From positions 1 to 64,000 of the IMG/VR virus record IMGVR_UViG_3300032038_009890: a stretch of 64,000 nucleotides of DNA; one strand, given 5' to 3'. Origin of the DNA: a virus (Duplodnaviria > Caudoviricetes). The notes beneath the pieces were generated by a model that did not search any database, was not told the origin of the DNA, and was given only the letters and a program-made list of their open reading frames with translations. Numbering within the stretch: position 1 is the stretch's first letter; each line of letters starts with the position of its first letter. The translations under genes were made by a program, and so were the position numbers. This document shows positions 1-64,000 of this stretch, piece by piece.

Positions 1-219
1 ATGAAAAGTTTTGTAGTGTCACGTAATTATGGATATTTTAAATGTGCGAAATGCAATACTATTTTTATAGTTCCAGATGACGAAGATTTTATATGTGATT
101 GTTGTGGTTCAACAGATTCGTGTTCTCCTAATTGGGATGAAGTTGTAAATCGTAAGATTCGGATATTAAGAACAAATGGGTATGTAATTCATGCGCCTTA
201 TAGTTATTATGAAATTTGA
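1..219 (+). CDS. small zinc-ribbon protein (CxxC...CxxC); start is at the window edge
   Basis: 72 aa with CAKC and CDCC motifs; TGA stop; no in-frame TAG. Confidence 0.6.
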   Translation: MKSFVVSRNYGYFKCAKCNTIFIVPDDEDFICDCCGSTDSCSPNWDEVVNRKIRILRTNGYVIHAPYSYYEI

Positions 220-242
220 AATATATCAATTAAGGAGATAAA

Positions 243-410
243 ATGTCAAGAAGTTATATAAAGGATTGGGATATTGACTGGTCAGAATACCAATCTGAAG
301 ATGATGAAAAAGTATATGAATTATACTCGCAATTTGAGAAGTCTGATAAATAGCGTAAACTAAAACGCTAGACAAAATTGCGTAATTATGAGGGTTATAT
401 AGAAGAATAA
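243..410 (+). CDS. hypothetical protein, 55 aa (TAG read as Gln)
   Basis: AAGGAG RBS before ATG243; two in-frame TAG; TAA at 408-410 followed by a terminator. Confidence 0.65.
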
Positions 411-416
411 ATATAT

Positions 417-442
417 GGCCCCGAGTATATTGGGGCCTTTTT
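417..442 (+). terminator. intrinsic terminator
   Basis: GGCCCCGA-gtata-TTGGGGCC hairpin followed by TTTTT. Confidence 0.75.
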
Positions 443-462
443 GATTAAAAGGAGAAAATATA

Positions 463-972
463 ATGAAAATTGATGAATTTATAAAAGAAACTAACAGCGA
501 ATATAATCATGCATATGAGATGCATGTTAAAAATATATATGTTCCTATTGAGAAAAAACAAGCGCGCGCAAAGACTATCGTGCAGAGCGCATGTTATATT
601 ACCACGGAAGACGGTGGAAAGCAGTATCACGTTAATTCTGTTGCGATTTACGTGCTTACTGGGTTGACCTATGTTGATCTTTATACAGATATTGAGCGTG
701 GTGAGAATATCTTGGAAGACTTTAACAAGCTAAACGAAATTTGTTTTTTCGAAGATATGAAGAATTTTATTAGTGAAAGAGAGCGTGAAGAATTTGAAAT
801 GGTCCTAGATATGGAACTTGAAGATTTGGAAAAGAATGAGTACGAATTAGGCGCCTTTATCCGAAACCAAGTAGAAAGATTTGCGACGCTATTTGGCACT
901 GCTCTTGCGCCCGTGCTTGAAAATATAGACCTTGACAAGGTCAAAGAACAGTTAGAAGAATATGTAAAATAA
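463..972 (+). CDS. hypothetical phage protein, possibly a tail assembly chaperone
   Basis: AAGGAG RBS; 169-aa acidic helical protein two genes upstream of the tape measure gene; function inferred from position only. Confidence 0.6.
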   Translation: MKIDEFIKETNSEYNHAYEMHVKNIYVPIEKKQARAKTIVQSACYITTEDGGKQYHVNSVAIYVLTGLTYVDLYTDIERGENILEDFNKLNEICFFEDMKNFISEREREEFEMVLDMELEDLEKNEYELGAFIRNQVERFATLFGTALAPVLENIDLDKVKEQLEEYVK

Positions 973-1024
973 AAGATAAATGAATCGGCGTAACTAAACG
1001 CCGTGGAAAGGAAGGTGATTAGTT

Positions 1025-1696
1025 ATGCCGAAAGAAAAAGATCCAAAGAAGATAAAGAAATAGATGAAACAATGCATGAAAGATATGGATGCACTTGCGA
1101 AAGATACCAATAAGCAGATAATGAAGGAGATCAAAAAACTGTTTAATACGTTAAGAAAAGATGTTATTGGTGATTCTTGGCATCTGACTAGTGATACATG
1201 GTACGGAAGTTATATTCCTGATAGATATCATAGACGGTTTAGTTATTTTAATGTTCCTTATATCGAACCAGATTATGATAATGTAGATTATGGTTGGGGC
1301 TTTGATCCTGATCGTATTAAGCAATGGCACAGAGTACAGGACAGACTTGGAGATTCTAAAGGTAAAGAATATCTTTATGATTTAGCCTTTGAGCATGGAT
1401 GGCACGGTGGTGCGCGAAGTGGTCCTCCAGATTATGCAGGGCAACAACATCCGCCAATAAATAGGCCTAATACTGGTACACCATACTATAGAAGACCTCC
1501 TAAAGAGCCTAATAGATATCGTTTCTGGGGTTAGAAAGCCGCGCAAACATTTGCTATTAGACCGAAGTATGAACAAGATTTCGAGGAAAAGAAGAAACCA
1601 ATTATTGAATATCATCAAAAAGAATTTTTAAAAAAAGGAGCAATTATTATAAAAGAGTTTAAACGGTTAAAAGCCGAATTAAATAAGATTTCTTAA
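1025..1696 (+). CDS. hypothetical tail-region protein, 223 aa (TAG=Gln)
   Basis: AAGGTGA RBS before ATG1025; in frame with ORF 1064..1534 across TAGs at 1061 and 1532; ends TAA 1694-1696 next to the TMP RBS. Confidence 0.75.
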
Positions 1697-1710
1697 AGGG
1701 GTGAGGGAAA

Positions 1711-4700
1711 ATGCCTAAAGTAACACATCATAGTAGCGGCGAAGGTGTTGATATTTCTGTTTTATTACAAATGATGCAAGATGATATCGATGGTTCTAGC
1801 GCTAGTAGTAAAGGTGGTAAAGTAGATACAAAAGCGTTAAAAGACGCCATTAAAGGAATAAAAGAAGTTGGAGAAGCGGCAACTGCATCCGCGAAGGACG
1901 TAGATGAACTAGCTGAAGCAACGAAAAAATTTGAAGATACTGTAAAGAGATTCAATAAGCGATCTTCTTCGGAGTCTTTTGCAAAGACATGGTATACTGA
2001 TATTGACACAGCGAAGAAGGCGCTTACAGAAACAATAAAGGAATTCAAGGATTCTGATTTCTCGCTTGGAGATTTGGGAGATAAAGGAAATAAGGATTTA
2101 AAGAAGCAGATTCTTAATCTTAGCAATGTGTATCTTGCGCTTGGAGGAAATCTGGATGAGATACATGCTAAAATGAAATCATTTTATGATGAGCTTTCCT
2201 CACGTTCTGGAGATCTTGGTATTAATGTATCGACAGACCAGTTTAAACAATTTTTTGCTGAATTGGAGTCTCTTCCAGAAGAATATCAGAATCAGGTTAA
2301 TAGCTTGGGGAAACATATAAGCGAGGCCTTGCACGATGCTTCTGAGGAGGCAGTAAAGGCTACGGCTAAGATGAAGAAGGAAGTTTCCGACGCACTCGAC
2401 GAGCCTGTGATATCTTTGGATGATATTATTAATCTGGAGAGTGGTGACAAGGCTATAGGCAAGGTAAAGAAATATATCGGACAGCTTAAAAAGGCCATTG
2501 AGAAAGAGCAGACAAGTCTTACGAAGTATACCTTTAATCTTTCTAAATATGGCGCAAATAGCGATAGTTTAATGTCTCTCGATGAATCTAAAATAACCAA
2601 GATACATGATGATCTTCAAAAGGCAATGAATAAATATGGAAATAATTTAAAGGTTAAAATGGGAGACGGCAATGGAAATGATACGATATTGTCTCTTAGG
2701 GAAGCTTTTAGAAAATTAAATCCTGCCTTTTCTGATAAGCTTGGAAATGATAGTAAAATGTCCATGAAGGATATTACAAAGATTATGGAGTTTTCGTCAA
2801 AGAATCTTGATGAGTTAAATGAGAAACTAACACACACATCAAAGCTTTTAGATGATATCACAGAAAAGCGAAATCAGTTTGCTAATGTTGAGGAGATAGC
2901 AGAGAAGAAAGAGACGAAAAAGAGAGAACCAAAGAAAAAGGACGAAAAAAAGGTAAAAGAAGCATATGTTTCTAAGGTACTTAAAGGTACAGAAGAAAGT
3001 GCTAGGGGTGAAGCCAAGAAGGCCGCAGAAGCATTCTTTGAAGAGTTTAAGAAAGCGCTCCAAGCAGAGAAGAAGGATGTGAAATATCTTTATGAGTCTT
3101 TATTTGGTGAAGGACTGGACGCAAGTGTAAAAAATGCCAGAAAAGCAATGTTTGGTCAATTAACTGGCACACAATATACAAAGGTATCTGATGTAAAGAA
3201 CAATCTTCGTAATCTGGATGCAGACGCTTACGATAGTTATCTTAATGGAGTTTCTTCCGAAAAGACACAAAGGGAAACAGAAAAGAAAGTAGAAAAGAAT
3301 ATTGAAACATATAGAAAGAAGCTGAAGACTATTCTTGAAAGACCAAATACCAAAAAGAATTTGGATAAATCTGATATGCCAGAAGAGCTTTGGATTCCTA
3401 ATATTGCAAAGCAGATAGAAAGTCAGATCACAGATCAGGAAGATTCTATAGAGGCGGCGATTAAGGCTTTTCATGAAAGGGTAAAAGAGCTTACTGGGAA
3501 ATTTTTTGTTAAGGGTGATGGCGCTCTTGCAAAAGGTGAGTGGCTGACAGAGCAGGAGTATGAACTCAAAAGGCAACAAGCCGAAGAGAAAAAGAAGCAA
3601 CGTAAAGAGGCGGATGCAGAACAATTAAAGAAACAACAGAAAAAAGACCAAGCCGCCAATAATAATGAAAATGAGACAATTGATTCGCAAACTGCCCAAG
3701 CGACGGCGGATGAACATAAAGCTATTGCAAGCGAGAGAAAATCCCAAGCGGAGCAAGCAGAAGCAGAAAATGAGATTCTTGAACAAAAAGAAAAGAAACT
3801 GAAGTCACAACAACAGAAAGCAGAACAGGCCGAGGAAAACGCAGAAGAACAAGAAAAAAGTGCAGAGGAAGAACGCAAGAGGGCTGAAGCAGAAAAAGAG
3901 GCGGCAAGAAAAGAGAGAGAAAAACAACAGAAAGAAGCGGACGAACAAAATAATGGAGAGAATTCACAAAAACAATCGAAGCCGAAAGATACAACAACTA
4001 CTAAAACTGTTACAAGAGAAAGAGCAGATGGAAAGATTGTCTCGGAACAAAAGCAAGAGACTACTGGCGGGGCAACTACTGGGGGCAATGCAGGAGAGGC
4101 CGCGTCTAAAGTAAGTCAAGGCCTTACCAATGCAGGAGCTTCAGCGAGTACTGCTACATAGGGCGTGAATCAGCTTACTGAATCATTAACCGAGGCGGGG
4201 AAGGCCGCTGAAAATATTCAGATTAAGATTGATGTAGATAAGCTTATAGAGAAAACAAAGGGAAAACTGGCAGAGCTTACAAAAGGAACCCCCAGTGAGA
4301 ATATAGCAAATCAGTACTACAGTAAGAACTTAGACAAACAAAAGACATTTCTTAATTTTAGGAATGATTTCGCAACGGCATTTGATAAAGCTGTCGATTC
4401 TGTTGATTCAGCGCAAGGCATAATTAAGCTTGTTGGTGTCTTCGATAAATTAAAAAATAATTCTTTTGAAGTAGCCGACGCTATTAAAATGGTGAATGAT
4501 ATTGCTAATTCTGTACCATAGACTGTTGTCAAAAAAGAAGTTAGTAAGGAAGAGATTGTCAAAAAGGTTCAAAAGTTAAAAGAGTTATATGATGAAGTAG
4601 ACAATGAGCTATACAATAGAGAAAGTAATACATTCGTTTCTGAAAGCTCTGAATTATACGACAATGATGTAATTGAAAAATTGCTTAAAACCTTGGAAAG

Positions 4701-7700
4701 CTTTTCCGCAGAAGAATTAAAAGCTATTGGGGTTAATGATGATTTTGCAGATAGTCTATCGGAGACAATAAGCCAATACAGGGAGTTTAGTGAAGATTCG
4801 GTTAATTTTGAGCCATCTAACTGGGAGGATTTAACTCAACAGCTATTAGATGTTTACAAATATGTGGACGCAATTGTTAGCAAAGTGGAAATTCCTTCTG
4901 TAACGGTAGAAGCCCCGGTTGAAGCAGTAAATGAAGGTGTAACAGAGGGTGCAGACGAAGCAAAAGAAAAAGTTGAAGAAGTAAATGATAGCATAGATAG
5001 TGCTGTAGATTCTGCTAAGGAAAAGATCGAAACAATTCAGGATGTGATTCTTGAATTATTTGATGCTCTTGCCGATGGAATTGAGAACAATGATTATATT
5101 AGTGATCTATTCCCAGATTTTGGTGATGATAAAGCATCGATAAAAGAATTTATAGAATTATTTAATGAATTATCAGAAGCCGAGTTAAAGTCGGTTGTTG
5201 ATGATCCAAGTAAATTTATAGATTCTATCAAATCTCAATTTGAAGATTTAAAGTCGTTATATGATCAGATATCTAATGAAAAAGACGATAATGTCGCCTC
5301 TAGATTAGACGATACTTTTAGATCAAAATTCGAAAATTTTATAACATTTGCAGGAGAACAGTTTGACGTACTTGATGTACAAGAACTAAGCTATGATAAC
5401 ACTGCTGAAAATGCAGAGGAAAATAAGGAAGCATTAGATAATCAGGCTGAATCCCAAGAACATTTGAATGAAACAGAAGAGGCCGAGCCTGACAATTCTG
5501 AAAAGGTTGAGAAAGAGACAAAATCGAGAGAGGAATTGATACAGATTCTCCGGGAACAAGAAGATGCTTTGGCGGATTTACAGGCCAGAAAAGAAGCCTT
5601 AGATAAAGTATCAAAAACTATTGAAAAATATGCCACGCGGGATGAGGACGGTAATATTGATACAGAATGGCTATTAACACAAGCGGAAAATCATTTTAAC
5701 AGTGATAAAGATAATGCATTCGATAAAGCAGTTGCTTATTATGGAAAATATGCTGACGAATTTATAAAGCAAAATGGTGAGGAGTTTAGATAGGCGCTTG
5801 GGCTTGTTGGATATGAGGGTCGTGAAGAGCAAGATTCTGCCGAGATGTTGGAATTGTATGAGGAAATTATTAATGCAGATGAAACCATTCGTGATCTTGA
5901 AGAGCAAATCAGAGCTAATCGTGAAAAACTTGCGAAAATGCCCGCACCAGAGAAAAAGGAGCCAAAGAAAACTGATGAAGCCGCTGAACCTAAGAGGGCC
6001 GAGGAAACCGCAGATAAAGAACTAACTCGGTTGGAAAAGCTCCAGAAGGAAATTGATGAAACTAATGAAAAATATAGTGAGATGTTAGACTATTTAGAGC
6101 GTATTGATAATGCAAACAAAAAGATTGATTCAAAGATATCTGGAACAGGTAGTGAGAAATTAGCTTCTTTATTACACGGAACTAACGTAACATTTTCGGA
6201 GGGCGATGCCGAAGTTGCATCATTATTCTATAATAAATATTTAAAGCAAGCTCAGAAAATGGGCATTAATCCTACACATATATTTGACGATGAGGGTGCA
6301 GATATTTCAGATAATCTCATTAGAAAATATGATGAATTAAATCAAATGAAGCAAAAAGCAGAAGAATTACATAGAAAACTTATAGCACTGACACAAGAAT
6401 TAAGCAAAGCAAAGACTGAAGAAGCTGAAGCTACTAGAAAGACAACAAAAGAAACTAAAGACAATAGTGATGCAGTAGAAGAAAATACTGATAAGAAAAA
6501 GAAGAATAACGAGACAACTGCTTCTAGTGGGTCTGGTTCTGGCGTAAGCAAAAAGACTAGCGGAGGAAGCAGATCGTCAGGAAATGAACCAACAGATTTA
6601 GCCAATACTTTGTTTCCGACAAAACATGATATAGAGAATGAGAAAAAGAGAATTAGGAAAGCGTCGGGGGATAAAACTGATCGTTATTTAACAATAGAAG
6701 ACCCTTCACAGGATTTTGTTAATGATGTCACAAAGGAATTACAGCTTTTAATTCTTTATATGGAAGAACTTGGTGGCACAACTGATAAAGTTAAAGAGAA
6801 TTATGAAAGGTTTGTAAAAGAAGTAAGTGTTAAACCTAATATTAAAGGCCTAGATGAGTTAAGACAAGAGTTAGAGGATACTGGTAAATCTGCCATAGAG
6901 GAACTACAGGCATTTACACAAGCTAAGAAGTCAGCAGGACAAGGTGGTTCCGCTCCCGCTAAGCCAAAGCCCAGACCTGCTTCTGCACCAAGCGCCACTC
7001 CTGTATCAGCGCCTAGCTCCCCTGCTCAACCATCTGTTGTTCCTGGTGCCGTAGGCGAAGAAAATGCGGCCTTACAAGAACTCGACAAAGTGTTGAGAAG
7101 CACTATTCCAGAAGCTGTGCGCATTAAAGATGCCGCATTTATAGAAGAAAAAGATATAGTTACCGGGGCTATTGATAATGAGATTAGCGCTGTCAAGGTT
7201 CTGGAAAAGGAGCTTTCAGAAGGTGTGCCGAAGGCAATTACTCAACAAAAAGATGCTTTGAAGGAAAATACTGAAGAGGTTTCTCAGGCTGTTGTCGAAC
7301 CACAAGTAACTGCCGAACCAGAAGCGCAGGTTTCAGAGGATTATGAAAACCTTAGAGGATTAATAGCACAAGTAAGTGCCGAGATAGAGAAGTTGCGTGA
7401 GCAATTTAATTCTCTTGAGTCTAATGCAGGATTGAAAGCTGAGCAAGAACAATTAGTAAAGCTTATTGATATCTTAATGAATCAGATTCCCGGCGCAATT
7501 ATCATTAAGAATCGTGCTTTTATGAGCGAGAAAGAAGTTGTCTCTAGTGTTGTGAATTCTGAGGTTGAGTCTTTTAAGGTATTTGAGAATAAATTAACTC
7601 AGACTATTCCAGAAGCCATTGACAAAAAGAATGAAGCTTTTAAAGAAGAGGTTAGCGTTGTTAAGCAAACTGCGCAAGATGAGGCTGATGCTTTGGATCC

Positions 7701-10700
7701 TCTTGAACAAGTAATCCAAAGTATTAGTAGTAGCTTAAACTTTGATGTAAGCGTGTCAGGTACTGGAAGTCTTAGCAATGTAATAAGAGATATTAGGAGT
7801 ACTCTTGATTCAAAAACAATAGATTTATTTACTCATGAACTTGAAATATTATTAAGTGAAATTCAGCACTTTATGAGTGTAAACCTACGTAATAATAATA
7901 TTTTAACTGTGATTAATAGCATTGTTGCAAAGACAGATGATTTGCAGAGATTGATAGATATACTTCAGCATTCTGAGGCGCAAATTAATGCGGTTAATAA
8001 TGCGGTAAACAATGCTACTCCGAGCGCTCAGCCCTCTTCTGTAGCCGCGAATACCTCTTCTACCCCGCGCAAAACGTTTAAGCCGACTAAAAAACAAATT
8101 GCCGATGCGCAGAAACAGAAGAGAGATCAGAGGAAGCAAATCGAGGATCAAGAGAAGGCGAATAATGCAAGTAGATATGATGCGCTGACCAAGTCTCTTG
8201 ATGCTCTTACCGAGGCCCGTACCAAATATAATATTGCACTCGCCGAGTCTATAAAACGTGGAGATACTCTGCAAGCCCGCGAAATACTTTTAAAAGATGC
8301 AGAAGACAAAAAGACTGAAGCTATTAATAATGCAAAACAAGCAATGCTTGAACTATATAAGATGCAAAAAGCGGGGCAGATTACTCAGGAACAGTTTAAT
8401 AAAGCAATGACATCTTATAAAAAAGATGGAAGCCCGAAGTCATAGAGTGATCTCCAGAAAGCTAAAGATCAACAAAAGAAAGCACAAGATAAACAACTTA
8501 AACAGGAATGGGAAGCGGGTAAACAGGAATATTTAAAGAACCAGATTGCTTATTATAATGAATTGACGGAAGCTGTTAAACGTTATGTAGACATTATGAA
8601 GAGAGCAAAAGCAGGTAGACCAGAAGCAGACGATGCAACGCAATTACCTATTATTGAGGAAAAGATTAATCGGATGACGTAGGATACAGATGGCTACTAT
8701 TATGATTCTGATATGGAAGATAGGGCTTTGAAAGATCTTTATAATCTTGATGATATACTTGATCAAGTACAGCAGAAGATGGATAGAGCAAATACAATAA
8801 AATTCCAAGATAGTATGAAAAAAGCGCAGGACGCTATTTAGAAGTATTATGAATCTGCTGTAAAATTAAGAGACCTTTAGGAAGAGGCGGAAAAGAACGG
8901 TAGGAGTACTGATACAAAACCCATACGTAATGCTAGAAAGGCTATGCTGAAGAATAAACAAGATGCTGATAATTTGCTTGCAGGTGTAAATGGTATTGAC
9001 AGCTTCTAGGACGGTTCTGAAGCAAGGGCAAATTATGCTTCTGCCGAGTCTATATTTTCAAGGTATGGTGATGTTAAGTCACTGTTTGATGTGGTCGCAG
9101 ATCCCTCGAATGCGGTTGAGGTATATCATACTCTTATTAAGTATGCAGAAGAATATGTGCGTTTGACTACGAAGCAAGATTCTGGACAGACATTAATGCA
9201 CTCCGAGGTTGAAGAGATCACAAAGCTTAATGAATTGTACGATAATCTGAACAGAAAAACGACCTAGTATGCAAACAATTTACAGGGAGAAGATACGAAT
9301 CTCCCGCAAGAACTTGCTAATAGGTTAAGTGAAGCAAAACAAACCTAGGCCCAAAATCGTTTTGAAAATGTTGGTAAGAACCTTGACAAATTTAATTCTT
9401 ATGAAGATAATGCAAATCTGACTGTATGGTTGAATGATGTAAATCAAAGATATGATGATTTGAAGCAGAAGATAGATAGTGTTAACTGGTCTGGGACTAG
9501 TCAGACCGATCTTGATCAGGCCAAAGACGCTTTGCGAGAACTTAGTGATATGGAGAAAGAAGTTTCGTCTGCTTTGTCGAATGATAGATTCGTAAATATT
9601 ACTGATAAGCAGAAGAACACACTTTCTAGGCGAATGGCTGAATGGGCCTCGAATAACTCTGCGGCAAAGCACTCTATTGAGCAGATAAACGAATTACAGC
9701 AGAAATTACAAAACATAGATGATAAAGGTTCTCTTGAAGAGATTAGCAACGAGTTTGAGGCAATTAAGAGAAGAGCTTATGAGAGCGGTGAAGCGGGAAA
9801 GAGCTTTGGAGATAAGCTGAAAACGAGCTTTGGAAATCTTGGAAGATATCTCCTTTCGTTTGTAAGTATATATAAAGTAATAGACGCTATTAAACAAGGA
9901 GTATCTATTGTAAAAGAGCTTGACAGTGCGATGACAAATTTACGAAAAGTTATCGACGATACTGATGATTCTTTTGCAAACTTTTCTAAAGAGGCATTTC
10001 AAATTGCCGAAAGGCTTGGTTCTACTGCTTCATCGATAATTGATGCGGCAACAGAATGGGGACGATTAGGTTATAATCTTGAAGATAGCGCTAAATTAGG
10101 AGAGGCTTCAGTTATATATGCTAACGTTGGTGATATGGATGCCACTACTGCTTCAAATGATCTAGTTTCTGCTTTGAAAGCATATAATAAAGATGCTAGT
10201 GAAGCAATGCACGTAGTTGATATTTTAAATGAAATCGGTAAACATAAATTGCCGAATATAAAGATAGCTATATCGGTTAAAAGCTAATTAATAGTCGAGA
10301 CCGAGCAAAGACATATAATAAATATTATGTATGCGTAGAGACTGTAATGGTTTATATGGCAACATATAAATCTTCGCTATCCTCCATATAGGAGAATATT
10401 CAGTCCGTACTCACGATATATATATATATAAAACGTGAGAATATGCCAGAAATGACATGTCGCTAAATATTATAGTTTAGTAGTAACAACAAGAATAATT
10501 ATGCTGTTTCTAGCGCACAGCTTGGTGAAATCTTGGAAAAGGCTTCTTCAACATTAGCTCTTTCTGGAGATGGAATTGAGCAAGCTGTTGCAATGGGTGC
10601 GGCAATGCAAGCAATCGTGCAAGATGCTTCAGTAGTTGGACAAACATTAAAAGTTGTAGATTTAAGGCTTCGTGGAAGTAAAGTTGCTCTGGAAGAAGCA

Positions 10701-13700
10701 GGAGAATCAACTGAAGGTATGGCTAATTCTGTTTCTAAACTTAGGGGGCAGATTATGGCACTTACATCAGTTAATGGAAATCAAGGCATTGATATTATGA
10801 AGAATGACACAGAATATTATTCAATGTATGAAATACTTGAAAAAATTCATGCCGTTTGGAATGATCTTACTGATATTGATCAAGCCGGGCTTCTTGAATT
10901 GATGGCAAATGGCTTGCCATAATATATAGAAATATATATAAAGAACATTTTTAATTGCAGGTAAAACCTAAAGCTCTGCACCACAATAGCGGAGAAATCA
11001 CGCTATGAAGGTTTGAAAACGTAGAGATGTAACAATGGTAGTTCTGCAACTAAGCGCCCTAACGTAAAGCCGAGGGCGAAAGCTCACTGGCCAGACCCGT
11101 GTTGGGCTACAGACTAGAGAATAAATATCTGTAGCAATAGTCGTAAGGCGTAATCACAAAGACGTTGGTGAAAATCCATTAAATTGAAAAGGAATGCTCT
11201 CAGCACGTAATGGTGGAGATGAAGAAATGGTCGAATCTCATGTGAAAGCATGAGGTGTTTGTAAGAACACGTATGGCGTTGTGAACCATGTAAATATAAA
11301 TGAGGTAAGATTTTGCCTCTAAGATATGGAAACATATTTTTATGTACACATTTAATTGCGTTGATTACCTAAAGCTCCATGCCACAATAATCAGGAAACT
11401 AGATTATGAAGGATTAACAAGTTGGAGATGTAACAATGGTTAATTCGCAGGAAAGCGCCCTAACGTTATCCGTAGACCATATGGTATTAGTCGAGGGCGA
11501 ATCCCCAACGACTATCCCCTTTATCGGGGCTTAGAATAATGAATAAGAGTGGAAATCTCGAATATCTAAGCCAATAGGAGTACGGCCCAATCGCAAATGG
11601 GGTGAGTGAAAATCTCTTAAATGGAAATGGTGTGAACCCTACCGTGAAAACGAGGGTTTAAGAAATAGTCTTAACTTGTGCGAAAGCATAAGACTGTAAG
11701 TGGTATGTAATACGAATTGCAGTCTCACTTTGGTTGCGAAAAGTGAGGAAAAAATTGAAGAATCGGGCTTAGGGTCTAGCAGCGCTCCTAAACAACTTCG
11801 ACGAAGCAAAACAAGCTCTTGAAGATGCCTACAATGCTGAAGGTAGTGCCCTTAAAGAAAATGATCGTTATATGGAAAGTATAGCAGGCCATACCGCTAT
11901 ACTTCAAAACAGACTTCAAGAACTCGCGGCAGTAACAATCAACTCAGACTGGCTCAAAGATATCGTAGATCTTGGGTCGGGTGCAATAAAAGTCGTAACA
12001 AAATTAGTCGATACAATCGGTTCTGGAAACATTGCCGCAGGTGTTTTAATGGGTGCCATCGGAACGGCTAGTAAAATTGGACCAATCAATTATTCAAAAG
12101 GTAACGGATTTAGCATAGGTAATCCTTTTGCTACGAAGTCAGCAACTATAACAGTACAACAAGGTTTTGACAGAGGCGAAGCGTTATACGGCGCAATAAA
12201 TGATAAAGATCAAAGTCTTCTGCAAATGTATAATATTGCACAAGATGGTCAAAAAGCTAGGGATGTCATAGAAAGCCAGTGGGGTGACCTCGGCACATTC
12301 TTTGGTGGACTTAGCGAAGATGCACAAGAGCGCATCAAACCTCTCTGGAAATCGGTTGAAAATGGTTCTATGGAAGCAAAAACATTCGTAGAAAAAGCCG
12401 CCTATAGTGTCGGCATAACAATGAATAATACTCAAAAAGCCGCTGCAATAAACATGGATAAGATAAAAGGATTTGCCATGTCAACTGTATCAGCAATAGG
12501 AAATGCAGTTATTTCTATGGGAATCTCAATGCTTATTAGTGCAGGTGCAAGTCTTATTATGAATGCATTAGATGAAATTATTAATCACGCAGATAAAGTA
12601 TTAGAGCGTGGTGAAGAAGCCAAGAAAAAGATCGAAGATATATACAAATCAGTAACAGATGGACAAAAGAATATTAAAGACATTGCCATCTCTGTAAATG
12701 TAGATAATGCAAAGCTTAACACAACGAAACAGAATCTTGAGGGTATAGCAGAGACTTATGCAGATATGAAAAAAGGGGTAGATGATGTAACAAATGCGAA
12801 TAAGACTCTTTCTACTGAGAAATATGAAAAGTATCTTCAACTGAGCAAAGACCTTGCAGATCAATTCCCGAATCTTGTAGAAGGTTATGACTCTCAAGGC
12901 ACTGCAATTCTTGAGCTTAGTGGCAATGTCGAAACATGTACTCAGCAATTACAAGATATGTATGATGTCTCTTTGGATATTGCAAATCTAGAAATAACAA
13001 ATTCATTAGATAAATCTTTTGAAGCTATACTTCAGAAAGCGAAAGATACAAATAAAGAGTTGGTTGGACTCAAAGCAGAAGGTGATACATTAGATGAGTC
13101 TCTTGCTTCCGCAAAAGAAGGATATCGCATGCGAGGCGAGGAGAATCTTGCGTATGGAACTAGTTTAAGATTCCAGAATGGAGAGGTATATGATCAATGG
13201 CAAGCTATGTTCAAAGATTATATAAAAAAGACTGATCGAAATCAAGAAACTAAATTCATGGATAGTATTCAAACATAGGCGGATTCTATATTTTTTAGAG
13301 GATTAGACGATAAACCATTTTATATTCAGATACCATAGGAAGATTTCTACCAAGACCCAAATACTATATAGGCTATGCTAGATTCTCTTGACAAGGCACT
13401 TGAAATAACTGGAGACGCTGTTATTGGAGAATTGGAACATGAATCATCAGATATAAATACTAAGATTCGTGGAAAAGAAGGCGAACTGGCTCAATTAAAT
13501 AGGGATACAATGGAATTGATAACTAATTCTCTTACAACAAATTCAGATTTCATGAGTAATAATGAAACATTAGTGCAAGCAGTATTGTCTAATCTATCAA
13601 AATTTGACGTTAGTTCAATTGGAGATGAAGATCTTACTGCGTTTATATACGACAATATTCTTCAATACTTCGAAAAGATACCAAGAGAAATTCAAGATGG

Positions 13701-16700
13701 TCTTGCCGAGATTATGAATGGAGACTATTCTGATCTCAAATTCACAAAATATGAAAATACATTAAAGGATATGATTACAGGGTTATTTGATACCGAAGAG
13801 CTTCAAGAGGAGATGAAAAAGGAATTCAATATTGATGATATCTCAATCTTAGTAGATGATTTGATGGACCTGACGTCACTGGACAACAGCCTTGACAAGC
13901 TTGAAGAGAAGAAGTCAAATATAGTCAAAAAATTAGGTCATTTAGGCTTTAAATATGAAGATATGAAAGATTATACTATCGGGCAAATTATTAAAGGAAG
14001 TGATCTAGTTAACAGTAGAGCCGAGAAGAATAAACCCTATCTTTCAATCCAAGGATTCAACAATGACTTAGATAGAGAGACTGCACCTTTCGAAAATGAT
14101 GGTCTATTCTCCGATGTATTAAACGACGAAACATATAAAGCAAAGGCAGAAAGCCTTGAAAAGAATATTACCGCAATCTCGAATGCTATCGCGTCTGCGC
14201 TTGAAAATGGTGGTGTGGCAATAGGAGACGCTAGAACGGCGCTTCAAGACGTCATGGCAGATACGTTTAAGACATTCTCCACAGATGAACTTAATGCAGA
14301 GGGCCTTAAGCAAATCCAAAAATGGATGAACCTCCTCACAAAAACTGGCAGTGACAAATTACTTGGCGCAGATGGTTTGGAGTCACTCAAATCATATGCT
14401 CAAAATAGGATTATGAGTCAAGAGAATATAAAAGTTAGCGCAGATGAATTCATGACCATGTATAACAAATCTATAAAAGATGCCGCAATGAAGAATGGTG
14501 GTGGCACGTATGTTACCGCTGACGCGCTCTCAGAGGAATTTATGAATGAACTGCAAGATGAGGATAAGCGCAAACTTCTTTATACTCTTTATGTTACCAT
14601 GGACACTACAGAGTGGGATATTGAAAAATGGCGCGAAGAGTTTGATAATATTACACTTGACTGGAAACTCAAGTTTAATATTGATGATTTCACTAAGAAC
14701 ACAAATCTTTTAGATGAGACAATGAATCGTTTGCAAGGAGATGTTTCTTATCAGGATTAGGTGATCGCAAACAATAAGAAAAACGGAAAATATGATAGTA
14801 CGGCACAGATTAATCAAAAGATATCAGATACAAATGAGCTTATTAGTTTAAAGCGTGAAAAAGCGGCAAGCTATTATGATAAGAATAACGTCAACAGTAT
14901 TGCATATAAAGTCAGCAATGGTCAATTAGAATATGGCTCTGAAGAATATAGACAAGCTATGGAGCAAATGAAGAAAGACTTACAAGGTCTTGAAGGCGAA
15001 ATTGAAACTCTTGAAGCTAATATTGTAGCATACACAGAAGAGAGAATGCTTGTTCCTGTAAATATAATTGATGGTACATTAAACGAACTTAAAGGGCAAT
15101 ATGATCAATTTGTTGCTGAACTTGGCGCATATGGCGAAAATATTCCTAAAGACAGCGAACTACTTGATAATACTATTCAGAGTATACAAGATCAATTAAC
15201 AAATGAAAATCTTAAAGTTGAAATATTTGATGATATTTTATCACAAGACAATCTTACGCAAGAATTTAGGGATACAATAACTGCACTTAAAACTACTGCT
15301 ACAAACGAAATCAATACGCTTAATACTGATCTTAGCAAATATGTTGAGGATTCTGAAATTGGAGAAGATCAAATAGCTATTGTACAATTAAAATCACAAA
15401 AGGCAATGCAAGAAGCCGCGGCGACATTACTCGGAAGGGAATTAACTAAAGAAGACTACGAAGGATTCAATGAAACAGAAGAGGCATTGAAGGAACATTA
15501 TAACAATATAATAAGGATCGCCGCCCAAAAGAAGCAAGAAATTAAAGATGCAAACAATGGTACTCTTGAAGGATTAGACGTCGAGGCTAAAAATAATTGG
15601 GAGTATTGGGATAAAATTTGGTCTGATGCAGTATTAGAGAGTACTGAATCTCTTACTACGATAGAAAACAATAATAAAAATATCGAGCTTCTTCCTCTAT
15701 CTGAACTAGAAAGCCAATTGGCTGAGCTTGAAGAATCTGGCGAAACATTGGAAGCTACTATAAAGAGTATAGAGGAGACAGGAGATAGGCTTCCTACGGA
15801 TGAAGAATATGGTGCTGTTGTAAAGAGCTTAAATAATAGGGCGCAATTAAATAGTCAGCTTGCTTTAAGATATGAAGGTCTTGCTAAAACAGCTAGAACT
15901 AAGTCGGATCGAGAAGACTATGAAAAGAAAGCAGGATCATTTGCGCGAAACGCAACGACTCTTCGTGGTAATGCAAGAGGCTACATGGACAAGATGGACA
16001 AGAGAAGTATCGAATTCCTTGAGATTGATTTTGATCGAATTAATACTGGTCTTGACGATCTTGAAAAGGGCTTTGAAAATGCTAAAAGGCCTCTTACTGA
16101 TGGGGATTATAAACAAGCCCTTGACCTTATTTCAGATGGTCTTACAAATGCAGGTGAACAACAAGAATATTGGAATGCTCAGTTAGATAAATACGCCGAT
16201 GATAAATATTCTAAAAACTATACAGATGCAGAAAAGTCATTACTTGCCATTCTAAATGTCACAGAAATGTTAACAGCGTCACAAGAAAAATATAATAAGC
16301 TTCTTGCTGAGCAACCATTTGTTGATGTTAATAAAGACATTTCCAACACGCAAAGAGATTTAGAAAATTTTGATTTAGAGGTTAATCTTAAATTAGCAAA
16401 AGGTGGCATTAAAACAGATGATGATTTTGCGGAGGAACAAAAGAAATATCAAGACCTTGTAAATGAAAACTAGGCGGGAATGGACTCTGCTATGGAAGAA
16501 ATGAAAAAACAAGCTGGCATTCCTTCACCTATAGAATTCTTACGAGTGAGTCCGAAAGAAAGAGAAAAACTGGCGAAAAAAATGAAAAATGTTGACCTAA
16601 ACTTTATCAAAGAGCTTTCGGACAAATATGATGCTTATTATAAAGGAAGATTACAGGCGGAAACAAATCTTGCAAATAGTATCAAAGAACAAAATGATTC

Positions 16701-19700
16701 TGAACTTATTACAACAGAAAATCACATTGCAAGAATGACAGAAGAAATAGAAAAATATGACAAGATTATTTCGGATTCTAGTCATTTAGCTACTATGGAT
16801 GATTATAATAATGCATACACAGCTGTCGGTGAAAAGATTAAAGACCTTAATGTAGAAGCACAGCATTACCAAGATTTAATGGATAGTATGAAATATAATG
16901 AAGATGGAAGCATAAATGAGAATTTTGATGAGAATAATCAGCAGTATCAATATTATATTTCACAGCTTCAAAGCGCTAATAATGAAATAACAGAGTTAAC
17001 AGAAAAACAAAAGCAGTATAAGAAAGCAATGGAGAATCTTGGGATTGATAAGATCAGCAGGGAAATCGAAAACTATAATAAAAAGCTAAAAGATTTAAAA
17101 GACACTCAAGATTTAAATGCCGCCAAGGGTATAGACAAGACATTAGACGATTATAAAATGGAAGACAAATACTATGAAGATATTAAAAAAGACTCTGAAC
17201 AGGCGGCCAAAGATTTGCAAGATAAATTCAATTTTATGATTCATTGGCAAATCATGGACCCGGATTCCGCTGATGCAAAACAAATGAAAGATCAAATCCA
17301 AGGTTTCTTGGACCAAGCATTAAACGCAGATATTAATCTCGCTAATAATGCGCACGCTGAAGAAATATTCCCAATTACAGAACTGCAAAAGGATCTCGAT
17401 GAACTTGAATTAGCAGGTAATGAAATTCAACGAACTTTTGAGGATATTAAGAGGAGTGGCGATGACGTTGAAGATTATTCTGATTATACAGATAATCTTG
17501 AAAGTAGACGTACCATACTTGAAAATATAAAAGGGTTATATGAGGAATTATATAGCAAACATTCTGGTGATAGTTTTGGTGCAGAAATTCTTAAAAATAT
17601 CGACAGCGTAAATGCAAAATTACAGGCTATTGATCAAGAAAAATTTGATATTGATTTTGAGATTGATCACAAGAAATTGACTGATCTCCAAGAGGATATG
17701 GGATACTTGGAACGTGAGGCCGCAAATCTGCAAAATGCTTTGTCTAATCCTGAGAATACAACTATGTCTAAGGAAGATGTTCTTACCGCTATAATTAAGA
17801 ATAGTCAACAATCATTAACCAATCTTAAAGGGCAAGCAGATGAATATCAGCGCATTATGACCGAGATTCAAGAAGAAAATCCAGATGATTTCCTTAATAA
17901 CAATCGTTACATCGAGGCCGCAACAGGTCTGGCCAATATTGATTCTTAGATTGCAAACATAAATAGTACTTTAAAAGATACTAATAAACAGCTTTCACAG
18001 CTTCCTATCGAAAAGTTAGAAAAAGCACTTAAATATAATGAGGCGAATAAAAACTATGAAGACGCGGCTCGTAGTTATAAGGAAGCAACCGGTCATGTTT
18101 TAAGTCAAGATGATTATACTAGAAGTATCAATTTGGCGCGCGCGGATGTTCTGACAAACGAGGGTATCCTTGGTGAAAAGCAAGCAAACGTTGAACTTAA
18201 ACGTGCTACCCTTGAGTTTGCACAAAAGAATCCTACGCTGAAGAATGTTGAACTTGCGTAGGAAGAATATGAGACAGCTGTTCTTGAAGCAACAACTGCT
18301 CAAATTGCTGTGCTAGAATCGCAAACAGAAGTTTCTGATACACAAAGAAAAGCCCTTGAAGCTGAGCAAAATGTGTATCAGTAGAGAGTCGGCTTACTTA
18401 AAGTTTATAGTGATAATTTAAAGGCCGAGCGCGAATTAGCCGAAGCTCAAGGACATATTAGAACCAGAGATGAGATAGCAACTGATCGTTCTATTTCCTT
18501 GGAAAATAAGAAGGACTTAGAGGAACAGCGGGACGCTCTTAACGCAAATCATTCGGGGCTTACTCCTCTGGAATATGCTACTCAGAGATTGGCTCTTACA
18601 CAGGCTATCTATGACGAAGAGATGAATATATATAATCTCCAGGGTGAATTAGCTGAACAGCCTATTAAGGCCACAGAAAAAGCATTGGAGAATTTAAAGC
18701 AAAGCCATAGAGAAATTAAAGCCATGTCTGACTCTTTCTCAAATATGGGGAAAGAAATACCCACCGATATTCTTCAGCAAGGCCTGGAAAATATTCAAGC
18801 GCAGAAGTTCTAGGCAGGTGTTACAAGAGACTATTATAAGGGATTGGTTGACTTCTGGAAACCAGTTCTAGGCGAAAGCTCTATGCTTGTGAAAGGTTGG
18901 TAGGAGAAGTATCTTGACGCCAATGAAGAATATATTAATCTTGAGGGAGAAGAATATAATACGCAGAAAGCAATTGATGAAAAGCCATTTGAGCATCTTA
19001 GTAATGCACTTGAGCGCGTAAAACGTGAGCATAAAGAATTCACAGATATGATGGACAAAGGTGTTATTCCCAAGTCTGCTGAAAATTACAGGATTGCAAT
19101 TGAAGGCGCAACTGAGGAACAACAATATCTTATTGAGCAAATAAAGTTGACTAAGTTGGCTCAAAAAGATTATAATATTAACGATCCAGAATATCAAACT
19201 TTACAAAGCACATTAAATTCTTTAACAGATGAATATAACGCTTTAACAGACAGTATCAATAACTGGGGCGATGCAATAAAGAATCTTCCACTTGATTCCG
19301 CAATTAAGAACTTAGAAGAATTCAGAGAACAAATGGGCTTTAAGAATGATGATTTAAATAATAAAGTAAATCATGGTTATAGGATGACTGCCGATGATTA
19401 TAGTAAGCGCATAAGTGACAATGAATATCTTGCTAGTGAGGCGAGAAGACTTTCACAAATGTATGCAAAAGACACAGATCAATTAGAACGTGTAGGTTTA
19501 AGAGGAAGTCAAGAATACAAAGATGCATATGAAAATTATGAGAAATATAAATCTATGGCTGCTGATCTTGATGAGGAGATAGCGGTTGATAAAGATAATC
19601 TTAGACTTCTTCCAATAGACGAACTTAAACGTGAATAGGCTGAAATTCAATAGTCCTTTAATGCTATAGGCGACACTATTGAAGAACTTGAAACAAAAGG

Positions 19701-22700
19701 ACAAGAAGCGGGAACGGATTTGTTAATTGATCAGATGGACCTTATTGACAAAGAAGTCCTTAACCTTGAAGACCAACGTGACGAGTATGAAAAAGATTTA
19801 AATTATGCGCTAGAAAATAACTTACAAGATGCGGCAGATAATGCACGAGAAAACATCGCGCAAGTAGATTCTGATATTTCTAAGCTTACTAACAAGAAAT
19901 ATAACATAACAATTACTATTAGAAAAAAGGTCATTGATAAAATTAATAATGATTTAAAATTAATCAGTAATAATGCAAACGAACTCAATACCAAATTAAA
20001 TACATTGACCACAACTAGTGCAGGAAGAGAATCCATAATTGAAAGTTTAATAGAAAACGAAAAAGCCAATAGAAGAAGTCAAAAAGAAGCAATACAGTAT
20101 CATCAGAATAATTTAGCAAGGATTACTAGAGATACAAATGGTCAGGCAAACTATTATAATAATTCCGAATATAGAGCGTCAGTAGATGCAATGAACGAAC
20201 TTGAAATCGGTTTAATTAACACCACAGATAAAATTAATGAGTTATCAAGGGCGCTTAATCATTTACCATTGGATAGACTTCAAAAACAATTACAAGATCT
20301 TGCTAGAACAAGAGGAATTGTTGAATCACAAGATGAAATCAAGAAATTGCTTGGTGGCAGAGATAACTATGTACAGTTACTTAACATTGATATTGAAAGC
20401 TCGGATGTAGCTGATCAAGCAGTTAAAGATGCAAAAGAAATTATGGATAATGCATATGCCGAAACACAGAAATATAATAGAAACTCACCAATAGTTTCGG
20501 TACATGATTTAATCGAATAGGCTGATAAAGATTACGAAATTGCCAAACAGGACTATGAAGAAGCTTTACAAAATGCGAATAAAGCTGAAGCAACAGAACT
20601 TCAGTCTAAGATGAATCTGGCATATGAACCTGTACAACAATTACAAGATGGTCTAAAAGATTTAGATAATCAGGCAAACAGTGTTCTTAATGAAATAAAT
20701 AGACTTAGTGAACGTGGCGAAACTGGTACGCTTGAACAATATGAAAGATTAATTCAATTTGATAATGCACGAATTAATAATTTGGAACGAACTAAAGATG
20801 AATTAACGACTTATCGTAATACATTAGTCAATCTAATGGAAGAATATGGCATTTCCGAATATGCAAATGTTATTCTTCAGCCTATTGACGAGCAAATGAA
20901 TGAACTGGATGAAATGATTGCCGAATATTTTAATAACAATGTCCAGTATGATTTAATGAAGCACGGTGGAATTGAATTAGTTGGCCTAGAGAGAGTAAAA
21001 GCAAGGCTTGAGCGAGAGGCTACCTCTATTCAAGATGCCATTGGCTTAGCAGAAAATACGGGAAGGACTCCATCTATTGGATTATATCAGTCTGCAATCG
21101 ATAACAACGATCAACAAGCAAATAACTTAAGAAAGCGCATAGAATTGCTGAAAGAGCAAAATACAGTTCAGGGTATATCTATTGATGAGTATAATAAAAA
21201 TCTTGATCAGATTTCACAGTTTAGTTCCGAATTAGCTACAATCGAGAGTAATTCTTATCAATTCAAGCAGAAAATTGTTGCATATGCTCGTAATTTAGCC
21301 ACGGCTCTCAGCAGTACAATCAGTACCGCTATATCTGAATCGTTTAATAATACAGGAGTTTCTGCTTCTTCGATTGAATCCTTAAGAGAACAATTCTCCA
21401 CGCTTGAAGAAGTCTTTAATGTTAATACTAGTACACTATTCTACGAAACAGCAGAAGGTGTAAAACTGAATTCAAAGGCGCTCAGTGATCTAATTGCTAT
21501 TCAAAAGCGTTCTTATGGCAATGATATTCTTAAAAAGATTCATGATGAAGAAACCTAGATTAATAGCTTGACTACTGCCCTTAAAGAAAACAAAGATATA
21601 CAGGATGACGCGGATACATAGAATCTTAAGACGCACAAGAGGAGACTTGATGACCTTAAGCAAGAATTGTCTGGATACCAAGCTATCTTAGATGCTCTTG
21701 AGGAAGCGAATAGTCTCTATGCTCAATGGCAAAACGCACAATCCTCCGCAAATAAGGGAGATAAGTATGACGCAATTTATGAGAATCTTTCGAATTTGGA
21801 ACAGCATCTGGATGATGGGACCTTTAAAGACGAAGATTCTACATTTATAAAAATGCTCTCTAGGTATGGTATTGGCACCCCAGAAGAATTCGAACGTATT
21901 ACTCCACAATTACAAAGGTATTTTATGCAGGGCATGGATGGACTGCAAAACTTTGTAGATGATCTAGTGGAAAATGGATTTGCCACGATGCAAGACGGAG
22001 TTTATTCTATTAAGGATTTGGATATTTCGAAAGTAGCAAAGGCATTTGGACTTTCGGAAGAAGCCATTCAATACATATTTGATAAGCTTAGCGAGACTAC
22101 TGGTGCTGAATTTTTACAGCCAAAGGATGGTATTGATGCATTCTTAAAAGCACAAGAGAAACAAAAAGAATATATTGATGCTTGGAAGGCTTTACAATAG
22201 GCACAAAAAGAAGGAAATGCTGAGCAAGTTGATTACTTAGAAGGTAAGCTTGGAACATTAGCGTCTCAGATTGTTGATTTAAAGAATTACGATGGCGGAT
22301 AGCTGATTAGCCAAGAGGCCTTTGATAACGCAAAGGAAGAGATATTGCACTTGCAAAATATGGCTCGAAGCGGTTTTTTAGATGATGCGACCGTAGAGGA
22401 CGAGATACAAGGAATCGCATAGAGAGCAGGAATTGTGATGAGCAAAGATGGCCGTATACTTACAAACACACTTGAACAGGCCAATGAGAATCTTATGAAA
22501 TCTCTGCCAGACCTTCTCAATGAAGAGGAAGTGCCGATGAAGGTTACTTTATCCGATGAATCGCTCACAAGTCTGAGTGAATTGGATATGGGGCTTAATA
22601 AAGATTATTTAACTGATCAGGTTCAAGATGCATTCGATCAGACTGCGTTCAAATTGAATGTAGATGTTGCAACAATAGAGAAAGCAGATCATAGCAATAT

Positions 22701-25700
22701 AAGAGGAAAGACAACTTTGTCTGCCGATTACTATAAAGATAATGATAACAGAGTAGAAGTCTTTAAGGAATTGTTACAATCTTTTGCATCTAAGAAATAC
22801 GGAAATATTGATCTCAATAATCGTCAGTCAATGCCGATGGATGATGGTAGCATTGCTACTGTTCTTGGCAGTTGGGATAATAACTTCGTGGCAGATGGTG
22901 GTAATATTTCTGTTGCTTTTAGTCCTTTGCTTCAGACTGAAAATGGCCCCGTGTTGCTTAAGAGTGGTATAATGAATGACTATATTCAGTTATTATTGGA
23001 TAATGCATATGATAAGAACGGATTTAATCCCGATCTAGTATTTAACCTTGACAAATAGGGATTCTTATACAGACAAGTCGAAGATGCATTTGGTAAAATA
23101 TGGGATGAATTAAATATCAAGAATATGGTTGCAGGTGTATCTAAGGATACTAATATCGATGCACAAAACGCGGCGGGTATTATTGGTGATATCATGCACG
23201 AAAGTGAAGAAGGAACGTATGATAATATTTCCTATGCCGTTCAAAGAATATTGGATACTTTAAATGGAAATGAATCATTAATGTTTACTCTTCCTATAAG
23301 AACTAACGATGTTGAATTTATCAATATGATTCAAAAAGCATTAGATGAACATGGAGCATTTCCTATTAAGGTTTATCCTGTTATTCCATCTAGCACAGCT
23401 AGTTCTGCACCTACGTTCTCTAATGCATTTGCTGAGGGGACAAACAACGGTGAAATAACTCATAAAACAACAGCACTTGTAAACGAACTTGGTCATGAGG
23501 GAGTAATTCATAATGGCGTTCTCAGAGAGATTCATGGTGGAATGCATGAAGAAAATCTTAGTCCTGGTGATGTGGTTCTTAATGCTCAACAGATGGATCA
23601 GCTTAAGAAGACAGGCCGTGCGTCCGGTAAAGGGCGTGTAATTGGTGGAGCGAAAGCGTTATATGAGAAAAATGCTTATGCAGGAGGTTTATCTGGAACC
23701 TTCTCTATTCCGAGTAGCGGACTTACTGGAAGCAGTGCCGATTGGTCTCATTATATTTTCCGCGATGAGAAAAACCGTGGGCTTGATACTGTTATAGATA
23801 ATATTCCAAGATACTTGAATCAGCTTAATCGTACAATTCAACGTCTGGATAGTAGTATCTCAGAATATACATCTGCTTCTGAAAAACGTGAAATTCTTGA
23901 AGAGAAATACACTGCGATTATGAAACAGATTGCGGCAAACAATAAAGCATACACAGAATACATGGCAAAAGCCAATGAAATTGCTAATCAGACAGAATTT
24001 ATAGATAGCTCTGGAAAGAAAAAGACGATAGAGAGTCTTGCATCAAGATATAATCTCGAAGATCTTCGTAATGGTAAATTATCTTTGGATACCTTATCAA
24101 ATAACGAAAAAGATAAACAATATTACGAAATGGCACAAAAATATCTTGAGTGGGTTGACAAAGGTTAGTCTGCACAGGATGAAACATTCTCTTTACAGAG
24201 TACCTTACAAGATATTTATGAAAGCCTTATTGGTCTTCCATTCGAAGAGCTTGAGAAATCTTTGGATAAGCTTTCGAGCAAAATATCTGCTAATAGTGCG
24301 TTTACTTCTGCCGCCCAATCAGGTGAAGCAGGAGCAAGATTACTTTCTAACACATTATCTCAATATTTTGGCGAGGAAGGTGCAAGTTTATTTGATGCGA
24401 CTGGAAACAGCTATGAAGTACTTAATAGACTGTTACAAAAGAATGTTGAGCTTAAAAAGGAAGAATTAACTCAAAATATTGATGCCTTGAATCTTGCAAA
24501 AGAAGAATATGATAATCTTTTGAACGAACAGTCTTCTTTACATGGCGAATTAGCAACAGCAAAAGAGACTATCATTAATACTTTGCAACTTACAGAAGAG
24601 GATTATGAGAGAATACTTAATAATAAAGCAATAGAAGCATCTCATTTTGATCAGTACGAAGGCGCAGAAGATGTACTTAATGATTATAATCTTTTAATTG
24701 CGAAAGTTAATTCTTGTGATACGTCTGTAAAGAAATTGGGCGACGATATTGAAAAGAGAACATATGAAAACTATGCGAAGGCCGCAGAGACAAGTCAAGA
24801 AGTAATCAATATGATTGATTCTGAACTGTCTGCAATTGACAAGTACTATAGTGCAATTCAAAATCATACTTCTACTCTTAATGATGGTCTTGCCGCAAGT
24901 GCGGATTATATTACTAAGTGGTTACGCGTTAGTGATAATACAATGAATTTAATTAATAACTATACTCAGCAAATTGCTAACTATGCTCAAGAAGCTGATG
25001 TGTTAAGTCAAAACATTGCCGCGCAAGAAGCTTATTTGAATTCTATGTTAGCAAATGGCACGTTAAAGGTTACAGACACAGAGTATCTTGAGAGAATCAA
25101 TCAAATTAATTCTATGAAGAATACATTAAAAGATTATATTAATGGACAAAACGAAGCAACAAAAGCTATGATGGACCTTCCAAACGAAGTTGTAACCGAA
25201 AAACTTGCTGATATTGAGGCCGCATATAATTCTCTTACTACTGCCATGAATAAAAATATTGCATCCTCACTGTCTACAATTAGGGCCTATGAAAGAATTG
25301 CGGGAAGTAGCATGTTTACTACGACAGGGAATCCTCTTGAATATCAGTATCAAAATGCTCTTTCCGAGGCCGAGGTTCAGAAATTACAGCAAGAGGCATA
25401 GGTCACTATTGATGGTTATAACCAAGCACTCGCTAATTATCTGGCGGGTGGGACTCCAGAAGAGATGAAAATGAAAACGGAGGCTTTGCGAACGGCATAG
25501 ACAGCCATGGATGATAAAGTCATGGAAGCCGCCGTGAAAGCAGTACAGCTTTATTCTACTGAGATGTCAAATATCGAAAATTACTACAAAACTATTAATA
25601 GCTATATTGATACAGAAATAAATAAACTTGATATACGAAACGCTTCTCTCGACAGAGGTGTTGGATATGTCAGGAATAGCTATGAATTAATGGGTAACTA

Positions 25701-28700
25701 TAGACAGATCATGAGTAAGACAGCCGAACAAATTGATAATATAAATCTTGCATTAGCCGCCATGAAAGAAGTATTAGCACAAGGTCTGGCTAATGGTAGA
25801 ATCCAAGTTGGCGATCAAGAATACATACGTTTAACTACTCAGATTACTGAACTGGAGAACCAAGGTAAATCTCTTGGAAATACTATGCTTGACACCTGGG
25901 ATAAGATGTTAGAGATTCCTGACAAGAAGCTTCAAGAAAGGCTTAAAAAGATTGCAAATTCGTTTAAATGGTTTAGTGCAATTATGGATAACAATATCTC
26001 TAATCTTGATGAACGTAAAATATTTGCGGGATTTATGCAAGAACTTGATAATGAATTTGGTGACATGGGATAGATCGAAATTGATCTCTCTGCTGAGTCT
26101 TATGTTCAAGGAGACAAAAATTATCAGAGTCAAATTGATAAGGAATCACAAAACGTTGAACAATAGAAGAAGCAATTATATGATTTGCAAGCACTCAGAG
26201 AAGAAACCCTTGCTGATGTTAATCACACACAAGAGCAGATTGACGAGATAGATGATAGGATTAATGATACGGAAAATAATATTATTAATACCTATGGTAA
26301 AATTGCTAGTTTAAGGGCCAATCAGGCCTCCGATTCAGCAAATAGATTCTCAGAATTCATTGATAGTCAATCGGCTCCTATTAATGCTGATTTAAAGAAA
26401 CGTCAAACCGTTAGAAGTTTGGAAACAGATAGATTTGGTTATACAAATCCGCAACATTTATTTGGTTATAGTGGCTATATTCAAAATGAAATAAAAGATT
26501 ATGATACATTAATAAGTTTTGCACAGAAAAAAGCTGATGGTTTAAGGCAAAGGTATCGAGACGGTATATTAAAGCAAGGTCTTTCAGAGGATTCTGAGCA
26601 AATGAAGGCGCTGAAAGCACAATTACTTGAAGCCGACGCCGAGGTTGTACAGCTTCAACAGGATAGTTATAACTTATTCAAAGAACAACTTGCACAGCCC
26701 AAAAACTATTTTGATGAGTAGATTGCAAACTATCAAAGAAAACATTCTTTAAATAATACCTTGCTTCAAAATGGAATTTATGACTCTGTCGCAGGATATA
26801 ATATGTTTGCTAGTCGAACAGATCGCATCACTCTTGCAGATGATTCAAGGAACGAAGAATCCTTTAGGTTCCCTAGAAAGAATCAGCTTCTCTATCAAGA
26901 GGCCGTGGATGCAAGCGAACAGGCAAAGATGGCAAGTGATTATGCTGAACAGCAAAGAGCAATATATGAATAGATAGCGTCAGATAGTACTAGTGATGTT
27001 GATAAAATACAAAAGGCAGAATATGCTATGATTGAAGCTTATAACACTGCTGATGAAATGGCGGCGACTGCGGCAAGTAAATTTATATCTAATTTTAATG
27101 GGATGCTAAGTAATGTTAACTCTTATTTTGATTCATTGAATTCTAATCTTGATTCAACAGCCAGTAAACTTGACTCTATGAATCAGTACCTTGAAGCGAC
27201 ATCTACTATATATAAGACAAAATTCAAAGATATGATTGTTAATACAATTGAAACAATCGGCAATACCAGTGAGTAGTATGTTAATTCTTTACAAAATGCC
27301 GCAGATCTTAAAGCTTATCTAGATAAGGCAATGAAGGAAGGATATATTAATAAGGGTGACACAAATTGGATACAAGCTACAACCATGATTAATAATCTCG
27401 AAGCAGGTGCTGAAAGGTTGAGAGTTAATACGATTGAGTCATATAAATCACTTCTTGAATTCCCGGAAAAAGAATTTCAGAATAAGTTACAATTAATTCA
27501 AAATAAGTTTGCAAGTTTAAATGCCGTACTTAATAATAACATTACAGCATCTGATACCGCTCGTAATACATTCAGAGAACTGATTCAAAGGACAAGTGGT
27601 ATATCTGGTATTGATAAATCTACTGTGGCGGGAATGGAAGGTAGTCAGCCAACATTTATATATCAAAATGCGGCAATTGCAGAAAACATGAAACAACAAA
27701 AAGAAATGTTGGAAGCAAGATTAACATAGGTCAATGAACTGAAGAAAGTTTATGACTCAGTGCGTACAAATGTAAAAGCAGGTATTGATGAAAGAAATCT
27801 CGCTAAACAAGCATATGAAACTGCACAGACAGAATATGCCAATGATGCCGCAAAATGGGCGAATGATAGAACAGAAGCCATTAAAAACATGGTAATTAAT
27901 GTTAAGGCTTATTATGATAAAGAAATAGGATTTATTAATTCTCTTAATTCAAAGCTTGAAGCAAATAGAAATCTTATGGTTGAATTCGGTAAATACACAA
28001 AGAACAGCAGAAAGATTATTGCCACTTATTCAGCCGAAATTAAAAATACCGTAGATGAATACAATAATCTGGAGGCGGCAATTGTTGTTATGAGACAGCA
28101 AATTGAGAAAGAACACAAAGATAATAATCTTATAGGCAATGACTATGAAGAGATGAAGCAACAATTAACAGAGCTTTAGACTCAATTAGTTAATACAAAG
28201 CAAAAGCAGATTGAACTGTTTAGAGATATGATCAAAGTGCCTTCTGGTGTTGTAGATGAAAAAGTAGAGGATATTACTAGGAAATATTATATGTTTACCA
28301 ATGCCTTAGATAGCGGTATGTTAAGCTCTTCTGCCGGGCGTAATATTTATAACTTCTATACAGATATTCTTAATGATATTCTTGGCCTTGAAAAGATAGA
28401 AATCGATGATCAATTAATGTCTGAGAATTTAAGTGATTCTGTAAATGAGGCTATTAGTAATATTAACATTAAAGAAGAAATACTTGATCCAGACAATTTA
28501 ATGGAAGAGAAAATTACTATAGAGGACATCTTTGATGAAGAACTATTCGATGGTACGTTGGTTAATGATCTTACCGAGGAAATCGAAGAAGCTTATAGAG
28601 GAATACACTTCCCCACTACATCGGATAATCTTAAACCTGATTTGATTCCAGAATATGTTGTATCCGACGAGAAACAGATTTATCCTGTGCGTGAAATCAA

Positions 28701-31700
28701 CACAGAATATAAGAAGCAAAATGATCTACTTCTTGATCAATATAGACGCTCTAATGAAATCTTTAAAGCACGTACACAGGAAGCCATTGCGGCAAAACAG
28801 ATTTATGAGCAAATCAAAGATAACAAGGATATTGATGAAGAGTATAAAGAAGTCGCTCTCCAAAATGTTTACGAGACCACGTAGAAGGCTGAGGATGCCG
28901 CATTCGAATTAGGTAAACTTAGGTATTCTATTATAGATGACTTAATCGAAAATACCTCAAAATACTTCTCAATAATTGATAGTTACTATAATAATGTTTC
29001 TAGTAATATGCAATCTATAAGGCAATTTGCGGCCGATATCTATGGATTCCAAGCACAAGGATCCTTAATTGGTAGGAATCTTGAACATGAACTTGACTAT
29101 TCCACTGCTCGTATGGACACAATCCGTAGCGAAATTATAAAGATACAAGAGATTGTAAAAGCGGGCGTTGAAAGTGGTGATATTGAAGAGAATAGTCTTA
29201 AATATGCGGAGTACATGAACACCCTTGAAGAGAAGCGCGGGCAATACATCAGTATGGCAAGTACAAAAGCAAATCAGCTGAAAGAGTATTTTAGTATTGC
29301 GAATAATGAGGCCACGGAGCAAATCAATAAATATGCACAAGCTTATCGTGGACTTGAGGCCGTAATGAGCAATATGAGTACCACTGGTCAGCAAAGAGCG
29401 CTTGCAGGAATGGGCTATGATTATTCATTTAGGAATCAAGATATTACTAACTGGAAAGACACAGCTTATGCTTTCGGCGAGACCTACGTTGGGCAAAATC
29501 TTGCCTTGGAGCGTAGTCTTGAGAGAAGTAAGAAGGAACTCGATACTTACCATGAGGCTGTCCTCACCACATATGCAGATCTTCAAAAGGCACGGAATGA
29601 TGAGAGTCTTGGACAGGATGCCGAAATTATGGCAATGCAGGCACATAATACCGCATTAGATAGTTATTATAAGAAACTTGGGCAGACCGCTTCGGAAGAA
29701 ATCAATGATCTGAAGAATATGATAGGTAATGTTGCTACTTATTATAGCGGGTTTATTTCATTTTATGATTCAGTATCTGATAAGGCTGAAAGCACTCGCA
29801 AGACTATAGAGAAATTTAACTCTACTGTAAATGATCAGGGTGTTGTAACCCGTGACGTTAACGGCATTATTGATACTTATAGAACACAGATTGAACAAAA
29901 CAAGCTGTCACAACAAGCACTTTCTAGATCTATAGTAGAGCAAACAAAGTATCTTGATATTATTAAAGATAAGTACGGTGAAGATACTGAAGAATATCGT
30001 GAAGGAGTTATTTCGTTAAATCAGTTATAGAATCAATATGATTCACTTACTATTAAAACAGATGAATTCTATGATGCGATGAGACAAGAAATTGATTTTA
30101 CTCCAATTGATAATGCTATTGCAAGGCTTAAGTAGTTAAATACATCTTTCTCTAATCTCAAGGAACTTATTTTAGACAATGCAAAAATAACAAAGGAAGG
30201 CGCATTCACTGATCTTGGCAAGTTATTTCTAAATATGGATCTGGCAAGCTATAACAATGCAATTAAGAACATGGATGAATTAAAGAAGAAACAGGCTAAG
30301 ATGATCGCAGACTTCCGAACTGATGAATTCTATACAGAAGAAGAGTTTTCTGCTGATATGAATAAAGTCTAGGGAGAAATCCAAGATGTTGCAAAATCCA
30401 TGCTTAGTAATATCCAGTCAATCATAAAGGCCTTGGAAGATAGGCGAAATGCAGAAGTATCATACGAGAAAGAGCTTATTGATGCCTACGAAAAAGAATT
30501 GTCTAAGAAGAAAGAAATGTCTGACTTCGACAAAACTCTTAAGGAAAAGAATAATTCCGTAAAACAAGTAGAGATGCAAATTCGTGCCCTTGAACGCCTG
30601 TTAAAACGGGCATTTTATATTAACTGCGGGAACATCCCCATAACCTTAGTATGCTACAACGTAACTGGAAACGGTAAGCGTGAATGCGGAATATGCTCAT
30701 AGCATTAGATACCATAAAAAATACTAAGTCAGGGACAACCGAGGATGCGAGGTCCTCAGACGCAACGAAGCTCCTAAACCAAATGGCATGGAGAACGCTC
30801 AACGACTATCTCGAGAGAGAGTAGGATTGCAAGCGATTGGCAATTCGAAAGATATAAACTATTTATTGTATTTGAAATACTCGGTATATCTATGTAAATT
30901 TAAATAATACAATAAATAGAAAATATAGTCTAGTCTCATATGAAAATATGAGGGATAATAATCCTTTGTGGTGTAGCGAACCATAGAAAATGTAACGAAA
31001 TGATGCAGAATCTAACGCACAACGTGCAAGACTTCAGGAACAGCTTCAGTCTGCTAAAGATGAGCGTGATAGCACTATCGAAGGTAGAGTTGTAGAGCTT
31101 CGTCAGGAGGCATTCCAGAAAGTATCCGAGGACCTTGATAAGTCCTTAGAGAAATGGACAAAAGACCTTGAAATGAATATGCTTAAACTCCCCGATCTGA
31201 TGACTGTCACTGATCATAACCTCCAAGGATACGAATAGATCGTTAATGGTGCAATGCAGGATTTGCTTGGAATATTTAATGGATTGGATTCTACGACATA
31301 TGCAGGATATAATAAGATTGCTACGGATATGACAAATGCAATTGATCAAAATGCAAAGCAAGATCTTATTGAGAGTCAAAAGATAAATGCCGAACAACAG
31401 AAAAATACAGACCTGACTTAGGCACTTTAGAATCAATTATAGGCGCAAGGTGAACGTCAAAAAGCAGAAGCACAGACGCGCGCCTTGTATCAGGCAGAGA
31501 ATTCAACACAGTATCAGAATACTAATAGTTTGCTGCAATAGATTTTGGAACTTAATAAAATTATGCCAAATGAAGAAATGCTTACACTTAATTTTAATAA
31601 CCTGCTTAAATCCATTAATGGTCAAAGCGCTACAGATGTTATTACTGGAATGAAAGAAAGCAGAGAATCTGTTGTAAATGATATTAAATCTTTCTTAAAT

Positions 31701-33620
31701 GATGATAAGAATGCACTGAATTTAGCTTTAACTAATACCAAGGTCAAAATCGATTCTGTAATAACGAAGATGACCGAGGCCAACAATAAGATTCCTGATC
31801 AATTAGATGACATACTTAATAATGGATTTGACAAAATGGCTAACGATGTTACGCTTCAACTAAATCAATCGAATGATACTATAGTTCCAATGATAAGTGA
31901 TGTTATTCTTGCTTTGTACGGAATTAAACATGCGGCAAGTAAGATCATTCCAGCAAAAATTGAAGGCGTGTTTGACACAGGAAGAAATTCAATAAATCAT
32001 ATGTCAAATGATACCCGAAATGATAAAATAGCAGATGGTGCGTATGTTGATCGTTCTAACAATGATGAAATTACTCTTGATGATAGAAAAAGAACTGGTT
32101 CATACAATAATGTGCCAGAAGGATTTGCGCCACCAGAACCAACTAATAACGCGAATTACAATCAGCCAACTCCCACAATAACTTCACAGCAAGTAAATGG
32201 AGGCACAAAAATAACTATCAATCTGCGCGGAAACAGTGGTGGTGACAATACATTAAAAGCTATCGCAGATGTTAATGGATATAATACCAGTCTTAATTCA
32301 GTAGCTCCCAAAATTGATAGAAGGTTAATGAATGCCTTTAATGCGGCCGGATTGAAGGTAACAGTTACTGATGATAATTTTGGTGGCGAGGGAGTATTTA
32401 GCAGGAAAGATGGTGGTTTGGTTCTTAGATCAGAACATACAAATGATGGTACAGCATATCATGAACTTGGGCATTTCCTTGCTGATATTGCAGGTGTCAC
32501 TCGAAGTGATATGAAAGATGTATACGACAAAGAAAGAGAGAAATTCTTTGGAACATTTTATATGTATGCAAACTCTAGTGCATCAGAATTTTTTGGCGAG
32601 TCTATGAAACTTTTCACAGAGAACAACGATAGGATGAAGAAAGAGATGCCGCAAACATATGCATTGATTGAAAAGGCATTGAATTCTATCAATGAAGAGA
32701 AAATCAAATCTTATAAAGCTAAAGTTGCAGGTGGCTATGCAAGTGGTACATCTCGTGCGTCTAGGGGTGTTCATAAAGTAAATGAGAATGGTCTAGAAAC
32801 ATTCGTAACCAAGTCTGGAACCTATATGCCATTTAGTGGTGGCGAGGGTGTAATTCCCGCAAAGGAAACCGCAAGATTAACCTCTCTTGTTGAAATGATT
32901 AATTCTTATGCATTCTCGGATGATATTCAAGGAATGTCGCAAGATGTCGAAACTCTTAAGAAGGCCCAGATCATGCAGATAGAACAGCTTAAGATGGGAT
33001 TATAGAATTCTGATATAACGATGGATGAAATCGCTGAAATACAAAGTAGTATAATTGATCTTGAAAAAGCGGTTGATCAAACACTTAAGAATCTGGCGGA
33101 CGCACAAGAACGTCAATACGCCGAAGAGGCACTCGCGCGACATACTAGTCTTATGAATCAGATCGAAAGTGATGCTCGTACTATTAAATATATGAATGCA
33201 ATATTTGTTCCGCTTGAAGTATTATCTGATTATGCGAATTAGGAAAAAGATATTCAATTAAAAGAGCTTGATGTAAACTATCAAATTCTTGGTCAAATCA
33301 CAGAAAGCGTCAAGTAGATACAAGAAATAAATAGTTCTTTTGAGCAAGGGTTATTTAAGCCACAAATGCCTGATATGAGTGGATATTTGATTCCAGAGAC
33401 TTTATCTGACTCTTCTGCTTCAAGCAATAGTGGTGATATATATATTGATTCCTTAATCACCATTAATGGTAAAGTTGATGATTCGGTAGTAGGGGATATT
33501 AAAGATATTGCTCAATAGCTTGTCCAATATAGAAAATTCCAAGAAAACATTACTGCAATAGTGAGTAAGAGGCAAGCACAAGATCGCAAAATGGCGGGAG
33601 AACGGGTGCTTGTTAAGTAA
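1711..33620 (+). CDS. giant tape measure protein, ~10,136 aa, TAG=Gln; exons 1711-10239, 10494-10906, 11303-11306, 11758-30599, 30998-33620
   Basis: ORF-track fragments share one frame within each exon and are separated by TAG (~50). TP901-type TMP core (ELDSAMTNLRKV...VDILNEIG|NNYAVSS...LELMA|G|KNRAQ) is restored by splicing. Spliced length is 30,411 nt = 10,137 codons. Ends TAA, then a hairpin, then the Dit gene. Confidence 0.9.
10240..10493 (+). ncRNA. group I intron 1 in TMP (254 nt, no ORF)
   Basis: 5' exon ends in U10239 and intron ends in G10493. IGS ATTGCCGA pairs with the ligated junction TCGGT|AAT with a U.G pair. P7 is GACTG(10340-44)/CAGTC(10401-05). Removal restores EIG-NNYAVSS. 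Confidence 0.9.
10907..11302 (+). ncRNA. group I intron 2 in TMP (396 nt, no ORF; C-G pair at the 5' splice site)
   Basis: IGS GCTTGCCAT (10912-10920) pairs over 9 nt with the ligated ATGGC|AGGT. P4 is TTGCAG/CTGCAA; variant P7 is GGCCA(11089-93)/TGGTC(11228-32); terminal G11302. Confidence 0.82.
11303..11306 (+). other. 4-nt micro-exon (AGGT) of the TMP gene
   Basis: Needed to keep the frame and rebuild ATG GC|A GGT|AAG AAT CGG GCT TAG = MAGKNRAQ; preceded by an intron-terminal G and ends in U. Confidence 0.8.
11307..11757 (+). ncRNA. group I intron 3 in TMP (451 nt, no ORF)
   Basis: P1 GAGGT/GCCTC with U.G at U11306; IGS also pairs with 3' exon AAGA; P7 GACTA(11510-14)/TAGTC(11666-70); terminal G11757; downstream exon in frame with ORF 11872. 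Confidence 0.9.
15050..21300 (+). repeat. degenerate ~105-aa protein repeats within TMP
   Basis: Recurring [LQK]P[ILF]xxL motifs (e.g. 15691, 16312, 17368, 18001, 18658, 18982, 19285, 19609, 20263) and TxxDY motifs, spaced at multiples of ~315 nt. Confidence 0.65.
24235..30130 (+). repeat. about seven degenerate ~250-350-aa protein repeats within TMP
   Basis: Unit starts LPFEE, LPNEV, IPDKK, QPKNY, FPEKE, VPSGV, IANNE, TPIDN, mostly 740-810 nt apart; most units contain a YY/YF motif and a GxIxxxDxEY-like motif. Confidence 0.65.
30600..30997 (+). ncRNA. group I intron 4 in TMP (398 nt, no ORF)
   Basis: P1 GCCT|G...CGGGC with U30599.G; P element AACTGCGGGAA; R CTCAACGACTA (P7 30804-08); S ATATAGTC (30926-30); terminal G30997. 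Removal gives LERL-NDAESNAQRARLQ and explains the frame change. Confidence 0.88.
32290..32700 (+). other. zinc metallopeptidase domain (ATLF/PPEP-1-like) within the TMP C-terminus
   Basis: AYHELGH (HExxH at 32460-32474), then YANSSASEFFGE and MKKEMPQTYALI, the pattern of the anthrax-lethal-factor/Pro-Pro endopeptidase family. Confidence 0.75.
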
Positions 33621-33628
33621 TAATTATG

Positions 33629-33659
33629 TGGGGGGTCTCTTAGGAGGCTCCCTATTTTT
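33629..33659 (+). terminator. intrinsic terminator or stem-loop after TMP
   Basis: TGGGGGGTCTC-ttag-GAGGCTCCCTA followed by TTTTT. Confidence 0.65.
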
Positions 33660-33680
33660 AAAGAAAGGGGGAAATAAAAC

Positions 33681-34649
33681 TTGGCATATTTTGAATATAA
33701 CGGAAAGACAACTGATAATATAATCTCAACCCCACTTATATTAGTTGTTCAAGATGGATTAGATGAAATAGTAACTACCAGAAGTAAAATAGAGGGGGAG
33801 AGAACCATATCCCGATATGTGACAAATGAGTATGGCACTATATATGACTCTCTTTCTTTTCAGATAACTTTAATGAAAGACCAATTTAAGCCACCAGCAA
33901 TGACCGAATAGATCACAGAAGATATGACACAAGAACAAATTCAAGAGGTATATAGACGCTATAATGAACGGGTTGATCGATTATACGAGCAATTTTAGGA
34001 TACGTTTACAACTGACGAACAAATTACCATAGAACGGTGGTTACTATCTCCAAAGTATTCGCAAGAATTAATGATGGTGAATTGTGATAATGAATATTAT
34101 TGGTATTTAGGATTGTTTACTAGCGTAGAATGGGATATTGCAAATAATGGATATATGTTCTGCAAAGCCACATTTTAGGTTAATGGTGCTTATCCATTTA
34201 AACATAATTCTTGGGGTTTTTAGAGTGAAAACACTGGTACTGAAACAACTAGCGAACATACTTTGACTTGTGACTCTCATGAAATAGAAGAATATATTTA
34301 TCCTTATATTAGAATTATACCATATGAATCCACTGGTTCGAACGATCAAACAATTACTATTGTAAATTTGACTGATGATGCGAATAGAGTATTTAAAGTA
34401 TAGAATCATGGCACAAATATTATGGAGATCGACTGCAATGGTTGTGGTATTTATCAATCTTATGAAGATGGTGGCAATTATAAGATAACAAAACAATATA
34501 AATTCTCCGAAGTTGGTTTAGGAACAAATAATACAATATACTGGCCTAGGATTGTAAGTGGAAAGAATACCATTAGGATCACAGCAAATGCTAGAATATA
34601 CTTCTTATTTAATACTCCGTTTAAAAAGGCAGGTGGTTGGTTAGCATGA
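33681..34649 (+). CDS. distal tail protein (Dit-like), 322 aa (TAG=Gln)
   Basis: TTG start; single frame through TAGs to TGA; directly after TMP; N-terminal YFEYNGK and C-terminal WPRIVSGKNTIRI are typical of Dit. Confidence 0.8.
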
Positions 34650-37600
34650 TACCTGAAAACAAACATATTTATTTAGTCTAGCCCGATTTAACCAACAGAT
34701 GTATTTTAAATGGCGTTTAGGTTGAATCAGTGGATTTCCATGCACAAGTAAAAGGATATTCAGAATTATCATTTGTCGTAGATGAATACGTATTGGTTAA
34801 CGGATAGTTAATTAAATCAAGCGGATATGATGATCTGAAGCCTTCAATGTATTTGTATCTTGAAGACATTGGATATTTTATTATGGAAACGCCAGAAATA
34901 GAAAATGATGGTAATAGAGAAACGAAATCTATAGTTGCATATTCTGCTGAAAAGGAATTTGAATATAAGGATTGGCGTGGAATTAAGATTAATTGCGGTA
35001 CAACTGATTCTCTTGAATATTCAAATACAGATGATTCGAATAAGGACGATACGTATTTTCATTATGCAATTGAATATGTTTCTATGCTAGATACTCAACA
35101 TCCAGAATTGTCGTTCCTACACTTAATATTAGACAAGGTTTCTTCTAAATGGAATATTCAATATGTTTCACCTAAACTAACTGCACATACTGTGGAAAGC
35201 ATTGAAAATTCACCTACTTTTGAATTAAGAAATGATGATACTGCAACAACGTAGATGAAACTTGCCGAGATTCGCTCCATTATCTATAACAACATACGCA
35301 CACATCGTGCAGAAGCGTTTCGAGTTATAGATGGTTATGATACTGGTGTGTTTGGAAATATTGATTTAAATAATCGACAGAAGATTATATGGACCTAGCA
35401 GAATCTTAATAAATATCCTTATGCGGCTTCATAGGCGAATGCTGAGCTAGGAATGGTTTCTACTGTTTGTGGATCGTGGCAAAACTATAGAAATTATGGG
35501 ATTTCAGTCGCTTTCTCTCCTCTTCTTTAGATAGAAAATGAATCCGAACCTGTATTACTAGAAAAAGCAAACGTATTTACTTATTTAGATCGATTAGTTG
35601 AAGAAGCTAGAAATCTTAATGAAGATGTTCTTTCAAATATCTTAGAACTTGATGTAAAAGGATTTCCTGATATAACAGATCAATTTGGTCATGTTATAAA
35701 GCAATTAATTGCCGGGGTTTCTGCAGACATTACGGCTGGTAATAGTGCAGACATTATAGCATCTGTAATGCATTATCGTGAAACAAGTGAAGATGATGTC
35801 GCGCTAAATGATTATATTTATCCATATATCTTAAATTGTTTTTCTTAGGAAAATATTGGGTATACTGATTATTCAAAACTTCCTGCAATTGATGTAGATA
35901 ATGAAAACCTTTATGCTATTATGACCAGCGAAGTTGCGCCAAGAATGTCGTGTATCTTTGTTTTTGACTATCTCAATTTTGGTATTCGCGTTTATTACAA
36001 AGACGAATTAGATTTTGATACTGGTATATTTGTAGGATTTCATAATCTTGAAAATAATTTGAGTGTGTCAGTAGATACGGATTCTATATTTACTAGATTT
36101 ACTGTAGAAGGGGATGGAGGATTAGAATTCCGAGATTATAACTACGGTGATAATACAATTATAAATTTAGATTATTTCTTAAATGAGCCGTATATGGAAG
36201 AATCTACAGTAAATAAAATTGAATCATGGTTACGAATGCGGGATACATATCGAACTGATTATACAAATCTTGCTTTGAAATATGACAGTCTATTAGAAAA
36301 GAGAGATGAACGCCAAACAAGGGAACCTTCAGACGCTTCTTACTGGACCACTTGGGATAATATGAATGTGGACTAGTTAGATAAATATTTAAAATATTTT
36401 GAAGATGAATTAACTTTGTTGCAGTAGTCCGTTGATGATAGAGACCCAAGTGAATGGTATGATACAGATGGCAATTATATTCCTATTACAAAAAATGGCG
36501 AGGTTGATCACGAGTTATATAAGAATAGATTATATCTGCGAGTAAATAGGTATGGTGGTTATTATACATATTGTGAAATCATTGAATATATTATTCCATA
36601 TATAAAATTAGCAAAGAAGAATGCTTATGTTATAGATGATGAAAAGCTTAAACCAGATACAGAAATAAATGAAAATTGGGAAATGTATGGACTATACTGG
36701 CTAGAAGGGACTCCAGAAGGAACCAAGGGATTTCTTGAGTAGTATCAACAAGAGATGGAAACACTCAGTAAATATTCAAAAAGTTGGACGGAAATGTCTC
36801 TTGATGAGAAAAAGGAAGCGGGACTAAACAATATAATCGATATAACTGCCCCATTAGCCGATCAGATAGCGCAATACGAAGAAATTCCGGAGCGTAAGAA
36901 ATATGTTCACTTAAAAGAGCAGGTCGGCGACGAGGATACTCCCGGCACGATTGTCTATCAGATCAAAAAACTTACAGAAGAGATAAAGGAAATTAATCAA
37001 CAATTAGATGAATTATTAGAACATACAAATGAATATGCAACACTGATGAGATATAATGTCACAGAAGATGAACTCGATGCTCTTTATATTCTTCCTTCTA
37101 TATTAATATAGGAGAGGAAATAGCAACTGCTAAACGAAACAGAGTTATTGGCATTTGAGACATTAATTAAAGATACAGATTATCAGAATTCAAATATTGT
37201 TTATACTAGTATTATGTCTATATCTGATAAGTTTTATCAAGAAAAATATCTATATGATGATGCGACAGACAAATTATCAGAAGTTTCACAACCACAATAT
37301 TAGTTTTCTGTGCAATTAGATAACTTTTTCAGATTACCTGATTATGCAATGTGGGTCGAAGAATTTCTTCCAGATGCATATGACCCTGTGCCGATTGGCC
37401 TTCTTAAGTTTATCCGTGTCGAAGTGCGCAGAGATTATAATGTAAAGCTTCGCGTTATAGGATATAGGTGGAACCCGTGCGAGGTAACACCAGAACTTAC
37501 TTTGGAATTTAGTAATTTCATAGTTGGTAGGTCTGGGCGTAGTGACCTGACAGAACTTTTAGAACTATCGAATTATCGTGGCTCAAAGAATAGTATCAAG

Positions 37601-39127
37601 ATAGGTAATGGTGGCACATAGAGCGAAGAAGAATATGTCATGGCCTTAATGGATATTCTTAAAGGTAATAGCCTGTTTCAGCGGACAGTCGCGAACATCG
37701 CAGGAGGAGTTACAGGCGGAACGAATGTCGAAATCGTAAGATCAATTATTGGAGATTATCTTGGTAATTATACTATTCAAACAGGCGGAACAGCTTCGTT
37801 AGATGATGTAACAGATGAAGAACTAGCAGGAAGAATCGCAGATTTTGAGAAGGGCTATTTTGATCAGATCGTTGCAAATTATATAACTACTCAGGATATC
37901 CATGCAGAGTCTGGTTCATTCAAAGACTTATCTGCTATGATTATCTAGGCACAGAAAGGATATTTTGATAGTCTTACAGCTAAGAGCGTGACAGCAGACG
38001 CAGTAAGGACTGTTCTACTTGAGGCAACTAAAGCTGAGATTGAAACATTGGTCAGTGATGACATTATAGCAAATACTCTTAATACTTTTGCGTCAAATGC
38101 TGTAACAAGCACGGTGAATACGCAATTCGTAAAAGACTTAATCGCGGGACAAATCTCTGTCGGTGATCTTGCGGCAGGTGATATTATTATTTCAGAGAAT
38201 CTCAGGATTATCTCTGATAATGGACGGATGATAATGGACGGAACCGCCCTTCAAATCATGGGCAAAACAGCATCTGGAGAAGAATATACAGGAATATAGC
38301 TTGGATATGATACGAATAATAACCCAAGCTTGATAATTAGGAACGAAAACAATGCTGTTATTCTTGACCCGAATGGAATTACAGAGAATGCAATCGCAGA
38401 TCAGCTTATTAGGAACAGTATGATAAAGGACGGAACATTGGGAAAAGAGAAACTAGGGTTTACGATTATTGAGCCAAATGACCAAGGCGGCATTGATATT
38501 ACTCAATTATATGATGGAGAAGGAAATTTATGGGGTCAGTAGTACGCGTCTTTTAAGAATGAAGTGACCCAGTTTATTGAAGATATGGCGTATGTTGGCG
38601 CGTCTGTTGAGCTTCACGGTCAGCAAGTGTTTGTTGAAAGAGAGGGGACGATTTCGCCAGATAATATTACTCTTAAGGCGGAAGTAAAACATGCAACGAT
38701 AGACAAGTGGTTTATAGATGATGTAGAAGATACGATTCATTTGAATGCTTCTAAAGATTAGATTACTATCCCCTCTTCTCTGATTGATGGCAAGAAAACT
38801 CTTACTGTTAGAGTGCAATGTGCAGAGAACAATGTGTATGACATTATGACTCTTTACAGAGTGAGCGATGGAGAATCCACGTATACAATTATTTTATCAT
38901 CATCTAAAGGAGAGTTATTCAAAGAAGATGATACAACTTCAGTAACTTGTACGGTTTATTATGGTTCCAATATTGTCACGGCAAAGAAGTATTATTGGAC
39001 AATAACTGTTACAAATGGTGATGAAGAAATTATTCACACAGAAGAAACAACTACGAACGTTCTTGAAAACATCCCAATCAATTCACAAAACCTAATTGTA
39101 AATGTGCAATGTGATGTGGAAATCTAA
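34646..39127 (+). CDS. tail hub/Tal-like protein, 1493 aa (TAG=Gln)
   Basis: ATGA overlap with Dit; nine ORF-track fragments in one frame joined by TAG; ends TAA; SELSFVVDEY and TRFTVEG motifs; position after Dit. Confidence 0.8.
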
Positions 39128-39139
39128 GGAGGTGATATA

Positions 39140-40228
39140 TTGCGTATTAGTTCAACACCGCTAACATTGGCGCGAATTAACGATGGTTAGCAAGGTATTC
39201 CGGGCGAAAATTCCTATATATGGATAAAATTTGCCACATAGGATGATTATTCAGATATTACGGATAACCCAACAAACGCCATATATATGGGTACTGCATA
39301 CGGAAAATCAGAGGAACAAGAGTCAAATAATCCGAATGATTACAAATGGGTAAAAATTCGGGGAGATGACGGAGAACCATCTTACACTGTAATCTTGGAT
39401 AATGAAAACGTAACATTTGTTACGGACGAAGGAAATATGCCGATTGAGGATTAGGCCTACCCTCTTAACTTTATAATTTTTAAAGGCACTGAACAAATAA
39501 CAGATTATAAGATATTATATAACAAAATTACTGTTCCGGATGGATTGTTTTTAAAAGAGCAGAGCGAAGAAGGATAGATGACTGTCTATTGCACACTCGG
39601 CACTCGTATATTAAATAACTACGGTACTATTGAAATACCGCTACTTTTGTTTGATACTATCCCAATAACTAAGGTATTTTCTTATACGATTAGCAGATCA
39701 TCTGAAGTAGTCAAATATACTTGGTTTAAATATTCTAAGTATAATAATCCATCTAAAGAAGAGATGTTTGATGAAACATCGCCAGAGATGCAATATATTG
39801 GTGTTGCTTATAATAAGGACATTTTCACACCTTCTGATGATCCCGATGACTACGAATGGCTCCCAATGAACAACAAGGGAGATTATGGTGTAAAGGTTGA
39901 TATACTTTATTATATGTCTTTATATAATACTGTAGACAATATTCCATTACCACAAGATGAGTATGAACTACTTAATGTTCAATCAGGCGTAGTCTCTGTT
40001 CTTTAGGGAAACATTGCATTTGGTCATATTGGATGGAGTACGACAAAACCAGAACAAGAAGATGGATATTATTTGTGGTGTGCTATTTGTGTAACTATGA
40101 ATGATGGTCAATATTACTTATTTGGTTAGCCGGTTCTTCTTAATGAGTGGCAACAGCGCAAAATTGGCGGAACACAATTAATTAGGAATTCTAAGACATT
40201 GATAGATTCTAGAATCTATTGGTTTTAA
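39140..40228 (+). CDS. minor tail protein, 362 aa (TAG=Gln)
   Basis: GGAGGTG RBS and TTG start; two copies of a YxWxK[FY]...Y[MI]GxAY...SxxPxDYxW module typical of Firmicute phage tail/antireceptor proteins; TAA stop. Confidence 0.75.
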
Positions 40229-40257
40229 ATTATTTATGAGAAAAAGGAGAATTAATT

Positions 40258-40662
40258 ATGAAAGCAACTATATCTTATTATGTAGCAATTAGTCTGTTAA
40301 ACGAATTAAATAAGTATTCATTCATTACTGGTAAACTTGGGTTTGCCATTTCAAGGACCAAGAATGTATTAAGGAACGAAGTCTAGATTTTTAATGAAGA
40401 AAGAAATAAATTATTGCAGAAATACGGTAAACTAGACGAAAACGGTAATTATTTTGTTGACGAAAAAGATGAAAACTTTGCTGCATTTAATGATGAAATT
40501 ATTCCTCTTGTAGAAACAAAATTTGAAATGAATATATATCAGGTTACGCAAGAAGAATTTGATAAAGCAGATATTTATAATGAGTCGTTGTCTGTCGAGG
40601 ATTATGATAGATTACAGGCTTTATTTATAGAACGAGTAGTAAAATAGGAAGAGACGGTCTAA
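40258..40662 (+). CDS. hypothetical tail-associated protein, 134 aa (TAG=Gln)
   Basis: AAGGAG RBS; frame open through two TAGs to TAA. Confidence 0.7.
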
Positions 40663-40693
40663 GTCAGTTGCCTAAAAGTGAGGTGAGTTGACA

Positions 40694-40903
40694 ATGGCAG
40701 AAATTTTTAATCCGCAAAATGCGAATCAGCTTTCATAGCTAACTGAGATAGATAACACCAAAAGTTTTATCGTTGTAGACAAAGCAGATAACAAAGGATA
40801 TCTTTTGGATTATAACAAATTAGCTGATGTGCTGTTTAGTAAATTATTTAGCAACACAATGCAAGAAGATTCTTTAAAATTTTATTTTATAGAAGACGAG
40901 TGA
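40694..40903 (+). CDS. hypothetical protein, 69 aa (TAG=Gln)
   Basis: GAGGTG RBS; one TAG at codon 15; TGA stop; fills the gap between neighbours. Confidence 0.65.
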
Positions 40904-40925
40904 TTATGAAGGGAGGTGAATTTTA

Positions 40926-43900
40926 TTGGCGAATAAAATAACATCAGAGACAGTGCTGAATCCTTCTGGTGTTTTTGATATTAGTTCGTGCATAGTCACC
41001 GAAACTAAGAGTGATCTAATTATTTCTGACTGTATGTCTTAGATTACTAAATATGTATTTTAGTTCTGGATCAGATCTGAGAACTATAATTATAATATAA
41101 TTTTTAATTGTGACACAACATCCAAAGTAATTGCCGTCACACCAGAGTGGCAATACTTTTTCATAGTATTTGACGTAGAGAATATATCAAATATTATTCT
41201 GACATTTCCAAAAGGAAAGTTTTATGTCTATAACACTAAGCTAGAAATAGGTTCCTAGCCTACTGATTGGTCCCCGCATCCAGAAGACGGAAACTAGTTA
41301 TACAGAGAATTAAATGGAAAAGTTGAGCAAATGCTCATACAAAACACGTCTACTATTGATAGAATGACGAATCTTGTTGATAAAGTAAATATGACAATCG
41401 AGAATTCCATGTCTAGAACGGAGTACCAGACTTCGATCAATGGCATCTTATCTTCAATTGATGAAGACATGGAGAATCTAAAAGATGGAGAAAATAAATG
41501 GTATGTTACCATATATAATAAAGCCGACTTCAATAAGTTGACAAAACTACCAGATGAAGAGACTGACTGGAGTGATATTGATAATCCTAATCAATCTGAT
41601 GACGAGCCAGATGATCCATCTCCCACAGAAGAACCAGATGATATAGATACTTTGGAAGCCGATGATCGTGATAGATATGACATGAAGATATTTATGCTAG
41701 AAAATGGCGATCTTAATCCTGTAGATGAATATGCAGTTGATGATAATAACATTGCCATGCGTATAGACGGCAAAGGTAGAGTAATATATTATTACACGTT
41801 CGTAAAGTTCGGCAAAGATTATAAGGCAACTTTGAGTTGTTCTTTCAGGAAAGCTACTTGTTATCTAAATGGAACGCAACTTATCAGTGAAAGCATTATA
41901 GACACGATGGATGTTATATTTGATTTCAAAGCTGGCTGGAATTTAATAGAGATTATATCTAATGAAGGTAATTTCTCGTTCAAAAACCCTATATCTAAAA
42001 TGGCCGAATGTCTGCGGATGAATTACGCAGTTGCTGTACCTACTAGCAGAAACGTAAAGATGCAGGTAAAAGGATCTGGTATATATCAGAACCTAGATAG
42101 GATATTATCAGAAGTATATAAATACGAAATAGAATACTATACTGATTCTAATGGATAGCGTAAATCTCGTAAAGTAATGAAACAAAGTCGTATTAAATAG
42201 ACGGCTGATATGATTCAACTTTTGGTTAAGGATATTTTTGGTAATTACTCCGAGTTTACACTTACTCCACAGTTTATTCAAGCCATCACACAGCAATTTA
42301 TTGTGACAGATCCGATAACTGGAGAAAGAGTAATTATCTAGAATGGATAGATTTAGGCAAACAGTATAGATTCTACCCTATTATCTACTGATGCTATCAG
42401 GTCAAGAAACTTTGATGGTGGTGTAGTAAAACAACGAGAAGCAATAGATCCAGATACTGGTGAAACTGTTATGGAGGATTATATAGATCTAGATGATATT
42501 GATTTTGATCCAGAAAAAAATAGAATCTTTCCTGCTCATGGTACTTTTTTAGACTTGGCAAATGGGAACTACTATTCTCCAAGTCTTGTCGTGATAAACG
42601 AATACAAAAAGCAAGTTGAAGACGAAGAAGCTACTGGTGGCGTGAGAGTTATAGATGTGACAAATAAAGCCTACTTTAAAGGAGACGTCTACGCAGATAC
42701 TTTTACCACTAACTCTGGTAACATTGGGCCTTGGCATATAACTGATACTGCGCTTTATAGAGGTATCGATGCTCTTGGACAAAGAGATATTACTTCTCAG
42801 GATCGTTCCTATAATGCTTATATGGGAGACCTAGGATTTTCGATAAGTGATGCTATTGTCTATGATGCAAATACGAATTCTTTGACGCTTAGGCCAAACT
42901 CGTTAGAACTAAGCGCTCCAGATGTTTAGGCTATAACTTTCTAGGCAGTCAACGGGAATACTATATATTATCGTTAGAGTGGCGTTCCTGTTGCGGGAAA
43001 TAATCCAAATGAACCCGCGATGTACTGGAATGAGGGCGAATACTCCTCTCATCTGGATGAATTGTGCTATAGAATTGATACTGGTGAGTTATATCGCTTT
43101 GAGAAACTAAAGAATTCTCAAGGTAATTCGGTATTATATGTGATCAATTTTAATTCAAACAGTAAGCTTCGCGTTGGTTCATCTTCTCCCATTGATTACG
43201 TAGAAATATATTATGTTTATAATAAAAAGACATATAGAGTCGCAACACGTCTTGCTTCTCAAAATAGTTTTTAGAATGCGCCAATCATTATTCCTACTGA
43301 TGATTTTTATGTATATCTTCACATCGAGGATTATGCTTCATCTGGTCTAATAGATTACTATGGTTTTAAAATTGATTCAGTTACTACGACAACAGGAACA
43401 GCAACAGCGACGGTTTCGATTGTGGATTCTGAAAAGCGTTAGACAATCAACACAGAAGATGCAGAGCATTCTGGTAATGTTACATTGGCAATTAATTCTA
43501 ATCTTCCTTATTGTTCTATGGAGAGACTAGAAACCGGAATATTCCCGTAGACAACGCACCCATATGCACAGAAGTCGTTTGATAAGGTATGGCATGTTAA
43601 ATCAGGAATTAGTAGCTTAGAATCTTATCAGTGGGTAAAGATAGAGAATGCTGAGCTAATTGAAGCGGCGGCAAATGCAAGAAAAGCTTTAAGTTTTATG
43701 CATTACGATGCAACGAATGGGCTTATTTTTCATAATGGGGTTGCAAAGAATATGCCTAATGATACATGGACAGTCAATGATTTGCAGAAACTAGACGGTG
43801 GGAATGCACGACTTACTACTTCTGGAATGGATATATATAATGGCAATACACTTCTTGCACATTATGGAAATACAACAGAATTCTATAAATATACGAATGG

Positions 43901-46184
43901 GAACAAATATACTGCCGCAACGCTTGGAGCCAATGGTTTTTCTATTTATGACGGTACTATTTCACTTGGTACTTTAACATCTCTTAACTTTGGTAATACT
44001 AATCAAAAAGGTTTATATATTAATAACAATGGGTTATTTACTGTTGGCAATAAGTAGTCATACATTAAGTATGATGGAGAAAATATTATTATTAATGCCA
44101 GTAGTATTTCTTTTGGTGACGATAGTCAAGAGATTATGACGGTTATAAATGATTTACAATCTCAAGTTGATGACAATTCTGTATCTTTGGATCATAATAT
44201 GCGCTTCCATGGAAATGGTGTTCCTACTAATTCGAATTATCCAGAAGAAGATTGGCAAACTGGAGCAGATAAAGATAAATATGTCGGAAGCCTATACTAT
44301 GATTTGTTAACAGGAAAGAAATATTATTATCTAAAGACTGATAATTTATAGCTTAATTTTACGTTATCAGTTCAAGAAGGTAATATTTCTGGTGACTATA
44401 TTGGAATATTTTATGATTTGGATGGTGTTACATATTCAAAAAGAATAAACGTTTCCGATATTGCGAATTCGGATAAAAGTGCTATCGTTGGTTCCACTAG
44501 ATTTAAGGTTGTATATTATTCATCTTATTCGACTACTTCCTCGCATAAGTGTACAATCATGATGCGGGAAGAAAAAACAAAAAATAATGCTTTTGAAACT
44601 ACCGATTTAGAATTTCCAAGTGATGTTATATTTGATGGACAATCAAATTATACAATAGCTTTAAGCGGATCATATCTAAACAATGATTTGAACGGTAATA
44701 CTAGATATCGTATTTATGATACAATTGATGATGATATTTATGAATGGATAGAGCTATAGGATGAGGATATTGCAACTGCGAATACGAATGCTACAAATGC
44801 GCTAAATTTAGCTAATCAAGTTGATGCTAATAATTATTTCTTTATGTCTACTTATGGTCTTGCAGTTACTCCAGTACGCATTAGGAACGTAAATCAATTA
44901 AACGAACTGTTGGCCCCTTACGTAAATCTGACCAATAGTGCGTTGTAGATTATTTAGGACGGTCATATGATCGCTTCGTATGGAGAAACCACTACTTTTT
45001 ATAACTCTAGCGGAACTGTGTCTGCGACGTTGGGTAGTAATGGGTTTAGTATAAGTAATGGGAATGCCGGTGGTATACATATTATTAATGATAGAATATA
45101 TTCTGGTAGTCATTTGAATATAAATGATACTGCCAATGGATTCTGCTTTTTGGACGATGGGTCAATTAGCATTGGTAATTCAAGTAATTATATAAAGTTT
45201 GTAAATGGAAATCTTTCTATATCGATAGGTAATTAGGATATAAATGCTGTGCTTTCTGAGGCTTCGAATGCAGGTAAAACGGCTACTAATTATCTATTTG
45301 AAAGTAATGGATTGATTGTCGCACCTAATGCAAATTATTCATCTTCTTCTTATTTACATATAGGTTCCAGTAGTATTGATATATATTCTAATGGTAATAA
45401 AGCTGTTACATATGGAACGAATATTTAGTTCTTTTCCAAAGGAAGCATTGACTTCTTAGAGTATTATCCAGATTTAAACGTTTCCGAGGAGCTATTATGG
45501 ATAGATTCTAATGGTATAAACTTTGCAAATAATTATAACATAAATATAGATGGAATCTATTACGGGAATGATTTAATATTAAATAGGCTTACATCTACTG
45601 TTACATGTAGGTCTGTTAGCATGTATTTAAATACAACCAATACGTCAGAGGTATTATCTCTTTCTGCATCAAACGGGCTTTCCTATACCAATGGTGCATA
45701 TTATAGAATGACTGGATTTCATCTATCAAATTCATTATATGGAAATGGAACGTCAGGAGAATTAAGTTGTACCACTTTATATGCCGATAATATTTATTAT
45801 AACAATGTGGTTGAAAAGTTAGAAGGAGAAGATCTTTCTGATGAACGTTTTAAAAATATAGTAAACTATGATAATGATAAATACAAACAATTATTCATGT
45901 CTATAAATCCTATTGAATTTACATGGATTGATTCTCATGATGAAGATATACATATTGGTGTTGGCGCACAAACCATATTATATAGTTTGAATAAATTGCA
46001 AATTGAGAATTCATCTTTTGTTAAGTATTCTGGCGTCATTGATAGGTATAGTGTTAATTATAAGGAATTAATGTTCATGTCTATTCCAATAGTACAAGAA
46101 CATGAATTAGAAATATAGTCTCTTAAATCAGAAATCGAGTCACTTAAAGGTGAAATCAAACGCCTAAGAGAGAAGGTGAAATAA
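40926..46184 (+). CDS. tail fibre/spike protein with C-terminal intramolecular chaperone (Peptidase S74-like), 1752 aa (TAG=Gln)
   Basis: GGAGGTG RBS and TTG start; KLEIGSQPTDWSPHPED motif; C-terminal LSDERFK...FTW...IGVGAQ...YSVNY followed by a coiled coil; one frame to TAA. Confidence 0.85.
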
Positions 46185-46381
46185 TGAACTGGACAAGAAT
46201 TAAGAATGATACTCCCCTACTCTTTTCTTTGGGCGATGACGCTGATGTGATTGGTGTGTTGTAGCATACCTATGGCGTGAAGATTTTGGAGGATTGTGGC
46301 GAGTTGTATTATGTATTCTCGCCGGATTTTAATAGGAATGGATATGTTTTAAAAGAAGATGTGATAGAAACACATTTGTGA
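46184..46381 (+). CDS. small protein, possibly SH3b-like, 65 aa (TAG=Gln)
   Basis: TAATG overlap with the fibre gene; VIGVL...VKIL...YYV...GYV pattern. Confidence 0.55.
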
Positions 46382-46395
46382 ATATAGGGAGAATT

Positions 46396-47331
46396 ATGGA
46401 AAATAATTATAAAATTTATGCTTATGTAAATAAAATAAACGGAAAGATTTATATTGGTCAAACAAAACAATCTTTAAATGCTAGAGCTGGGAAAGAAGGA
46501 AAAGGATATAGGTAGTGTGTACTATTTTATAACGCTATTTCGAAATATGGATTTACCAATTTTATACCTATAGTACTAATAGAAGGATTAAATAAAGATA
46601 CAGCTGATTATTTAGAAATATCATTAATCGAAGAATTTAATTCAACTAATCCAGATTATGGATATAATATCTCAAAAGGAGGTCAATACTCTACAAACGG
46701 AATTGATATAAGTGGTCAAAGATTTGGAAAATTAATTGCTAGACACATAGTTGATGATCCAAGAAGAGGAAGATATTGGTATTGTGATTGTGATTGTGGA
46801 GGACATTCTATTGTTAGATAGGAACATTTGCGAGATGGCACAACTACTGCATGCACAGATTGCACGTTAAATAGTTTACATGTTATTCCTAACAAAATCG
46901 AAATAATTGATGATAATACTATTAAAGTTTTAATGACAGATGGGTCTTTTTTAATCGATTCAGAAACATATAATAATATAAAGTAGTACAGATGGTATAG
47001 GTCGGGTGAATATGGAGTTTCTTCAACTACGGAGGAAAGAAAATTGTTGTTGAAATATTTATTTCCAAGCATAAATAGGAATAATATTTCCAGATATGTT
47101 AAATTTAAAGATAATAACAGATTTAATTATTGCAAGGATAATTTATATGTAGAAATACCAAAAAATGCTTCGAAAAATGATTGGTATTTATTTTTGAACG
47201 AAAATAATACTTATATTCATTTTATTAGGCATTCGTCAAACAGACCTTGGCGTAATGTTAAATTAAACCAATCGTTTCATACTTATAATGAAGCAAAATT
47301 AGCTAGAAAGGAGTGTGATATAGATGGCTAA
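46396..47331 (+). CDS. free-standing GIY-YIG homing endonuclease with a Cys-rich C-terminal module, 311 aa (TAG=Gln)
   Basis: KIYAYVNKINGKIYIGQT...FYNAISKYG...E...GYN, then DISGQRFGKL...WYCDCDCG; three TAG; TAA stop overlaps the endolysin start. Confidence 0.85.
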
Positions 47332-48880
47332 TATTTCAGCTGAACAATGGCAAATATTATTAAATATCTTAGGAGCCGTAGAAACTGGCGGACAGATTTA
47401 TGGTCAAAGAGATTATGGTGATTATACCGAAGCTTATACGAATAATATTGCAGAGAACTCTATTACTATCGGTGCTTATTAGGAATTTAGTTCTCTTGCT
47501 AAAGGACTTCTTTAGGAAATTAAAGATAAATATCCAGATGTTTTTGTTCAATATGATAATGCAGGTATTGCTAATGATTTACAAAAGTTTTCTTGGGTTG
47601 GTTATAATCCAAGCAAATCTTCTGCAAAAGCAAAAGCAATCGTTAATATAATTAACTCTACTGAAGGGCGCAAGGTACAAGATGATAGATTCATCCGATA
47701 GATGAAAGAACATATTGCGCTAGGCGAAAAGTTAGGTGTAAATGATGTGGATGCTCTCTTTGAAATCTGTAATATTTCACACTAGGGCGGTGATGGTGCT
47801 GTTAAGCGAATTATCTCCAAAACTTAGAAGCCTTATACTTTAGACCATATTTATCAAGCACTTTGTACGGATAATGTTCCAAATCAAGTTGGAACCTACA
47901 AAAATCGTCAATCAAAAGTTTATCAGTGGCTCAAGTAGTATATGCCAAAGCAATAGACTCGGCAGACTGTCGTATACAACATCAATCGTGGAACTAGCGT
48001 AGATGATGCACTTAACGTGGCTCGTGGATGGCTTGGACTTTCAAAAGCAAATGGTTCTCATCGAGTAATTATAGATACTTATAACTCTTATCTTCCACAT
48101 CCAAGATCCTACGCTGTAACCTATACAGACGACTATTGTGCTACAACCATCAGTGCAATCTTCGTAAAACTCAATGCTGTCAATTTAATAGGTAATATCG
48201 AATGTTCTGTAGAACGCATGATTGAAGATTGCTTTAAGCCAATCGGGATTTGGATAGAAGATGAATCTAAAAATCTTCCGCAAAAGGGAGACATTATTTG
48301 TTTCAATTGGGACAGCAATTAGCCAAACTCAGATAATTAGGGTTGGGCAGATCATGTTGGTATCATTGAGGATGTTTCTAATGGAATTATCACTACTATA
48401 GAAGGCAATACTTCTGGTGGTGTCGTTGCTCGTAAGCAATATCCTATAAACTACAGTTTTATCAGGGGTTTCGCTCGTCCGAAATATGGCTCAGATTCCT
48501 CGACAACTCCTACCATAGAAGACATGCCTGTATAGCCCACTATAGAGATCTTAGACCCGGTTCCCACTCCTACTCAACAAACTGTCCGGCCCACTCCCGC
48601 AACGCCGTCTCAGACCCCTTCTGGCTCGTCTACGGTGACTTCTAGTGGCCTGAGTAAGGAGAGGAAATTTTGGGGAGTATGCGTGGCAGATGCACTTAAT
48701 GTGAGGAAATATGCGGGGAAAGAATATTCAATTCTTCAGAGTATTCCTATGATTTATTATGGTCAAGAAGTTGAAGTACTAGATACCGTAAAAGCAAATG
48801 ATGGAAAGGAATGGTACTATATTCGGATTAACGGGACAACTTACGGCTTCGCATCTGCCGAGTACATCGTAAAGAAATGA
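47324..48880 (+). CDS. endolysin: lysozyme-like domain + CHAP + SH3b, 518 aa (TAG=Gln)
   Basis: AAGGAG RBS; N-terminal AVETGG...TIGAYQ...HQGG; CHAP YCAT...GDIICF...DHVGI...TIEGN; Pro/Thr linker; SH3b ALNVR...WYYIRI...GF; ten in-frame TAG. Confidence 0.88.
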
Positions 48881-48941
48881 CAAAGAAGAAAGTATGAAAA
48901 AGAAAAGGTAACTATGTCATAACGAAGAAGGTGGTGATGGA

Positions 48942-49493
48942 ATGCAGGAAGTCGAAGAGGTCGTTGAAATGGCGACTACTCAAGGTAACAATAATATTAT
49001 TGTAACTATTATAGTATTGCTTATAGCAATTGTATTTGTTGCTGAACACATAATGAAATTTAGAGAGATTTTTGGAATTCGTACCAAATGGGATGATCAT
49101 GAACAATAGCAAACAAAAGAAATATTAGAGCTTAAATAGGAAGTCGTAAAAATTAAGCAAGAGGTTGAAGATATCAAAAGCACTAATAAACATGATACAA
49201 ATAAACGAATTGAATTTGAAGAATGCGTGACTAAGTCACTGAATACAATAAAAAATGATATGCTTGACGAAAAGATTTAGCGCATGAGGTCTGAAATACT
49301 AGACTTTGCGGCAGGTCTGAAGATAAAAGATTACAACGAAGAAAGCTTCTCACATATTTTTGATGTTTATTCTAGGTATAACAAGGTTATCCGTGAGAAT
49401 AATATGACTAATGGGTATGTTGATCTTAATATGGATAAAATTAGAAATGACTATGCTCTAAGACATAATAACACCCAATATGTGGAAGAGTGA
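48942..49493 (+). CDS. membrane-anchored lysis-cassette protein (holin-like), 183 aa (TAG=Gln)
   Basis: One N-terminal TM helix, a coiled coil and an RSEILDFA...Y...NG domain; directly after the endolysin. Confidence 0.7.
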
Positions 49494-49496
49494 TAA

Positions 49497-49522
49497 AGGG
49501 GGCAGTAGTAATACTGTCCCTT
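49497..49522 (+). terminator. stem-loop, possible terminator
   Basis: AAGGGGGCAGTA-gtaa-TACTGTCCCTT; U-tract is weak. Confidence 0.5.
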
Positions 49523-49543
49523 GATATAAAGGATGTGATATAA

Positions 49544-49789
49544 ATGAGTGAAAAGAAAAAGATAAAGTTTACCTCACTGATTGTCGCCCTTGTTCTTATT
49601 GAGGCGGCAATTCTTACGGGTATATATGTCTGGGTATTCTGTACTTATGGACATGTTCCAGACACACTTATAGTCGCAACTTTTGGATTCCTTGGCACAG
49701 AATTAGGGATTTGCGGGGGTGTAACCATGAATGGAAACAAGTATGATTATTTAAATAATAGTATTCCACCACAAGGAGGTGTTGGATAA
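49544..49789 (+). CDS. small two-TM membrane protein (holin-like)
   Basis: Basic N-terminus and two hydrophobic helices; in the lysis cassette. Confidence 0.7.
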   Translation: MSEKKKIKFTSLIVALVLIEAAILTGIYVWVFCTYGHVPDTLIVATFGFLGTELGICGGVTMNGNKYDYLNNSIPPQGGVG

Positions 49790-50098
49790 ATGGAAAATGG
49801 TATGATTCTCTTAGCAATTACAACTGCACTTACTTCTCTCGCTACGGAAGGCGTAAAAAAGACCTTACATCTTTCTTCTGATAAGGTTTCGTACAATATT
49901 CTTGTACTTGTAATTTCAGTCATCAGTGCTTTGCTTGTTGGATTTGGATATATTATTTTAGCAGATATTGTGATTACTGCTAAAGTCGTAGTTTATCTTG
50001 TTGCTTTGACGCTTATGTCCGCACTTGCTGCAAGTACGAGTTACGACAAATTAATACAAACGCTTAAACAATTAGATTTTTTGAAGAATCAAAAATAA
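49790..50098 (+). CDS. holin (about three TM)
   Basis: 102 aa; TEGVKK and SYDKLIQTLKQ motifs; three hydrophobic segments. Confidence 0.75.
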   Translation: MENGMILLAITTALTSLATEGVKKTLHLSSDKVSYNILVLVISVISALLVGFGYIILADIVITAKVVVYLVALTLMSALAASTSYDKLIQTLKQLDFLKNQK

Positions 50099-50154
50099 AG
50101 GAGATAAAATGGATAAACAGATTTTTAACGGAACAACCAATTAGAGATCATATT

Positions 50155-51450
50155 ATGAATAAATATTTGATTGAAAATGTAAATAGTGACGATGTTGATT
50201 TTGATCATGTGAATGATGATTTACCGAGGTATGGTGAAGGGTTTGATTATAATGGAGAGAAGTCGAATTGGTGTGTATATGCACATATAAATAAGACAAA
50301 TGAAAAAATATATATTGGGATTAGTTCAAATTTAAAACATAGATGGAGTAATGGTGGAAACAAATATTGTGGCTGTGATGCGTTTTATAACGCTATACAA
50401 AAATATGGATTTGATGGGTTTAAACATATTGTCATAATAAATGGACTAACAGAATCTATGGCTCGTCTTATAGAGGATGATTTAATCAAAAAGTATAATA
50501 CTCTGGTTTGGAAAGAAGATGGCAATGGATATAATATAAGCTTTGAATATTTGTTTGGTCGTAAAAAAGAAAAAGGAATGGAATTACATAGGTACAAATA
50601 TTATCAATACGATTTAAATGGTATTTATATTCAATCATTTGATAGTTTAGTATAGATTAATAATTTATTTAATGTTAGTTTTGGAAATAAATGCGTTAAG
50701 CGTTGCTTAGAAAGAGAACATCATTTTGCTTTTGGTTTTTTATGGTCAACTACATTTTATGAATAGCTTGATCCTTTCAGGCCAACTGATATAAAATTCT
50801 GCGATGAATATCATAAACCAACGCATGATAAATACGGTCAAATTGTACAGTTATCTATTGATGGTAATTTAGTAAAAACATATAATAATGTATATCATTA
50901 TACTTTCGATTCTATAATCATGGATTCAGTTTTAAAATGTTGCAGAAATATTAAGCATACATATAATGGTTATATATGGATGTTTATAAGCGATTATTCA
51001 AATCAAGATATTCTGTTTAATAGAATTTAGTTAGCTAGTGATGAATATAAAAAATTTTCCAATAATCTTGTACGTTCTCAATCAAAAGCTGTTTTAGCCA
51101 GAAATATAAGCAACAATAACACTATTCAATTTGATAGTATATCTGATGCGTCTAGACAAACCGGATATCCTCAACAGTCTATTTCAAATGCATGTAAAAA
51201 CAACTCAATTTATAAAGGATATTCTTGGTCGTTTTTAAATAATTCATCGTCAAAGATATCAAAAAGGCGTGTAGTTCAAATTGATATTCGCAGTAATGAA
51301 ATAATTAATATATTTGATAGTATTACTGATGCTAATAATTACATAAAAGTTAGCAAAGCTTCCTCTGAAATAAGTGCTTGTTGTAGAGGAAAGCGAAAAA
51401 CATCATATGGATATATATGGAAATATTATGAAGATATTATAAAGGAGTGA
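50155..51450 (+). CDS. free-standing GIY-YIG homing endonuclease with four NUMOD1-like repeats, 431 aa (TAG=Gln)
   Basis: CVYAHINKTNEKIYIG...FYNAIQKYG...GYN, then four Q...FDS...C...G[FY]xW modules; three TAG; TGA stop. Confidence 0.85.
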
Positions 51451-51455
51451 TAAGT

Positions 51456-51977
51456 ATGAAACTTAAAGCAACCCCCAATATTAAAGGGAGCATTGTAGAA
51501 ACTACAGTGTCCATAGATGATTTTGGTTCTTCAGAATATTCCGCAGAGGAAGAAAAGGAATTGTTCGAAGACTACTCGATGATATTAGACTACGGAAAGT
51601 TGCTGTTTTCTAGGTGGGTAACCGTAGATGGCCACAAAAACCCAGTAATCGTAGAAGCTCCTCAAGAGCAAGAGCCAACTAACGAACCTCCAACGGAACC
51701 CACAGAAGAAACTACTGGGCCAGATAACATTGTACTTGCAATGCCGATTGGTGAATCTTACGAACTTGATGCAGATTTTGAACTTCATTACGCTGTAGAT
51801 GTGCGCGCTCTTGGTGACCAGTATAAGATGTTTAAAAATATCAAGGATAACGTATGTTTAGCTAAGGCTATGTGTTTAGTTTTTGAAGATTGTATTATTT
51901 CCTATATCAAAGATCAGTTTGAAATTGCCAAGACTCATAAAGACGATTTTGAAACTGTTCGTTATTATGAGATTTAA
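51456..51977 (+). CDS. hypothetical protein, 173 aa
   Basis: AAGGAG RBS favours ATG51456; no TAG; TAA stop. Confidence 0.75.
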   Translation: MKLKATPNIKGSIVETTVSIDDFGSSEYSAEEEKELFEDYSMILDYGKLLFSRWVTVDGHKNPVIVEAPQEQEPTNEPPTEPTEETTGPDNIVLAMPIGESYELDADFELHYAVDVRALGDQYKMFKNIKDNVCLAKAMCLVFEDCIISYIKDQFEIAKTHKDDFETVRYYEI

Positions 51978-52010
51978 TTACCCTTATGTATCAGAAAGAA
52001 GGTGATATAA

Positions 52011-52988
52011 TTGGATTACCATTACACAGATTATATAATTACCCAAGAAGGAACAAACTTAACTACGGATTCAGCCATCAAACTTTAGAAGATGGAGAAT
52101 AAAGTCACCCGTTTCATTTTTAAGCTAGAGGATTGGCTTCCTGAAACTGCACGTCTTTATGTTGCATTTCTCAATCCAGAAACAAAGCGCTATCATTATG
52201 AGCCTTTGCTTAATAATGGAGAGGATTACTACTATGTTGTAGGAACGAAGCTATCTTATTATCCTAGTAAACACAAAATGTTGCTTATTGGCGTAACTCC
52301 TTCGTTTATTTTAGATGACAATGTTATTTTGGATATAACGAATACTGTATATGTATCAAGAGAATTCAATAAAATAGTTGTCATTGATAATTTCATTTCC
52401 GATGAAGCAAGAGAGCTTTCATATCCAAATATAGAGTATGCCCTCGATGATTTTATGAGCATTTACAATACAAATATAATGCTTTCTATTTAGACGGCAG
52501 ATGATGCGACTAAATGTGATGAAGACATTAAACGTTGCGAGGAAATTCTTGTTACATGCACCGAAATTCAAGAAGAATGCGATGCTGATGTAGGAACATG
52601 CTCTAACGCTGTAATCACTTGTACAGAGTTAGAAGAACAGTGCCGACAAGATAATGAAGAAGCCAGTGAGATACTTGCATAGAATAGAGAAACATTAGTT
52701 TCTTGTAATACCATTCTTAATTAGGCACAACAGAGTTTTGATTCATGTATTGTTCAGGCTCAAAACGCAGCTAACTCGGCATCTTCAGCCAATGCTGCTT
52801 CTAACAATGCTAGTTCTACACTTACACAATGCAGAAATATGCTTACTCAATGCCAACAAGTTTTAACACAAGTAAATCAAATGGTGGCTACTCTACAAAC
52901 GAATTATGACACATATCTTTCTCAAATGAGATAGGAATATGAAACTATGATGGAAAATCTTAGAAATGCTGGAGGAGGTGAGCCGTAA
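52011..52988 (+). CDS. BppU-like baseplate/fibre protein with a Cys-heptad coiled coil, 325 aa (TAG=Gln)
   Basis: AAGGTG RBS and TTG start; beta-rich N-terminus (ENKVTRFIF); heptad register continues through the TAGs; TAATG overlap with the next gene. Confidence 0.75.
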
Positions 52989-53326
52989 TGTATGTTATCA
53001 ATGAAATATCTAAACATCAAACTGATATCTCAATTATTAAAGGAGATACATTTAGAGAATTAATTCGTATTTCTGACGAAGCTAGGCTCACCTATGTTCC
53101 TGAAGCCGCAGATAAAATCATTTTCTATGTATATAATAAATATACTGACGAAAAACCTTTGTTTGAAAAAGAAATACCATATAATTCAATGGTGTTATAG
53201 TTATCAGCAAAGGAAACTAGTAAGATGAAATTAGGTAAGTATGTGTATAAAATTATACTAAACAGAAGAAATGGTGATAAAGATACGTATTTACATGGTA
53301 GTTTTAACGTTGAGGGGGTGATTTAA
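52988..53326 (+). CDS. small Ig-like baseplate/fibre adaptor, 112 aa (TAG=Gln)
   Basis: ISIIKGDT...ETSKMKLGKYVY...DT...GSFNV pattern; one TAG; TAA stop. Confidence 0.7.
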
Positions 53327-53902
53327 TTGGTAAATTCTGTAATAACTGGTAATAAGACACTAGGTGGCACTACTATGGGAGCATGGAATTAGGGCCTAGA
53401 TGCCTACAGTTTGGCAGTGCGCTATCAAAATTATAAGGGAACACTGCTTGAATGGTTGGATTCTCTCAAAGCCATCTCTCCCACATTCTCAGAACCAGTC
53501 ATAGATACCGAAAACGGCACAACGAGCTTCACCATGAATGACGAAAATGGGGGACATACTATCACTCTCCGCAACGGTCTAGATATCAAAGTAGAATCCA
53601 CAGAAGTCACAGAAGATGGTACTCTAGTAACCTTTAACGATGGCACGACAGTCCTTGTCGGCAACGGTCAAAAGGGTGATCAAGGCGATCCCGGCAGAGA
53701 AATAATCTTCCGCAACGTAGATAACACTCTCTACTGGCGTTACGCAACAGATGATCCAGAGTGGAAACAACTTGCAGACCTCATGCAAATTATGGAGTCA
53801 GTATATACTGCTCATCCGCCTTTTATCTATGTGGATGAACTACCAGACCCTGCGGATGCAATAGAGGGTGTAGAATACAGATTAAGGAATGGAGGTGATT
53901 AA
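53327..53902 (+). CDS. fibre-associated protein with a short collagen-like stretch, 191 aa (TAG=Gln)
   Basis: GGGGTG RBS and TTG start; GLDAYSLAV...GTLLEWLDSLK motif; GQKGDQGDPG. Confidence 0.7.
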
Positions 53903-53904
53903 TC

Positions 53905-55449
53905 TTGGCAAAATCTTATAAATCATATATGCTCTCAGCGGATAAAAAGTCATGGGTCCCGCTGTTTGATGGTGAAAGCTATAATACTCTGAGCGACACT
54001 CCTATTAAGAATCTTTACGGGCAAGCCGAAGAAGTTTATGTAGATATCGGTGCTCTGAACGAGGGCAAGTATCGTATTTCTGGTTACTATAAAGTAGATG
54101 ATAATTCCGAACTGCAAAACGCAGAGGATGTCCCTGTTTTTGTAAATGTCTATACTGATAGTACAACTCCTGAGAAAAAATATGCGGTCTTTGAGAATGT
54201 TAGTTCTGATAGTTTCGGGCAGACTATATATACTATTGAAAATTCCGCCATTACAGATACTCATCATGTCGGCGCAGATGATACTGCCATCCCTGAGATT
54301 CATGAAGATATAAATAGTTTAGATACGCATCTGAGCGAACTAAATAATAATTTTAATAGTTCTGTGGCAGATATTAACAGTACTATCGCAAGTAACTATC
54401 AAGAACTTTCTAGTGAGATAGAACAGTCTGCATCAGAAATCAACGAAATATTAGATAGTCAAGTTACTAGACTGAATGGAAAAATAGAAAGTGAAACCTT
54501 TTCTGTATCAGAAGCATTAAGCAGTGAAGTTACCAGATTAGAAGATAAAATAGATAGCGAAACATCTTTCGTAAGTGATATGCTTACTAGCGAAGTTACC
54601 AGACTTGATAGCACTCTCACAGATCATTCTGAGTCACTTTCAGATATAGATAGTGAAATAGCTGTAATTGACTCTCGTCTTGATGGGCATGATACATCTA
54701 TCTCAGAAATCAATGAGGATATAGCCCTGCTCAATAATACCGAAGAAACAGAAGGTTCTGTTCGCTAGATTGCAAAATCCTACGCCGATGATACAGTAGA
54801 AACCACAACAATCACTCTGGCAGTCGCTGACCAACCTGATCTCAATGACTCTACCACATATGTCCTTTCTCAAGGCGGGGCCGAAATAGGTCGTGTACAT
54901 ATTGCAAAAGACCTCGTAGCTACTTAGGGCGAGTTAGTTACAGAAGATGCAAGTGGTAATTCTGGTATGTTTATCAGGATGACCGTAGCTAATGGAACGC
55001 CTTTTTATATCCCTGTTGATGAGTTAATTGACACTTATCAAGGTTCTGGTGATGTAGGTACTGTATCCAGTGGCATCAGTATTAACGTAACCAATGGTGT
55101 TGTCTCTGCAACTATTGTTTCTTTAGACGGTACTAAACTTGATGCGGGAAGTGTAGGTTTTGATAAGCTTGCACAGGCCGTATAGAGTAAAATCAATAGC
55201 ATTGATGATGTTTATGACGAGTTAATGGGAAATGCATAGACAGATACTGTAACCTCAAAAACAATAGAAGGTCTGGTAAAGAAAACAGATATGACTAGCA
55301 ACACGCTCTCTAATTTGGATACTTATGTTGGAACAATTCCGCAAGAAAGTGATGCTACTACTGTAGTTGATTACATAGATGAAAAGAAAAATGAAACTAT
55401 AGATAATCTTAAACAATATTTGGTTTGGCATAGGTTCACAGAATCTTAA
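53905..55449 (+). CDS. fibre-like structural protein with a coiled-coil stalk, 514 aa (TAG=Gln)
   Basis: GGAGGTG RBS; 20-aa S[QE]VTRL repeats; single frame to TAA 55447-55449. Confidence 0.75.
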
Positions 55450-55454
55450 TTAAC

Positions 55455-55490
55455 AGGGGATGGTCCTTTCGGGGATAATCCCCTTTTTTT
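55455..55490 (+). terminator. intrinsic terminator ending the late operon
   Basis: AGGGGAT...TTCG...ATCCCCT hairpin followed by a T-tract. Confidence 0.85.
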
Positions 55491-55599
55491 ACGCTTTGCT
55501 GTATGATATACTGATTTTATCAAGATGAAAGGATAGGAATACATGATGACTGATGACCACATAAGAAATGTTTTCTTCGAGATACAAGATCTGGCCTAA

Positions 55600-55810
55600 T
55601 TAAGCAGATATCAGGCTAGAAACTATGTTTATGTGCTACATCTATGTAAACAGTGGTGTTAACACTGGTGTTAAGGCTAATAATCAGGCCCCACAAAGCC
55701 CTGATATCAATAAGGTTTATTATTTACTCTCCATTCTTCTCATGGCGGAGATTTTGCCTGAAATTCAATCAGCATCGAGCATTTAAGAATTCGCAAGGTA
55801 TTAATATGTG
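55600..55810. other. probable attP region
   Basis: Non-coding gap between the late terminator and the integrase 3' end; tandem 12-bp repeats AACA[G/C]TGGTGTT (55649-55672); related GTGTTAA near 55808; - strand gene-tail-like SAMRRMESK** at 55717-55749. Confidence 0.55.
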
Positions 55811-57007
55811 TTAATCCTTATTAAATACATTGTTAACGCATTCTGATTTTTCAGATATACTCGACTTATCCTTATTGTACACTGTGGTCGTAATATAAGA
55901 ATTACTATGCCCCATTAATTTAGCAACTATTTTAGGATTCACACCGCTGTCCAGCAAAGTAGTACTATACGTTTTGCGGATTTTATGTAGTGGTTTATAA
56001 GTTATATTACAATTTCTGCAAATAATTTCCAATGACCTTCGAATAGATGCGGCAAACTTACAAAAGATATAGCCATCATCACTTTTGTATTCAAATAACT
56101 TATCTACAATCCACCAATAGTTTTTTGGAATCGGAATATCTCTTAATCCATTCTCTGTCTTTGGAGTGTCTTTAATATATACAACTTTCTTATCATCGAC
56201 CAACTGATAAGATGCTGTTCCTCTGACATGAATAACATAATCGTCAGAAATACTATCACGCTTCAGTGCGCACAACTCTCCAATTCTTAAGCCAGAAACA
56301 AAAATAAGTAAAATCCCAAGATAATTCTTATGCGGATTTTCGCAAATATACTTCTGAATCTTTTTAAATTCTTCATCTGTATAAACTTCATCGGAGTCAT
56401 CGTGCTTAATAACCTTAAATTGTGAACTAGAAATATCTAGTGTTTCAAATATCTCAGAAACAGAATATGATATATATCCCATCTTTTTAGCCCTAATTAA
56501 TGTCCCCTTAATTAATGCCCTGAGATTCCCAAATTGAGGCTTACACACTCCACTACAAGATTTTTCTAAAAATTCCTGCCATTCAAATACAGTAGTTTTA
56601 GATAAATCTTTTGTTCTTAATTTATTATCCTTAAAAAATCTTTTAAATATTTCAACATAAGCTACATGGGTTTTCGGCGCAATTATCTTGCTGTCAAGTC
56701 GATGGTTATTCCACTCCGTAAATACTTCTTCGAACGTATGCACGTTTTCAGTTTCTTCGTATGCGTCAACGATCGTATCTTCCAGAGCTTTTCTCGTAGT
56801 CTTGCACACAAGTTTCAAATTCTTCGGATATCCTTCGGCATGGATATAAGTGCGCCACTTCCCATCCTTACCCTGCCAGACTTTATTTGTATGCTTGCCT
56901 AATATTTCCTCTCGTCTAGTCATATCTACACCAGACCTGATATCTGCTAGATCGATGATACCATGTTCTAGTGCGTATTTCAATAAGTCATTTTCGTCAC
57001 GTTTCAT
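55811..57007 (-). CDS. int: tyrosine integrase
   Basis: GLRIGEL (R), HKIR (HxxR), LMGH and catalytic Tyr in TTTVY; no TAG. Confidence 0.93.
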   Translation of the reverse strand: MKRDENDLLKYALEHGIIDLADIRSGVDMTRREEILGKHTNKVWQGKDGKWRTYIHAEGYPKNLKLVCKTTRKALEDTIVDAYEETENVHTFEEVFTEWNNHRLDSKIIAPKTHVAYVEIFKRFFKDNKLRTKDLSKTTVFEWQEFLEKSCSGVCKPQFGNLRALIKGTLIRAKKMGYISYSVSEIFETLDISSSQFKVIKHDDSDEVYTDEEFKKIQKYICENPHKNYLGILLIFVSGLRIGELCALKRDSISDDYVIHVRGTASYQLVDDKKVVYIKDTPKTENGLRDIPIPKNYWWIVDKLFEYKSDDGYIFCKFAASIRRSLEIICRNCNITYKPLHKIRKTYSTTLLDSGVNPKIVAKLMGHSNSYITTTVYNKDKSSISEKSECVNNVFNKD

Positions 57008-57024
57008 ATAATATTCTCATTTAA

Positions 57025-57048
57025 AAAGGAGCGGTTTCCCGCCCCTTT
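57025..57048 (-). terminator. hairpin terminator between the early operon and the integrase
   Basis: AAAGGAGCGG-tttc-CCGCCCCTTT, giving a U-tract on the - strand. Confidence 0.6.
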
Positions 57049-57052
57049 AGTT

Positions 57053-57253
57053 TTAACTAGTTATTAATTTACATATATACTCTATCAATACCACAGGCCA
57101 GATAAGATCATGCGAATACCCATAAGCCAAAACAAGTAAGTAGCTTTCAATAGGTTCGTCTGAATCGAATCCTATTAGTTTGCATATCTCATACTGTTTC
57201 ACAAGACTTGCCCAAAAATAAAACGCCCAGTATATTATAAGCATATTTTTCAT
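57053..57253 (-). CDS. small membrane hypothetical protein
   Basis: 66 aa hydrophobic; ATGA overlap with gmk. Confidence 0.6.
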   Translation of the reverse strand: MKNMLIIYWAFYFWASLVKQYEICKLIGFDSDEPIESYLLVLAYGYSHDLIWPVVLIEYICKLITS

Positions 57254-57783
57254 GATATTAATTTAATTATATCCTCAACGATTTCTTCTGGCGTTAAATT
57301 ATCAGTAGTAATTGCATAATCATAGTAGGAATCAATATTTTGAAAATCAGCTTTGTCTGCTTTAATTCTTCTAAGGGCCTCATCCGAGTCTTGTCCACGC
57401 TTCCTAAGACGGTCCCAAGCAACACCCTCGGTTACGTTAAGGTAAATAATTATAGGATTAATCTCATCCCCTACCATATGGCGAATTTTTTGCATCCCTT
57501 CAGGATTCATAACAATGCAACAGTCATCACATAATCCCTGCTTAGAAGTGCCGTAATACCATACATCACCAGAGGCCACATTGTATGACGTGGTCTCAAA
57601 AAAGAAATCTGCGCCGCGCAATTGCAAAAACTCAGCAGGAGTAAGATAATTGTATTCTTTATCCTCGCCCTCACGCTTTGGTCTAGTAGTATAAGTCCTT
57701 ATGCGCGTTATCCCGTGTAACTCTTCTAGTAGATTAGCCACAGTAGATTTACCGCTACAGGTCTTACCAACTAATATAATCAA
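57250..57783 (-). CDS. gmk: guanylate kinase-like NMP kinase
   Basis: P-loop GKTCSGKS; TYTTRPKREGE; WYYGT; RLRKRG. Confidence 0.88.
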   Translation of the reverse strand: MIILVGKTCSGKSTVANLLEELHGITRIRTYTTRPKREGEDKEYNYLTPAEFLQLRGADFFFETTSYNVASGDVWYYGTSKQGLCDDCCIVMNPEGMQKIRHMVGDEINPIIIYLNVTEGVAWDRLRKRGQDSDEALRRIKADKADFQNIDSYYDYAITTDNLTPEEIVEDIIKLIS

Positions 57784-58146
57784 TCAATCACCTTCTTGTT
57801 CTTCAACGCTTTTGGCGTCAACGATTATATATGGATACTCCATTTCTAAAATGGTATAGTGTTCTTTAACATATGATAGTGGTACAGTATCAGATATAGC
57901 AATTTTATATGCTTCTACACCTTTACAACGCGGAATATTAATAGCGGCATATATTGATGTTAAAGCAAGAATAATCATAAATACTAATTTCGCAATATCC
58001 CCCTGTTCCAATCCAACTACAATTAAAAGATATGTGAACACCAATAGAAACAAGATTGAACATATAGTGCTTATAATAGCAACACCATGTAACATTTCCC
58101 ACGTAGAATCAATCCATCGAATTTTATCTAATATTACAACGTTCAT
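57784..58146 (-). CDS. membrane hypothetical protein, 120 aa
   Basis: Two TM segments; start moved to MNVVIL, which overlaps the upstream TGA. Confidence 0.65.
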   Translation of the reverse strand: MNVVILDKIRWIDSTWEMLHGVAIISTICSILFLLVFTYLLIVVGLEQGDIAKLVFMIILALTSIYAAINIPRCKGVEAYKIAISDTVPLSYVKEHYTILEMEYPYIIVDAKSVEEQEGD

Positions 58147-58418
58147 AGTTCTTCTTCCATTAATAAGAATCCAGGCCAAACACTACAGGTCCTGTGTAGT
58201 AATTCTTCCAATACTTTGTCACTTTCTCCATCAACCGTCGGATGATCATATAATCGCAATTTATAGTTATGTTGCAGATAGTTAAGCCTCATAATAATGG
58301 CCCTAATCGTTGAACCATCTATGTCGGAGGAGTACTTATCATAATCTAATTCTTTCTCTGATTTAAGAAAAACTTCGGCCTGTCTCTTGATTTCTTCTTT
58401 GATCTCTTCTTTCTTCAT
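58143..58418 (-). CDS. hypothetical protein
   Basis: Coupled overlaps on both sides within the - strand operon. Confidence 0.65.
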   Translation of the reverse strand: MKKEEIKEEIKRQAEVFLKSEKELDYDKYSSDIDGSTIRAIIMRLNYLQHNYKLRLYDHPTVDGESDKVLEELLHRTCSVWPGFLLMEEEL

Positions 58419-58660
58419 TTTAGCACCTCACAAGATGTAATATTATTCTTATAAATCATAAAAGCTTCATTGTAATCGCGTCCTGCATAAGCCCAGTTAT
58501 CATCTACCCAGACATGGTAAGTTACTTCGTTGCAATAATTGTTCTTTAGTAAATATGATTTACATAGCTTAAACAAGTGTACTGCATTGTTTTCTTCTAG
58601 AAGCCATGGATAATTACCTTCTTTTGCAAGGCTATTTAACCAAAGATGATATTTATCCAT
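58415..58660 (-). CDS. hypothetical protein
   Basis: Coupled overlaps on both sides. Confidence 0.65.
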   Translation of the reverse strand: MDKYHLWLNSLAKEGNYPWLLEENNAVHLFKLCKSYLLKNNYCNEVTYHVWVDDNWAYAGRDYNEAFMIYKNNITSCEVLK

Positions 58661-59223
58661 TATGCCCCCGTAGAACCAAAACCACCATTGCGAATACCAT
58701 CTGCGTGATCATTATTTGTGATACCATAAATCTCGAAACTTGCTTGCACAAATTTGTCGCCCTTTTTAATATCAATCCTCTTATCGCCTTCATTCCTGAT
58801 TCTGATAAAAATATGTCCTTCGTTATCACTATAAAAATAATCGCTATCAATTTGAGGAATAGTGTTTGCTATACGCATAAAATATTTCGACCCAAGCCCG
58901 CTCCTAGGATAAAACGCAAGCTTAAATCCAGGAATCATCTTAGCCCTAATTCCTGTAGGAATCATAATAGATTCATTTGGGTCAAGCTTAAATGATAAAG
59001 GACTAAAGAAATCATAATCTCCAGAGCCAGTAGTACTTCGAATAGGCAAATTAAGATTATCATAAATCTCGCTTATGATTCTTTCGTTATACAGATACTC
59101 ATCTTGAGGTTTGGTAAATGTTATCAGCCAATCTTCTCGAAACTGCACATAAGATACTTTATAAAATTCTCCCACTCTCAGAGGCCATTCGCCAAAAATA
59201 TTTTTAAGTGTTTCAACATTCAT
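58660..59223 (-). CDS. dut: trimeric dUTPase
   Basis: SGDYDF, IPTGI, PRSGLG, IDSDY, GDKFVQ and RNGGFGSTG motifs; GGAGG RBS favours ATG at 59223. Confidence 0.93.
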   Translation of the reverse strand: MNVETLKNIFGEWPLRVGEFYKVSYVQFREDWLITFTKPQDEYLYNERIISEIYDNLNLPIRSTTGSGDYDFFSPLSFKLDPNESIMIPTGIRAKMIPGFKLAFYPRSGLGSKYFMRIANTIPQIDSDYFYSDNEGHIFIRIRNEGDKRIDIKKGDKFVQASFEIYGITNNDHADGIRNGGFGSTGA

Positions 59224-59225
59224 AA

Positions 59226-59789
59226 TTAAAATTCCCTCCAACCCTGAATAATCTCTTTAATTCTTTCTTTTTCAAATCCTTCGGCCTGTAAATAAACGAT
59301 ATACGCTTTAAGATCATATAAGGCGCGCGTTATCTTATTTTTCCGCTCATCAAAAATTGACGGATCGTTCTGAATCTTGCGCTTTATAACAATAGCATTA
59401 CTCCCATCATAATTCTGATAATATTCTTGAAATTCTTTCACTTCATATTCTACGGACGTTTCTCCACAATAAGAATCCAAATCGGAGCAAATTTTTTTCC
59501 ATTCTTTCGTTGATTCGTTATATTCATATACATTTGAAGGACAGAAAGGATCGTCCTCAACAGTTATACGTACGTCTACTGATTCATTTGTGGACCAAAT
59601 AATTTGCCCTCGTATATAAAGTCTATTGTCTATCACGGCATCAATAACATCATCAGATGTTTCATATTCTTCTACATTATTTGCATCGTGCAACACTTCA
59701 GCATACTTATATGCCTTTTCTTTCTCAATAAAAATCCTATTAATACACCAATCGGAATAGCTACCAGTAGATACAATATATACTTTCAT
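59226..59789 (-). CDS. hypothetical phage protein
   Basis: AAGGAG RBS; N-terminus MKVYIV...EKEKAYKY resembles that of 60197..60661. Confidence 0.75.
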   Translation of the reverse strand: MKVYIVSTGSYSDWCINRIFIEKEKAYKYAEVLHDANNVEEYETSDDVIDAVIDNRLYIRGQIIWSTNESVDVRITVEDDPFCPSNVYEYNESTKEWKKICSDLDSYCGETSVEYEVKEFQEYYQNYDGSNAIVIKRKIQNDPSIFDERKNKITRALYDLKAYIVYLQAEGFEKERIKEIIQGWREF

Positions 59790-59798
59790 ATATTCTCC

Positions 59799-60200
59799 TT
59801 ATTTGCAGGCGGCAAAAACAATGATGTAATAGCTCGAAGCAATTTGCATCATGTGTGCCATTTGATCACATATTAAATTAATCGATCTCTTATTTGCTTT
59901 CATATCATCTATATAAGAATGCAGTAAAGCATGAAACGGAATAAGGAATAAACACATCATAAACCCATTAACATTCATTATTCTATATGAATAAAATAAG
60001 AGCGGCAAATGCACCATAAAAGCCCAACTAAATCCATGCATGATCAGAGCAACGATATAATCATACTTATACATCTTATCAGGCGCATGTTCACTCCACC
60101 ACTTCTTCTGCTTCATACTTGCCAAAACACCTTGCAGATAATAATCGTCTACAATATGGCAAAAGATCATGCAAAGCAGAATAAATATTTTGATACTCAT
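59799..60200 (-). CDS. DUF3307-like membrane protein
   Basis: HIVDDYYLQ...H...H...D..K...DQMAH motif pattern. Confidence 0.8.
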   Translation of the reverse strand: MSIKIFILLCMIFCHIVDDYYLQGVLASMKQKKWWSEHAPDKMYKYDYIVALIMHGFSWAFMVHLPLLFYSYRIMNVNGFMMCLFLIPFHALLHSYIDDMKANKRSINLICDQMAHMMQIASSYYIIVFAACK

Positions 60201-60661
60201 ATCTCACCTTCTCCTCGCTCTTTTTTAATTGCCTCTGTTATTTCTTCGTCTGTCATTCCCCTGCTAACCATATCCTTAACCTTTACCATCCAAGCGGTCA
60301 GCACGGCTTTGATACTTTTTTCAAGTATATCCATATCTTCGCCCCTATATTCCCTAACATATTGTATAATCCAATACTCTCCACACATAAAACCATGGCC
60401 ATACTCCATGCCAGTAAATGTAGTTACTTCATGACAATAAAGGTCTATTTTTACTTCTATTACTTTATCATTATCCCATAATATATGCGCTCCAACATAT
60501 TGTTTTGTGAGAATGTCTATATGATTATCTTCCAATTCCCAAGTAATATAAGTAAAATATTCTGGGTCAGTAGCATTTATATATCTTTCAGCATTCTTTT
60601 TTTCTGCAAAAATATGCGCGGTTCCTGTGTCTTTACCAGATACTATATAAACACATTTCAT
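60197..60661 (-). CDS. hypothetical phage protein, distant paralogue of 59226..59789
   Basis: MKCVYIV...FAEKKNAERY N-terminus; similar C-terminal GMTDEEI. Confidence 0.7.
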   Translation of the reverse strand: MKCVYIVSGKDTGTAHIFAEKKNAERYINATDPEYFTYITWELEDNHIDILTKQYVGAHILWDNDKVIEVKIDLYCHEVTTFTGMEYGHGFMCGEYWIIQYVREYRGEDMDILEKSIKAVLTAWMVKVKDMVSRGMTDEEITEAIKKERGEGEI

Positions 60662-60855
60662 TCTTCGTCCTCTATTTGTATCTTACCATTTTCCCATGCA
60701 TCTGAAATAGTTTTTACTGCCAAACGCCAAGCAGAGCCGTCAAATATTCTTCCGACTTCTTTTGCTTGTGTTTTCTGATTAGAATATAGATCGTTTTGCA
60801 GGCAGTCATTCATACCACGATTTACAAGTATTTTAAACGCATCAGATAGTTTCAT
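60658..60855 (-). CDS. hypothetical protein
   Basis: ATGA overlaps on both sides. Confidence 0.65.
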   Translation of the reverse strand: MKLSDAFKILVNRGMNDCLQNDLYSNQKTQAKEVGRIFDGSAWRLAVKTISDAWENGKIQIEDEE

Positions 60856-61118
60856 TCGTCATCACCAGTGTACACAGTCAATTCCTTTTTACGTTTTTCG
60901 GCCTCTTTAACCACGGCGACTGCTAAAGCCCTATCATCAAAAACACTCACGTCGCACTCATCGTAAGAAATAATAAATGCTTGGCGAGAATCCTTGTCTA
61001 CCCCTACAAAACTATTCTCGTATACTGTGCGTACCTTTAATTCACACACCTCATATATACCAGTATTGTGATGGATACGACTCCAATATACGGTTTCACC
61101 AAGACCTATTACCTTCAT
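60852..61118 (-). CDS. hypothetical protein
   Basis: Overlapping operon organisation. Confidence 0.7.
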   Translation of the reverse strand: MKVIGLGETVYWSRIHHNTGIYEVCELKVRTVYENSFVGVDKDSRQAFIISYDECDVSVFDDRALAVAVVKEAEKRKKELTVYTGDDE

Positions 61119-61354
61119 TACTCACTGTCTCCAAATTGTGGAGAAAGATTATACGGGAACTGCGATTCTATATATTCTTGTAATAGGCTCAACATTTCAT
61201 CTTCCTCGGGAAAGAATATATCACGTCTTTTAACAGATTGCACCCATCCAAGGAAATTTGACATAAATTGCCCAAAACGTTGGCTTACAAAGTATCTCTT
61301 ATGGGCCGCACAAAGTTCTGCATAAAATTTATCTAATCTATTTGGGTCTCTCAC
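61118..61354 (-). CDS. hypothetical phage protein (MRDPNR-type)
   Basis: MRDPNRL...RFGQ...DIFFPEED pattern seen in small phage proteins. Confidence 0.75.
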   Translation of the reverse strand: MRDPNRLDKFYAELCAAHKRYFVSQRFGQFMSNFLGWVQSVKRRDIFFPEEDEMLSLLQEYIESQFPYNLSPQFGDSE

Positions 61355-62190
61355 AATCTAAACCTCGTCTTGCTATCCTTTTTATTTTCTAATTTATCCA
61401 ACAATATGGCCGCAAGTTCAACATCACCATTATGATTTGCCATGTCCAATAGTTTTTTCATTGTTGGCGCTTTGATATAATCATCTTTCACCAACTGTAT
61501 AACAATATCTCTACAATACGGATAATAATTCAACGCTATGTCTTTTGCATGCTTCGCAATATATTCTTTTGATTCGTTATACATTGGATCATCTTCAGAA
61601 GCAAGCGGCAAGAAATTAAGAAATGTTACGACTTTTTCCATTATTGATTGGCTTTTATGCACAGGCGGAAAGATAGTTGGCTTAATTGTTTTCTTGTGCT
61701 GAGCATATAGCCAAATACGATGTTTTATTCCCTCTACATATTGAATATCCATCATGCATTCATTAACTGGATTATATACTGCTCTTGTTAGTTTATTATT
61801 TCCTTTAAGCTTGCGGAAATAATCTTCACACCATCGACTGGTTTTAAGATAGTCTTGTCTAAGGAATTCTTCTCGTCTCTGATATTCTGAAAGAGTGTGG
61901 CATGGAGAAAGTAATTCTTCCTCAGAAAAAATATGTTTATCTAGATATGCAAATACCTTTTTTAATATTTCATCTTTCTTTGTATCGTACATATAAAATC
62001 CATAGCATGAATATTCATATACTTCGTAGTGCATTTTGTCAAATAAATTAAAGTATAAATAGCCGTCACCGTTTGATCGGACATATATCTTATATCCTTT
62101 ATAGTCAAATTGATCTATTGCCCAACTTTTTGCAAGCTCCTCATCACTAAGTTGATCATTCTTATATATTCCAGTGCAATCATATCCCAT
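61351..62190 (-). CDS. hypothetical protein, 279 aa
   Basis: Long ORF within the operon; TGA stop. Confidence 0.75.
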   Translation of the reverse strand: MGYDCTGIYKNDQLSDEELAKSWAIDQFDYKGYKIYVRSNGDGYLYFNLFDKMHYEVYEYSCYGFYMYDTKKDEILKKVFAYLDKHIFSEEELLSPCHTLSEYQRREEFLRQDYLKTSRWCEDYFRKLKGNNKLTRAVYNPVNECMMDIQYVEGIKHRIWLYAQHKKTIKPTIFPPVHKSQSIMEKVVTFLNFLPLASEDDPMYNESKEYIAKHAKDIALNYYPYCRDIVIQLVKDDYIKAPTMKKLLDMANHNGDVELAAILLDKLENKKDSKTRFRL

Positions 62191-62191
62191 C

Positions 62192-62767
62192 TTATTGCCT
62201 CATATTATTAGTTATTCTTATGAGTTGTCCTCCAATTAAATTTCCAATTACTACTTTGCACAAAAACACAATATCATATGGATTAAATTTTCTTGCTACT
62301 CCAAAATACACCATGTCAGCAATACTATGCTCAAAACCGCAAACAATAAAAGCCATCACACCCATTATAAGCAAAATAGGTTGATTGTTTTTATATCCTT
62401 CAACTGCAATATAAATAAAAATATTACAAAGCACTGCCAATATAATTGTTTGTAATGATGTTTCAGATAGCTTTGTATTACAAACCGCAATGGCATTTTC
62501 ATAAAGATTAGGCTTAACAAAGCTGATAATAAGTCCTCCTATATACGCGCCAATGAAATTGCCAAAAAGAATACTTGTTAACTCATAAATATCTTTTGAA
62601 TAAGATGCTTTACCAGTAAATAGTAATTGTCCAGTACAACATATAGCGTATAATCCAACGGCAAATAAAAATGCACCAATTATTTTATTGTCAACCGAGA
62701 GGGAACACGTCCCTCCCAGTGCAATAAACAATCCACCAATTATGGATTTAATTAATCGTTGTTCCAT
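62192..62767 (-). CDS. formate/nitrite transporter (FNT) family channel
   Basis: LFTGK, GNFIG, LCN, GFEHSIADM and IGNLIGG signature motifs. Confidence 0.88.
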   Translation of the reverse strand: MEQRLIKSIIGGLFIALGGTCSLSVDNKIIGAFLFAVGLYAICCTGQLLFTGKASYSKDIYELTSILFGNFIGAYIGGLIISFVKPNLYENAIAVCNTKLSETSLQTIILAVLCNIFIYIAVEGYKNNQPILLIMGVMAFIVCGFEHSIADMVYFGVARKFNPYDIVFLCKVVIGNLIGGQLIRITNNMRQ

Positions 62768-63297
62768 AAAATAATCTCTTCGTTTTCATCAAATTTCTTC
62801 ATAGTGTTTTTTATATCAATGATTCTTTGATTCGCACTTCCACGAAAAGCTAAAGTCAAATCACGTTTATCGTATTCAAATTGACCATCAATCAGAACAT
62901 CTATATTTGATAATAGATTATATCTTGATAATGTTTGCTCACTGTTTGAATATTCAACAGAAAGAATAATATCTTCAAATTTAAAGCCTGTATAAACCCA
63001 GACTTGTTTATTTGGATACAATTTTCTTATTCTTTGAATCAAATGATATATTGTAGTTACATTTTGTTCAGCCAGAGGCTCTCCACCAAGAAATGAAACT
63101 CGCTTAATGTAATCACGTCCGACCAATTTTAAGAATCGTTCTTCTGTTTCTTCTGTCCATTCTTTGCCCCCATTAAAATCCCAAGTTTGCTGATTAAAAC
63201 ATCCTTTGCAATGAAAGGGACAGCCTTGAACAAACAGACTTACGCCAACGCTATTCCCATTACAAATATCGCATTCATAAAAATCTGCATATCTCAT
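62752..63297 (-). CDS. nrdG: anaerobic ribonucleotide reductase activase (radical SAM)
   Basis: CPFHCKGC (CxxxCxxC), LGGEP, FRGSANQ. Confidence 0.95.
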   Translation of the reverse strand: MRYADFYECDICNGNSVGVSLFVQGCPFHCKGCFNQQTWDFNGGKEWTEETEERFLKLVGRDYIKRVSFLGGEPLAEQNVTTIYHLIQRIRKLYPNKQVWVYTGFKFEDIILSVEYSNSEQTLSRYNLLSNIDVLIDGQFEYDKRDLTLAFRGSANQRIIDIKNTMKKFDENEEIILWNND

Positions 63298-63301
63298 TAT
63301 A

Positions 63302-64000
63302 TCACTCTCCTAAACTAGAGGAGATATCAGTATGATGTGTACGCATCTCTACCTCTTGCTGTTTGCCAAGGTTAAATGCTTCTTTGTAATCGTTTGTTAA
63401 GTATCCTGTAACTCTACGCAGTCGTTTGATGTTAGATGAACCACATTTTGGACAAGTATCAGAAATCTCATCTATATAACCACAGTCCATACATTGATCA
63501 TTGGGTAAATTAATCGCAAAATACGGAACATCTTTATCCATAGCATAATCTACAATTTCTTCAAGTGCATCAATATTATTCTTTGCACTGTCAGACAGCT
63601 CTGTATATGTAATACAACCTGCTGAACTATAACCAGTTAACTGGGATTCGATATCAATCTTATCAAAAGGATTCATCTTATGCCATACAGGAACATGAAT
63701 TGAATTAGTAAAATACTCATTTTCAGAAACATTAAGAATCTTACCATACTTAGCTTGGAATTTCTTCATTGCCGTATAGCATAAATTCTCTGCCGGAGAA
63801 TAGTAAACTCCAAAATTCAGCTTATATTCCTGTTTAAATTCTGCGCATCTATCTTTAAATAACTGCTCAATCTTTTTTGCTAATTCCATACCTTCGTTAG
63901 TTGTATGATCACAGCCGATAAGAATCTGAAGAGTTTCTGCTAGGCCCAACTGCCCAAGCGCAAGCGTCCCATGTTTTAAAGCAGATCGAATTCCTTCTTC
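63302..64000 (-). CDS. nrdD: anaerobic (class III) ribonucleotide reductase, C-terminal part, 5'-truncated by the window
   Basis: SPAEN, YFTNS, Zn ribbon CMDC...CPKC and glycyl-radical motif RRVTGYL. Confidence 0.95.
   Translation of the reverse strand, partial: EEGIRSALKHGTLALGQLGLAETLQILIGCDHTTNEGMELAKKIEQLFKDRCAEFKQEYKLNFGVYYSPAENLCYTAMKKFQAKYGKILNVSENEYFTNSIHVPVWHKMNPFDKIDIESQLTGYSSAGCITYTELSDSAKNNIDALEEIVDYAMDKDVPYFAINLPNDQCMDCGYIDEISDTCPKCGSSNIKRLRRVTGYLTNDYKEAFNLGKQQEVEMRTHHTDISSSLGE

What the first reader, a model, noticed from the sequence alone, without database searches (positions are those of the whole stretch)
243..55449. Late genes are written in a recoded genetic code (TAG = Gln)
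Seen: the + strand ORF fragments fall in common frames separated only by TAG. Reading through gives tightly packed genes with RBSs, ATGA/TAATG overlaps and TAA/TGA ends. Gln is supported internally: a duplicated domain reads FSPLL-CAG-TEN in TMP (22933-35) and FSPLL-TAG-IEN in the hub (35528-30). TAG also sits where Gln fits the motif (AGKNRAQ, IKQTAD, TIGAYQ, HQGG). Established: code-15 phages are known from gut and rumen metagenomes. Inference: a CUA suppressor tRNA and/or release-factor gene lies outside this window.
Basis: partly seen in the sequence, partly recalled or inferred. Interest (0 to 1): 0.85.

Follow-up and report, generated by a model that had tools for sequence, protein, structure and literature searches.

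The report
TAG-recoded phage with intron-split suppressor tRNA
This gut-type bacterial virus reads the stop codon TAG as glutamine in its virion and lysis genes, which is already known for many gut phages; the one less ordinary detail is that the tRNA that reads TAG is cut in two by a self-splicing intron and so is missed by standard tRNA searches.

Summary
Confirmed. The window is the tail-lysis arm of a 217-kb, probably temperate, Firmicutes-type phage. Its + strand genes (24 frames, 17,611 codons) hold 148 in-frame TAGs and no internal TAA or TGA. Over 72 TAG sites with homologues, Gln beats Glu by 28 and Tyr/Leu by about 120 log-likelihood units. Early genes and the integrase avoid TAG. 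This is the known code-15 late-gene recoding. No release factor or GlnRS gene was found. The predicted suppressor exists outside the window (genome 177,847-178,131): a tRNA whose CUA anticodon is split at 35/36 by a 197-nt group I intron. An intron-free twin in another recoded phage fixes the junction. Five other sequences carry the same arrangement; the four tested are TAG-recoded phages in which default ARAGORN finds no CUA tRNA. Close relatives use intron-free suppressors, and these genomes are intron-rich, so a tolerated mobile intron is likelier than a splicing switch. I found no paper describing it; this scan has already noted it in this genome and on other DNA. It may explain part of the published 60% of TAG-recoded phages with no detectable suppressor. 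Nothing here is shown at RNA or protein level.

The parts
243..1696 (+). Three small late genes (243-410, 463-972, 1025-1696) before the tape measure gene; 2, 0 and 2 TAGs
1711..33620 (+). Tape measure protein gene, about 10,000 codons, in exons separated by four insertions; 55 TAGs in the three long frames = 9% of its Gln codons
   Evidence: PHROG TMP hit; pieces contiguous in relatives G004 and G001; counts
10907..11757 (+). Two tandem group I introns around a 4-nt exon in the tape measure gene
   Evidence: RF00028 37.6 and 37.5 bits, below the family cut-off; spliced frame matches intron-free G004
30566..30952 (+). Group I intron in the 3' part of the tape measure gene (approximate bounds of the Rfam match)
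   Evidence: RF00028 33.8 bits, E 5.7e-7; flanks contiguous in G001
33681..46381 (+). Distal tail block (33681, 34637, 39140, 40258, 40688, 40926, 46184); TAG is 25-39% of Gln codons in the six genes that also hold CAA or CAG (46184 has one TAG only)
   Evidence: 39140-40228 hits tail/virion PHROGs; 33681, 34637 and 40926 have no family hit, so 'hub' and 'fibre' are positional guesses
46378..47331 (+). GIY-YIG type homing endonuclease, 3 TAGs
47324..48880 (+). Endolysin (CHAP-type), 11 TAGs after the SD-supported start; four conserved columns are Gln in homologues (80/99, 50/88, 31/35, 69/84)
48942..55449 (+). End of the late operon: second GIY-YIG endonuclease (50155-51450) and uncharacterised genes; 17 TAGs
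55811..57007 (-). Tyrosine integrase, 0 TAG, TAA stop; convergent boundary of the recoded block, where GC skew changes sign
57053..64000 (-). Start of the non-recoded early arm (continues to about 151 kb of the genome). The decoding tRNA and the first half of the late block lie outside the window: see Noticed in passing (L006:14847-15131) and the full report

Best explanation
The phage infects a standard-code Firmicute. Early, replication and integration genes are written so that they translate without a code change (TAG nearly absent; a few small early genes seem to end in it). At the border of the late block the phage transcribes a tRNA precursor; a group I intron splices itself out of the anticodon and leaves a CUA suppressor, which a host enzyme loads with Gln (host GlnRS, or GluRS plus GatCAB). 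The suppressor competes with host RF1 at TAG, and virion and lysis proteins become full length only once it has built up. SHOWN at DNA level: TAG frames, Gln as the residue, early/late split, the tRNA, the intron and its splice register, absence of RF and GlnRS genes. INFERRED: splicing in vivo, who charges the tRNA, the timing role. The intron is most likely a tolerated mobile element of the phage tRNA-Leu(UAA) intron pool that was retargeted to the CUA loop and sits in an essential RNA, not a purpose-built switch.
For: Frames and density (whole genome 0.55 to 0.77, against 0.70 to 0.74 in the non-recoded relative G004). Residue: 72 TAG sites in 29 genes, majority residue Q at 22 (31%) against 82 of 239 (34%) for CAA/CAG sites; log-likelihood below Gln: Glu -28, Lys -39, Ser -62, Tyr -118, Leu -122, Trp -130; non-recoded relatives read through those columns with sense codons. 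Late versus early: TAG is 18.5% of Gln codons in late genes and 3.6% in early and middle ones (p 3e-22; the early figure is inflated by crude start calls). tRNA: spliced product is 76/89 identical to intron-free L358, with no mismatch in the 40 nt across the junction; the four close portal relatives all carry a CUA tRNA near the head genes, the eight standard-code ones show none there. Tolerated intron: relatives G001, G002, L009 and G009 have intron-free suppressors; G000, G003 and G006 hold 4, 9 and 11 RF00028 matches; the CUA intron of L072 is about 70% identical to a Leu(UAA) intron (L100), differing in the guide GGA versus GAG; in the tree CUA introns are not separated from the Leu introns.
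Against: No RNA or protein data for this phage. The tRNA body is odd for Gln: long variable arm and A73, where Leu/Tyr enzymes might bind (own knowledge), although the protein columns exclude Leu and Tyr as the main reading. P10 pairing is weak in this intron compared with the other five. A second, degenerate candidate (genome 123,565-123,639, - strand; 8-nt loop containing TCTA, Arg-like body) cannot be excluded as an amber reader. How RF1 competition is overcome over about 55 TAGs in one tape measure gene is unexplained.
Confidence: 0.8

Rival explanations
1. Splicing-gated code switch: the intron is kept because its splicing (dependent on GTP, Mg or a phage or host factor) sets when the suppressor appears, and so times lysis or the exit from lysogeny.
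For: The gene sits at the border between TAG-free and TAG-rich + strand genes, right after a TAG-containing antirepressor. The arrangement recurs in six sequences with unlike tRNA bodies. It is the only well-formed CUA tRNA found in each of five genomes.
Against: Close recoded relatives do without the intron; the same genomes carry many introns in other genes; the same site is used by introns in clostridial tRNA-Tyr(GUA) (at least 140 distinct copies), where no code switch is known.
Confidence: 0.12
2. The whole cell uses TAG = Gln (recoded host, or host suppressor), and the phage tRNA is only auxiliary.
For: TAG is almost never a stop in long early genes (1 of 77 on the minus arm).
Against: Sense TAG is strongly confined to late genes; about six SD-led early genes end in TAG at plausible ends, one as TAG-TAA; human-gut relatives use the standard code; Borges et al. 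predict standard-code hosts for such phages.
Confidence: 0.04
3. TAG is read as another or a mixed residue (Tyr, Leu, Ser or Glu), as the class II tRNA body with A73 might suggest.
For: 21-nt variable arm and A73; only about 31% of TAG sites have Q as majority residue.
Against: CAA/CAG sites give the same 34%; likelihood margins of 28 to 122 log units; reciprocal test: relatives' TAGs fall on our CAA/CAG 28 times, on Tyr once.
Confidence: 0.03
4. The TAGs are nonsense mutations of a decayed prophage, or assembly errors.
For: IMG/VR labels the record a provirus; no raw reads of this strain were available.
Against: Only TAG, never TAA or TGA, interrupts 17,611 codons, with no frame breaks other than introns; independent relatives from other samples show the same pattern, including shared TAG columns.
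Confidence: 0.01

Closest known systems
TAG-recoded (code 15) gut phages: Lak, crAss-like and the gemstone-named clades of Borges et al. (bioRxiv 10.1101/2021.08.26.457843; Devoto et al., 10.1101/356790; proteomic proof in Peters et al., PMC9523058)
   Same: [quoted passage not shown]
   Different: Suppressor is intron-split; no RF2 (Lak phages have one); 217-kb phage with integrase and MrpR-like repressor domain, while the recoded prophages analysed in that paper are about 24 kb; its portal matches only Firmicutes phages at 25-28%. Assignment to a named clade was not tested.
[quoted passage not shown]
   Same: About 200 nt, ORF-less, U(-1) in a G.U pair of P1, terminal G, inside the anticodon loop; closest sequences are phage Leu(UAA) introns.
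   Different: Host gene is an amber suppressor in a phage, with the site at 35/36 and guide GGA(C/G). That survey covered bacterial and archaeal genomes, and its table is an image I could not read, so I cannot say whether it lists a CUA type.
Theta ribozymes beside suppressor tRNAs of code-15 gut phages (bioRxiv 10.1101/2023.06.13.544163)
   Same: A catalytic RNA that acts in maturing the suppressor tRNA, proposed as a code-switch control.
   Different: Theta ribozymes are small HDV-like RNAs cutting the 3' trailer; here a splicing ribozyme lies inside the anticodon. That paper does not mention introns.
Lak phage tRNA 'introns' (Devoto et al.)
   Same: Insertions in phage tRNA genes of a recoded phage.
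   Different: Reported in Phe, Gly, Thr and Tyr tRNAs, not in the suppressor.

Membership tests
Code-15 (TAG = Gln) recoded phages | Coding density rises by more than 5% under code 15 in a genome over 100 kb | tested here: met
   ORF cover 0.549 to 0.772; control G004 0.700 to 0.736. ORF cover, not Prodigal.
Code-15 (TAG = Gln) recoded phages | TAG aligns with Gln in homologues | tested here: met
Code-15 (TAG = Gln) recoded phages | Recoded codons concentrated in structural and lysis genes; integrase avoids them | tested here: met
   both tyrosine recombinases (55811-57007; genome 132,787-133,800) have 0 TAG
Code-15 (TAG = Gln) recoded phages | Phage CUA suppressor tRNA (seen in about 40% of members) | tested here: met
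   genome 177,847-178,131, after splicing
Code-15 (TAG = Gln) recoded phages | Phage RF2 or GlnRS (optional; rare among members) | tested here: not met
   PF00472 and PF00749 not found in the genome
Code-15 (TAG = Gln) recoded phages | Peptides with Gln at TAG | not testable with these tools
   no proteome
Crassvirales or Lak phages | Portal related to those of Bacteroidota-infecting crAss-like or Lak phages | tested here: not met
   the 72 tblastn hits are named Bacillus, Lactococcus, Staphylococcus, Mammaliicoccus, Brevibacillus, Alicyclobacillus phages, apart from 3 with generic names
Agate / Sapphire / Jade clades of Borges et al. | Placement in their terminase tree | not tested
   reference sequences not on hand
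Group I intron in a tRNA anticodon loop | Catalytic core (P3-P9) | tested here: met
   RF00028 53.5 bits, cut-off 50, E 7e-14
Group I intron in a tRNA anticodon loop | U before the 5' splice site paired with G in P1, and terminal G | tested here: met
   read from the sequence: U35.G, C34-G, U33-A with guide GGA in all six CUA cases; introns end in G
Group I intron in a tRNA anticodon loop | Joined exons give a normal tRNA; intron-free alleles exist | tested here: met
   ARAGORN calls the joined form; twin L358
Group I intron in a tRNA anticodon loop | Subgroup IC3 | not tested
   no subgroup models available
Group I intron in a tRNA anticodon loop | Self-splicing activity | not testable with these tools
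   needs RNA or a bench assay
Canonical bacterial tRNA-Gln body (identity elements from own knowledge) | Weak 1-72 pair, G2-C71, G3-C70, U35 | tested here: met
   A1xC72, G2-C71, G3-C70, U35; weak 1-72 pair also in L009, L010, L020, L072, L358
Canonical bacterial tRNA-Gln body (identity elements from own knowledge) | G73 and a short variable loop | tested here: not met
   A73 and a 21-nt arm with a 4-bp stem; twin L358 has G73 and the same long arm

The most novel reading that the evidence does not exclude
Group I splicing of the suppressor's anticodon is a regulated step that turns on the phage's late genetic code, so that a ribozyme gates the switch between lysogeny or early growth and virion production; and intron-split suppressors, including long-arm Gln tRNAs, account for a real share of recoded phages thought to lack a suppressor.
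Probability: 0.12. Interest if true: 0.8.

Novelty: new variant of a known kind. Interest (0 to 1): 0.42.

Why it matters
The recoding itself adds one more code-15 phage to hundreds. The hidden tRNA bears on a stated open point: Borges et al. found TAG suppressors in only 40% of TAG-recoded genomes with tRNAscan-SE 2.0, a tool that by its authors' words was not designed to detect group I introns (PMC8450103). Here five recoded genomes have no CUA tRNA by default ARAGORN and each has an intron-split one, so part of the gap is probably a detection artefact and can be measured by re-scanning. The long-arm, mismatch-1:72 suppressor that appears to carry Gln is also a natural test case for how host synthetases are borrowed for code change.

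Tried and rejected
Pattern scans were mostly chance hits and were capped; scans were capped too, so counts of intron-split suppressors are lower bounds and give no frequency. In one search my forced register miscalled Leu(UAA) introns as TTA/ATA; those calls were dropped. One row of the intron tree (G007phage_Tyr) was mis-extracted and is not an intron; it pulls on the G000 branch, and the tree neither shows nor rejects one origin of the CUA introns (p-AU 0.47). An off-by-one splice gave CTC; that join lacks the U and the terminal G and was corrected. The idea that the suppressor intron came from clostridial tRNA-Tyr introns was not supported: those form their own group. The idea that the 3' three-way junction is specific to suppressor tRNAs was weakened by copies elsewhere, including a non-recoded relative. 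The high-GC stretch at 132-152 kb looked like host DNA but holds small SD-led genes of phage type. Promoter scan near the tRNA: count at chance level. Paper searches found no report of a group I intron in a phage amber suppressor; the library lacks most subscription papers. From memory only: 35/36 introns have been reported in Patescibacteria tRNA-Asn/Asp.
Full report
Setting. The window is bases 1-64,000 of a single 217,075-base virus record, 98% complete by CheckV, labelled provirus. It holds the tail and lysis arm on the + strand up to 55,449, then a convergent integrase and the early arm on the - strand; GC skew changes sign at that point. The portal's best named matches are large Firmicutes phages at 25-28% identity, endolysin homologues that carry names come from Eubacteriales and Blautia, and the genome encodes DnaE, DnaB, two tyrosine recombinases and an MrpR-like domain. 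I infer a temperate siphovirus of gut or rumen Clostridia; the host is not identified.

Observation. Reading TAG as sense lifts + strand cover from 0.56 to 0.84, while reading TGA or TAA gives 0.58 and 0.67. Twenty-four frames hold 148 in-frame TAGs in 17,611 codons with no internal TAA or TGA. Genome-wide the gain is 0.55 to 0.77, against 0.70 to 0.74 in a standard-code relative. The recoded block runs from about 176.8 kb through the contig end and on through 1-55.4 kb. Relatives from independent samples show the same pattern, some at the same columns, so errors or decay are excluded.

Which residue. The endolysin has four conserved TAG columns that are Gln in 80/99, 50/88, 31/35 and 69/84 homologues. 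Against eight standard-code relatives, our TAGs align with Gln in 43% of 133 cells, as do CAG (37%) and CAA (39%). Counting each site once, 72 TAG sites in 29 genes (28 sites in the window) favour Gln over Glu by 28 log units, over Ser by 62, Tyr by 118, Leu by 122.

Distribution. TAG makes up 18.5% of Gln codons in late genes and 3.6% in early and middle ones (p 3e-22). Within the late arm it is 9% in the tape measure gene and 35% in the distal tail and lysis genes (p 3e-16); this may reflect a cost of many read-throughs in one very long gene, or the lysis bias reported by Borges et al., and I cannot separate the two. Long early genes end in TAA 39, TGA 37, TAG 1; about six SD-led early genes end in TAG at plausible ends, which suggests, without proof, that TAG is still a stop early.

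Machinery (outside the window, genome coordinates). No RF-1 domain and no Glu/Gln-tRNA synthetase are encoded. Default ARAGORN lists ten tRNAs, none with CUA. With introns allowed, a tRNA appears at 177,847-178,131 (+ strand, L006:14847-15131), at the border of the TAG-free and TAG-rich + strand genes. Its 197-nt insert (177,881-178,077) is a group I intron over the Rfam cut-off. Only the join after U35 and after the terminal G gives both a U at the 5' site and a G at the 3' end with a 7-nt loop; the guide GGA pairs U35.G, C34-G, U33-A. The product reads CU-CUA-AA. An intron-free tRNA in another recoded phage (L358, G009) is 76/89 identical and has no mismatch over 40 nt across the junction. 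The body has a mismatched 1-72 position with G2-C71 and G3-C70, as Gln tRNAs do (own knowledge), but also a long variable arm and A73, which they do not. Since the proteins say Gln and no phage synthetase was found, host charging is inferred.

How general. The four closest portal relatives show in-frame TAGs when pooled (G001 and G003 confirmed singly by density) and all have a CUA tRNA near the head genes: three without an intron (L009, L010, L017) and one with a 231-nt intron at the same site (L020, G003), where P1 and a 5-bp P10 both fit. Pattern scans added L072, L077, L141 and L516. G003, G006, G007 and G008 are TAG-recoded (gain 0.19-0.47) and have no CUA tRNA by default ARAGORN; L516 was not tested, and G007 and G008 are incomplete. 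The tRNA bodies differ, short- and long-armed, so the intron has moved between tRNAs or arrived more than once. Its nearest kin are phage tRNA-Leu(UAA) introns: one pair is about 70% identical and differs in the guide, GAG for CUU versus GGA for UCU. The tree does not resolve one origin. The 35/36 site is also used by introns in tRNA-Tyr(GUA) of gut Clostridia (95 distinct copies from the genome collection, 45 from metagenomes), which suggests that the site is compatible with a working tRNA.

Mechanism and rivals. Best reading (0.8): standard-code host, early genes code-neutral, suppressor made at the start of the late programme, spliced, charged with Gln by the host, competing with RF1; the intron is a tolerated passenger in an intron-rich genome (G000, G003 and G006 have 4, 9 and 11 RF00028 matches). 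A splicing-gated switch is possible (0.12) but close relatives manage without the intron. A recoded host (0.04), another residue (0.03) and artefact (0.01) are unlikely. A degenerate Arg-like tRNA with an 8-nt loop containing TCTA is a caveat to calling the split gene the only amber reader.

Comparison and novelty. It works like, and meets the tested criteria of, the code-15 phages of Borges et al. (10.1101/2021.08.26.457843), validated by proteomics in crAss-like phages (PMC9523058); it is not a crAss-like or Lak phage by portal, and clade placement was not tested. The intron belongs by every DNA-level test to the anticodon-loop group I introns (Williams, 10.1101/2020.01.27.920355). I found no paper on such an intron in a phage amber suppressor. 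I found the tRNA, before consulting earlier notes; the scan's first readers had noted it in this genome (e1-5658016, e1-5658029) and follow-ups describe the same arrangement in another 215-kb phage and T-loop variants elsewhere. Those notes are not independent evidence. Verdict: finding as given is real and known; the intron-split suppressor makes it a new variant. Interest 0.42.

Noticed in passing
L006:14847-15131 (+) (genome 177,847-178,131; intron L006:14881-15077): Core part of this report that lies outside the window: amber-suppressor tRNA whose CUA anticodon is split at 35/36 by a 197-nt ORF-less group I intron; A1xC72, G2-C71, G3-C70, A73, 21-nt variable arm.
   Followed up: yes
L006:13776 to L008:17075 (genome 176,776-217,075, +): First half of the recoded late block, outside the window: antirepressor, portal, head and neck genes, LRR proteins, reverse transcriptase.
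   Followed up: yes
window:1711-33620 (+): One tape measure gene of about 10,000 codons, split by four insertions (three with sub-threshold group I matches; the first, near 10,250-10,500, has no Rfam match) and needing about 55 TAG read-throughs; pieces are contiguous in relatives G004 and G001.
   Followed up: partly
window:10907-11757 (+): Two tandem group I introns around a 4-nt exon; the joined frame matches an intron-free relative.
   Followed up: yes
L006:15133-15210 (genome 178,133-178,210): About 75-nt three-way-junction RNA starting 2-4 nt after the CUA tRNA here and in L009, L010, L017, L020 and L360, whatever the tRNA body; 9 of 25 pairs have double changes; no Rfam match; weaker copies occur elsewhere (G003, L014). 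RAGATH-18-like from memory only; might act in tRNA 3' processing.
   Followed up: partly
L607-L726 (genome collection) and L492-L600: A group I intron at 35/36 of tRNA-Tyr(GUA) is common in uncultured gut Clostridia (at least 140 distinct copies); these genes would be missed by standard tRNA annotation.
   Followed up: partly
L006:13776-14561 (genome 176,776-177,561): P22-type antirepressor with 3 TAGs lies just upstream of the suppressor tRNA, so its full-length product would need the suppressor; an 11/12 sigma-70-like site lies inside it.
   Followed up: no
L004:399-5228 (genome 123.4-128.2 kb, - strand): tRNA island with odd members: inserts in the anticodon arm (124,070-124,208; 125,265-125,378; 127,213-127,331, the last two with ACAGCAA or CAGCAA), an anticodon-armless tRNA (127,844-127,905), an 8-nt-loop Arg-like tRNA (123,565-123,639), several with AGC in the T-loop, around a DUF2828/DUF7788 gene.
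   Followed up: no
L008:14037-15284 (genome 214,037-215,284): Reverse transcriptase with 13 TAGs out of 19 Gln codons, the heaviest TAG use among long genes, next to LRR/DUF6273 genes (likely a diversity-generating retroelement).
   Followed up: no
genome 132-152 kb (L004-L005): Island of 46-55% GC in a 37% genome, packed with small SD-led - strand genes and a second tyrosine recombinase; G001 and G003 have similar high-GC bins. Three of its SD-led genes end in TAG.
   Followed up: partly
genome 91-131 kb (L002-L004): Accessory genes: T4-type RNA ligase and kinase/phosphatase-like domains (possible tRNA repair), three TerD proteins, a P-type cation ATPase, adenylosuccinate synthetase.
   Followed up: no
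window:46378-47331 and 50155-51450: Two free-standing GIY-YIG endonuclease genes in the lysis region, both TAG-recoded.
   Followed up: no
L007:7904-8581 (genome 188,904-189,581): Late gene next to the capsid-position gene with an IF2_N domain and no TAG.
   Followed up: no

Follow-up and report, generated by a model that had tools for sequence, protein, structure and literature searches.

The question raised by positions 1711-33620 (+ strand) is whether a region that conventional translation breaks into many pieces codes for one giant tail protein. The window, which is the whole stretch of 64,000 nucleotides that was analysed, belongs to the 217-kb genome of an uncultivated phage, represented by a single metagenomic contig. 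A sequence-only reading had proposed one hidden tape measure gene whose expression requires reading through ~50 TAG codons and splicing at four places. This proposal is supported by an independent reconstruction in which the splice sites were derived from group I intron rules and homologue alignments, without use of the earlier numbers. The resulting CDS of 30,411 nt (10,137 codons including the stop) carries 53 in-frame TAG codons, and the predicted product of its spliced and TAG-recoded form has 10,136 aa and 1.14 MDa, exactly the length claimed before. In-frame TAA or TGA codons that might have been missed, and would speak against the gene, were searched for; none precedes the terminal TAA TAA of the spliced CDS. 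The region is probably a single late gene coding a 10,136-aa TP901-type tape measure protein through splicing and TAG read-through. Its predicted parts, including the four gaps that correspond to the splicing events, are the following.

1711..10239, + strand: exon 1, residues 1-2843; ten TAG codons
10240..10493, + strand: intron 1, 254 nt, no ORF; last base G10493
10494..10906, + strand: exon 2, in another reading frame; second half of the TP901-type core
10907..11302, + strand: intron 2, group I-like, 396 nt, no ORF; last base G11302
11303..11306, + strand: micro-exon, 4 nt, AGGU
11307..11757, + strand: intron 3, group I-like, 451 nt, no ORF; last base G11757
11758..30599, + strand: exon 3, residues 2983-9263; 34 TAG codons
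30600..30997, + strand: intron 4, group I-like, 398 nt, no ORF; last base G30997
30998..33620, + strand: exon 4, residues 9264-10136; nine TAG codons; TAA TAA double stop

When TAG is read as a sense codon three giant frames emerge (1711-10287, 11692-30717 and 30996-33620). In the two alternative frames of this CDS, 427 and 1,284 TAA/TGA codons occur, so that the open frame is not there by chance. Under Table 11 the TAG stops divide the frame into 54 pieces (27 with at least 100 aa), to which the intron breaks add, in agreement with the over 30 fragments counted previously. Termination at TAG codons followed by independent restarts, as in a series of separate genes, is untenable: the 54 pieces are consecutive in one frame and uninterrupted homologues align across the TAGs. 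The ATG at 1711 is preceded by the ribosome-binding site GGGGTGAGGG. Note that the dozens of fragments that standard pipelines would return make this gene a severe test case for annotation.

The family assignment is based on two profiles. Exon 1 alone matches PF10145 (PhageMin_Tail) at residues 2761-2844 with 38.6 bits for a gathering cut-off of 33.2, the match being confined to the first half of the domain (profile positions 3-87 of 201). Profile phrog_4211 is matched at positions 293-721 by exon 1 (E 1e-40, from residue 2409), at 722-834 by exon 2 (E 3e-11), which fills the gap exactly, and at 840-1754 by exon 3 (E 1e-25), collinear with exons 1 and 2. The starts of the two matches fit the ~2,700 aa that had been said to precede the core. 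As judged from these profiles the predicted product belongs to the TP901-type tail tape measures (PF10145; PHROG 4211), and is an extreme case of an already known type. It would keep the ordinary tape measure plan of core, hydrophobic segment, helical ruler stretches and C-terminal motif. Exon 1 codes an N-terminal extension of charged helical segments, with a Pro/Ser/Ala-rich linker near residues 1700-1850, followed by the first half of the core. Exon 3 begins with the end of the core, after which come a hydrophobic segment (residues 3224-3252), extended helical stretches whose internal repeats have diverged (~4800-5900 and 7200-9000) and a non-helical block (~6350-7000) featuring the motif YGNIDLNNR. 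Overall, E, L, A and K are abundant, Gly/Pro-rich windows are limited to a few blocks, and ~1,000 of the 10,136 residues are not helical, helicity being deduced from composition only. A C-terminal-type tape measure motif is found twice, near residue 6888 in exon 3 (...NELGxE... type) and near residue 9857, where the copy (...NENGxE...GGEGVIPAKET...) follows a peptidase domain. Family profile searches found no enzyme domain in the N-terminal 2,400 aa, and DxDxD, the RNA polymerase signature of the P23-45 gp96 type, does not occur anywhere in the 10,136 residues, N-terminal extension included. The N-terminus may be located outside the tail tube.

Each of the four gaps resembles a group I intron and is predicted to be self-splicing. 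They invariably end with G, and introns 1, 3 and 4 have U.G at the 5' splice site (marked by a slash in the P1 pairings given here). P1 of intron 1 pairs UCGGU/AA with UUGCCGA (U10239.G). This intron carries the group I R/S-like elements GUAGAGACU and AAUAUUCAGUCC and its folding has an MFE z-score of -4.2 with a predicted P1 hairpin, while a comparison to Rfam gave no match. RF00028 is matched by intron 2 (37.6 bits, E 1.4e-7, model 1-253), intron 3 (37.5 bits, E 1.5e-7, full-length) and intron 4 (33.8 bits, E 7.4e-7, model 1-253), all scores (34-38 bits) being below the gathering score of 50 despite full-model coverage and E values of ~1e-7. P1 pairs GAGGU/AA with UUGCCUC in intron 3 (U11306.G) and GCCU/GU with ACGGGC in intron 4 (U30599.G). 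In intron 2 it pairs AUGGC/AA with UUGCCAU, and the 5' splice site, after C10906, is C-G instead of U.G. The U.G pair at this site is near-universal among group I introns. The relative L002 (MT835469), two of whose gaps also hold ORFs, carries a homologous intron in the same 10-codon stretch; this counterpart of intron 2 is likewise C-G, with compensatory changes in P1.

Every exon junction is in frame and gap-free relative to uninterrupted homologues, restoring conserved coding sequence. The junction across intron 1, NEIG/NNYAVSS, matches the uninterrupted homologue sequence LNNIGNNFSIST, while that across intron 4, RALERL/NDAES, aligns gap-free with the uninterrupted AAIEGITDAES of the related contig L005 (see below). 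Introns 2 and 3, ~70% identical to each other over 121 nt, stand in tandem around the micro-exon, whose AGGU completes an Ala codon (gc/a) and adds the Gly codon (ggt) of ...LMAGK.... It is the only join that combines a terminal G in intron 2, U.G in intron 3 and the conserved AGKNR. The 3' core of intron 3 shares ~74% identity with a stretch inside the split lysK gene in relatives of Staphylococcus phage K. In Staphylococcus phage Twort, the tail tube gene orf142 has three group I introns (Landthaler and Shub 1999, as cited in PMC10136302 and PMC11878797), resembling the present gene in the presence of several introns in one tail gene and of a similar tandem pair around a very short exon. Relative to orf142, the gene studied here has four introns, predicted from sequence, and a middle exon of 4 nt versus 23 nt; unlike in Twort, its skipping would shift the frame and the first intron of the tandem pair shows C-G at the splice site. 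Tandem introns flanking a 4-nt exon, one of them with C-G, would provide a compact natural system for the study of group I splice-site choice.

The proposed expression pathway has two steps. The four ORF-less introns would leave the 31.9-kb transcript, and the ribosome would then insert an amino acid at each of the 53 TAG codons. Late genes of the + strand are TAG-rich while genes of the - strand are nearly TAG-free. A tRNA with anticodon CUA is found in the same genome once a 197-nt group I intron is removed (53.5 bits to RF00028, above the gathering score), and TAG decoding probably depends on this phage tRNA, which would first need to lose its own intron. The inserted amino acid would most likely be Gln. 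With its long variable arm and A1xC72 mismatch, the tRNA departs from the usual tRNA-Gln shape. Polar residues stand opposite TAG in homologues (K3, Q2, E2, D2, R, H, others), alignments within the tape measure being uninformative.

Such a pathway could also yield mostly truncated proteins, through leaky suppression, unspliced RNA or exon skipping, with the full-length product rare or regulatory. Suppression yields multiply over the 53 TAG codons, so that an efficiency of 95% per codon would bring only ~7% of ribosomes to the end, as computed. Unspliced RNA would give 2,858 aa and skipping of the 4-nt exon a frameshifted product of 2,991 aa, exon skipping between similar tandem introns being documented for Twort orf142 (PMC10136302). 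Predominant truncation is nevertheless improbable: the C-terminal 7,000 residues are free of TAA/TGA, conserved and collinear with relatives, which shows selection on full-length translation. A virion would need few tape measure copies, so that a low yield may suffice.

The gene lies in the usual slot of tape measure genes, between chaperone-like and tail-tip genes.

463..1696, + strand: two upstream genes (169 and 223 aa) at the position of tail assembly chaperones
33681..39127, + strand: two downstream tail-tip genes (322 and 1496 aa) at the Dit/Tal position

The two upstream products have no family match and are 40% and 25% identical to those of the two genes preceding the tape measure gene of L005, a Logan contig. 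The L005 counterparts of the downstream genes code a DUF6558 protein and a 1337-aa protein. The flanking genes are syntenic with L005 on both sides, none of them matching a named family. Genes for a fibre protein carrying an S74 chaperone domain and for an endolysin follow farther downstream. The phage presumably infects a Gram-positive gut host.

L005 is a related TAG-recoded contig with the same neighbour genes around a ~5,130-aa tape measure of the same family (phrog_4211 / PF10145), whose gene also contains group I introns. It has one ORF-bearing intron, compared with four ORF-less introns here, and carries an intron where the present gene runs uninterrupted. Its tape measure lacks the M34 peptidase and ~650 C-terminal residues. 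The two proteins are collinear over residues 1911-9370, with expansions at 3399-6103 and 7157-9058, and the surplus length lies in repeat-bearing internal stretches, in the N-terminus and in the C-terminal M34 peptidase. The doubled length relative to this nearest relative would result mainly from expanded repeat-bearing helices, a longer N-terminus and the added peptidase. The extra length looks like a ruler expansion, and the comparison suggests that the lineage grows its ruler by repeat expansion between conserved anchors.

These data also bear on whether the 31.9-kb frame is a chimera, a duplication made by the assembler or a decaying gene, as could be feared for a genome known from one metagenomic contig. 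A frame of 10,137 codons free of TAA/TGA is not expected of an artefact, the composition is uniform, and domain order and neighbour genes agree with L005. No DNA repeats of at least 30 nt are found in the gene besides the two tandem introns. A chimeric assembly, a weakness already considered by the sequence-only reading, is made unlikely by the collinearity and flanking synteny with L005, and an artefactual or decaying frame is very hard to credit.

The search for close relatives brought up none of similar length. Giant tape measures are also known from gut phages that are TAG-recoded or SPbeta-like, such as L005 and L002; the phAss-1 group of such phages is described in PMC10607447. Their length is ~5,100 aa, compared with 10,136 aa here, and identity is only 26-30%. 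The Thermus phage P23-45 tape measure gp96 has 5,002 aa and is associated with a very long tail (PMC10770324), while the tail of P74-26 reaches nearly 1 micrometre (PMC10034513). The present predicted protein is about twice as long as the largest tape measure studied. Compared on features and not by sequence, P23-45/P74-26 gp96 is also giant, has membrane and metallopeptidase segments and a long N-terminal part before the ruler, and is tied to the longest tail known, of ~0.8-1 micrometre (PMC10770324, PMC10034513). It differs in that the present protein has twice its length, is TAG-recoded and intron-split, lacks DxDxD, carries an M34-type peptidase and belongs to a phage with a putative Gram-positive host.

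A tail of ~1.2-1.5 micrometres (1,520 nm computed) would follow from the usual 0.15 nm per residue, provided that this relation applies here. We tentatively consider, as a possibility that falls short of being the probable outcome, that the tail reaches ~1.5 micrometres, the longest virus tail on record and close to the length of the host cell, with ruler output doubly gated by RNA catalysis. Four introns would have to leave the mRNA, with the 4-nt micro-exon retained to keep the frame, and one more would have to leave the suppressor tRNA that reads the 53 TAG codons. Should the full-length protein be produced and act as the tail ruler, both the size limit of tape measures and the record of virus tail length would be roughly doubled. 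This would raise the questions of how a 1.1-MDa protein stays unfolded and is threaded, how a ~1.5-micrometre tube assembles without breaking, and what the phage would gain from such reach on a Gram-positive gut host.

The last exon codes an additional domain.

32067..32510, + strand: M34-family zinc metallopeptidase domain (PPEP / lethal-factor fold), ~residues 9690-9840

HELGH is found at residue 9751 and is followed by an invariant Tyr and an E-x-F-x-E motif; Y-HELGH, Tyr and ExFxE are invariant in the 9 sequences compared. The domain's own sequence does not match PF07737 (ATLF) even at E values up to 5, and the family link is provided by its homologues P0006, P0010 and P0014, which match this profile. 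The AlphaFold model has pLDDT above 90 in the domain core and its Foldseek matches are only lethal factor and PPEP-1/2/3 (E 4e-4, probability 1.0). The modelled domain is thus assigned to the M34 (PPEP/lethal-factor-fold) zinc peptidases.

This peptidase could process the tape measure protein. The presence of such an apparently intact zinc peptidase fits a polyprotein that is made as 10,136 aa and then cut, possibly by the peptidase itself, part serving as ruler and the rest as ejected cargo or scaffold, with a tail of at most ~0.5-0.9 micrometre. The Pro-rich linker near residues 1700-1850 (Pro-Pro bonds are cut by PPEP-type enzymes), the C-terminal-type motif present near both 6888 and 9857, and the P23-45 precedent for an enzyme fused to a tape measure (PMC10770324) are compatible with it. 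However, the motif at 6888 is internal in relatives too, the L005 and L002 tape measures extending past it, the surplus consists of repeat-bearing helices placed between conserved anchors, the pattern expected of ruler growth, and the N-terminal 2,400 aa lack an enzyme domain or DxDxD motif. Processing into separate ruler and cargo is an unlikely outcome, though a better candidate than predominant truncation.

The closest structural reference of the domain is given by the Pro-Pro endopeptidases PPEP-1/2/3 and the anthrax lethal factor catalytic domain (MEROPS M34), which have the same fold and the conserved HExxH, Tyr and ExFxE pattern. Unlike these enzymes, the present M34 domain forms part of a tape measure, and there is no indication that it acts as a toxin. 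It may act by cutting host surface proteins during penetration or by trimming the tape measure itself.

The tape measure gene (1711-33620, + strand) very probably codes for a single protein of extreme length. Reading with genetic code table 11 splits its region into dozens of ORFs, the fragmentation that the sequence-only reading had described. Taking TAG as sense yields three frames of 2,858, 6,341 and 874 codons, spaced by gaps at 10288-11691 and 30718-30995, the first of which holds a 137-aa coding block in a different reading frame. The tape measure profile phrog_4211 extends across these pieces, with its positions 293-721 on exon 1, 722-834 on the small middle block and 840-1754 on the second giant frame. 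The Pfam tape measure profile PhageMin_Tail (PF10145) matches over no more than its initial 87 positions (of 201), right at the end of exon 1, as expected if an intron interrupts the domain. Four intron-like gaps, all ending in G, were located (in the P1 sequences the vertical bar marks the exon-intron boundary):

1711-10239, + strand, exon 1
10240-10493, + strand, intron 1; P1 UCGGU|AA with UUGCCGA, 5' splice-site pair U.G
10494-10906, + strand, exon 2
10907-11302, + strand, intron 2; P1 AUGGC|AA with UUGCCAU, 5' splice-site pair C-G
11303-11306, + strand, 4-nt exon
11307-11757, + strand, intron 3; P1 GAGGU|AA with UUGCCUC, 5' splice-site pair U.G
11758-30599, + strand, exon 3
30600-30997, + strand, intron 4; P1 GCCU|GU with ACGGGC, 5' splice-site pair U.G
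30998-33620, + strand, last exon

The rebuilt CDS has 30,411 nt; the 10,137 codons, some 50 read-throughs and four splicing events put forward by the sequence-only reading were recovered, with 53 in-frame TAG codons. The product has 10,136 aa and 1,141 kDa. No TAA or TGA that might have been overlooked precedes the single, terminal stop; the remaining two frames of the spliced CDS contain 427 and 1,284 of these codons. ATG 1711 has a ribosome-binding site upstream and the gene terminates with TAA TAA. True termination at TAG codons, also considered in that reading, is contradicted by the 54 successive TAG-bounded pieces, which share one common frame, and by homologues that align through the TAG positions: TAG is not a stop in the tape measure gene.

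No match to Rfam was found at gathering thresholds in the whole window. In E-value mode, full-length matches to Intron_gpI were obtained, each with E ~1e-7 and below the gathering score of 50:

10897-11254, Intron_gpI match, 37.6 bits
11297-11692, Intron_gpI match, 37.5 bits
30566-30952, Intron_gpI match, 33.8 bits

The 3' core of the match at 11297-11692 is ~74% identical to DNA inside the split lysK of Staphylococcus phage K and related phages. Intron 1 has no Rfam match, even as sole query. Its folding is far more stable than that of shuffled sequence (z = -4.2) and the predicted fold opens with the P1 hairpin UCGGU|AA / UUGCCGA. The P1 layout, four or five exon pairs followed by two intron pairs, is common to all four introns, whose final base is G in 4/4 cases and whose longest ORF has at most 62 codons.

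Splice junctions were compared with homologous proteins. Junction 1 reads NEIG|NNYAVSS where uninterrupted homologues have LNNIGNNFSIST and FNEVSNNFAISA. At the tandem introns, the join of C10906 (end of exon 2), AGGU (11303-11306) and 11758 (start of exon 3) was chosen because it is the only one that combines a terminal G in intron 2 with a U.G pair in intron 3. Its product, ...LLELMAGKNRAQG..., faces LAGKNR and MGGKHQ in homologues, gap-free. A 3' site of intron 3 at 11748 was rejected, as it would insert KKL where homologues have gap-free AGKNR. Junction 4 (U30599 and G30997) gives ...RALERL|NDAESNAQRARL..., which aligns gap-free to the uninterrupted ...AAIEGITDAESKAAKARL... of L005, a related TAG-recoded Logan contig; a 5' site of intron 4 at U30590, leaving a 3-residue gap against the relative L002 (MT835469), was discarded. 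A motif near residue 6888 was also dismissed as the real C-terminus, since the gene of a relative's tape measure protein (P0004) continues past an intron.

The C at the intron 2 splice site is unusual. L002 carries a homologue of intron 2; the two introns are inserted inside one 10-codon span of a conserved tape measure stretch, at a distance of ~7 codons. The predicted 5' splice sites (window 10902-10920 and L002:22868-22887) both carry C-G in place of U.G; P1 of the L002 homologue pairs CAGGCAA with UUGCCUG, keeping GGC|AA with compensatory changes in both outer pairs. This pattern suggests that the C-G pair is characteristic of the intron 2 lineage.

A tRNA gene with anticodon CUA is found elsewhere on the phage contig (L003:848-1132, genome 177,848-178,132). 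Its anticodon loop holds a 197-nt group I intron (Rfam 53.5 bits, over threshold), which is why ARAGORN missed the gene on the unspliced genome; after in-silico intron removal the program calls an 88-nt tRNA(CUA) whose variable arm is long and which has an A1xC72 mismatch. As this amber-suppressor tRNA gene is split by an intron, decoding of the phage TAG codons would itself need splicing. Alignments within the tape measure gave no indication of the amino acid at TAG, and the putative large terminase had no match in PDB or the phage database. In neighbouring genes, TAG codons face polar residues in the L005 orthologues (K, Q, E, D, R, H), with which decoding as Gln would agree, short of proof.

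The gene order of L005 is as here (two upstream genes, tape measure, DUF6558 gene, large tail-tip gene). Its tape measure of ~5,130 aa is coded by a 3,974-aa exon, an intron with a 344-aa ORF and a 1,187-aa exon, the intron position corresponding to residue 6,922 of the 10,136-aa protein. The two proteins are collinear over residues 1911-9370 of the latter, whose excess length is found at residues 3399-6103, 7157-9058 and the N-terminus. Self-BLASTP of the 10,136-aa protein revealed no internal repeats; phmmer on sequence windows detected diverged ones at ~4800-5900 and 7200-9000. Cargo enzymes were sought: Pfam and PHROG searches found no family apart from tape measure, and the DxDxD motif is absent, hence there is no polymerase signature of the P23-45 type. 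The sites of excess length and the internal repeats look like ruler growth and not like captured foreign cargo.

L002, a standard-code phage from human faeces, has its core region broken at no fewer than two places (at least 2) by ORF-holding gaps of 1.6-2.1 kb. Gaps in the relatives' tape measures (L005:13182-14564, L002:21009-22655 and L002:22884-24971) hold ORFs of 344, 384 and 477 aa, and the intron sites in L005 and L002 differ from those here. In this tape measure clade the conserved core seems to be an intron insertion hot spot. The tape measure of L001, another relative, has 2,612 aa and is intron-free. A scan of IMG/VR gave one distant locus, a metagenome scan none, an exact-protein look-up no match and a large protein search one homologue within the 3,452-10,985 aa length range; none of these searches found a relative near in sequence or length.

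Downstream of its core, the protein has a single hydrophobic segment (residues 3224-3252). Mid-ruler, a non-helical block of ~600 residues (at ~6350-7000) opens with the motif YGNIDLNNR (residue 6663, window 22798-22824); it has no Pfam, PHROG or PDB match and its single-sequence fold reaches a pLDDT of only 35. Residues ~9690-9840, near the C-terminus, are a predicted zinc peptidase of the M34 family (PPEP / lethal-factor fold). This segment has 243 homologues, those sampled matching PF07737. Invariant positions comprise HELGH, a Tyr and ExFxE. Its AlphaFold model matches exclusively lethal-factor catalytic domains and Pro-Pro endopeptidases; a protein-atlas search with the segment gave nothing. 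The usual tape measure C-terminal motif sits after the peptidase.

The tail would measure 1.52 micrometres (computed) if 0.15 nm per residue applies to all 10,136 residues. The present record is the tail of P74-26, nearly 1 micrometre (PMC10034513), and the related P23-45 has a tape measure of 5,002 aa (PMC10770324). The predicted embedded peptidase could cleave the 10,136-aa protein. Caution is also counselled by expression, as a full-length product would require all 53 suppressions and four splicing events to succeed; suppression at 95% per codon gives a computed yield of ~7%. Without the micro-exon, the frame would be shifted and the product would have 2,991 aa (computed); exon skipping of such kind is described in an account of Twort orf142 (PMC10136302). 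Precedents exist for giant tape measures, for TAG recoding and for group I introns within phage tail genes, so that the gene is an extreme case of a familiar type. Its length is about twice that of any tape measure found in this analysis. Also unusual are the tandem introns with a 4-nt exon between them, the C-G pair at one splice site and the presence of an M34 peptidase.

The window covers the initial 64 kb of one phage contig of 217,075 bp, with uniform GC (0.31-0.39). In-frame TAG codons are plentiful in the + strand genes from 1 to ~55.4 kb and nearly absent from the - strand genes beyond 55.8 kb. Downstream of the tape measure are found a fibre gene (1,752 aa, Peptidase_S74 chaperone domain) and an endolysin gene (window 47288-48880; CHAP, SH3_3 and GW domains), which indicate a Gram-positive host. 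Lysis genes are reportedly heavily recoded, in agreement with the TAG load of the endolysin (12 in 530 codons). Window 50155-51450, amid the late genes, codes for a homing endonuclease of the GIY-YIG / NUMOD1 type (431 aa, 3 TAG). A second giant late gene (L004:7419-14267, genome 204,419-211,267) codes for 2,282 aa with 14 TAG and has PHROG matches limited to families of unknown function (phrog_14959, E 7e-94). Directly upstream of the tail module, a reverse transcriptase gene (415 aa, phrog_1423, E 6e-56, 13 in-frame TAG; L004:17037-18284, genome 214,037-215,284) may belong to a diversity-generating retroelement. It is followed by an ORF of ~659 aa that continues in frame over the contig end into window 1-219.

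What the first reader, a model, noticed from the sequence alone, without database searches (positions are those of the whole stretch)
10902..11772. Two tandem group I introns separated by a 4-nt micro-exon
Seen: two complete group I cores (10907-11302 and 11307-11757) with only AGGT between them. Joining ATGGC|AGGT|AAGAAT restores the frame and gives the TMP-like motif LELMAGKNRA. Each guide sequence pairs across its own ligated junction: GCTTGCCAT with ATGGCAGGT, and TTTTGCCT with AGGTAAGA. The micro-exon therefore serves as P10 of intron 2 and P1 of intron 3. P1 of intron 3 gains a further pair from the terminal G of intron 2 (GAGGT/GCCTC). Inference: the two ribozymes compete for the same four nucleotides, so splicing should be ordered or coupled. 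Skipping the micro-exon would frameshift about 70% of an essential virion protein. I know of no phage precedent for so short an exon, but could not search.
Basis: partly seen in the sequence, partly recalled or inferred. Interest (0 to 1): 0.95.

Follow-up and report, generated by a model that had tools for sequence, protein, structure and literature searches.

The report
Four-base exon between two phage ribozymes
A giant phage tail gene is cut by two self-splicing introns only four bases apart, so both RNA enzymes must grip the same four bases in turn; the layout recurs in two other phages and is the tightest I could find outside mitochondria, but splicing and its order were not observed.

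Summary
Observation confirmed. A TAG=Gln-recoded, SPbeta-like tape-measure gene carries group I introns at 10907-11302 and 11307-11757 with only AGGT between them. Splicing both restores an open frame and the homologues' AGK motif. Two other phages have the same AGGT tandem; a 95%-identical relative of one has only the first intron; others have only the second or neither. So these are two separately mobile introns at adjacent sites of a TMP hot spot. Coupling is only predicted. In this phage one base (C11319) pairs with intron 2's terminal G and would favour skipping if intron 2 left first, so the downstream intron probably goes first. That base is not conserved in the other tandems, so order is not a general rule. 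Intron 2 has a C-G splice-site pair, the commonest pair in this family, and an unusual G-binding pocket. Precedents: Twort 23 nt, Coxiella 34 nt, mitochondrial 1-3 nt. This scan earlier noted 6-25-nt phage micro-exons on other DNA. New variant of a known kind.

The parts
1711..10239 (+). TMP exon 1 (TAG read as Gln)
   Evidence: ORF 1705-10287 under TAG=Q; PF10145 at its end
10240..10493 (+). Intron 1 (254 nt, a different intron type, no ORF)
   Evidence: joining gives EIG|NNYAVS as in intron-free homologues; relatives at other TMP sites
10494..10906 (+). TMP exon 2 (413 nt), ends inside an Ala codon (GC|A)
   Evidence: PF10145; 37-56% identity to full-length-matching TMP homologues
10907..11302 (+). 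Intron 2: group I, IA-like, no ORF, C-G pair at the 5' splice site, terminal G at 11302
   Evidence: RF00028 E 3.7e-7; orthologues at the same site in L301, L302, L287 with compensatory P1 changes
10912..10920 (+). Guide sequence of intron 2: pairs with 10902-10906 (P1) and with the micro-exon (P10)
   Evidence: 9 of 9 pairs, shuffle p 0.0015; hairpin predicted
11087..11093 (+). P7 5' strand of intron 2; G-binding pair G11089-C11232, with bulged U11088 and G11090.U11231
   Evidence: this combination in 1 of 90 family introns
11303..11306 (+). 4-nt micro-exon AGGT: last base of Ala plus the Gly codon
   Evidence: restores frame and the AGK motif; same four bases between orthologous introns in L301 and L287
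11307..11757 (+). Intron 3: group I, IA-like, no ORF, U.G 5' splice site, consensus P7, terminal G at 11757
   Evidence: RF00028 E 3.9e-7; site occupied alone in many phages
11311..11319 (+). Guide sequence of intron 3; C11319 pairs with G11302 in the precursor
   Evidence: 8 of 8 pairs, shuffle p 0.0026
11758..30599 (+). TMP exon 4 (starts K-N-R-A; 3' end inferred)
   Evidence: ORF 11692-30717 under TAG=Q; homologue alignment
30600..30997 (+). Probable intron 4 of the same gene (5' boundary inferred from a U.G P1 and the frame)
   Evidence: core motifs in the sequence; in-frame join gives 10,136 aa
30998..33620 (+). TMP last exon (inferred)
   Evidence: ORF 30996-33620

Best explanation
Two separately mobile group I introns of one TMP-resident family have settled at neighbouring sites (Ala GC|A and Gly|Lys) of a conserved intron hot spot, isolating AGGT as a coding exon [shown at DNA level by comparison]. 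Each is excised by its own core in two rounds of standard group I splicing, and AGGU is kept [inferred]. AGGU is needed as P1 of intron 3 and as P10 of intron 2, so intron 3's reaction and the second step of intron 2 cannot overlap [follows from the pairings]. In this phage the favoured order is intron 3 first: its P1 hairpin forms locally and sequesters intron 2's terminal G; intron 3 has the canonical U.G site and G pocket, while intron 2 has C-G and a variant pocket and is probably slower; and the opposite order gives an intermediate in which intron 3's guide prefers a register four bases upstream, which would delete AGGU [predicted only; about 0.55]. This is a kinetic bias in one genome, not a conserved switch. 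Some skipping is likely and tolerated, as TMP is needed in few copies per virion [own knowledge].
For: Frame and AGK motif restored. Natural allele series: no intron (L005-L029, P0002, P0006), first intron only (L302, L182, L117), second only (L031, L034, L065, L073, L119 and others), both (window, L301, L287). L301 and L302 are 95.3% identical over 729 nt and differ by the whole second intron. P1 of intron 2 covaries A-U to G-C and G-C to A-U. The two introns fall in different well-supported clades with singletons or orthologues of their own site. Cross-pairing of the two cores breaks P6 and P7 and weakens P3 (-2.7 against -4.6 and -6.0 kcal/mol), which argues against one fused ribozyme. Local folding: terminal G paired p=1.00 in the precursor; after intron 2 removal the skipping register has p=0.77 against 0.23; with the common guide base G these become 0.01 and 0.99.
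Against: No splicing was observed. The order rests on 32-nt folds without tertiary docking. The terminal-G pair is absent in both other tandems, and a single intron behind a Gly-Gly exon has the same guide base (L306), so C11319 may be inherited rather than adapted. Intron 2's guide also pairs with exon 4 directly (-12.1 against -13.6 kcal/mol), so skipping by intron 2 is not excluded. A C-G mutation inactivates the Tetrahymena intron (as stated in Williams 2020, 10.1101/2020.01.27.920355), and intron 2's P7 is unique among 90 relatives. The AU test did not reject the two introns being sisters (p 0.105).
Confidence: 0.7

Rival explanations
1. Same two introns and same product, but no meaningful order: both routes run, the P1 hairpin opens fast enough, and C11319 is neutral or inherited.
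For: The lock base is missing in L301 and L287, which persist with the same exon. Both intermediates occur at the placozoan 1-nt exon (PMC5436844). The same guide base occurs in a single intron.
Against: In this genome the hairpin is -8.3 kcal/mol and includes the terminal G; the intron-2-first intermediate is predicted to mis-register.
Confidence: 0.3
2. Intron 2 is crippled here (C-G splice site, bulged U and G.U in the G pocket, A.C in P6). It needs a protein helper, or this proviral TMP gene is no longer expressed.
For: P7 variant in 1 of 90 family introns; the record is a provirus; C(-1)-G introns have not been shown to splice (Williams 2020).
Against: The G-binding G-C pair and all core helices are intact. 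C-G is the commonest splice-site pair in this family, 27 of 52, at many sites of an essential gene. The ~30-kb coding sequence has no other lesion.
Confidence: 0.12
3. The whole 10911-11757 block is removed as one unit, giving the in-frame variant MANKNRA; AGGT is not an exon.
For: This join is in frame and follows a U; an automatic exon-score search that allowed only one excision picked it.
Against: It has no P1, it replaces the Gly that most homologues have at this place, and single-intron alleles fix both boundaries.
Confidence: 0.03
4. Skipping is a programmed switch between a full-length and a ~2,990-aa truncated TMP.
For: Skipping pairings are energetically close to the correct ones. Skipping is documented for Twort orf142 and phage SIOphi (PMC10136302, PMC11878797).
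Against: Close relatives lack one or both introns, so no isoform is conserved; the skipping register is weak in L287 (p 0.02).
Confidence: 0.05

Closest known systems
Staphylococcus phage Twort orf142 introns I2/I3 (Landthaler and Shub 1999, as summarised in PMC10136302 and PMC11878797)
   Same: Phage tail gene; two similar group I introns around a short exon; skipping is a risk.
   Different: The Twort exon is 23 nt, long enough for separate P10 and P1 segments; here 4 nt are shared entirely. Twort splicing and skipping are shown by RT-PCR; here nothing is shown.
Placozoan cox1 single-base exon between two group IB introns (PMC5436844) and the 3-nt fungal mitochondrial mini-exon (Cummings 1990, cited in PMC8971849)
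   Same: An exon shorter than the guide pairings, made by a second intron inserting next to the first.
   Different: Mitochondrial, other subgroup; both intermediates seen in Placozoa. Here a phage mRNA with all four natural alleles available.
TMP-IVS1/2/3 group I introns of Bacillus cereus-group prophages (PMC2504315) and the three-intron TMP of Vibrio phage ICP1 (PMC10448857)
   Same: TMP as an intron hot spot; related introns adapt to new sites through P1; many lack an endonuclease gene.
   Different: I found no exon near 4 nt in the passages read. I did not test whether these published introns belong to the family found here.
Coxiella burnetii 23S rRNA introns with a 34-nt exon, and engineered tandem Tetrahymena introns with a 24-nt exon (PMC10136302)
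   Same: Defines the two skipping routes relevant here: one fused ribozyme, or the second intron using the first junction as a distal 5' splice site.
   Different: Longer exons; rRNA or reporter context.
Leu.3Cg tRNA introns (Williams 2020, 10.1101/2020.01.27.920355)
   Same: Watson-Crick C(-1)-G pair in place of the U.G wobble, as in intron 2; splicing untested.
   Different: One tRNA site in Proteobacteria. Here C-G, U-A and U.G all occur in one phage mRNA intron family at many sites.

Membership tests
Group I intron | Core helices P3-P8 | tested here: met
   Full-length RF00028 alignment for both, E about 4e-7 but 37.5 bits, under the cut-off of 50; P3, P6, P7 pair
Group I intron | G-binding G-C pair in P7 | tested here: met
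   G11089-C11232 and G11510-C11670; the neighbours are non-consensus in intron 2
Group I intron | Terminal G before the 3' splice site | tested here: met
   G11302 and G11757; same junctions in L302 and L301
Group I intron | Internal guide forming P1 and P10 | tested here: met
   9/9 and 8/8 pairs; compensatory changes in orthologues
Canonical (U.G) group I intron | U(-1).G wobble at the 5' splice site: intron 3 | tested here: met
   U11306.G11315
Canonical (U.G) group I intron | U(-1).G wobble at the 5' splice site: intron 2 | tested here: not met
   C10906-G10916. Intron 2 is therefore filed as a C(-1) variant that works like a group I intron, not as a canonical one
Group I intron | Guanosine-initiated self-splicing | not testable with these tools
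   needs RNA data or an in vitro assay
Subgroup IA (phage type) | Extra hairpins between P7 and P3 | tested here: met
   insert of about 100 nt at that place in both Rfam alignments; IA1 versus IA2 not resolved
Mobile intron with homing endonuclease | Intron-encoded endonuclease ORF | tested here: not met
   longest ORFs 19 and 40 aa; the intron-3 orthologue in L287 carries a long ORF
Twintron (nested introns) | One intron lies inside another and no coding base lies between | tested here: not met
   the four bases are coding and each intron occurs alone elsewhere
Twort-type exon-skipping tandem | Skipped product formed | tested here: inconclusive
   fused-core route looks blocked; distal-site routes look feasible on energy
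Phage tape measure protein (PF10145) | PhageMin_Tail domain continuous across the splice junctions | tested here: met
   profile positions 3-85 and 90-196 on exons 1 and 2; colinear with intron-free homologues

The most novel reading that the evidence does not exclude
A natural, protein-free splicing-order lock: the downstream ribozyme's guide captures the upstream intron's terminal G through one base, so an essential mRNA is made only when two ribozymes that share four nucleotides react in a fixed order. It sits in a phage intron family that has largely dropped the U.G wobble at the 5' splice site.
Probability: 0.35. Interest if true: 0.8.

Novelty: new variant of a known kind. Interest (0 to 1): 0.62.

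Why it matters
It is the shortest exon between group I introns that I could find for a phage or bacterium (published: 23 and 34 nt), and short enough that P10 of one intron and P1 of the next are the same bases. PMC10136302 states that natural tandem group I splicing had no mechanistic analysis. Here all four natural alleles exist, and three tandems differ at one guide base that is predicted to change order and skipping, so the question can be tested in a tube. The family also offers many natural C-G and U-A splice sites for testing how necessary the U.G wobble is. In practice, gene finders and Rfam's cut-off miss these introns and split a 10,000-aa gene.

Tried and rejected
Sequencing runs: no RNA holder was listed; this is no evidence either way, and no reads were laid. 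Rfam at the gathering threshold finds nothing in the window; only the E-value mode shows the introns. The Twort primary paper is not held; exon sizes come from PMC10136302. Two junction-pattern scans and one further scan found no more tandems beyond L269/L301; these patterns are narrow, so this does not bound the frequency. Assembly artefact: rejected, because independent assemblies show the same layout with 72-83% intron identity. Local duplication of one intron: disfavoured by the tree and by site-specific singletons but not rejected (AU p 0.105). Single excision giving MANKNRA: rejected (see rivals). Paper searches for phage micro-exons and natural C-G sites gave little; subscription journals are not covered. 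The automatic splice-site calls include about 7 of 52 likely one-base slips, and near-identical introns are counted separately, so the counts are not independent events.

Full report
Context. The window is the first 64 kb of a 217-kb provirus record. Under the standard code the region breaks into pieces; with TAG read as Gln it becomes ORFs of 2860, 151, 6341 and 874 codons. The TAG right after the junction aligns with Gln in homologues (KNRAQG), and the genome holds an intron-split tRNA with a CUA anticodon. The ORF pieces around 9.9-10.9 kb carry consecutive parts of the tape-measure domain PF10145. Homologous genes lie beside SPbeta-type tail genes (YomU, YomW, YomN).

The observation. Exon 2 ends at 10906, intron 2 runs 10907-11302, AGGT follows, and intron 3 runs 11307-11757. 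Both introns align over the whole RF00028 model at E about 4e-7, below the curated cut-off. Removing introns 1-3 gives 9301 open codons; omitting AGGT stops at codon 2992. A fourth intron near 30600-30997 extends the product to about 10,136 aa, so skipping loses about 70%. Intron-free homologues read AGK or GGK here. Each guide pairs across its own ligated junction, 9 of 9 and 8 of 8, with shuffle p of 0.0015 and 0.0026.

Comparative evidence. DNA-pattern scans showed a family of related introns at more than a dozen sites in this TMP core. The Gly|Lys site of intron 3 is occupied alone in many phages. The Ala site of intron 2 is occupied without a neighbour at the Gly|Lys site in L302, L182 and L117. 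Two other phages have the same tandem with the same four bases: L301 (G001) and L287. L301 and L302 are 95.3% identical over 729 nt of exon 2 and the first intron; L301 has the second intron, L302 continues straight into exon, and both encode AGKTRAAA after splicing. This fixes both boundaries without relying on the window. P1 of intron 2 covaries across the three lineages. In a tree of 65 family introns, intron 2 groups with its orthologues (99/99) and intron 3 with site-3 introns (98/94); a tree forcing them together is 54 log units worse but not rejected (p 0.105). The simplest history is two separate acquisitions by homing or recombination [inference]. Neither intron has an ORF here, but the intron-3 orthologue in L287 does.

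Odd features of intron 2. Its 5' splice site is C-G. That is usual in this family: of 52 well-scored introns, 27 have C-G, 11 U-A, 7 U.G and 7 are probable slips of the automatic call. A C(-1) type is known from tRNA-Leu introns, where splicing is untested and the same change is said to inactivate the Tetrahymena intron (Williams 2020). Its P7 keeps the G-binding G-C pair but has a bulged U and a G.U next to it, seen in 1 of 90 family members. This suggests a slower ribozyme [inference]; a dead one is possible but less likely, given an otherwise unbroken 30-kb frame.

Mechanism. AGGU cannot be in P1 of intron 3 and P10 of intron 2 at once. In the precursor the intron-3 hairpin is -8.3 kcal/mol and holds G11302 paired with C11319 (p 1.00), which would keep that G out of intron 2's pocket for step 2. 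If intron 2 did leave first, intron 3's guide would prefer the C four bases upstream (p 0.77 against 0.23), a C-G site that this family appears to accept, deleting AGGU. That is the stepwise skipping route shown for engineered tandems (PMC10136302). With the common guide base G, the correct register wins 0.99 to 0.01 and the terminal G is free; L301 and L287 behave this way (0.87 and 0.98 correct). So the three tandems seem to solve the problem differently: this genome by intron 3 first, the others by an extra pair after intron 2 leaves. The fused-ribozyme route proposed for Twort looks blocked here because cross-pairing breaks P6 and P7, but is nearly open in L301. A third route, intron 2 joining exon 2 to exon 4, has a workable P10. 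All of this comes from short-fragment folding and is a prediction. C11319 may be inherited, since a single intron behind a Gly-Gly exon has it too.

Comparison with what is known. Tandem group I introns with short exons are known from Twort orf142 (23 nt) and Coxiella 23S rRNA (34 nt) (PMC10136302), and skipping or a small exon from Bastillevirinae phages (PMC11878797). TMP introns are known from B. cereus prophages (PMC2504315) and ICP1 (PMC10448857). Exons of 1 and 3 nt between mitochondrial introns are published (PMC5436844, PMC8971849), and the placozoan case showed both intermediates. Earlier notes of this scan list phage micro-exons of 6, 9, 13, 16, 19 and 22 nt on other DNA; I did not check those loci. 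I found nothing as short as 4 nt for a phage or bacterium.

Verdict. The feature is real, recurrent and well bounded. It works like two group I introns in series. Intron 3 is canonical; intron 2 is a C(-1) variant. The new aspects are the complete overlap of P10 and P1 in a phage mRNA, the natural allele series, and a one-base difference predicted to set the order. Splicing, order and skipping rate were not observed. New variant of a known kind; interest 0.62.

Noticed in passing
loci L030-L289, TMP core: The intron family uses C-G (27), U-A (11) or U.G (7) at the 5' splice site among 52 scored introns; all three pair types occur at the same Gly|Lys site. I found no paper on U-A sites or on a phage family like this.
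   Followed up: partly
L109, L169, L138, L208, L182, L215: Other likely tandems in the same TMP core with exons of about 25, 16 and 14 nt. Two further sites (L149, and L140/L206) lie only 2 nt apart but were not seen occupied together.
   Followed up: partly
window 10240-10493: Intron 1 (254 nt) is missed by Rfam even in E-value mode and belongs to a different type with relatives at other TMP sites (L034, L065, L099).
   Followed up: partly
window 30600-30997: A fourth group I-like intron near the end of the TMP gene; removal gives a product of about 10,136 aa, an extremely long tape-measure protein.
   Followed up: partly
L001:1483-1767 (G000 near 177.9 kb): A tRNA with CUA anticodon interrupted by a 197-nt group I intron (ARAGORN with introns allowed; RF00028 53.5 bits): the likely TAG suppressor depends on splicing.
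   Followed up: partly
L301 1042-1499 versus L302: About 60 nt of exon downstream of the second intron differ at many synonymous positions between two otherwise 90-95% identical phages, and the Gly codon is GGT with the intron and GGA without: looks like a co-conversion or recombination tract.
   Followed up: no
L301: In this tandem the two cores have nearly interchangeable P3, P6 and P7, so it is the best candidate for Twort-type skipping by a fused ribozyme.
   Followed up: partly
window 55800-64000: GC skew and gene strand switch at about 56 kb; ORFs beyond it have few or no in-frame TAG, unlike the structural genes.
   Followed up: no

Follow-up and report, generated by a model that had tools for sequence, protein, structure and literature searches.

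A group I intron probably cut after C in a phage tape-measure gene, and the C-G 5' splice-site pair as the commonest state in its subfamily

Background

By the textbook account, group I introns choose their 5' splice site by a U.G wobble at the point of cleavage, which they almost always carry, and the same rule limits the targets of trans-splicing ribozymes, which must end in U. In the Tetrahymena ribozyme, a C-G pair at position -1 lowers both the reactivity and the fidelity of the first step, and C.A is tolerated. To our knowledge, the characterised type IA2 introns of Twort and phage K use U.G. The introns described here resemble those of Twort and Staphylococcus phage K (type IA2) in overall architecture and in the presence of several introns per gene, and in blastn the core of one of them (intron 3) matches the lysK intron found in relatives of phage K.

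In prophages of the Bacillus cereus group, the conserved part of the tape-measure (TMP) gene carries introns of IA1/IA2 type, several per gene; homologous introns are found at different TMP sites with P1 and P10 re-tuned, and different introns may share one TMP site (PMC2504315). The rule that such introns follow a U is stated by Tourasse & Kolsto 2008, in whose data recA alleles with a C at the site are intronless (PMC2504315). The locus studied here is like these prophage introns in that its introns are multiple, lie in the conserved TMP part, have homologues at different sites with re-tuned P1 and P10 and may share a site with other introns, and unlike them with respect to the U rule, as introns here sit after C (PMC2504315). 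In 1995, C.G at the 5' splice site was described for two group I introns in the cox1 gene of fungal mitochondria (Hur & Waring, Nucleic Acids Res 23:4466; cited in PMC6468297), with selection on the encoded amino acid as the proposed cause. Our case shares with them a natural origin, a protein-coding host gene and C.G in place of U.G; they were presented, however, as two isolated fungal exceptions, whereas here C-G is the majority state of a phage subfamily, at no fewer than nine targets and in one instance with a synonymous C. The literature searched yielded no description of a phage intron that is cut after C. What is new here is that C-G is the usual state of a phage intron subfamily, and not an isolated oddity.

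Results and Discussion

Four introns in one tape-measure gene

The source record is an IMG/VR virus of 217,075 bp, estimated to be 98% complete, and the window, that is, the whole stretch of 64,000 nucleotides that was analysed, is its first 64 kb. Exons, introns and helices are given below in window coordinates, and all of them lie on the + strand. The late genes are open only when TAG is read as a residue, which we assumed to be Gln. The host gene of introns 1 to 4 is the TMP gene, in which PF10145 (PhageMin_Tail) is continuous across intron 1: the end of exon 1 matches profile positions 3-87 (51.7 bits), and exon 2 (10494-10906, ending ...GAA TTG ATG GC) matches positions 89-196 (28.7 bits, below the cut-off when exon 2 is taken alone). 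Intron 2, a group I intron of 396 nt, occupies 10907-11302, as delimited by junction enumeration, Rfam and covariation, and has G11302 as its last base. It is followed by a micro-exon of 4 nt, AGGU (11303-11306), which contributes the last base of the Ala codon and the whole Gly codon, and then by group I intron 3 (11307-11757). Introns 1 and 4 lie at 10240-10493 and 30600-30997, respectively. As had been proposed from the sequence alone, the -1 pair of introns 1, 3 and 4, unlike that of intron 2, is U.G (U10239.G10251, U11306.G11315 and U30599.G30608). When the four introns are spliced out, a single frame of 30,411 nt results, with 10,136 codons, a single terminal stop and 53 TAG. At this length the spliced TMP frame (window 1711-33620) is much longer than the usual tape-measure proteins.

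Intron 1 measures only 254 nt; it has a P1 of UCGGU/GCCGA with U.G, a candidate P7 of GACUG/CAGUC and a terminal G, and its excision joins Pfam profile positions 87 and 89. It gave no match to RF00028, even at E <= 10. Intron 4 was missed by the whole-window scan and scored 33.8 bits against RF00028 in an 800-nt stretch; its removal joins ...ALERL to NDAESNAQ..., and the TMP gene thus extends into the frame annotated from 31173. Elsewhere in the phage genome, RF00028 matches genome positions 169162-169439, 177865-178054 and 194407-194698, one of them above the gathering score (53.5 bits). With these three further matches in the 217-kb genome, the phage therefore has at least seven group I introns.

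The junction of intron 2

Homologue alignments to exon 2 stop at the Leu/Met of 10899-10904. The junctions were enumerated with exon 2 ending anywhere within 10880-10925, intron 2 ending after a G within 11255-11306 and intron 3 ending after a G within 11693-11789. This gave 2071 combinations that are in frame and stop-free with introns ending in G, 48 of which retain the spacing of the homologues, namely the 19 residues that in three of them separate the Ala of D-x-x-A from the x-N-F/W motif. Only one of the 48 contains the conserved [A/G]GK; in this combination exon 2 ends at 10906, the micro-exon is 11303-11306 and the coding sequence resumes at 11758, giving DIDQAGLLELMAGKNRAQGLAALLNNF, to be compared with ...MGGKHQGNIV and ...IGGKRNANAV in intronless homologues. 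Intron 2 is predicted to be cut after C10906, the sole junction that restores both frame and motif, and its -1 pair is C-G; the single workable junction reported in the sequence-only reading was thus upheld by exhaustive enumeration. Cuts after a U at 10892, 10894, 10895, 10899, 10900, 10914 or 10915 never yield [A/G]GK with homologue spacing. U10903 and U10910, which had been named as alternative 5' sites, have no solution at all with that spacing. The predicted ligated sequence is ...UUGAUGGC-AGGU-AAGAAUCGG..., and the exact 21-mer of this junction, as an intronless allele of this phage would carry it, was not found in IMG/VR.

Intron 2 has the helices of a group I ribozyme

The codons ATG GCA occupy 10902-10907, and C10906 is codon position 2 of Ala GCA. 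P1 is formed by AUGGC^AA (10902-10908; here and below, ^ marks a splice site, and C10906 is the last exon base) and by the internal guide UUGCCAU (10914-10920), such that A10902-A10908 pairs with U10914-U10920 and the -1 pair, C10906-G10916, is Watson-Crick. The earlier placement of C10906 opposite G10916, at position 2 of an Ala codon, agrees with the bases found at these positions and with the RF00028 alignment, which independently assigns these two bases to the columns of the consensus U and G. P10, as read from the sequence, joins the guide strand GCUU (10912-10915), directly 5' of G10916, to the micro-exon AGGU at 11303-11306 through A-U, G.U, G-C and U.G. Downstream follow the P2 hairpin AUAUAUA GAAA UAUAUAU (10922-10939), invariant in six relatives; the 5' strand of P3 (10946-10952; partner 11190-11196), 100% paired and with 4/7 pairs compensatory; the 5' strand of P4 (10956-10961; partner 11043-11048), which lies inside the subfamily motif UAAUUGCAGGUAA; the P6 hairpin CGCCC ... 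GGGCG (11055-11078; 4/5 pairs compensatory); the P7 strands GGCCA (11089-11093) and UGGUC (11228-11232); P8 (11198-11219; 4/7 pairs compensatory); and the P9 hairpin (11237-11254), taken from the Rfam alignment and covariation. The interval 10902-11232 first assigned to the feature has its right end at that of P7, and the intron runs on to 11302.

The group I core is thus found in intron 2, with its P3-P8 and P4-P6 domains and with P7 crossing P3. P7 is fully paired (G11089-C11232, G11090.U11231, C11091-G11230, C11092-G11229 and A11093-U11228), and all five pairs stand as they had first been drawn; G11089-C11232 is expected to be the guanosine-binding pair. Between P7 and the 3' strand of P3, where subgroup IA (Twort-like) introns have extra helices, lie about 96 nt (11094-11189); they are partly deleted in two relatives (L011 and L012), and folded alone they are no better than shuffles (z = -0.9). 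At gathering thresholds, Rfam reported nothing in the window. With E-value thresholds, RF00028 matched 10897-11254 (37.6 bits, E 2e-7 over 2.4 kb, against a gathering score of 50), leaving the large peripheral insertions of intron 2 unaligned, and gave a second match at 11297-11692 (37.5 bits), corresponding to intron 3.

Covariation was assessed in six aligned clade members on a hand-drawn P1-P9 structure, with P7 as a pseudoknot. Of the 399 cells in these six introns, 98.5% are paired, and 27 of the 67 pairs have changed on both sides; sliding the structure by 1-3 columns lowered the pairing to 30-48%, and 0 of 500 shuffles attained as much pairing or covariation. The helices with compensatory changes are P1, P3, P5a, P5c, P6, P7, P8 and P9. 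Within P1, the -5 pair is A-U, C-G or G-C (U-A in the truncated L021) and the -4 pair is U-A or A-U; while these neighbours covary, all six members have C-G at -1. The G11089-C11232 pair of P7 is likewise invariant in the six.

Judged by these patterns, intron 2 is almost certainly functional, and the earlier view of an intron that is maintained and not decayed finds its support in the compensatory changes of eight helices. Loss of splicing, which would leave TMP as separate polypeptides or as a broken gene, is the least probable of the readings we considered: the unspliced frame does end at TAA 10920 and the Rfam score does fall below threshold, but the core helices are all intact with compensatory changes among relatives, the junction brings back the 10,136-codon frame together with the motif that is best conserved in the Pfam domain, and with the 4-nt exon so placed a downstream fragment would have no context for a start codon.

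Occupancy of the site in relatives

Related introns at the same TMP site, which the sequence-only reading had thought worth seeking, were found (L011, L012, L015 and L116). Among relatives, this site shows every pattern of occupancy: (i) intron 2 alone in the IMG/VR contig L012, where GUGGC^...UUG^AGGAAAAACG gives VAGKTR, (ii) intron 3 alone in L013 (GCG GGU^ ... CUG^AAG AAC CGU), (iii) introns 2 and 3 both present, with a 4-nt exon between them, in L011 and L015, and (iv) neither intron 2 nor intron 3 in Brevibacillus phage Sundance and in MT837120. Such natural occupancy variants are better evidence for the junction than enumeration. GGC also precedes the homologues of intron 2 that are inserted at two further TMP sites. 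In the first (L001, which is MT835469), CAGGC^...AAUG^AAGUUU gives QQA-SLTELIAGKR, and P10 pairs AAGUUU with AAACUU at the same position as in intron 2; the second (L006) reads AAGGC^...AAAG^AUUUAAU. In the phage collection, no cultured-phage record matched P3-P6 of intron 2, the sole match being MT835469, an unannotated gut-phage contig.

Downstream of P9, ORFs that are probably homing-endonuclease-like are present in L001 (MT835469, 3390-5050) and in L116; the window's intron 2 has no ORF after P9. MT835469 contains another ORF-bearing intron within a ...KTISMRIRG... motif. In L009 and L052/L090/L095/L118, a different intron type interrupts the TMP motif that holds intron 2, at a point one base further on (GCA GCU^ or GCA GCC^); opposite G, one lineage has U as the -1 base of this intron and another has C. 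The L052 type (GCAGCC^) was considered as a further case of a synonymous C and left uncounted, as its 3' site is ambiguous between two Gs and its P1 contains a mismatch.

C-G is the commonest -1 state of the subfamily

The subfamily was defined by the P4/J4-5 motif UAAUUGCAGGUAA, which was scanned for in IMG/VR and in the species-genome collection. The raw hits were mostly chance matches; those with a J8/7-P7 motif downstream were kept, leaving 74 distinct introns. The subfamily appears to be found mainly in TMP genes, in phages and prophages that have gut Clostridia-like hosts. P1 was read by a rule of our own with fixed geometry (guide base 13 nt ahead of the P2 tetraloop, with four exon pairs beneath it and +1 paired), under which 46 of the 74 introns were clearly readable and 28 were not. 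The -1 pair is C-G in 29 of these 46, over nine different exon 5-mers, although the 29 are not independent events, many of the contigs coming from one IMG/VR sample. The other states are U.G (7/46), U-A (7/46, plus 2 rows that the rule scored as A-U but that on inspection have U-A with the register off by one base) and C.A (1/46). C-G is therefore not peculiar to intron 2, being the commonest -1 state among the readable members. The earlier proposal of a natural variant with altered substrate recognition is supported, but as a broader property of the subfamily, and not as one specific to intron 2. A control scan with the P4 motif of the intron-3 type returned 5 loci only, too few for a contrast.

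The single C.A intron (L137) interrupts the TMP motif that also holds intron 2, two codons further on, after ...GGT AAG AAT AGG GC^A, and its C at the cleavage position lies opposite A between flanks of four and three Watson-Crick pairs. Because the U.G and C.A cases fall at the exact structural position of C-G, they support the placement of the cut. They also bear on a junction slid by one base, with the cut after A10907 (an A-U pair) and the intron ending at A11303. Since intron 2 and its 3' exon both begin with A, this register gives an identical spliced mRNA and is excluded only by the terminal-G rule, and in one relative (L015) both registers end in G. In 5 of the 6 contexts, however, the slid intron would end in A and not in G (the window, L011, L012, L001 and L006), and the G-C pair of P7 that binds the terminal G does not vary; moreover, the subfamily wobbles stand at the C-G position and not one pair further in, as does the C.A mismatch of L137. 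We regard a slid junction as very improbable, and retain the cut after C10906.

The 74 introns place the P7 of intron 2 in context as well. P7 is GACUA/UAGUC in 61, GACCA/UGGUC in 8, GGCCA/UGGUC in 2 (the window intron and L116, at the same TMP site) and GGCUA/UAGUC in 1; the other 2 rows probably have mis-assigned strands. The change from U-A to C-G is a recurrent compensatory variant, and that from A-U to G.U beside the G-binding pair is rarer, though not unique. The P7 that had been singled out as a variant is thus real and paired, but belongs to a recurrent polymorphism.

Coding constraint does not account for the whole subfamily

The sequence-only reading had held that the C is constrained by coding. 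At the window's Ala codon and at the other GC^A sites that were checked, where a U would give Val, such a constraint is plausible. As a general cause it fails on the prophage of Thomasclavelia cocleata DSM 1551 (L161), in which GCA GGC^AAAUGUUUGCCUG ... ACG^AAA CAA AGA gives EIIAGKQRANQV, and the spliced product EIIAGKQRANQVAALI keeps the correct 19-residue spacing. Here the -1 C is the synonymous third base of the Gly codon GGC, yet it is paired with G, so that coding constraint cannot be the general cause.

The same observations weigh on the possibility that C-G is a forced, suboptimal compromise which keeps Ala/Gly at the price of slow splicing, and which may limit TMP or need a protein helper. 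This account fits the window, where U in place of C10906, the second base of GCA, would encode Val; it also fits the A or G seen at this residue in all homologues and the prevalence of GC^A Ala codons among the C-G sites checked in the clade, and for two fungal introns the idea is already present in the title of Hur & Waring 1995 (PMC6468297). In the T. cocleata prophage, however, GGU would have given U.G at no coding cost, the C being synonymous; C-G is the majority across nine target sequences; and U-A occurs as often as U.G in the subfamily, which argues for indifference and not for a tolerated defect. We consider a forced compromise unlikely, if less so than a slid junction. With U-A about as frequent as U.G and with a synonymous C-G case, the subfamily looks indifferent to the wobble, and not as if it had been forced to abandon it. 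Because the C-G state is so common, the suggestion that the intron is rate-limiting for TMP synthesis looks unlikely.

Proposed mechanism and significance

Intron 2 is very likely a functional group I ribozyme of putative Twort-like (IA) type, inserted in the Ala codon of the ...LMA-GK... motif and with C-G at -1. The chemistry of intron 2, like its splicing rate, is inferred and would follow the ordinary two steps of group I splicing: exogenous G, bound at G11089-C11232 of P7, would attack the bond after C10906; after this first step AGGU (11303-11306) would dock on GCUU (10912-10915) as P10; and G11302 would then enter the G site, and the exons would be joined. Across the subfamily, the cut site is probably fixed by its constant position within P1 and not by wobble recognition; the guide base stands 13 nt ahead of the P2 loop, and four exon pairs lie beneath it. 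Given the effect of C-G in the Tetrahymena ribozyme, splicing of intron 2 may be slow or need help.

By a narrow balance, we favour the view that a sizeable subfamily has given up U.G as the determinant of its 5' splice site, with most members cutting after C-G and others at U-A. If this is true, nature would offer a counter-example to the base pair that is best conserved in this ribozyme class; diverse introns working after C (and with U-A) would show that the site can be chosen without the wobble. It would also supply a ready-made set of ribozymes for targets ending in C and so a wider range for engineered ribozymes. One member resides in a cultured strain, as the T. cocleata DSM 1551 prophage, and is open to testing at the bench. 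Splice-site finders that require a U will mis-join such phage genes.

The close packing of introns 2 and 3 has features of its own. The AGGU at 11303-11306 is the P10 partner of intron 2 and also most of the exon strand of intron 3 P1, so that the two ribozymes would compete for it. The last base of intron 2, G11302, pairs with C11319 in intron 3 P1, and a splice that ran from the 5' site of intron 2 straight to the 3' end of intron 3 would put the downstream sequence out of frame.
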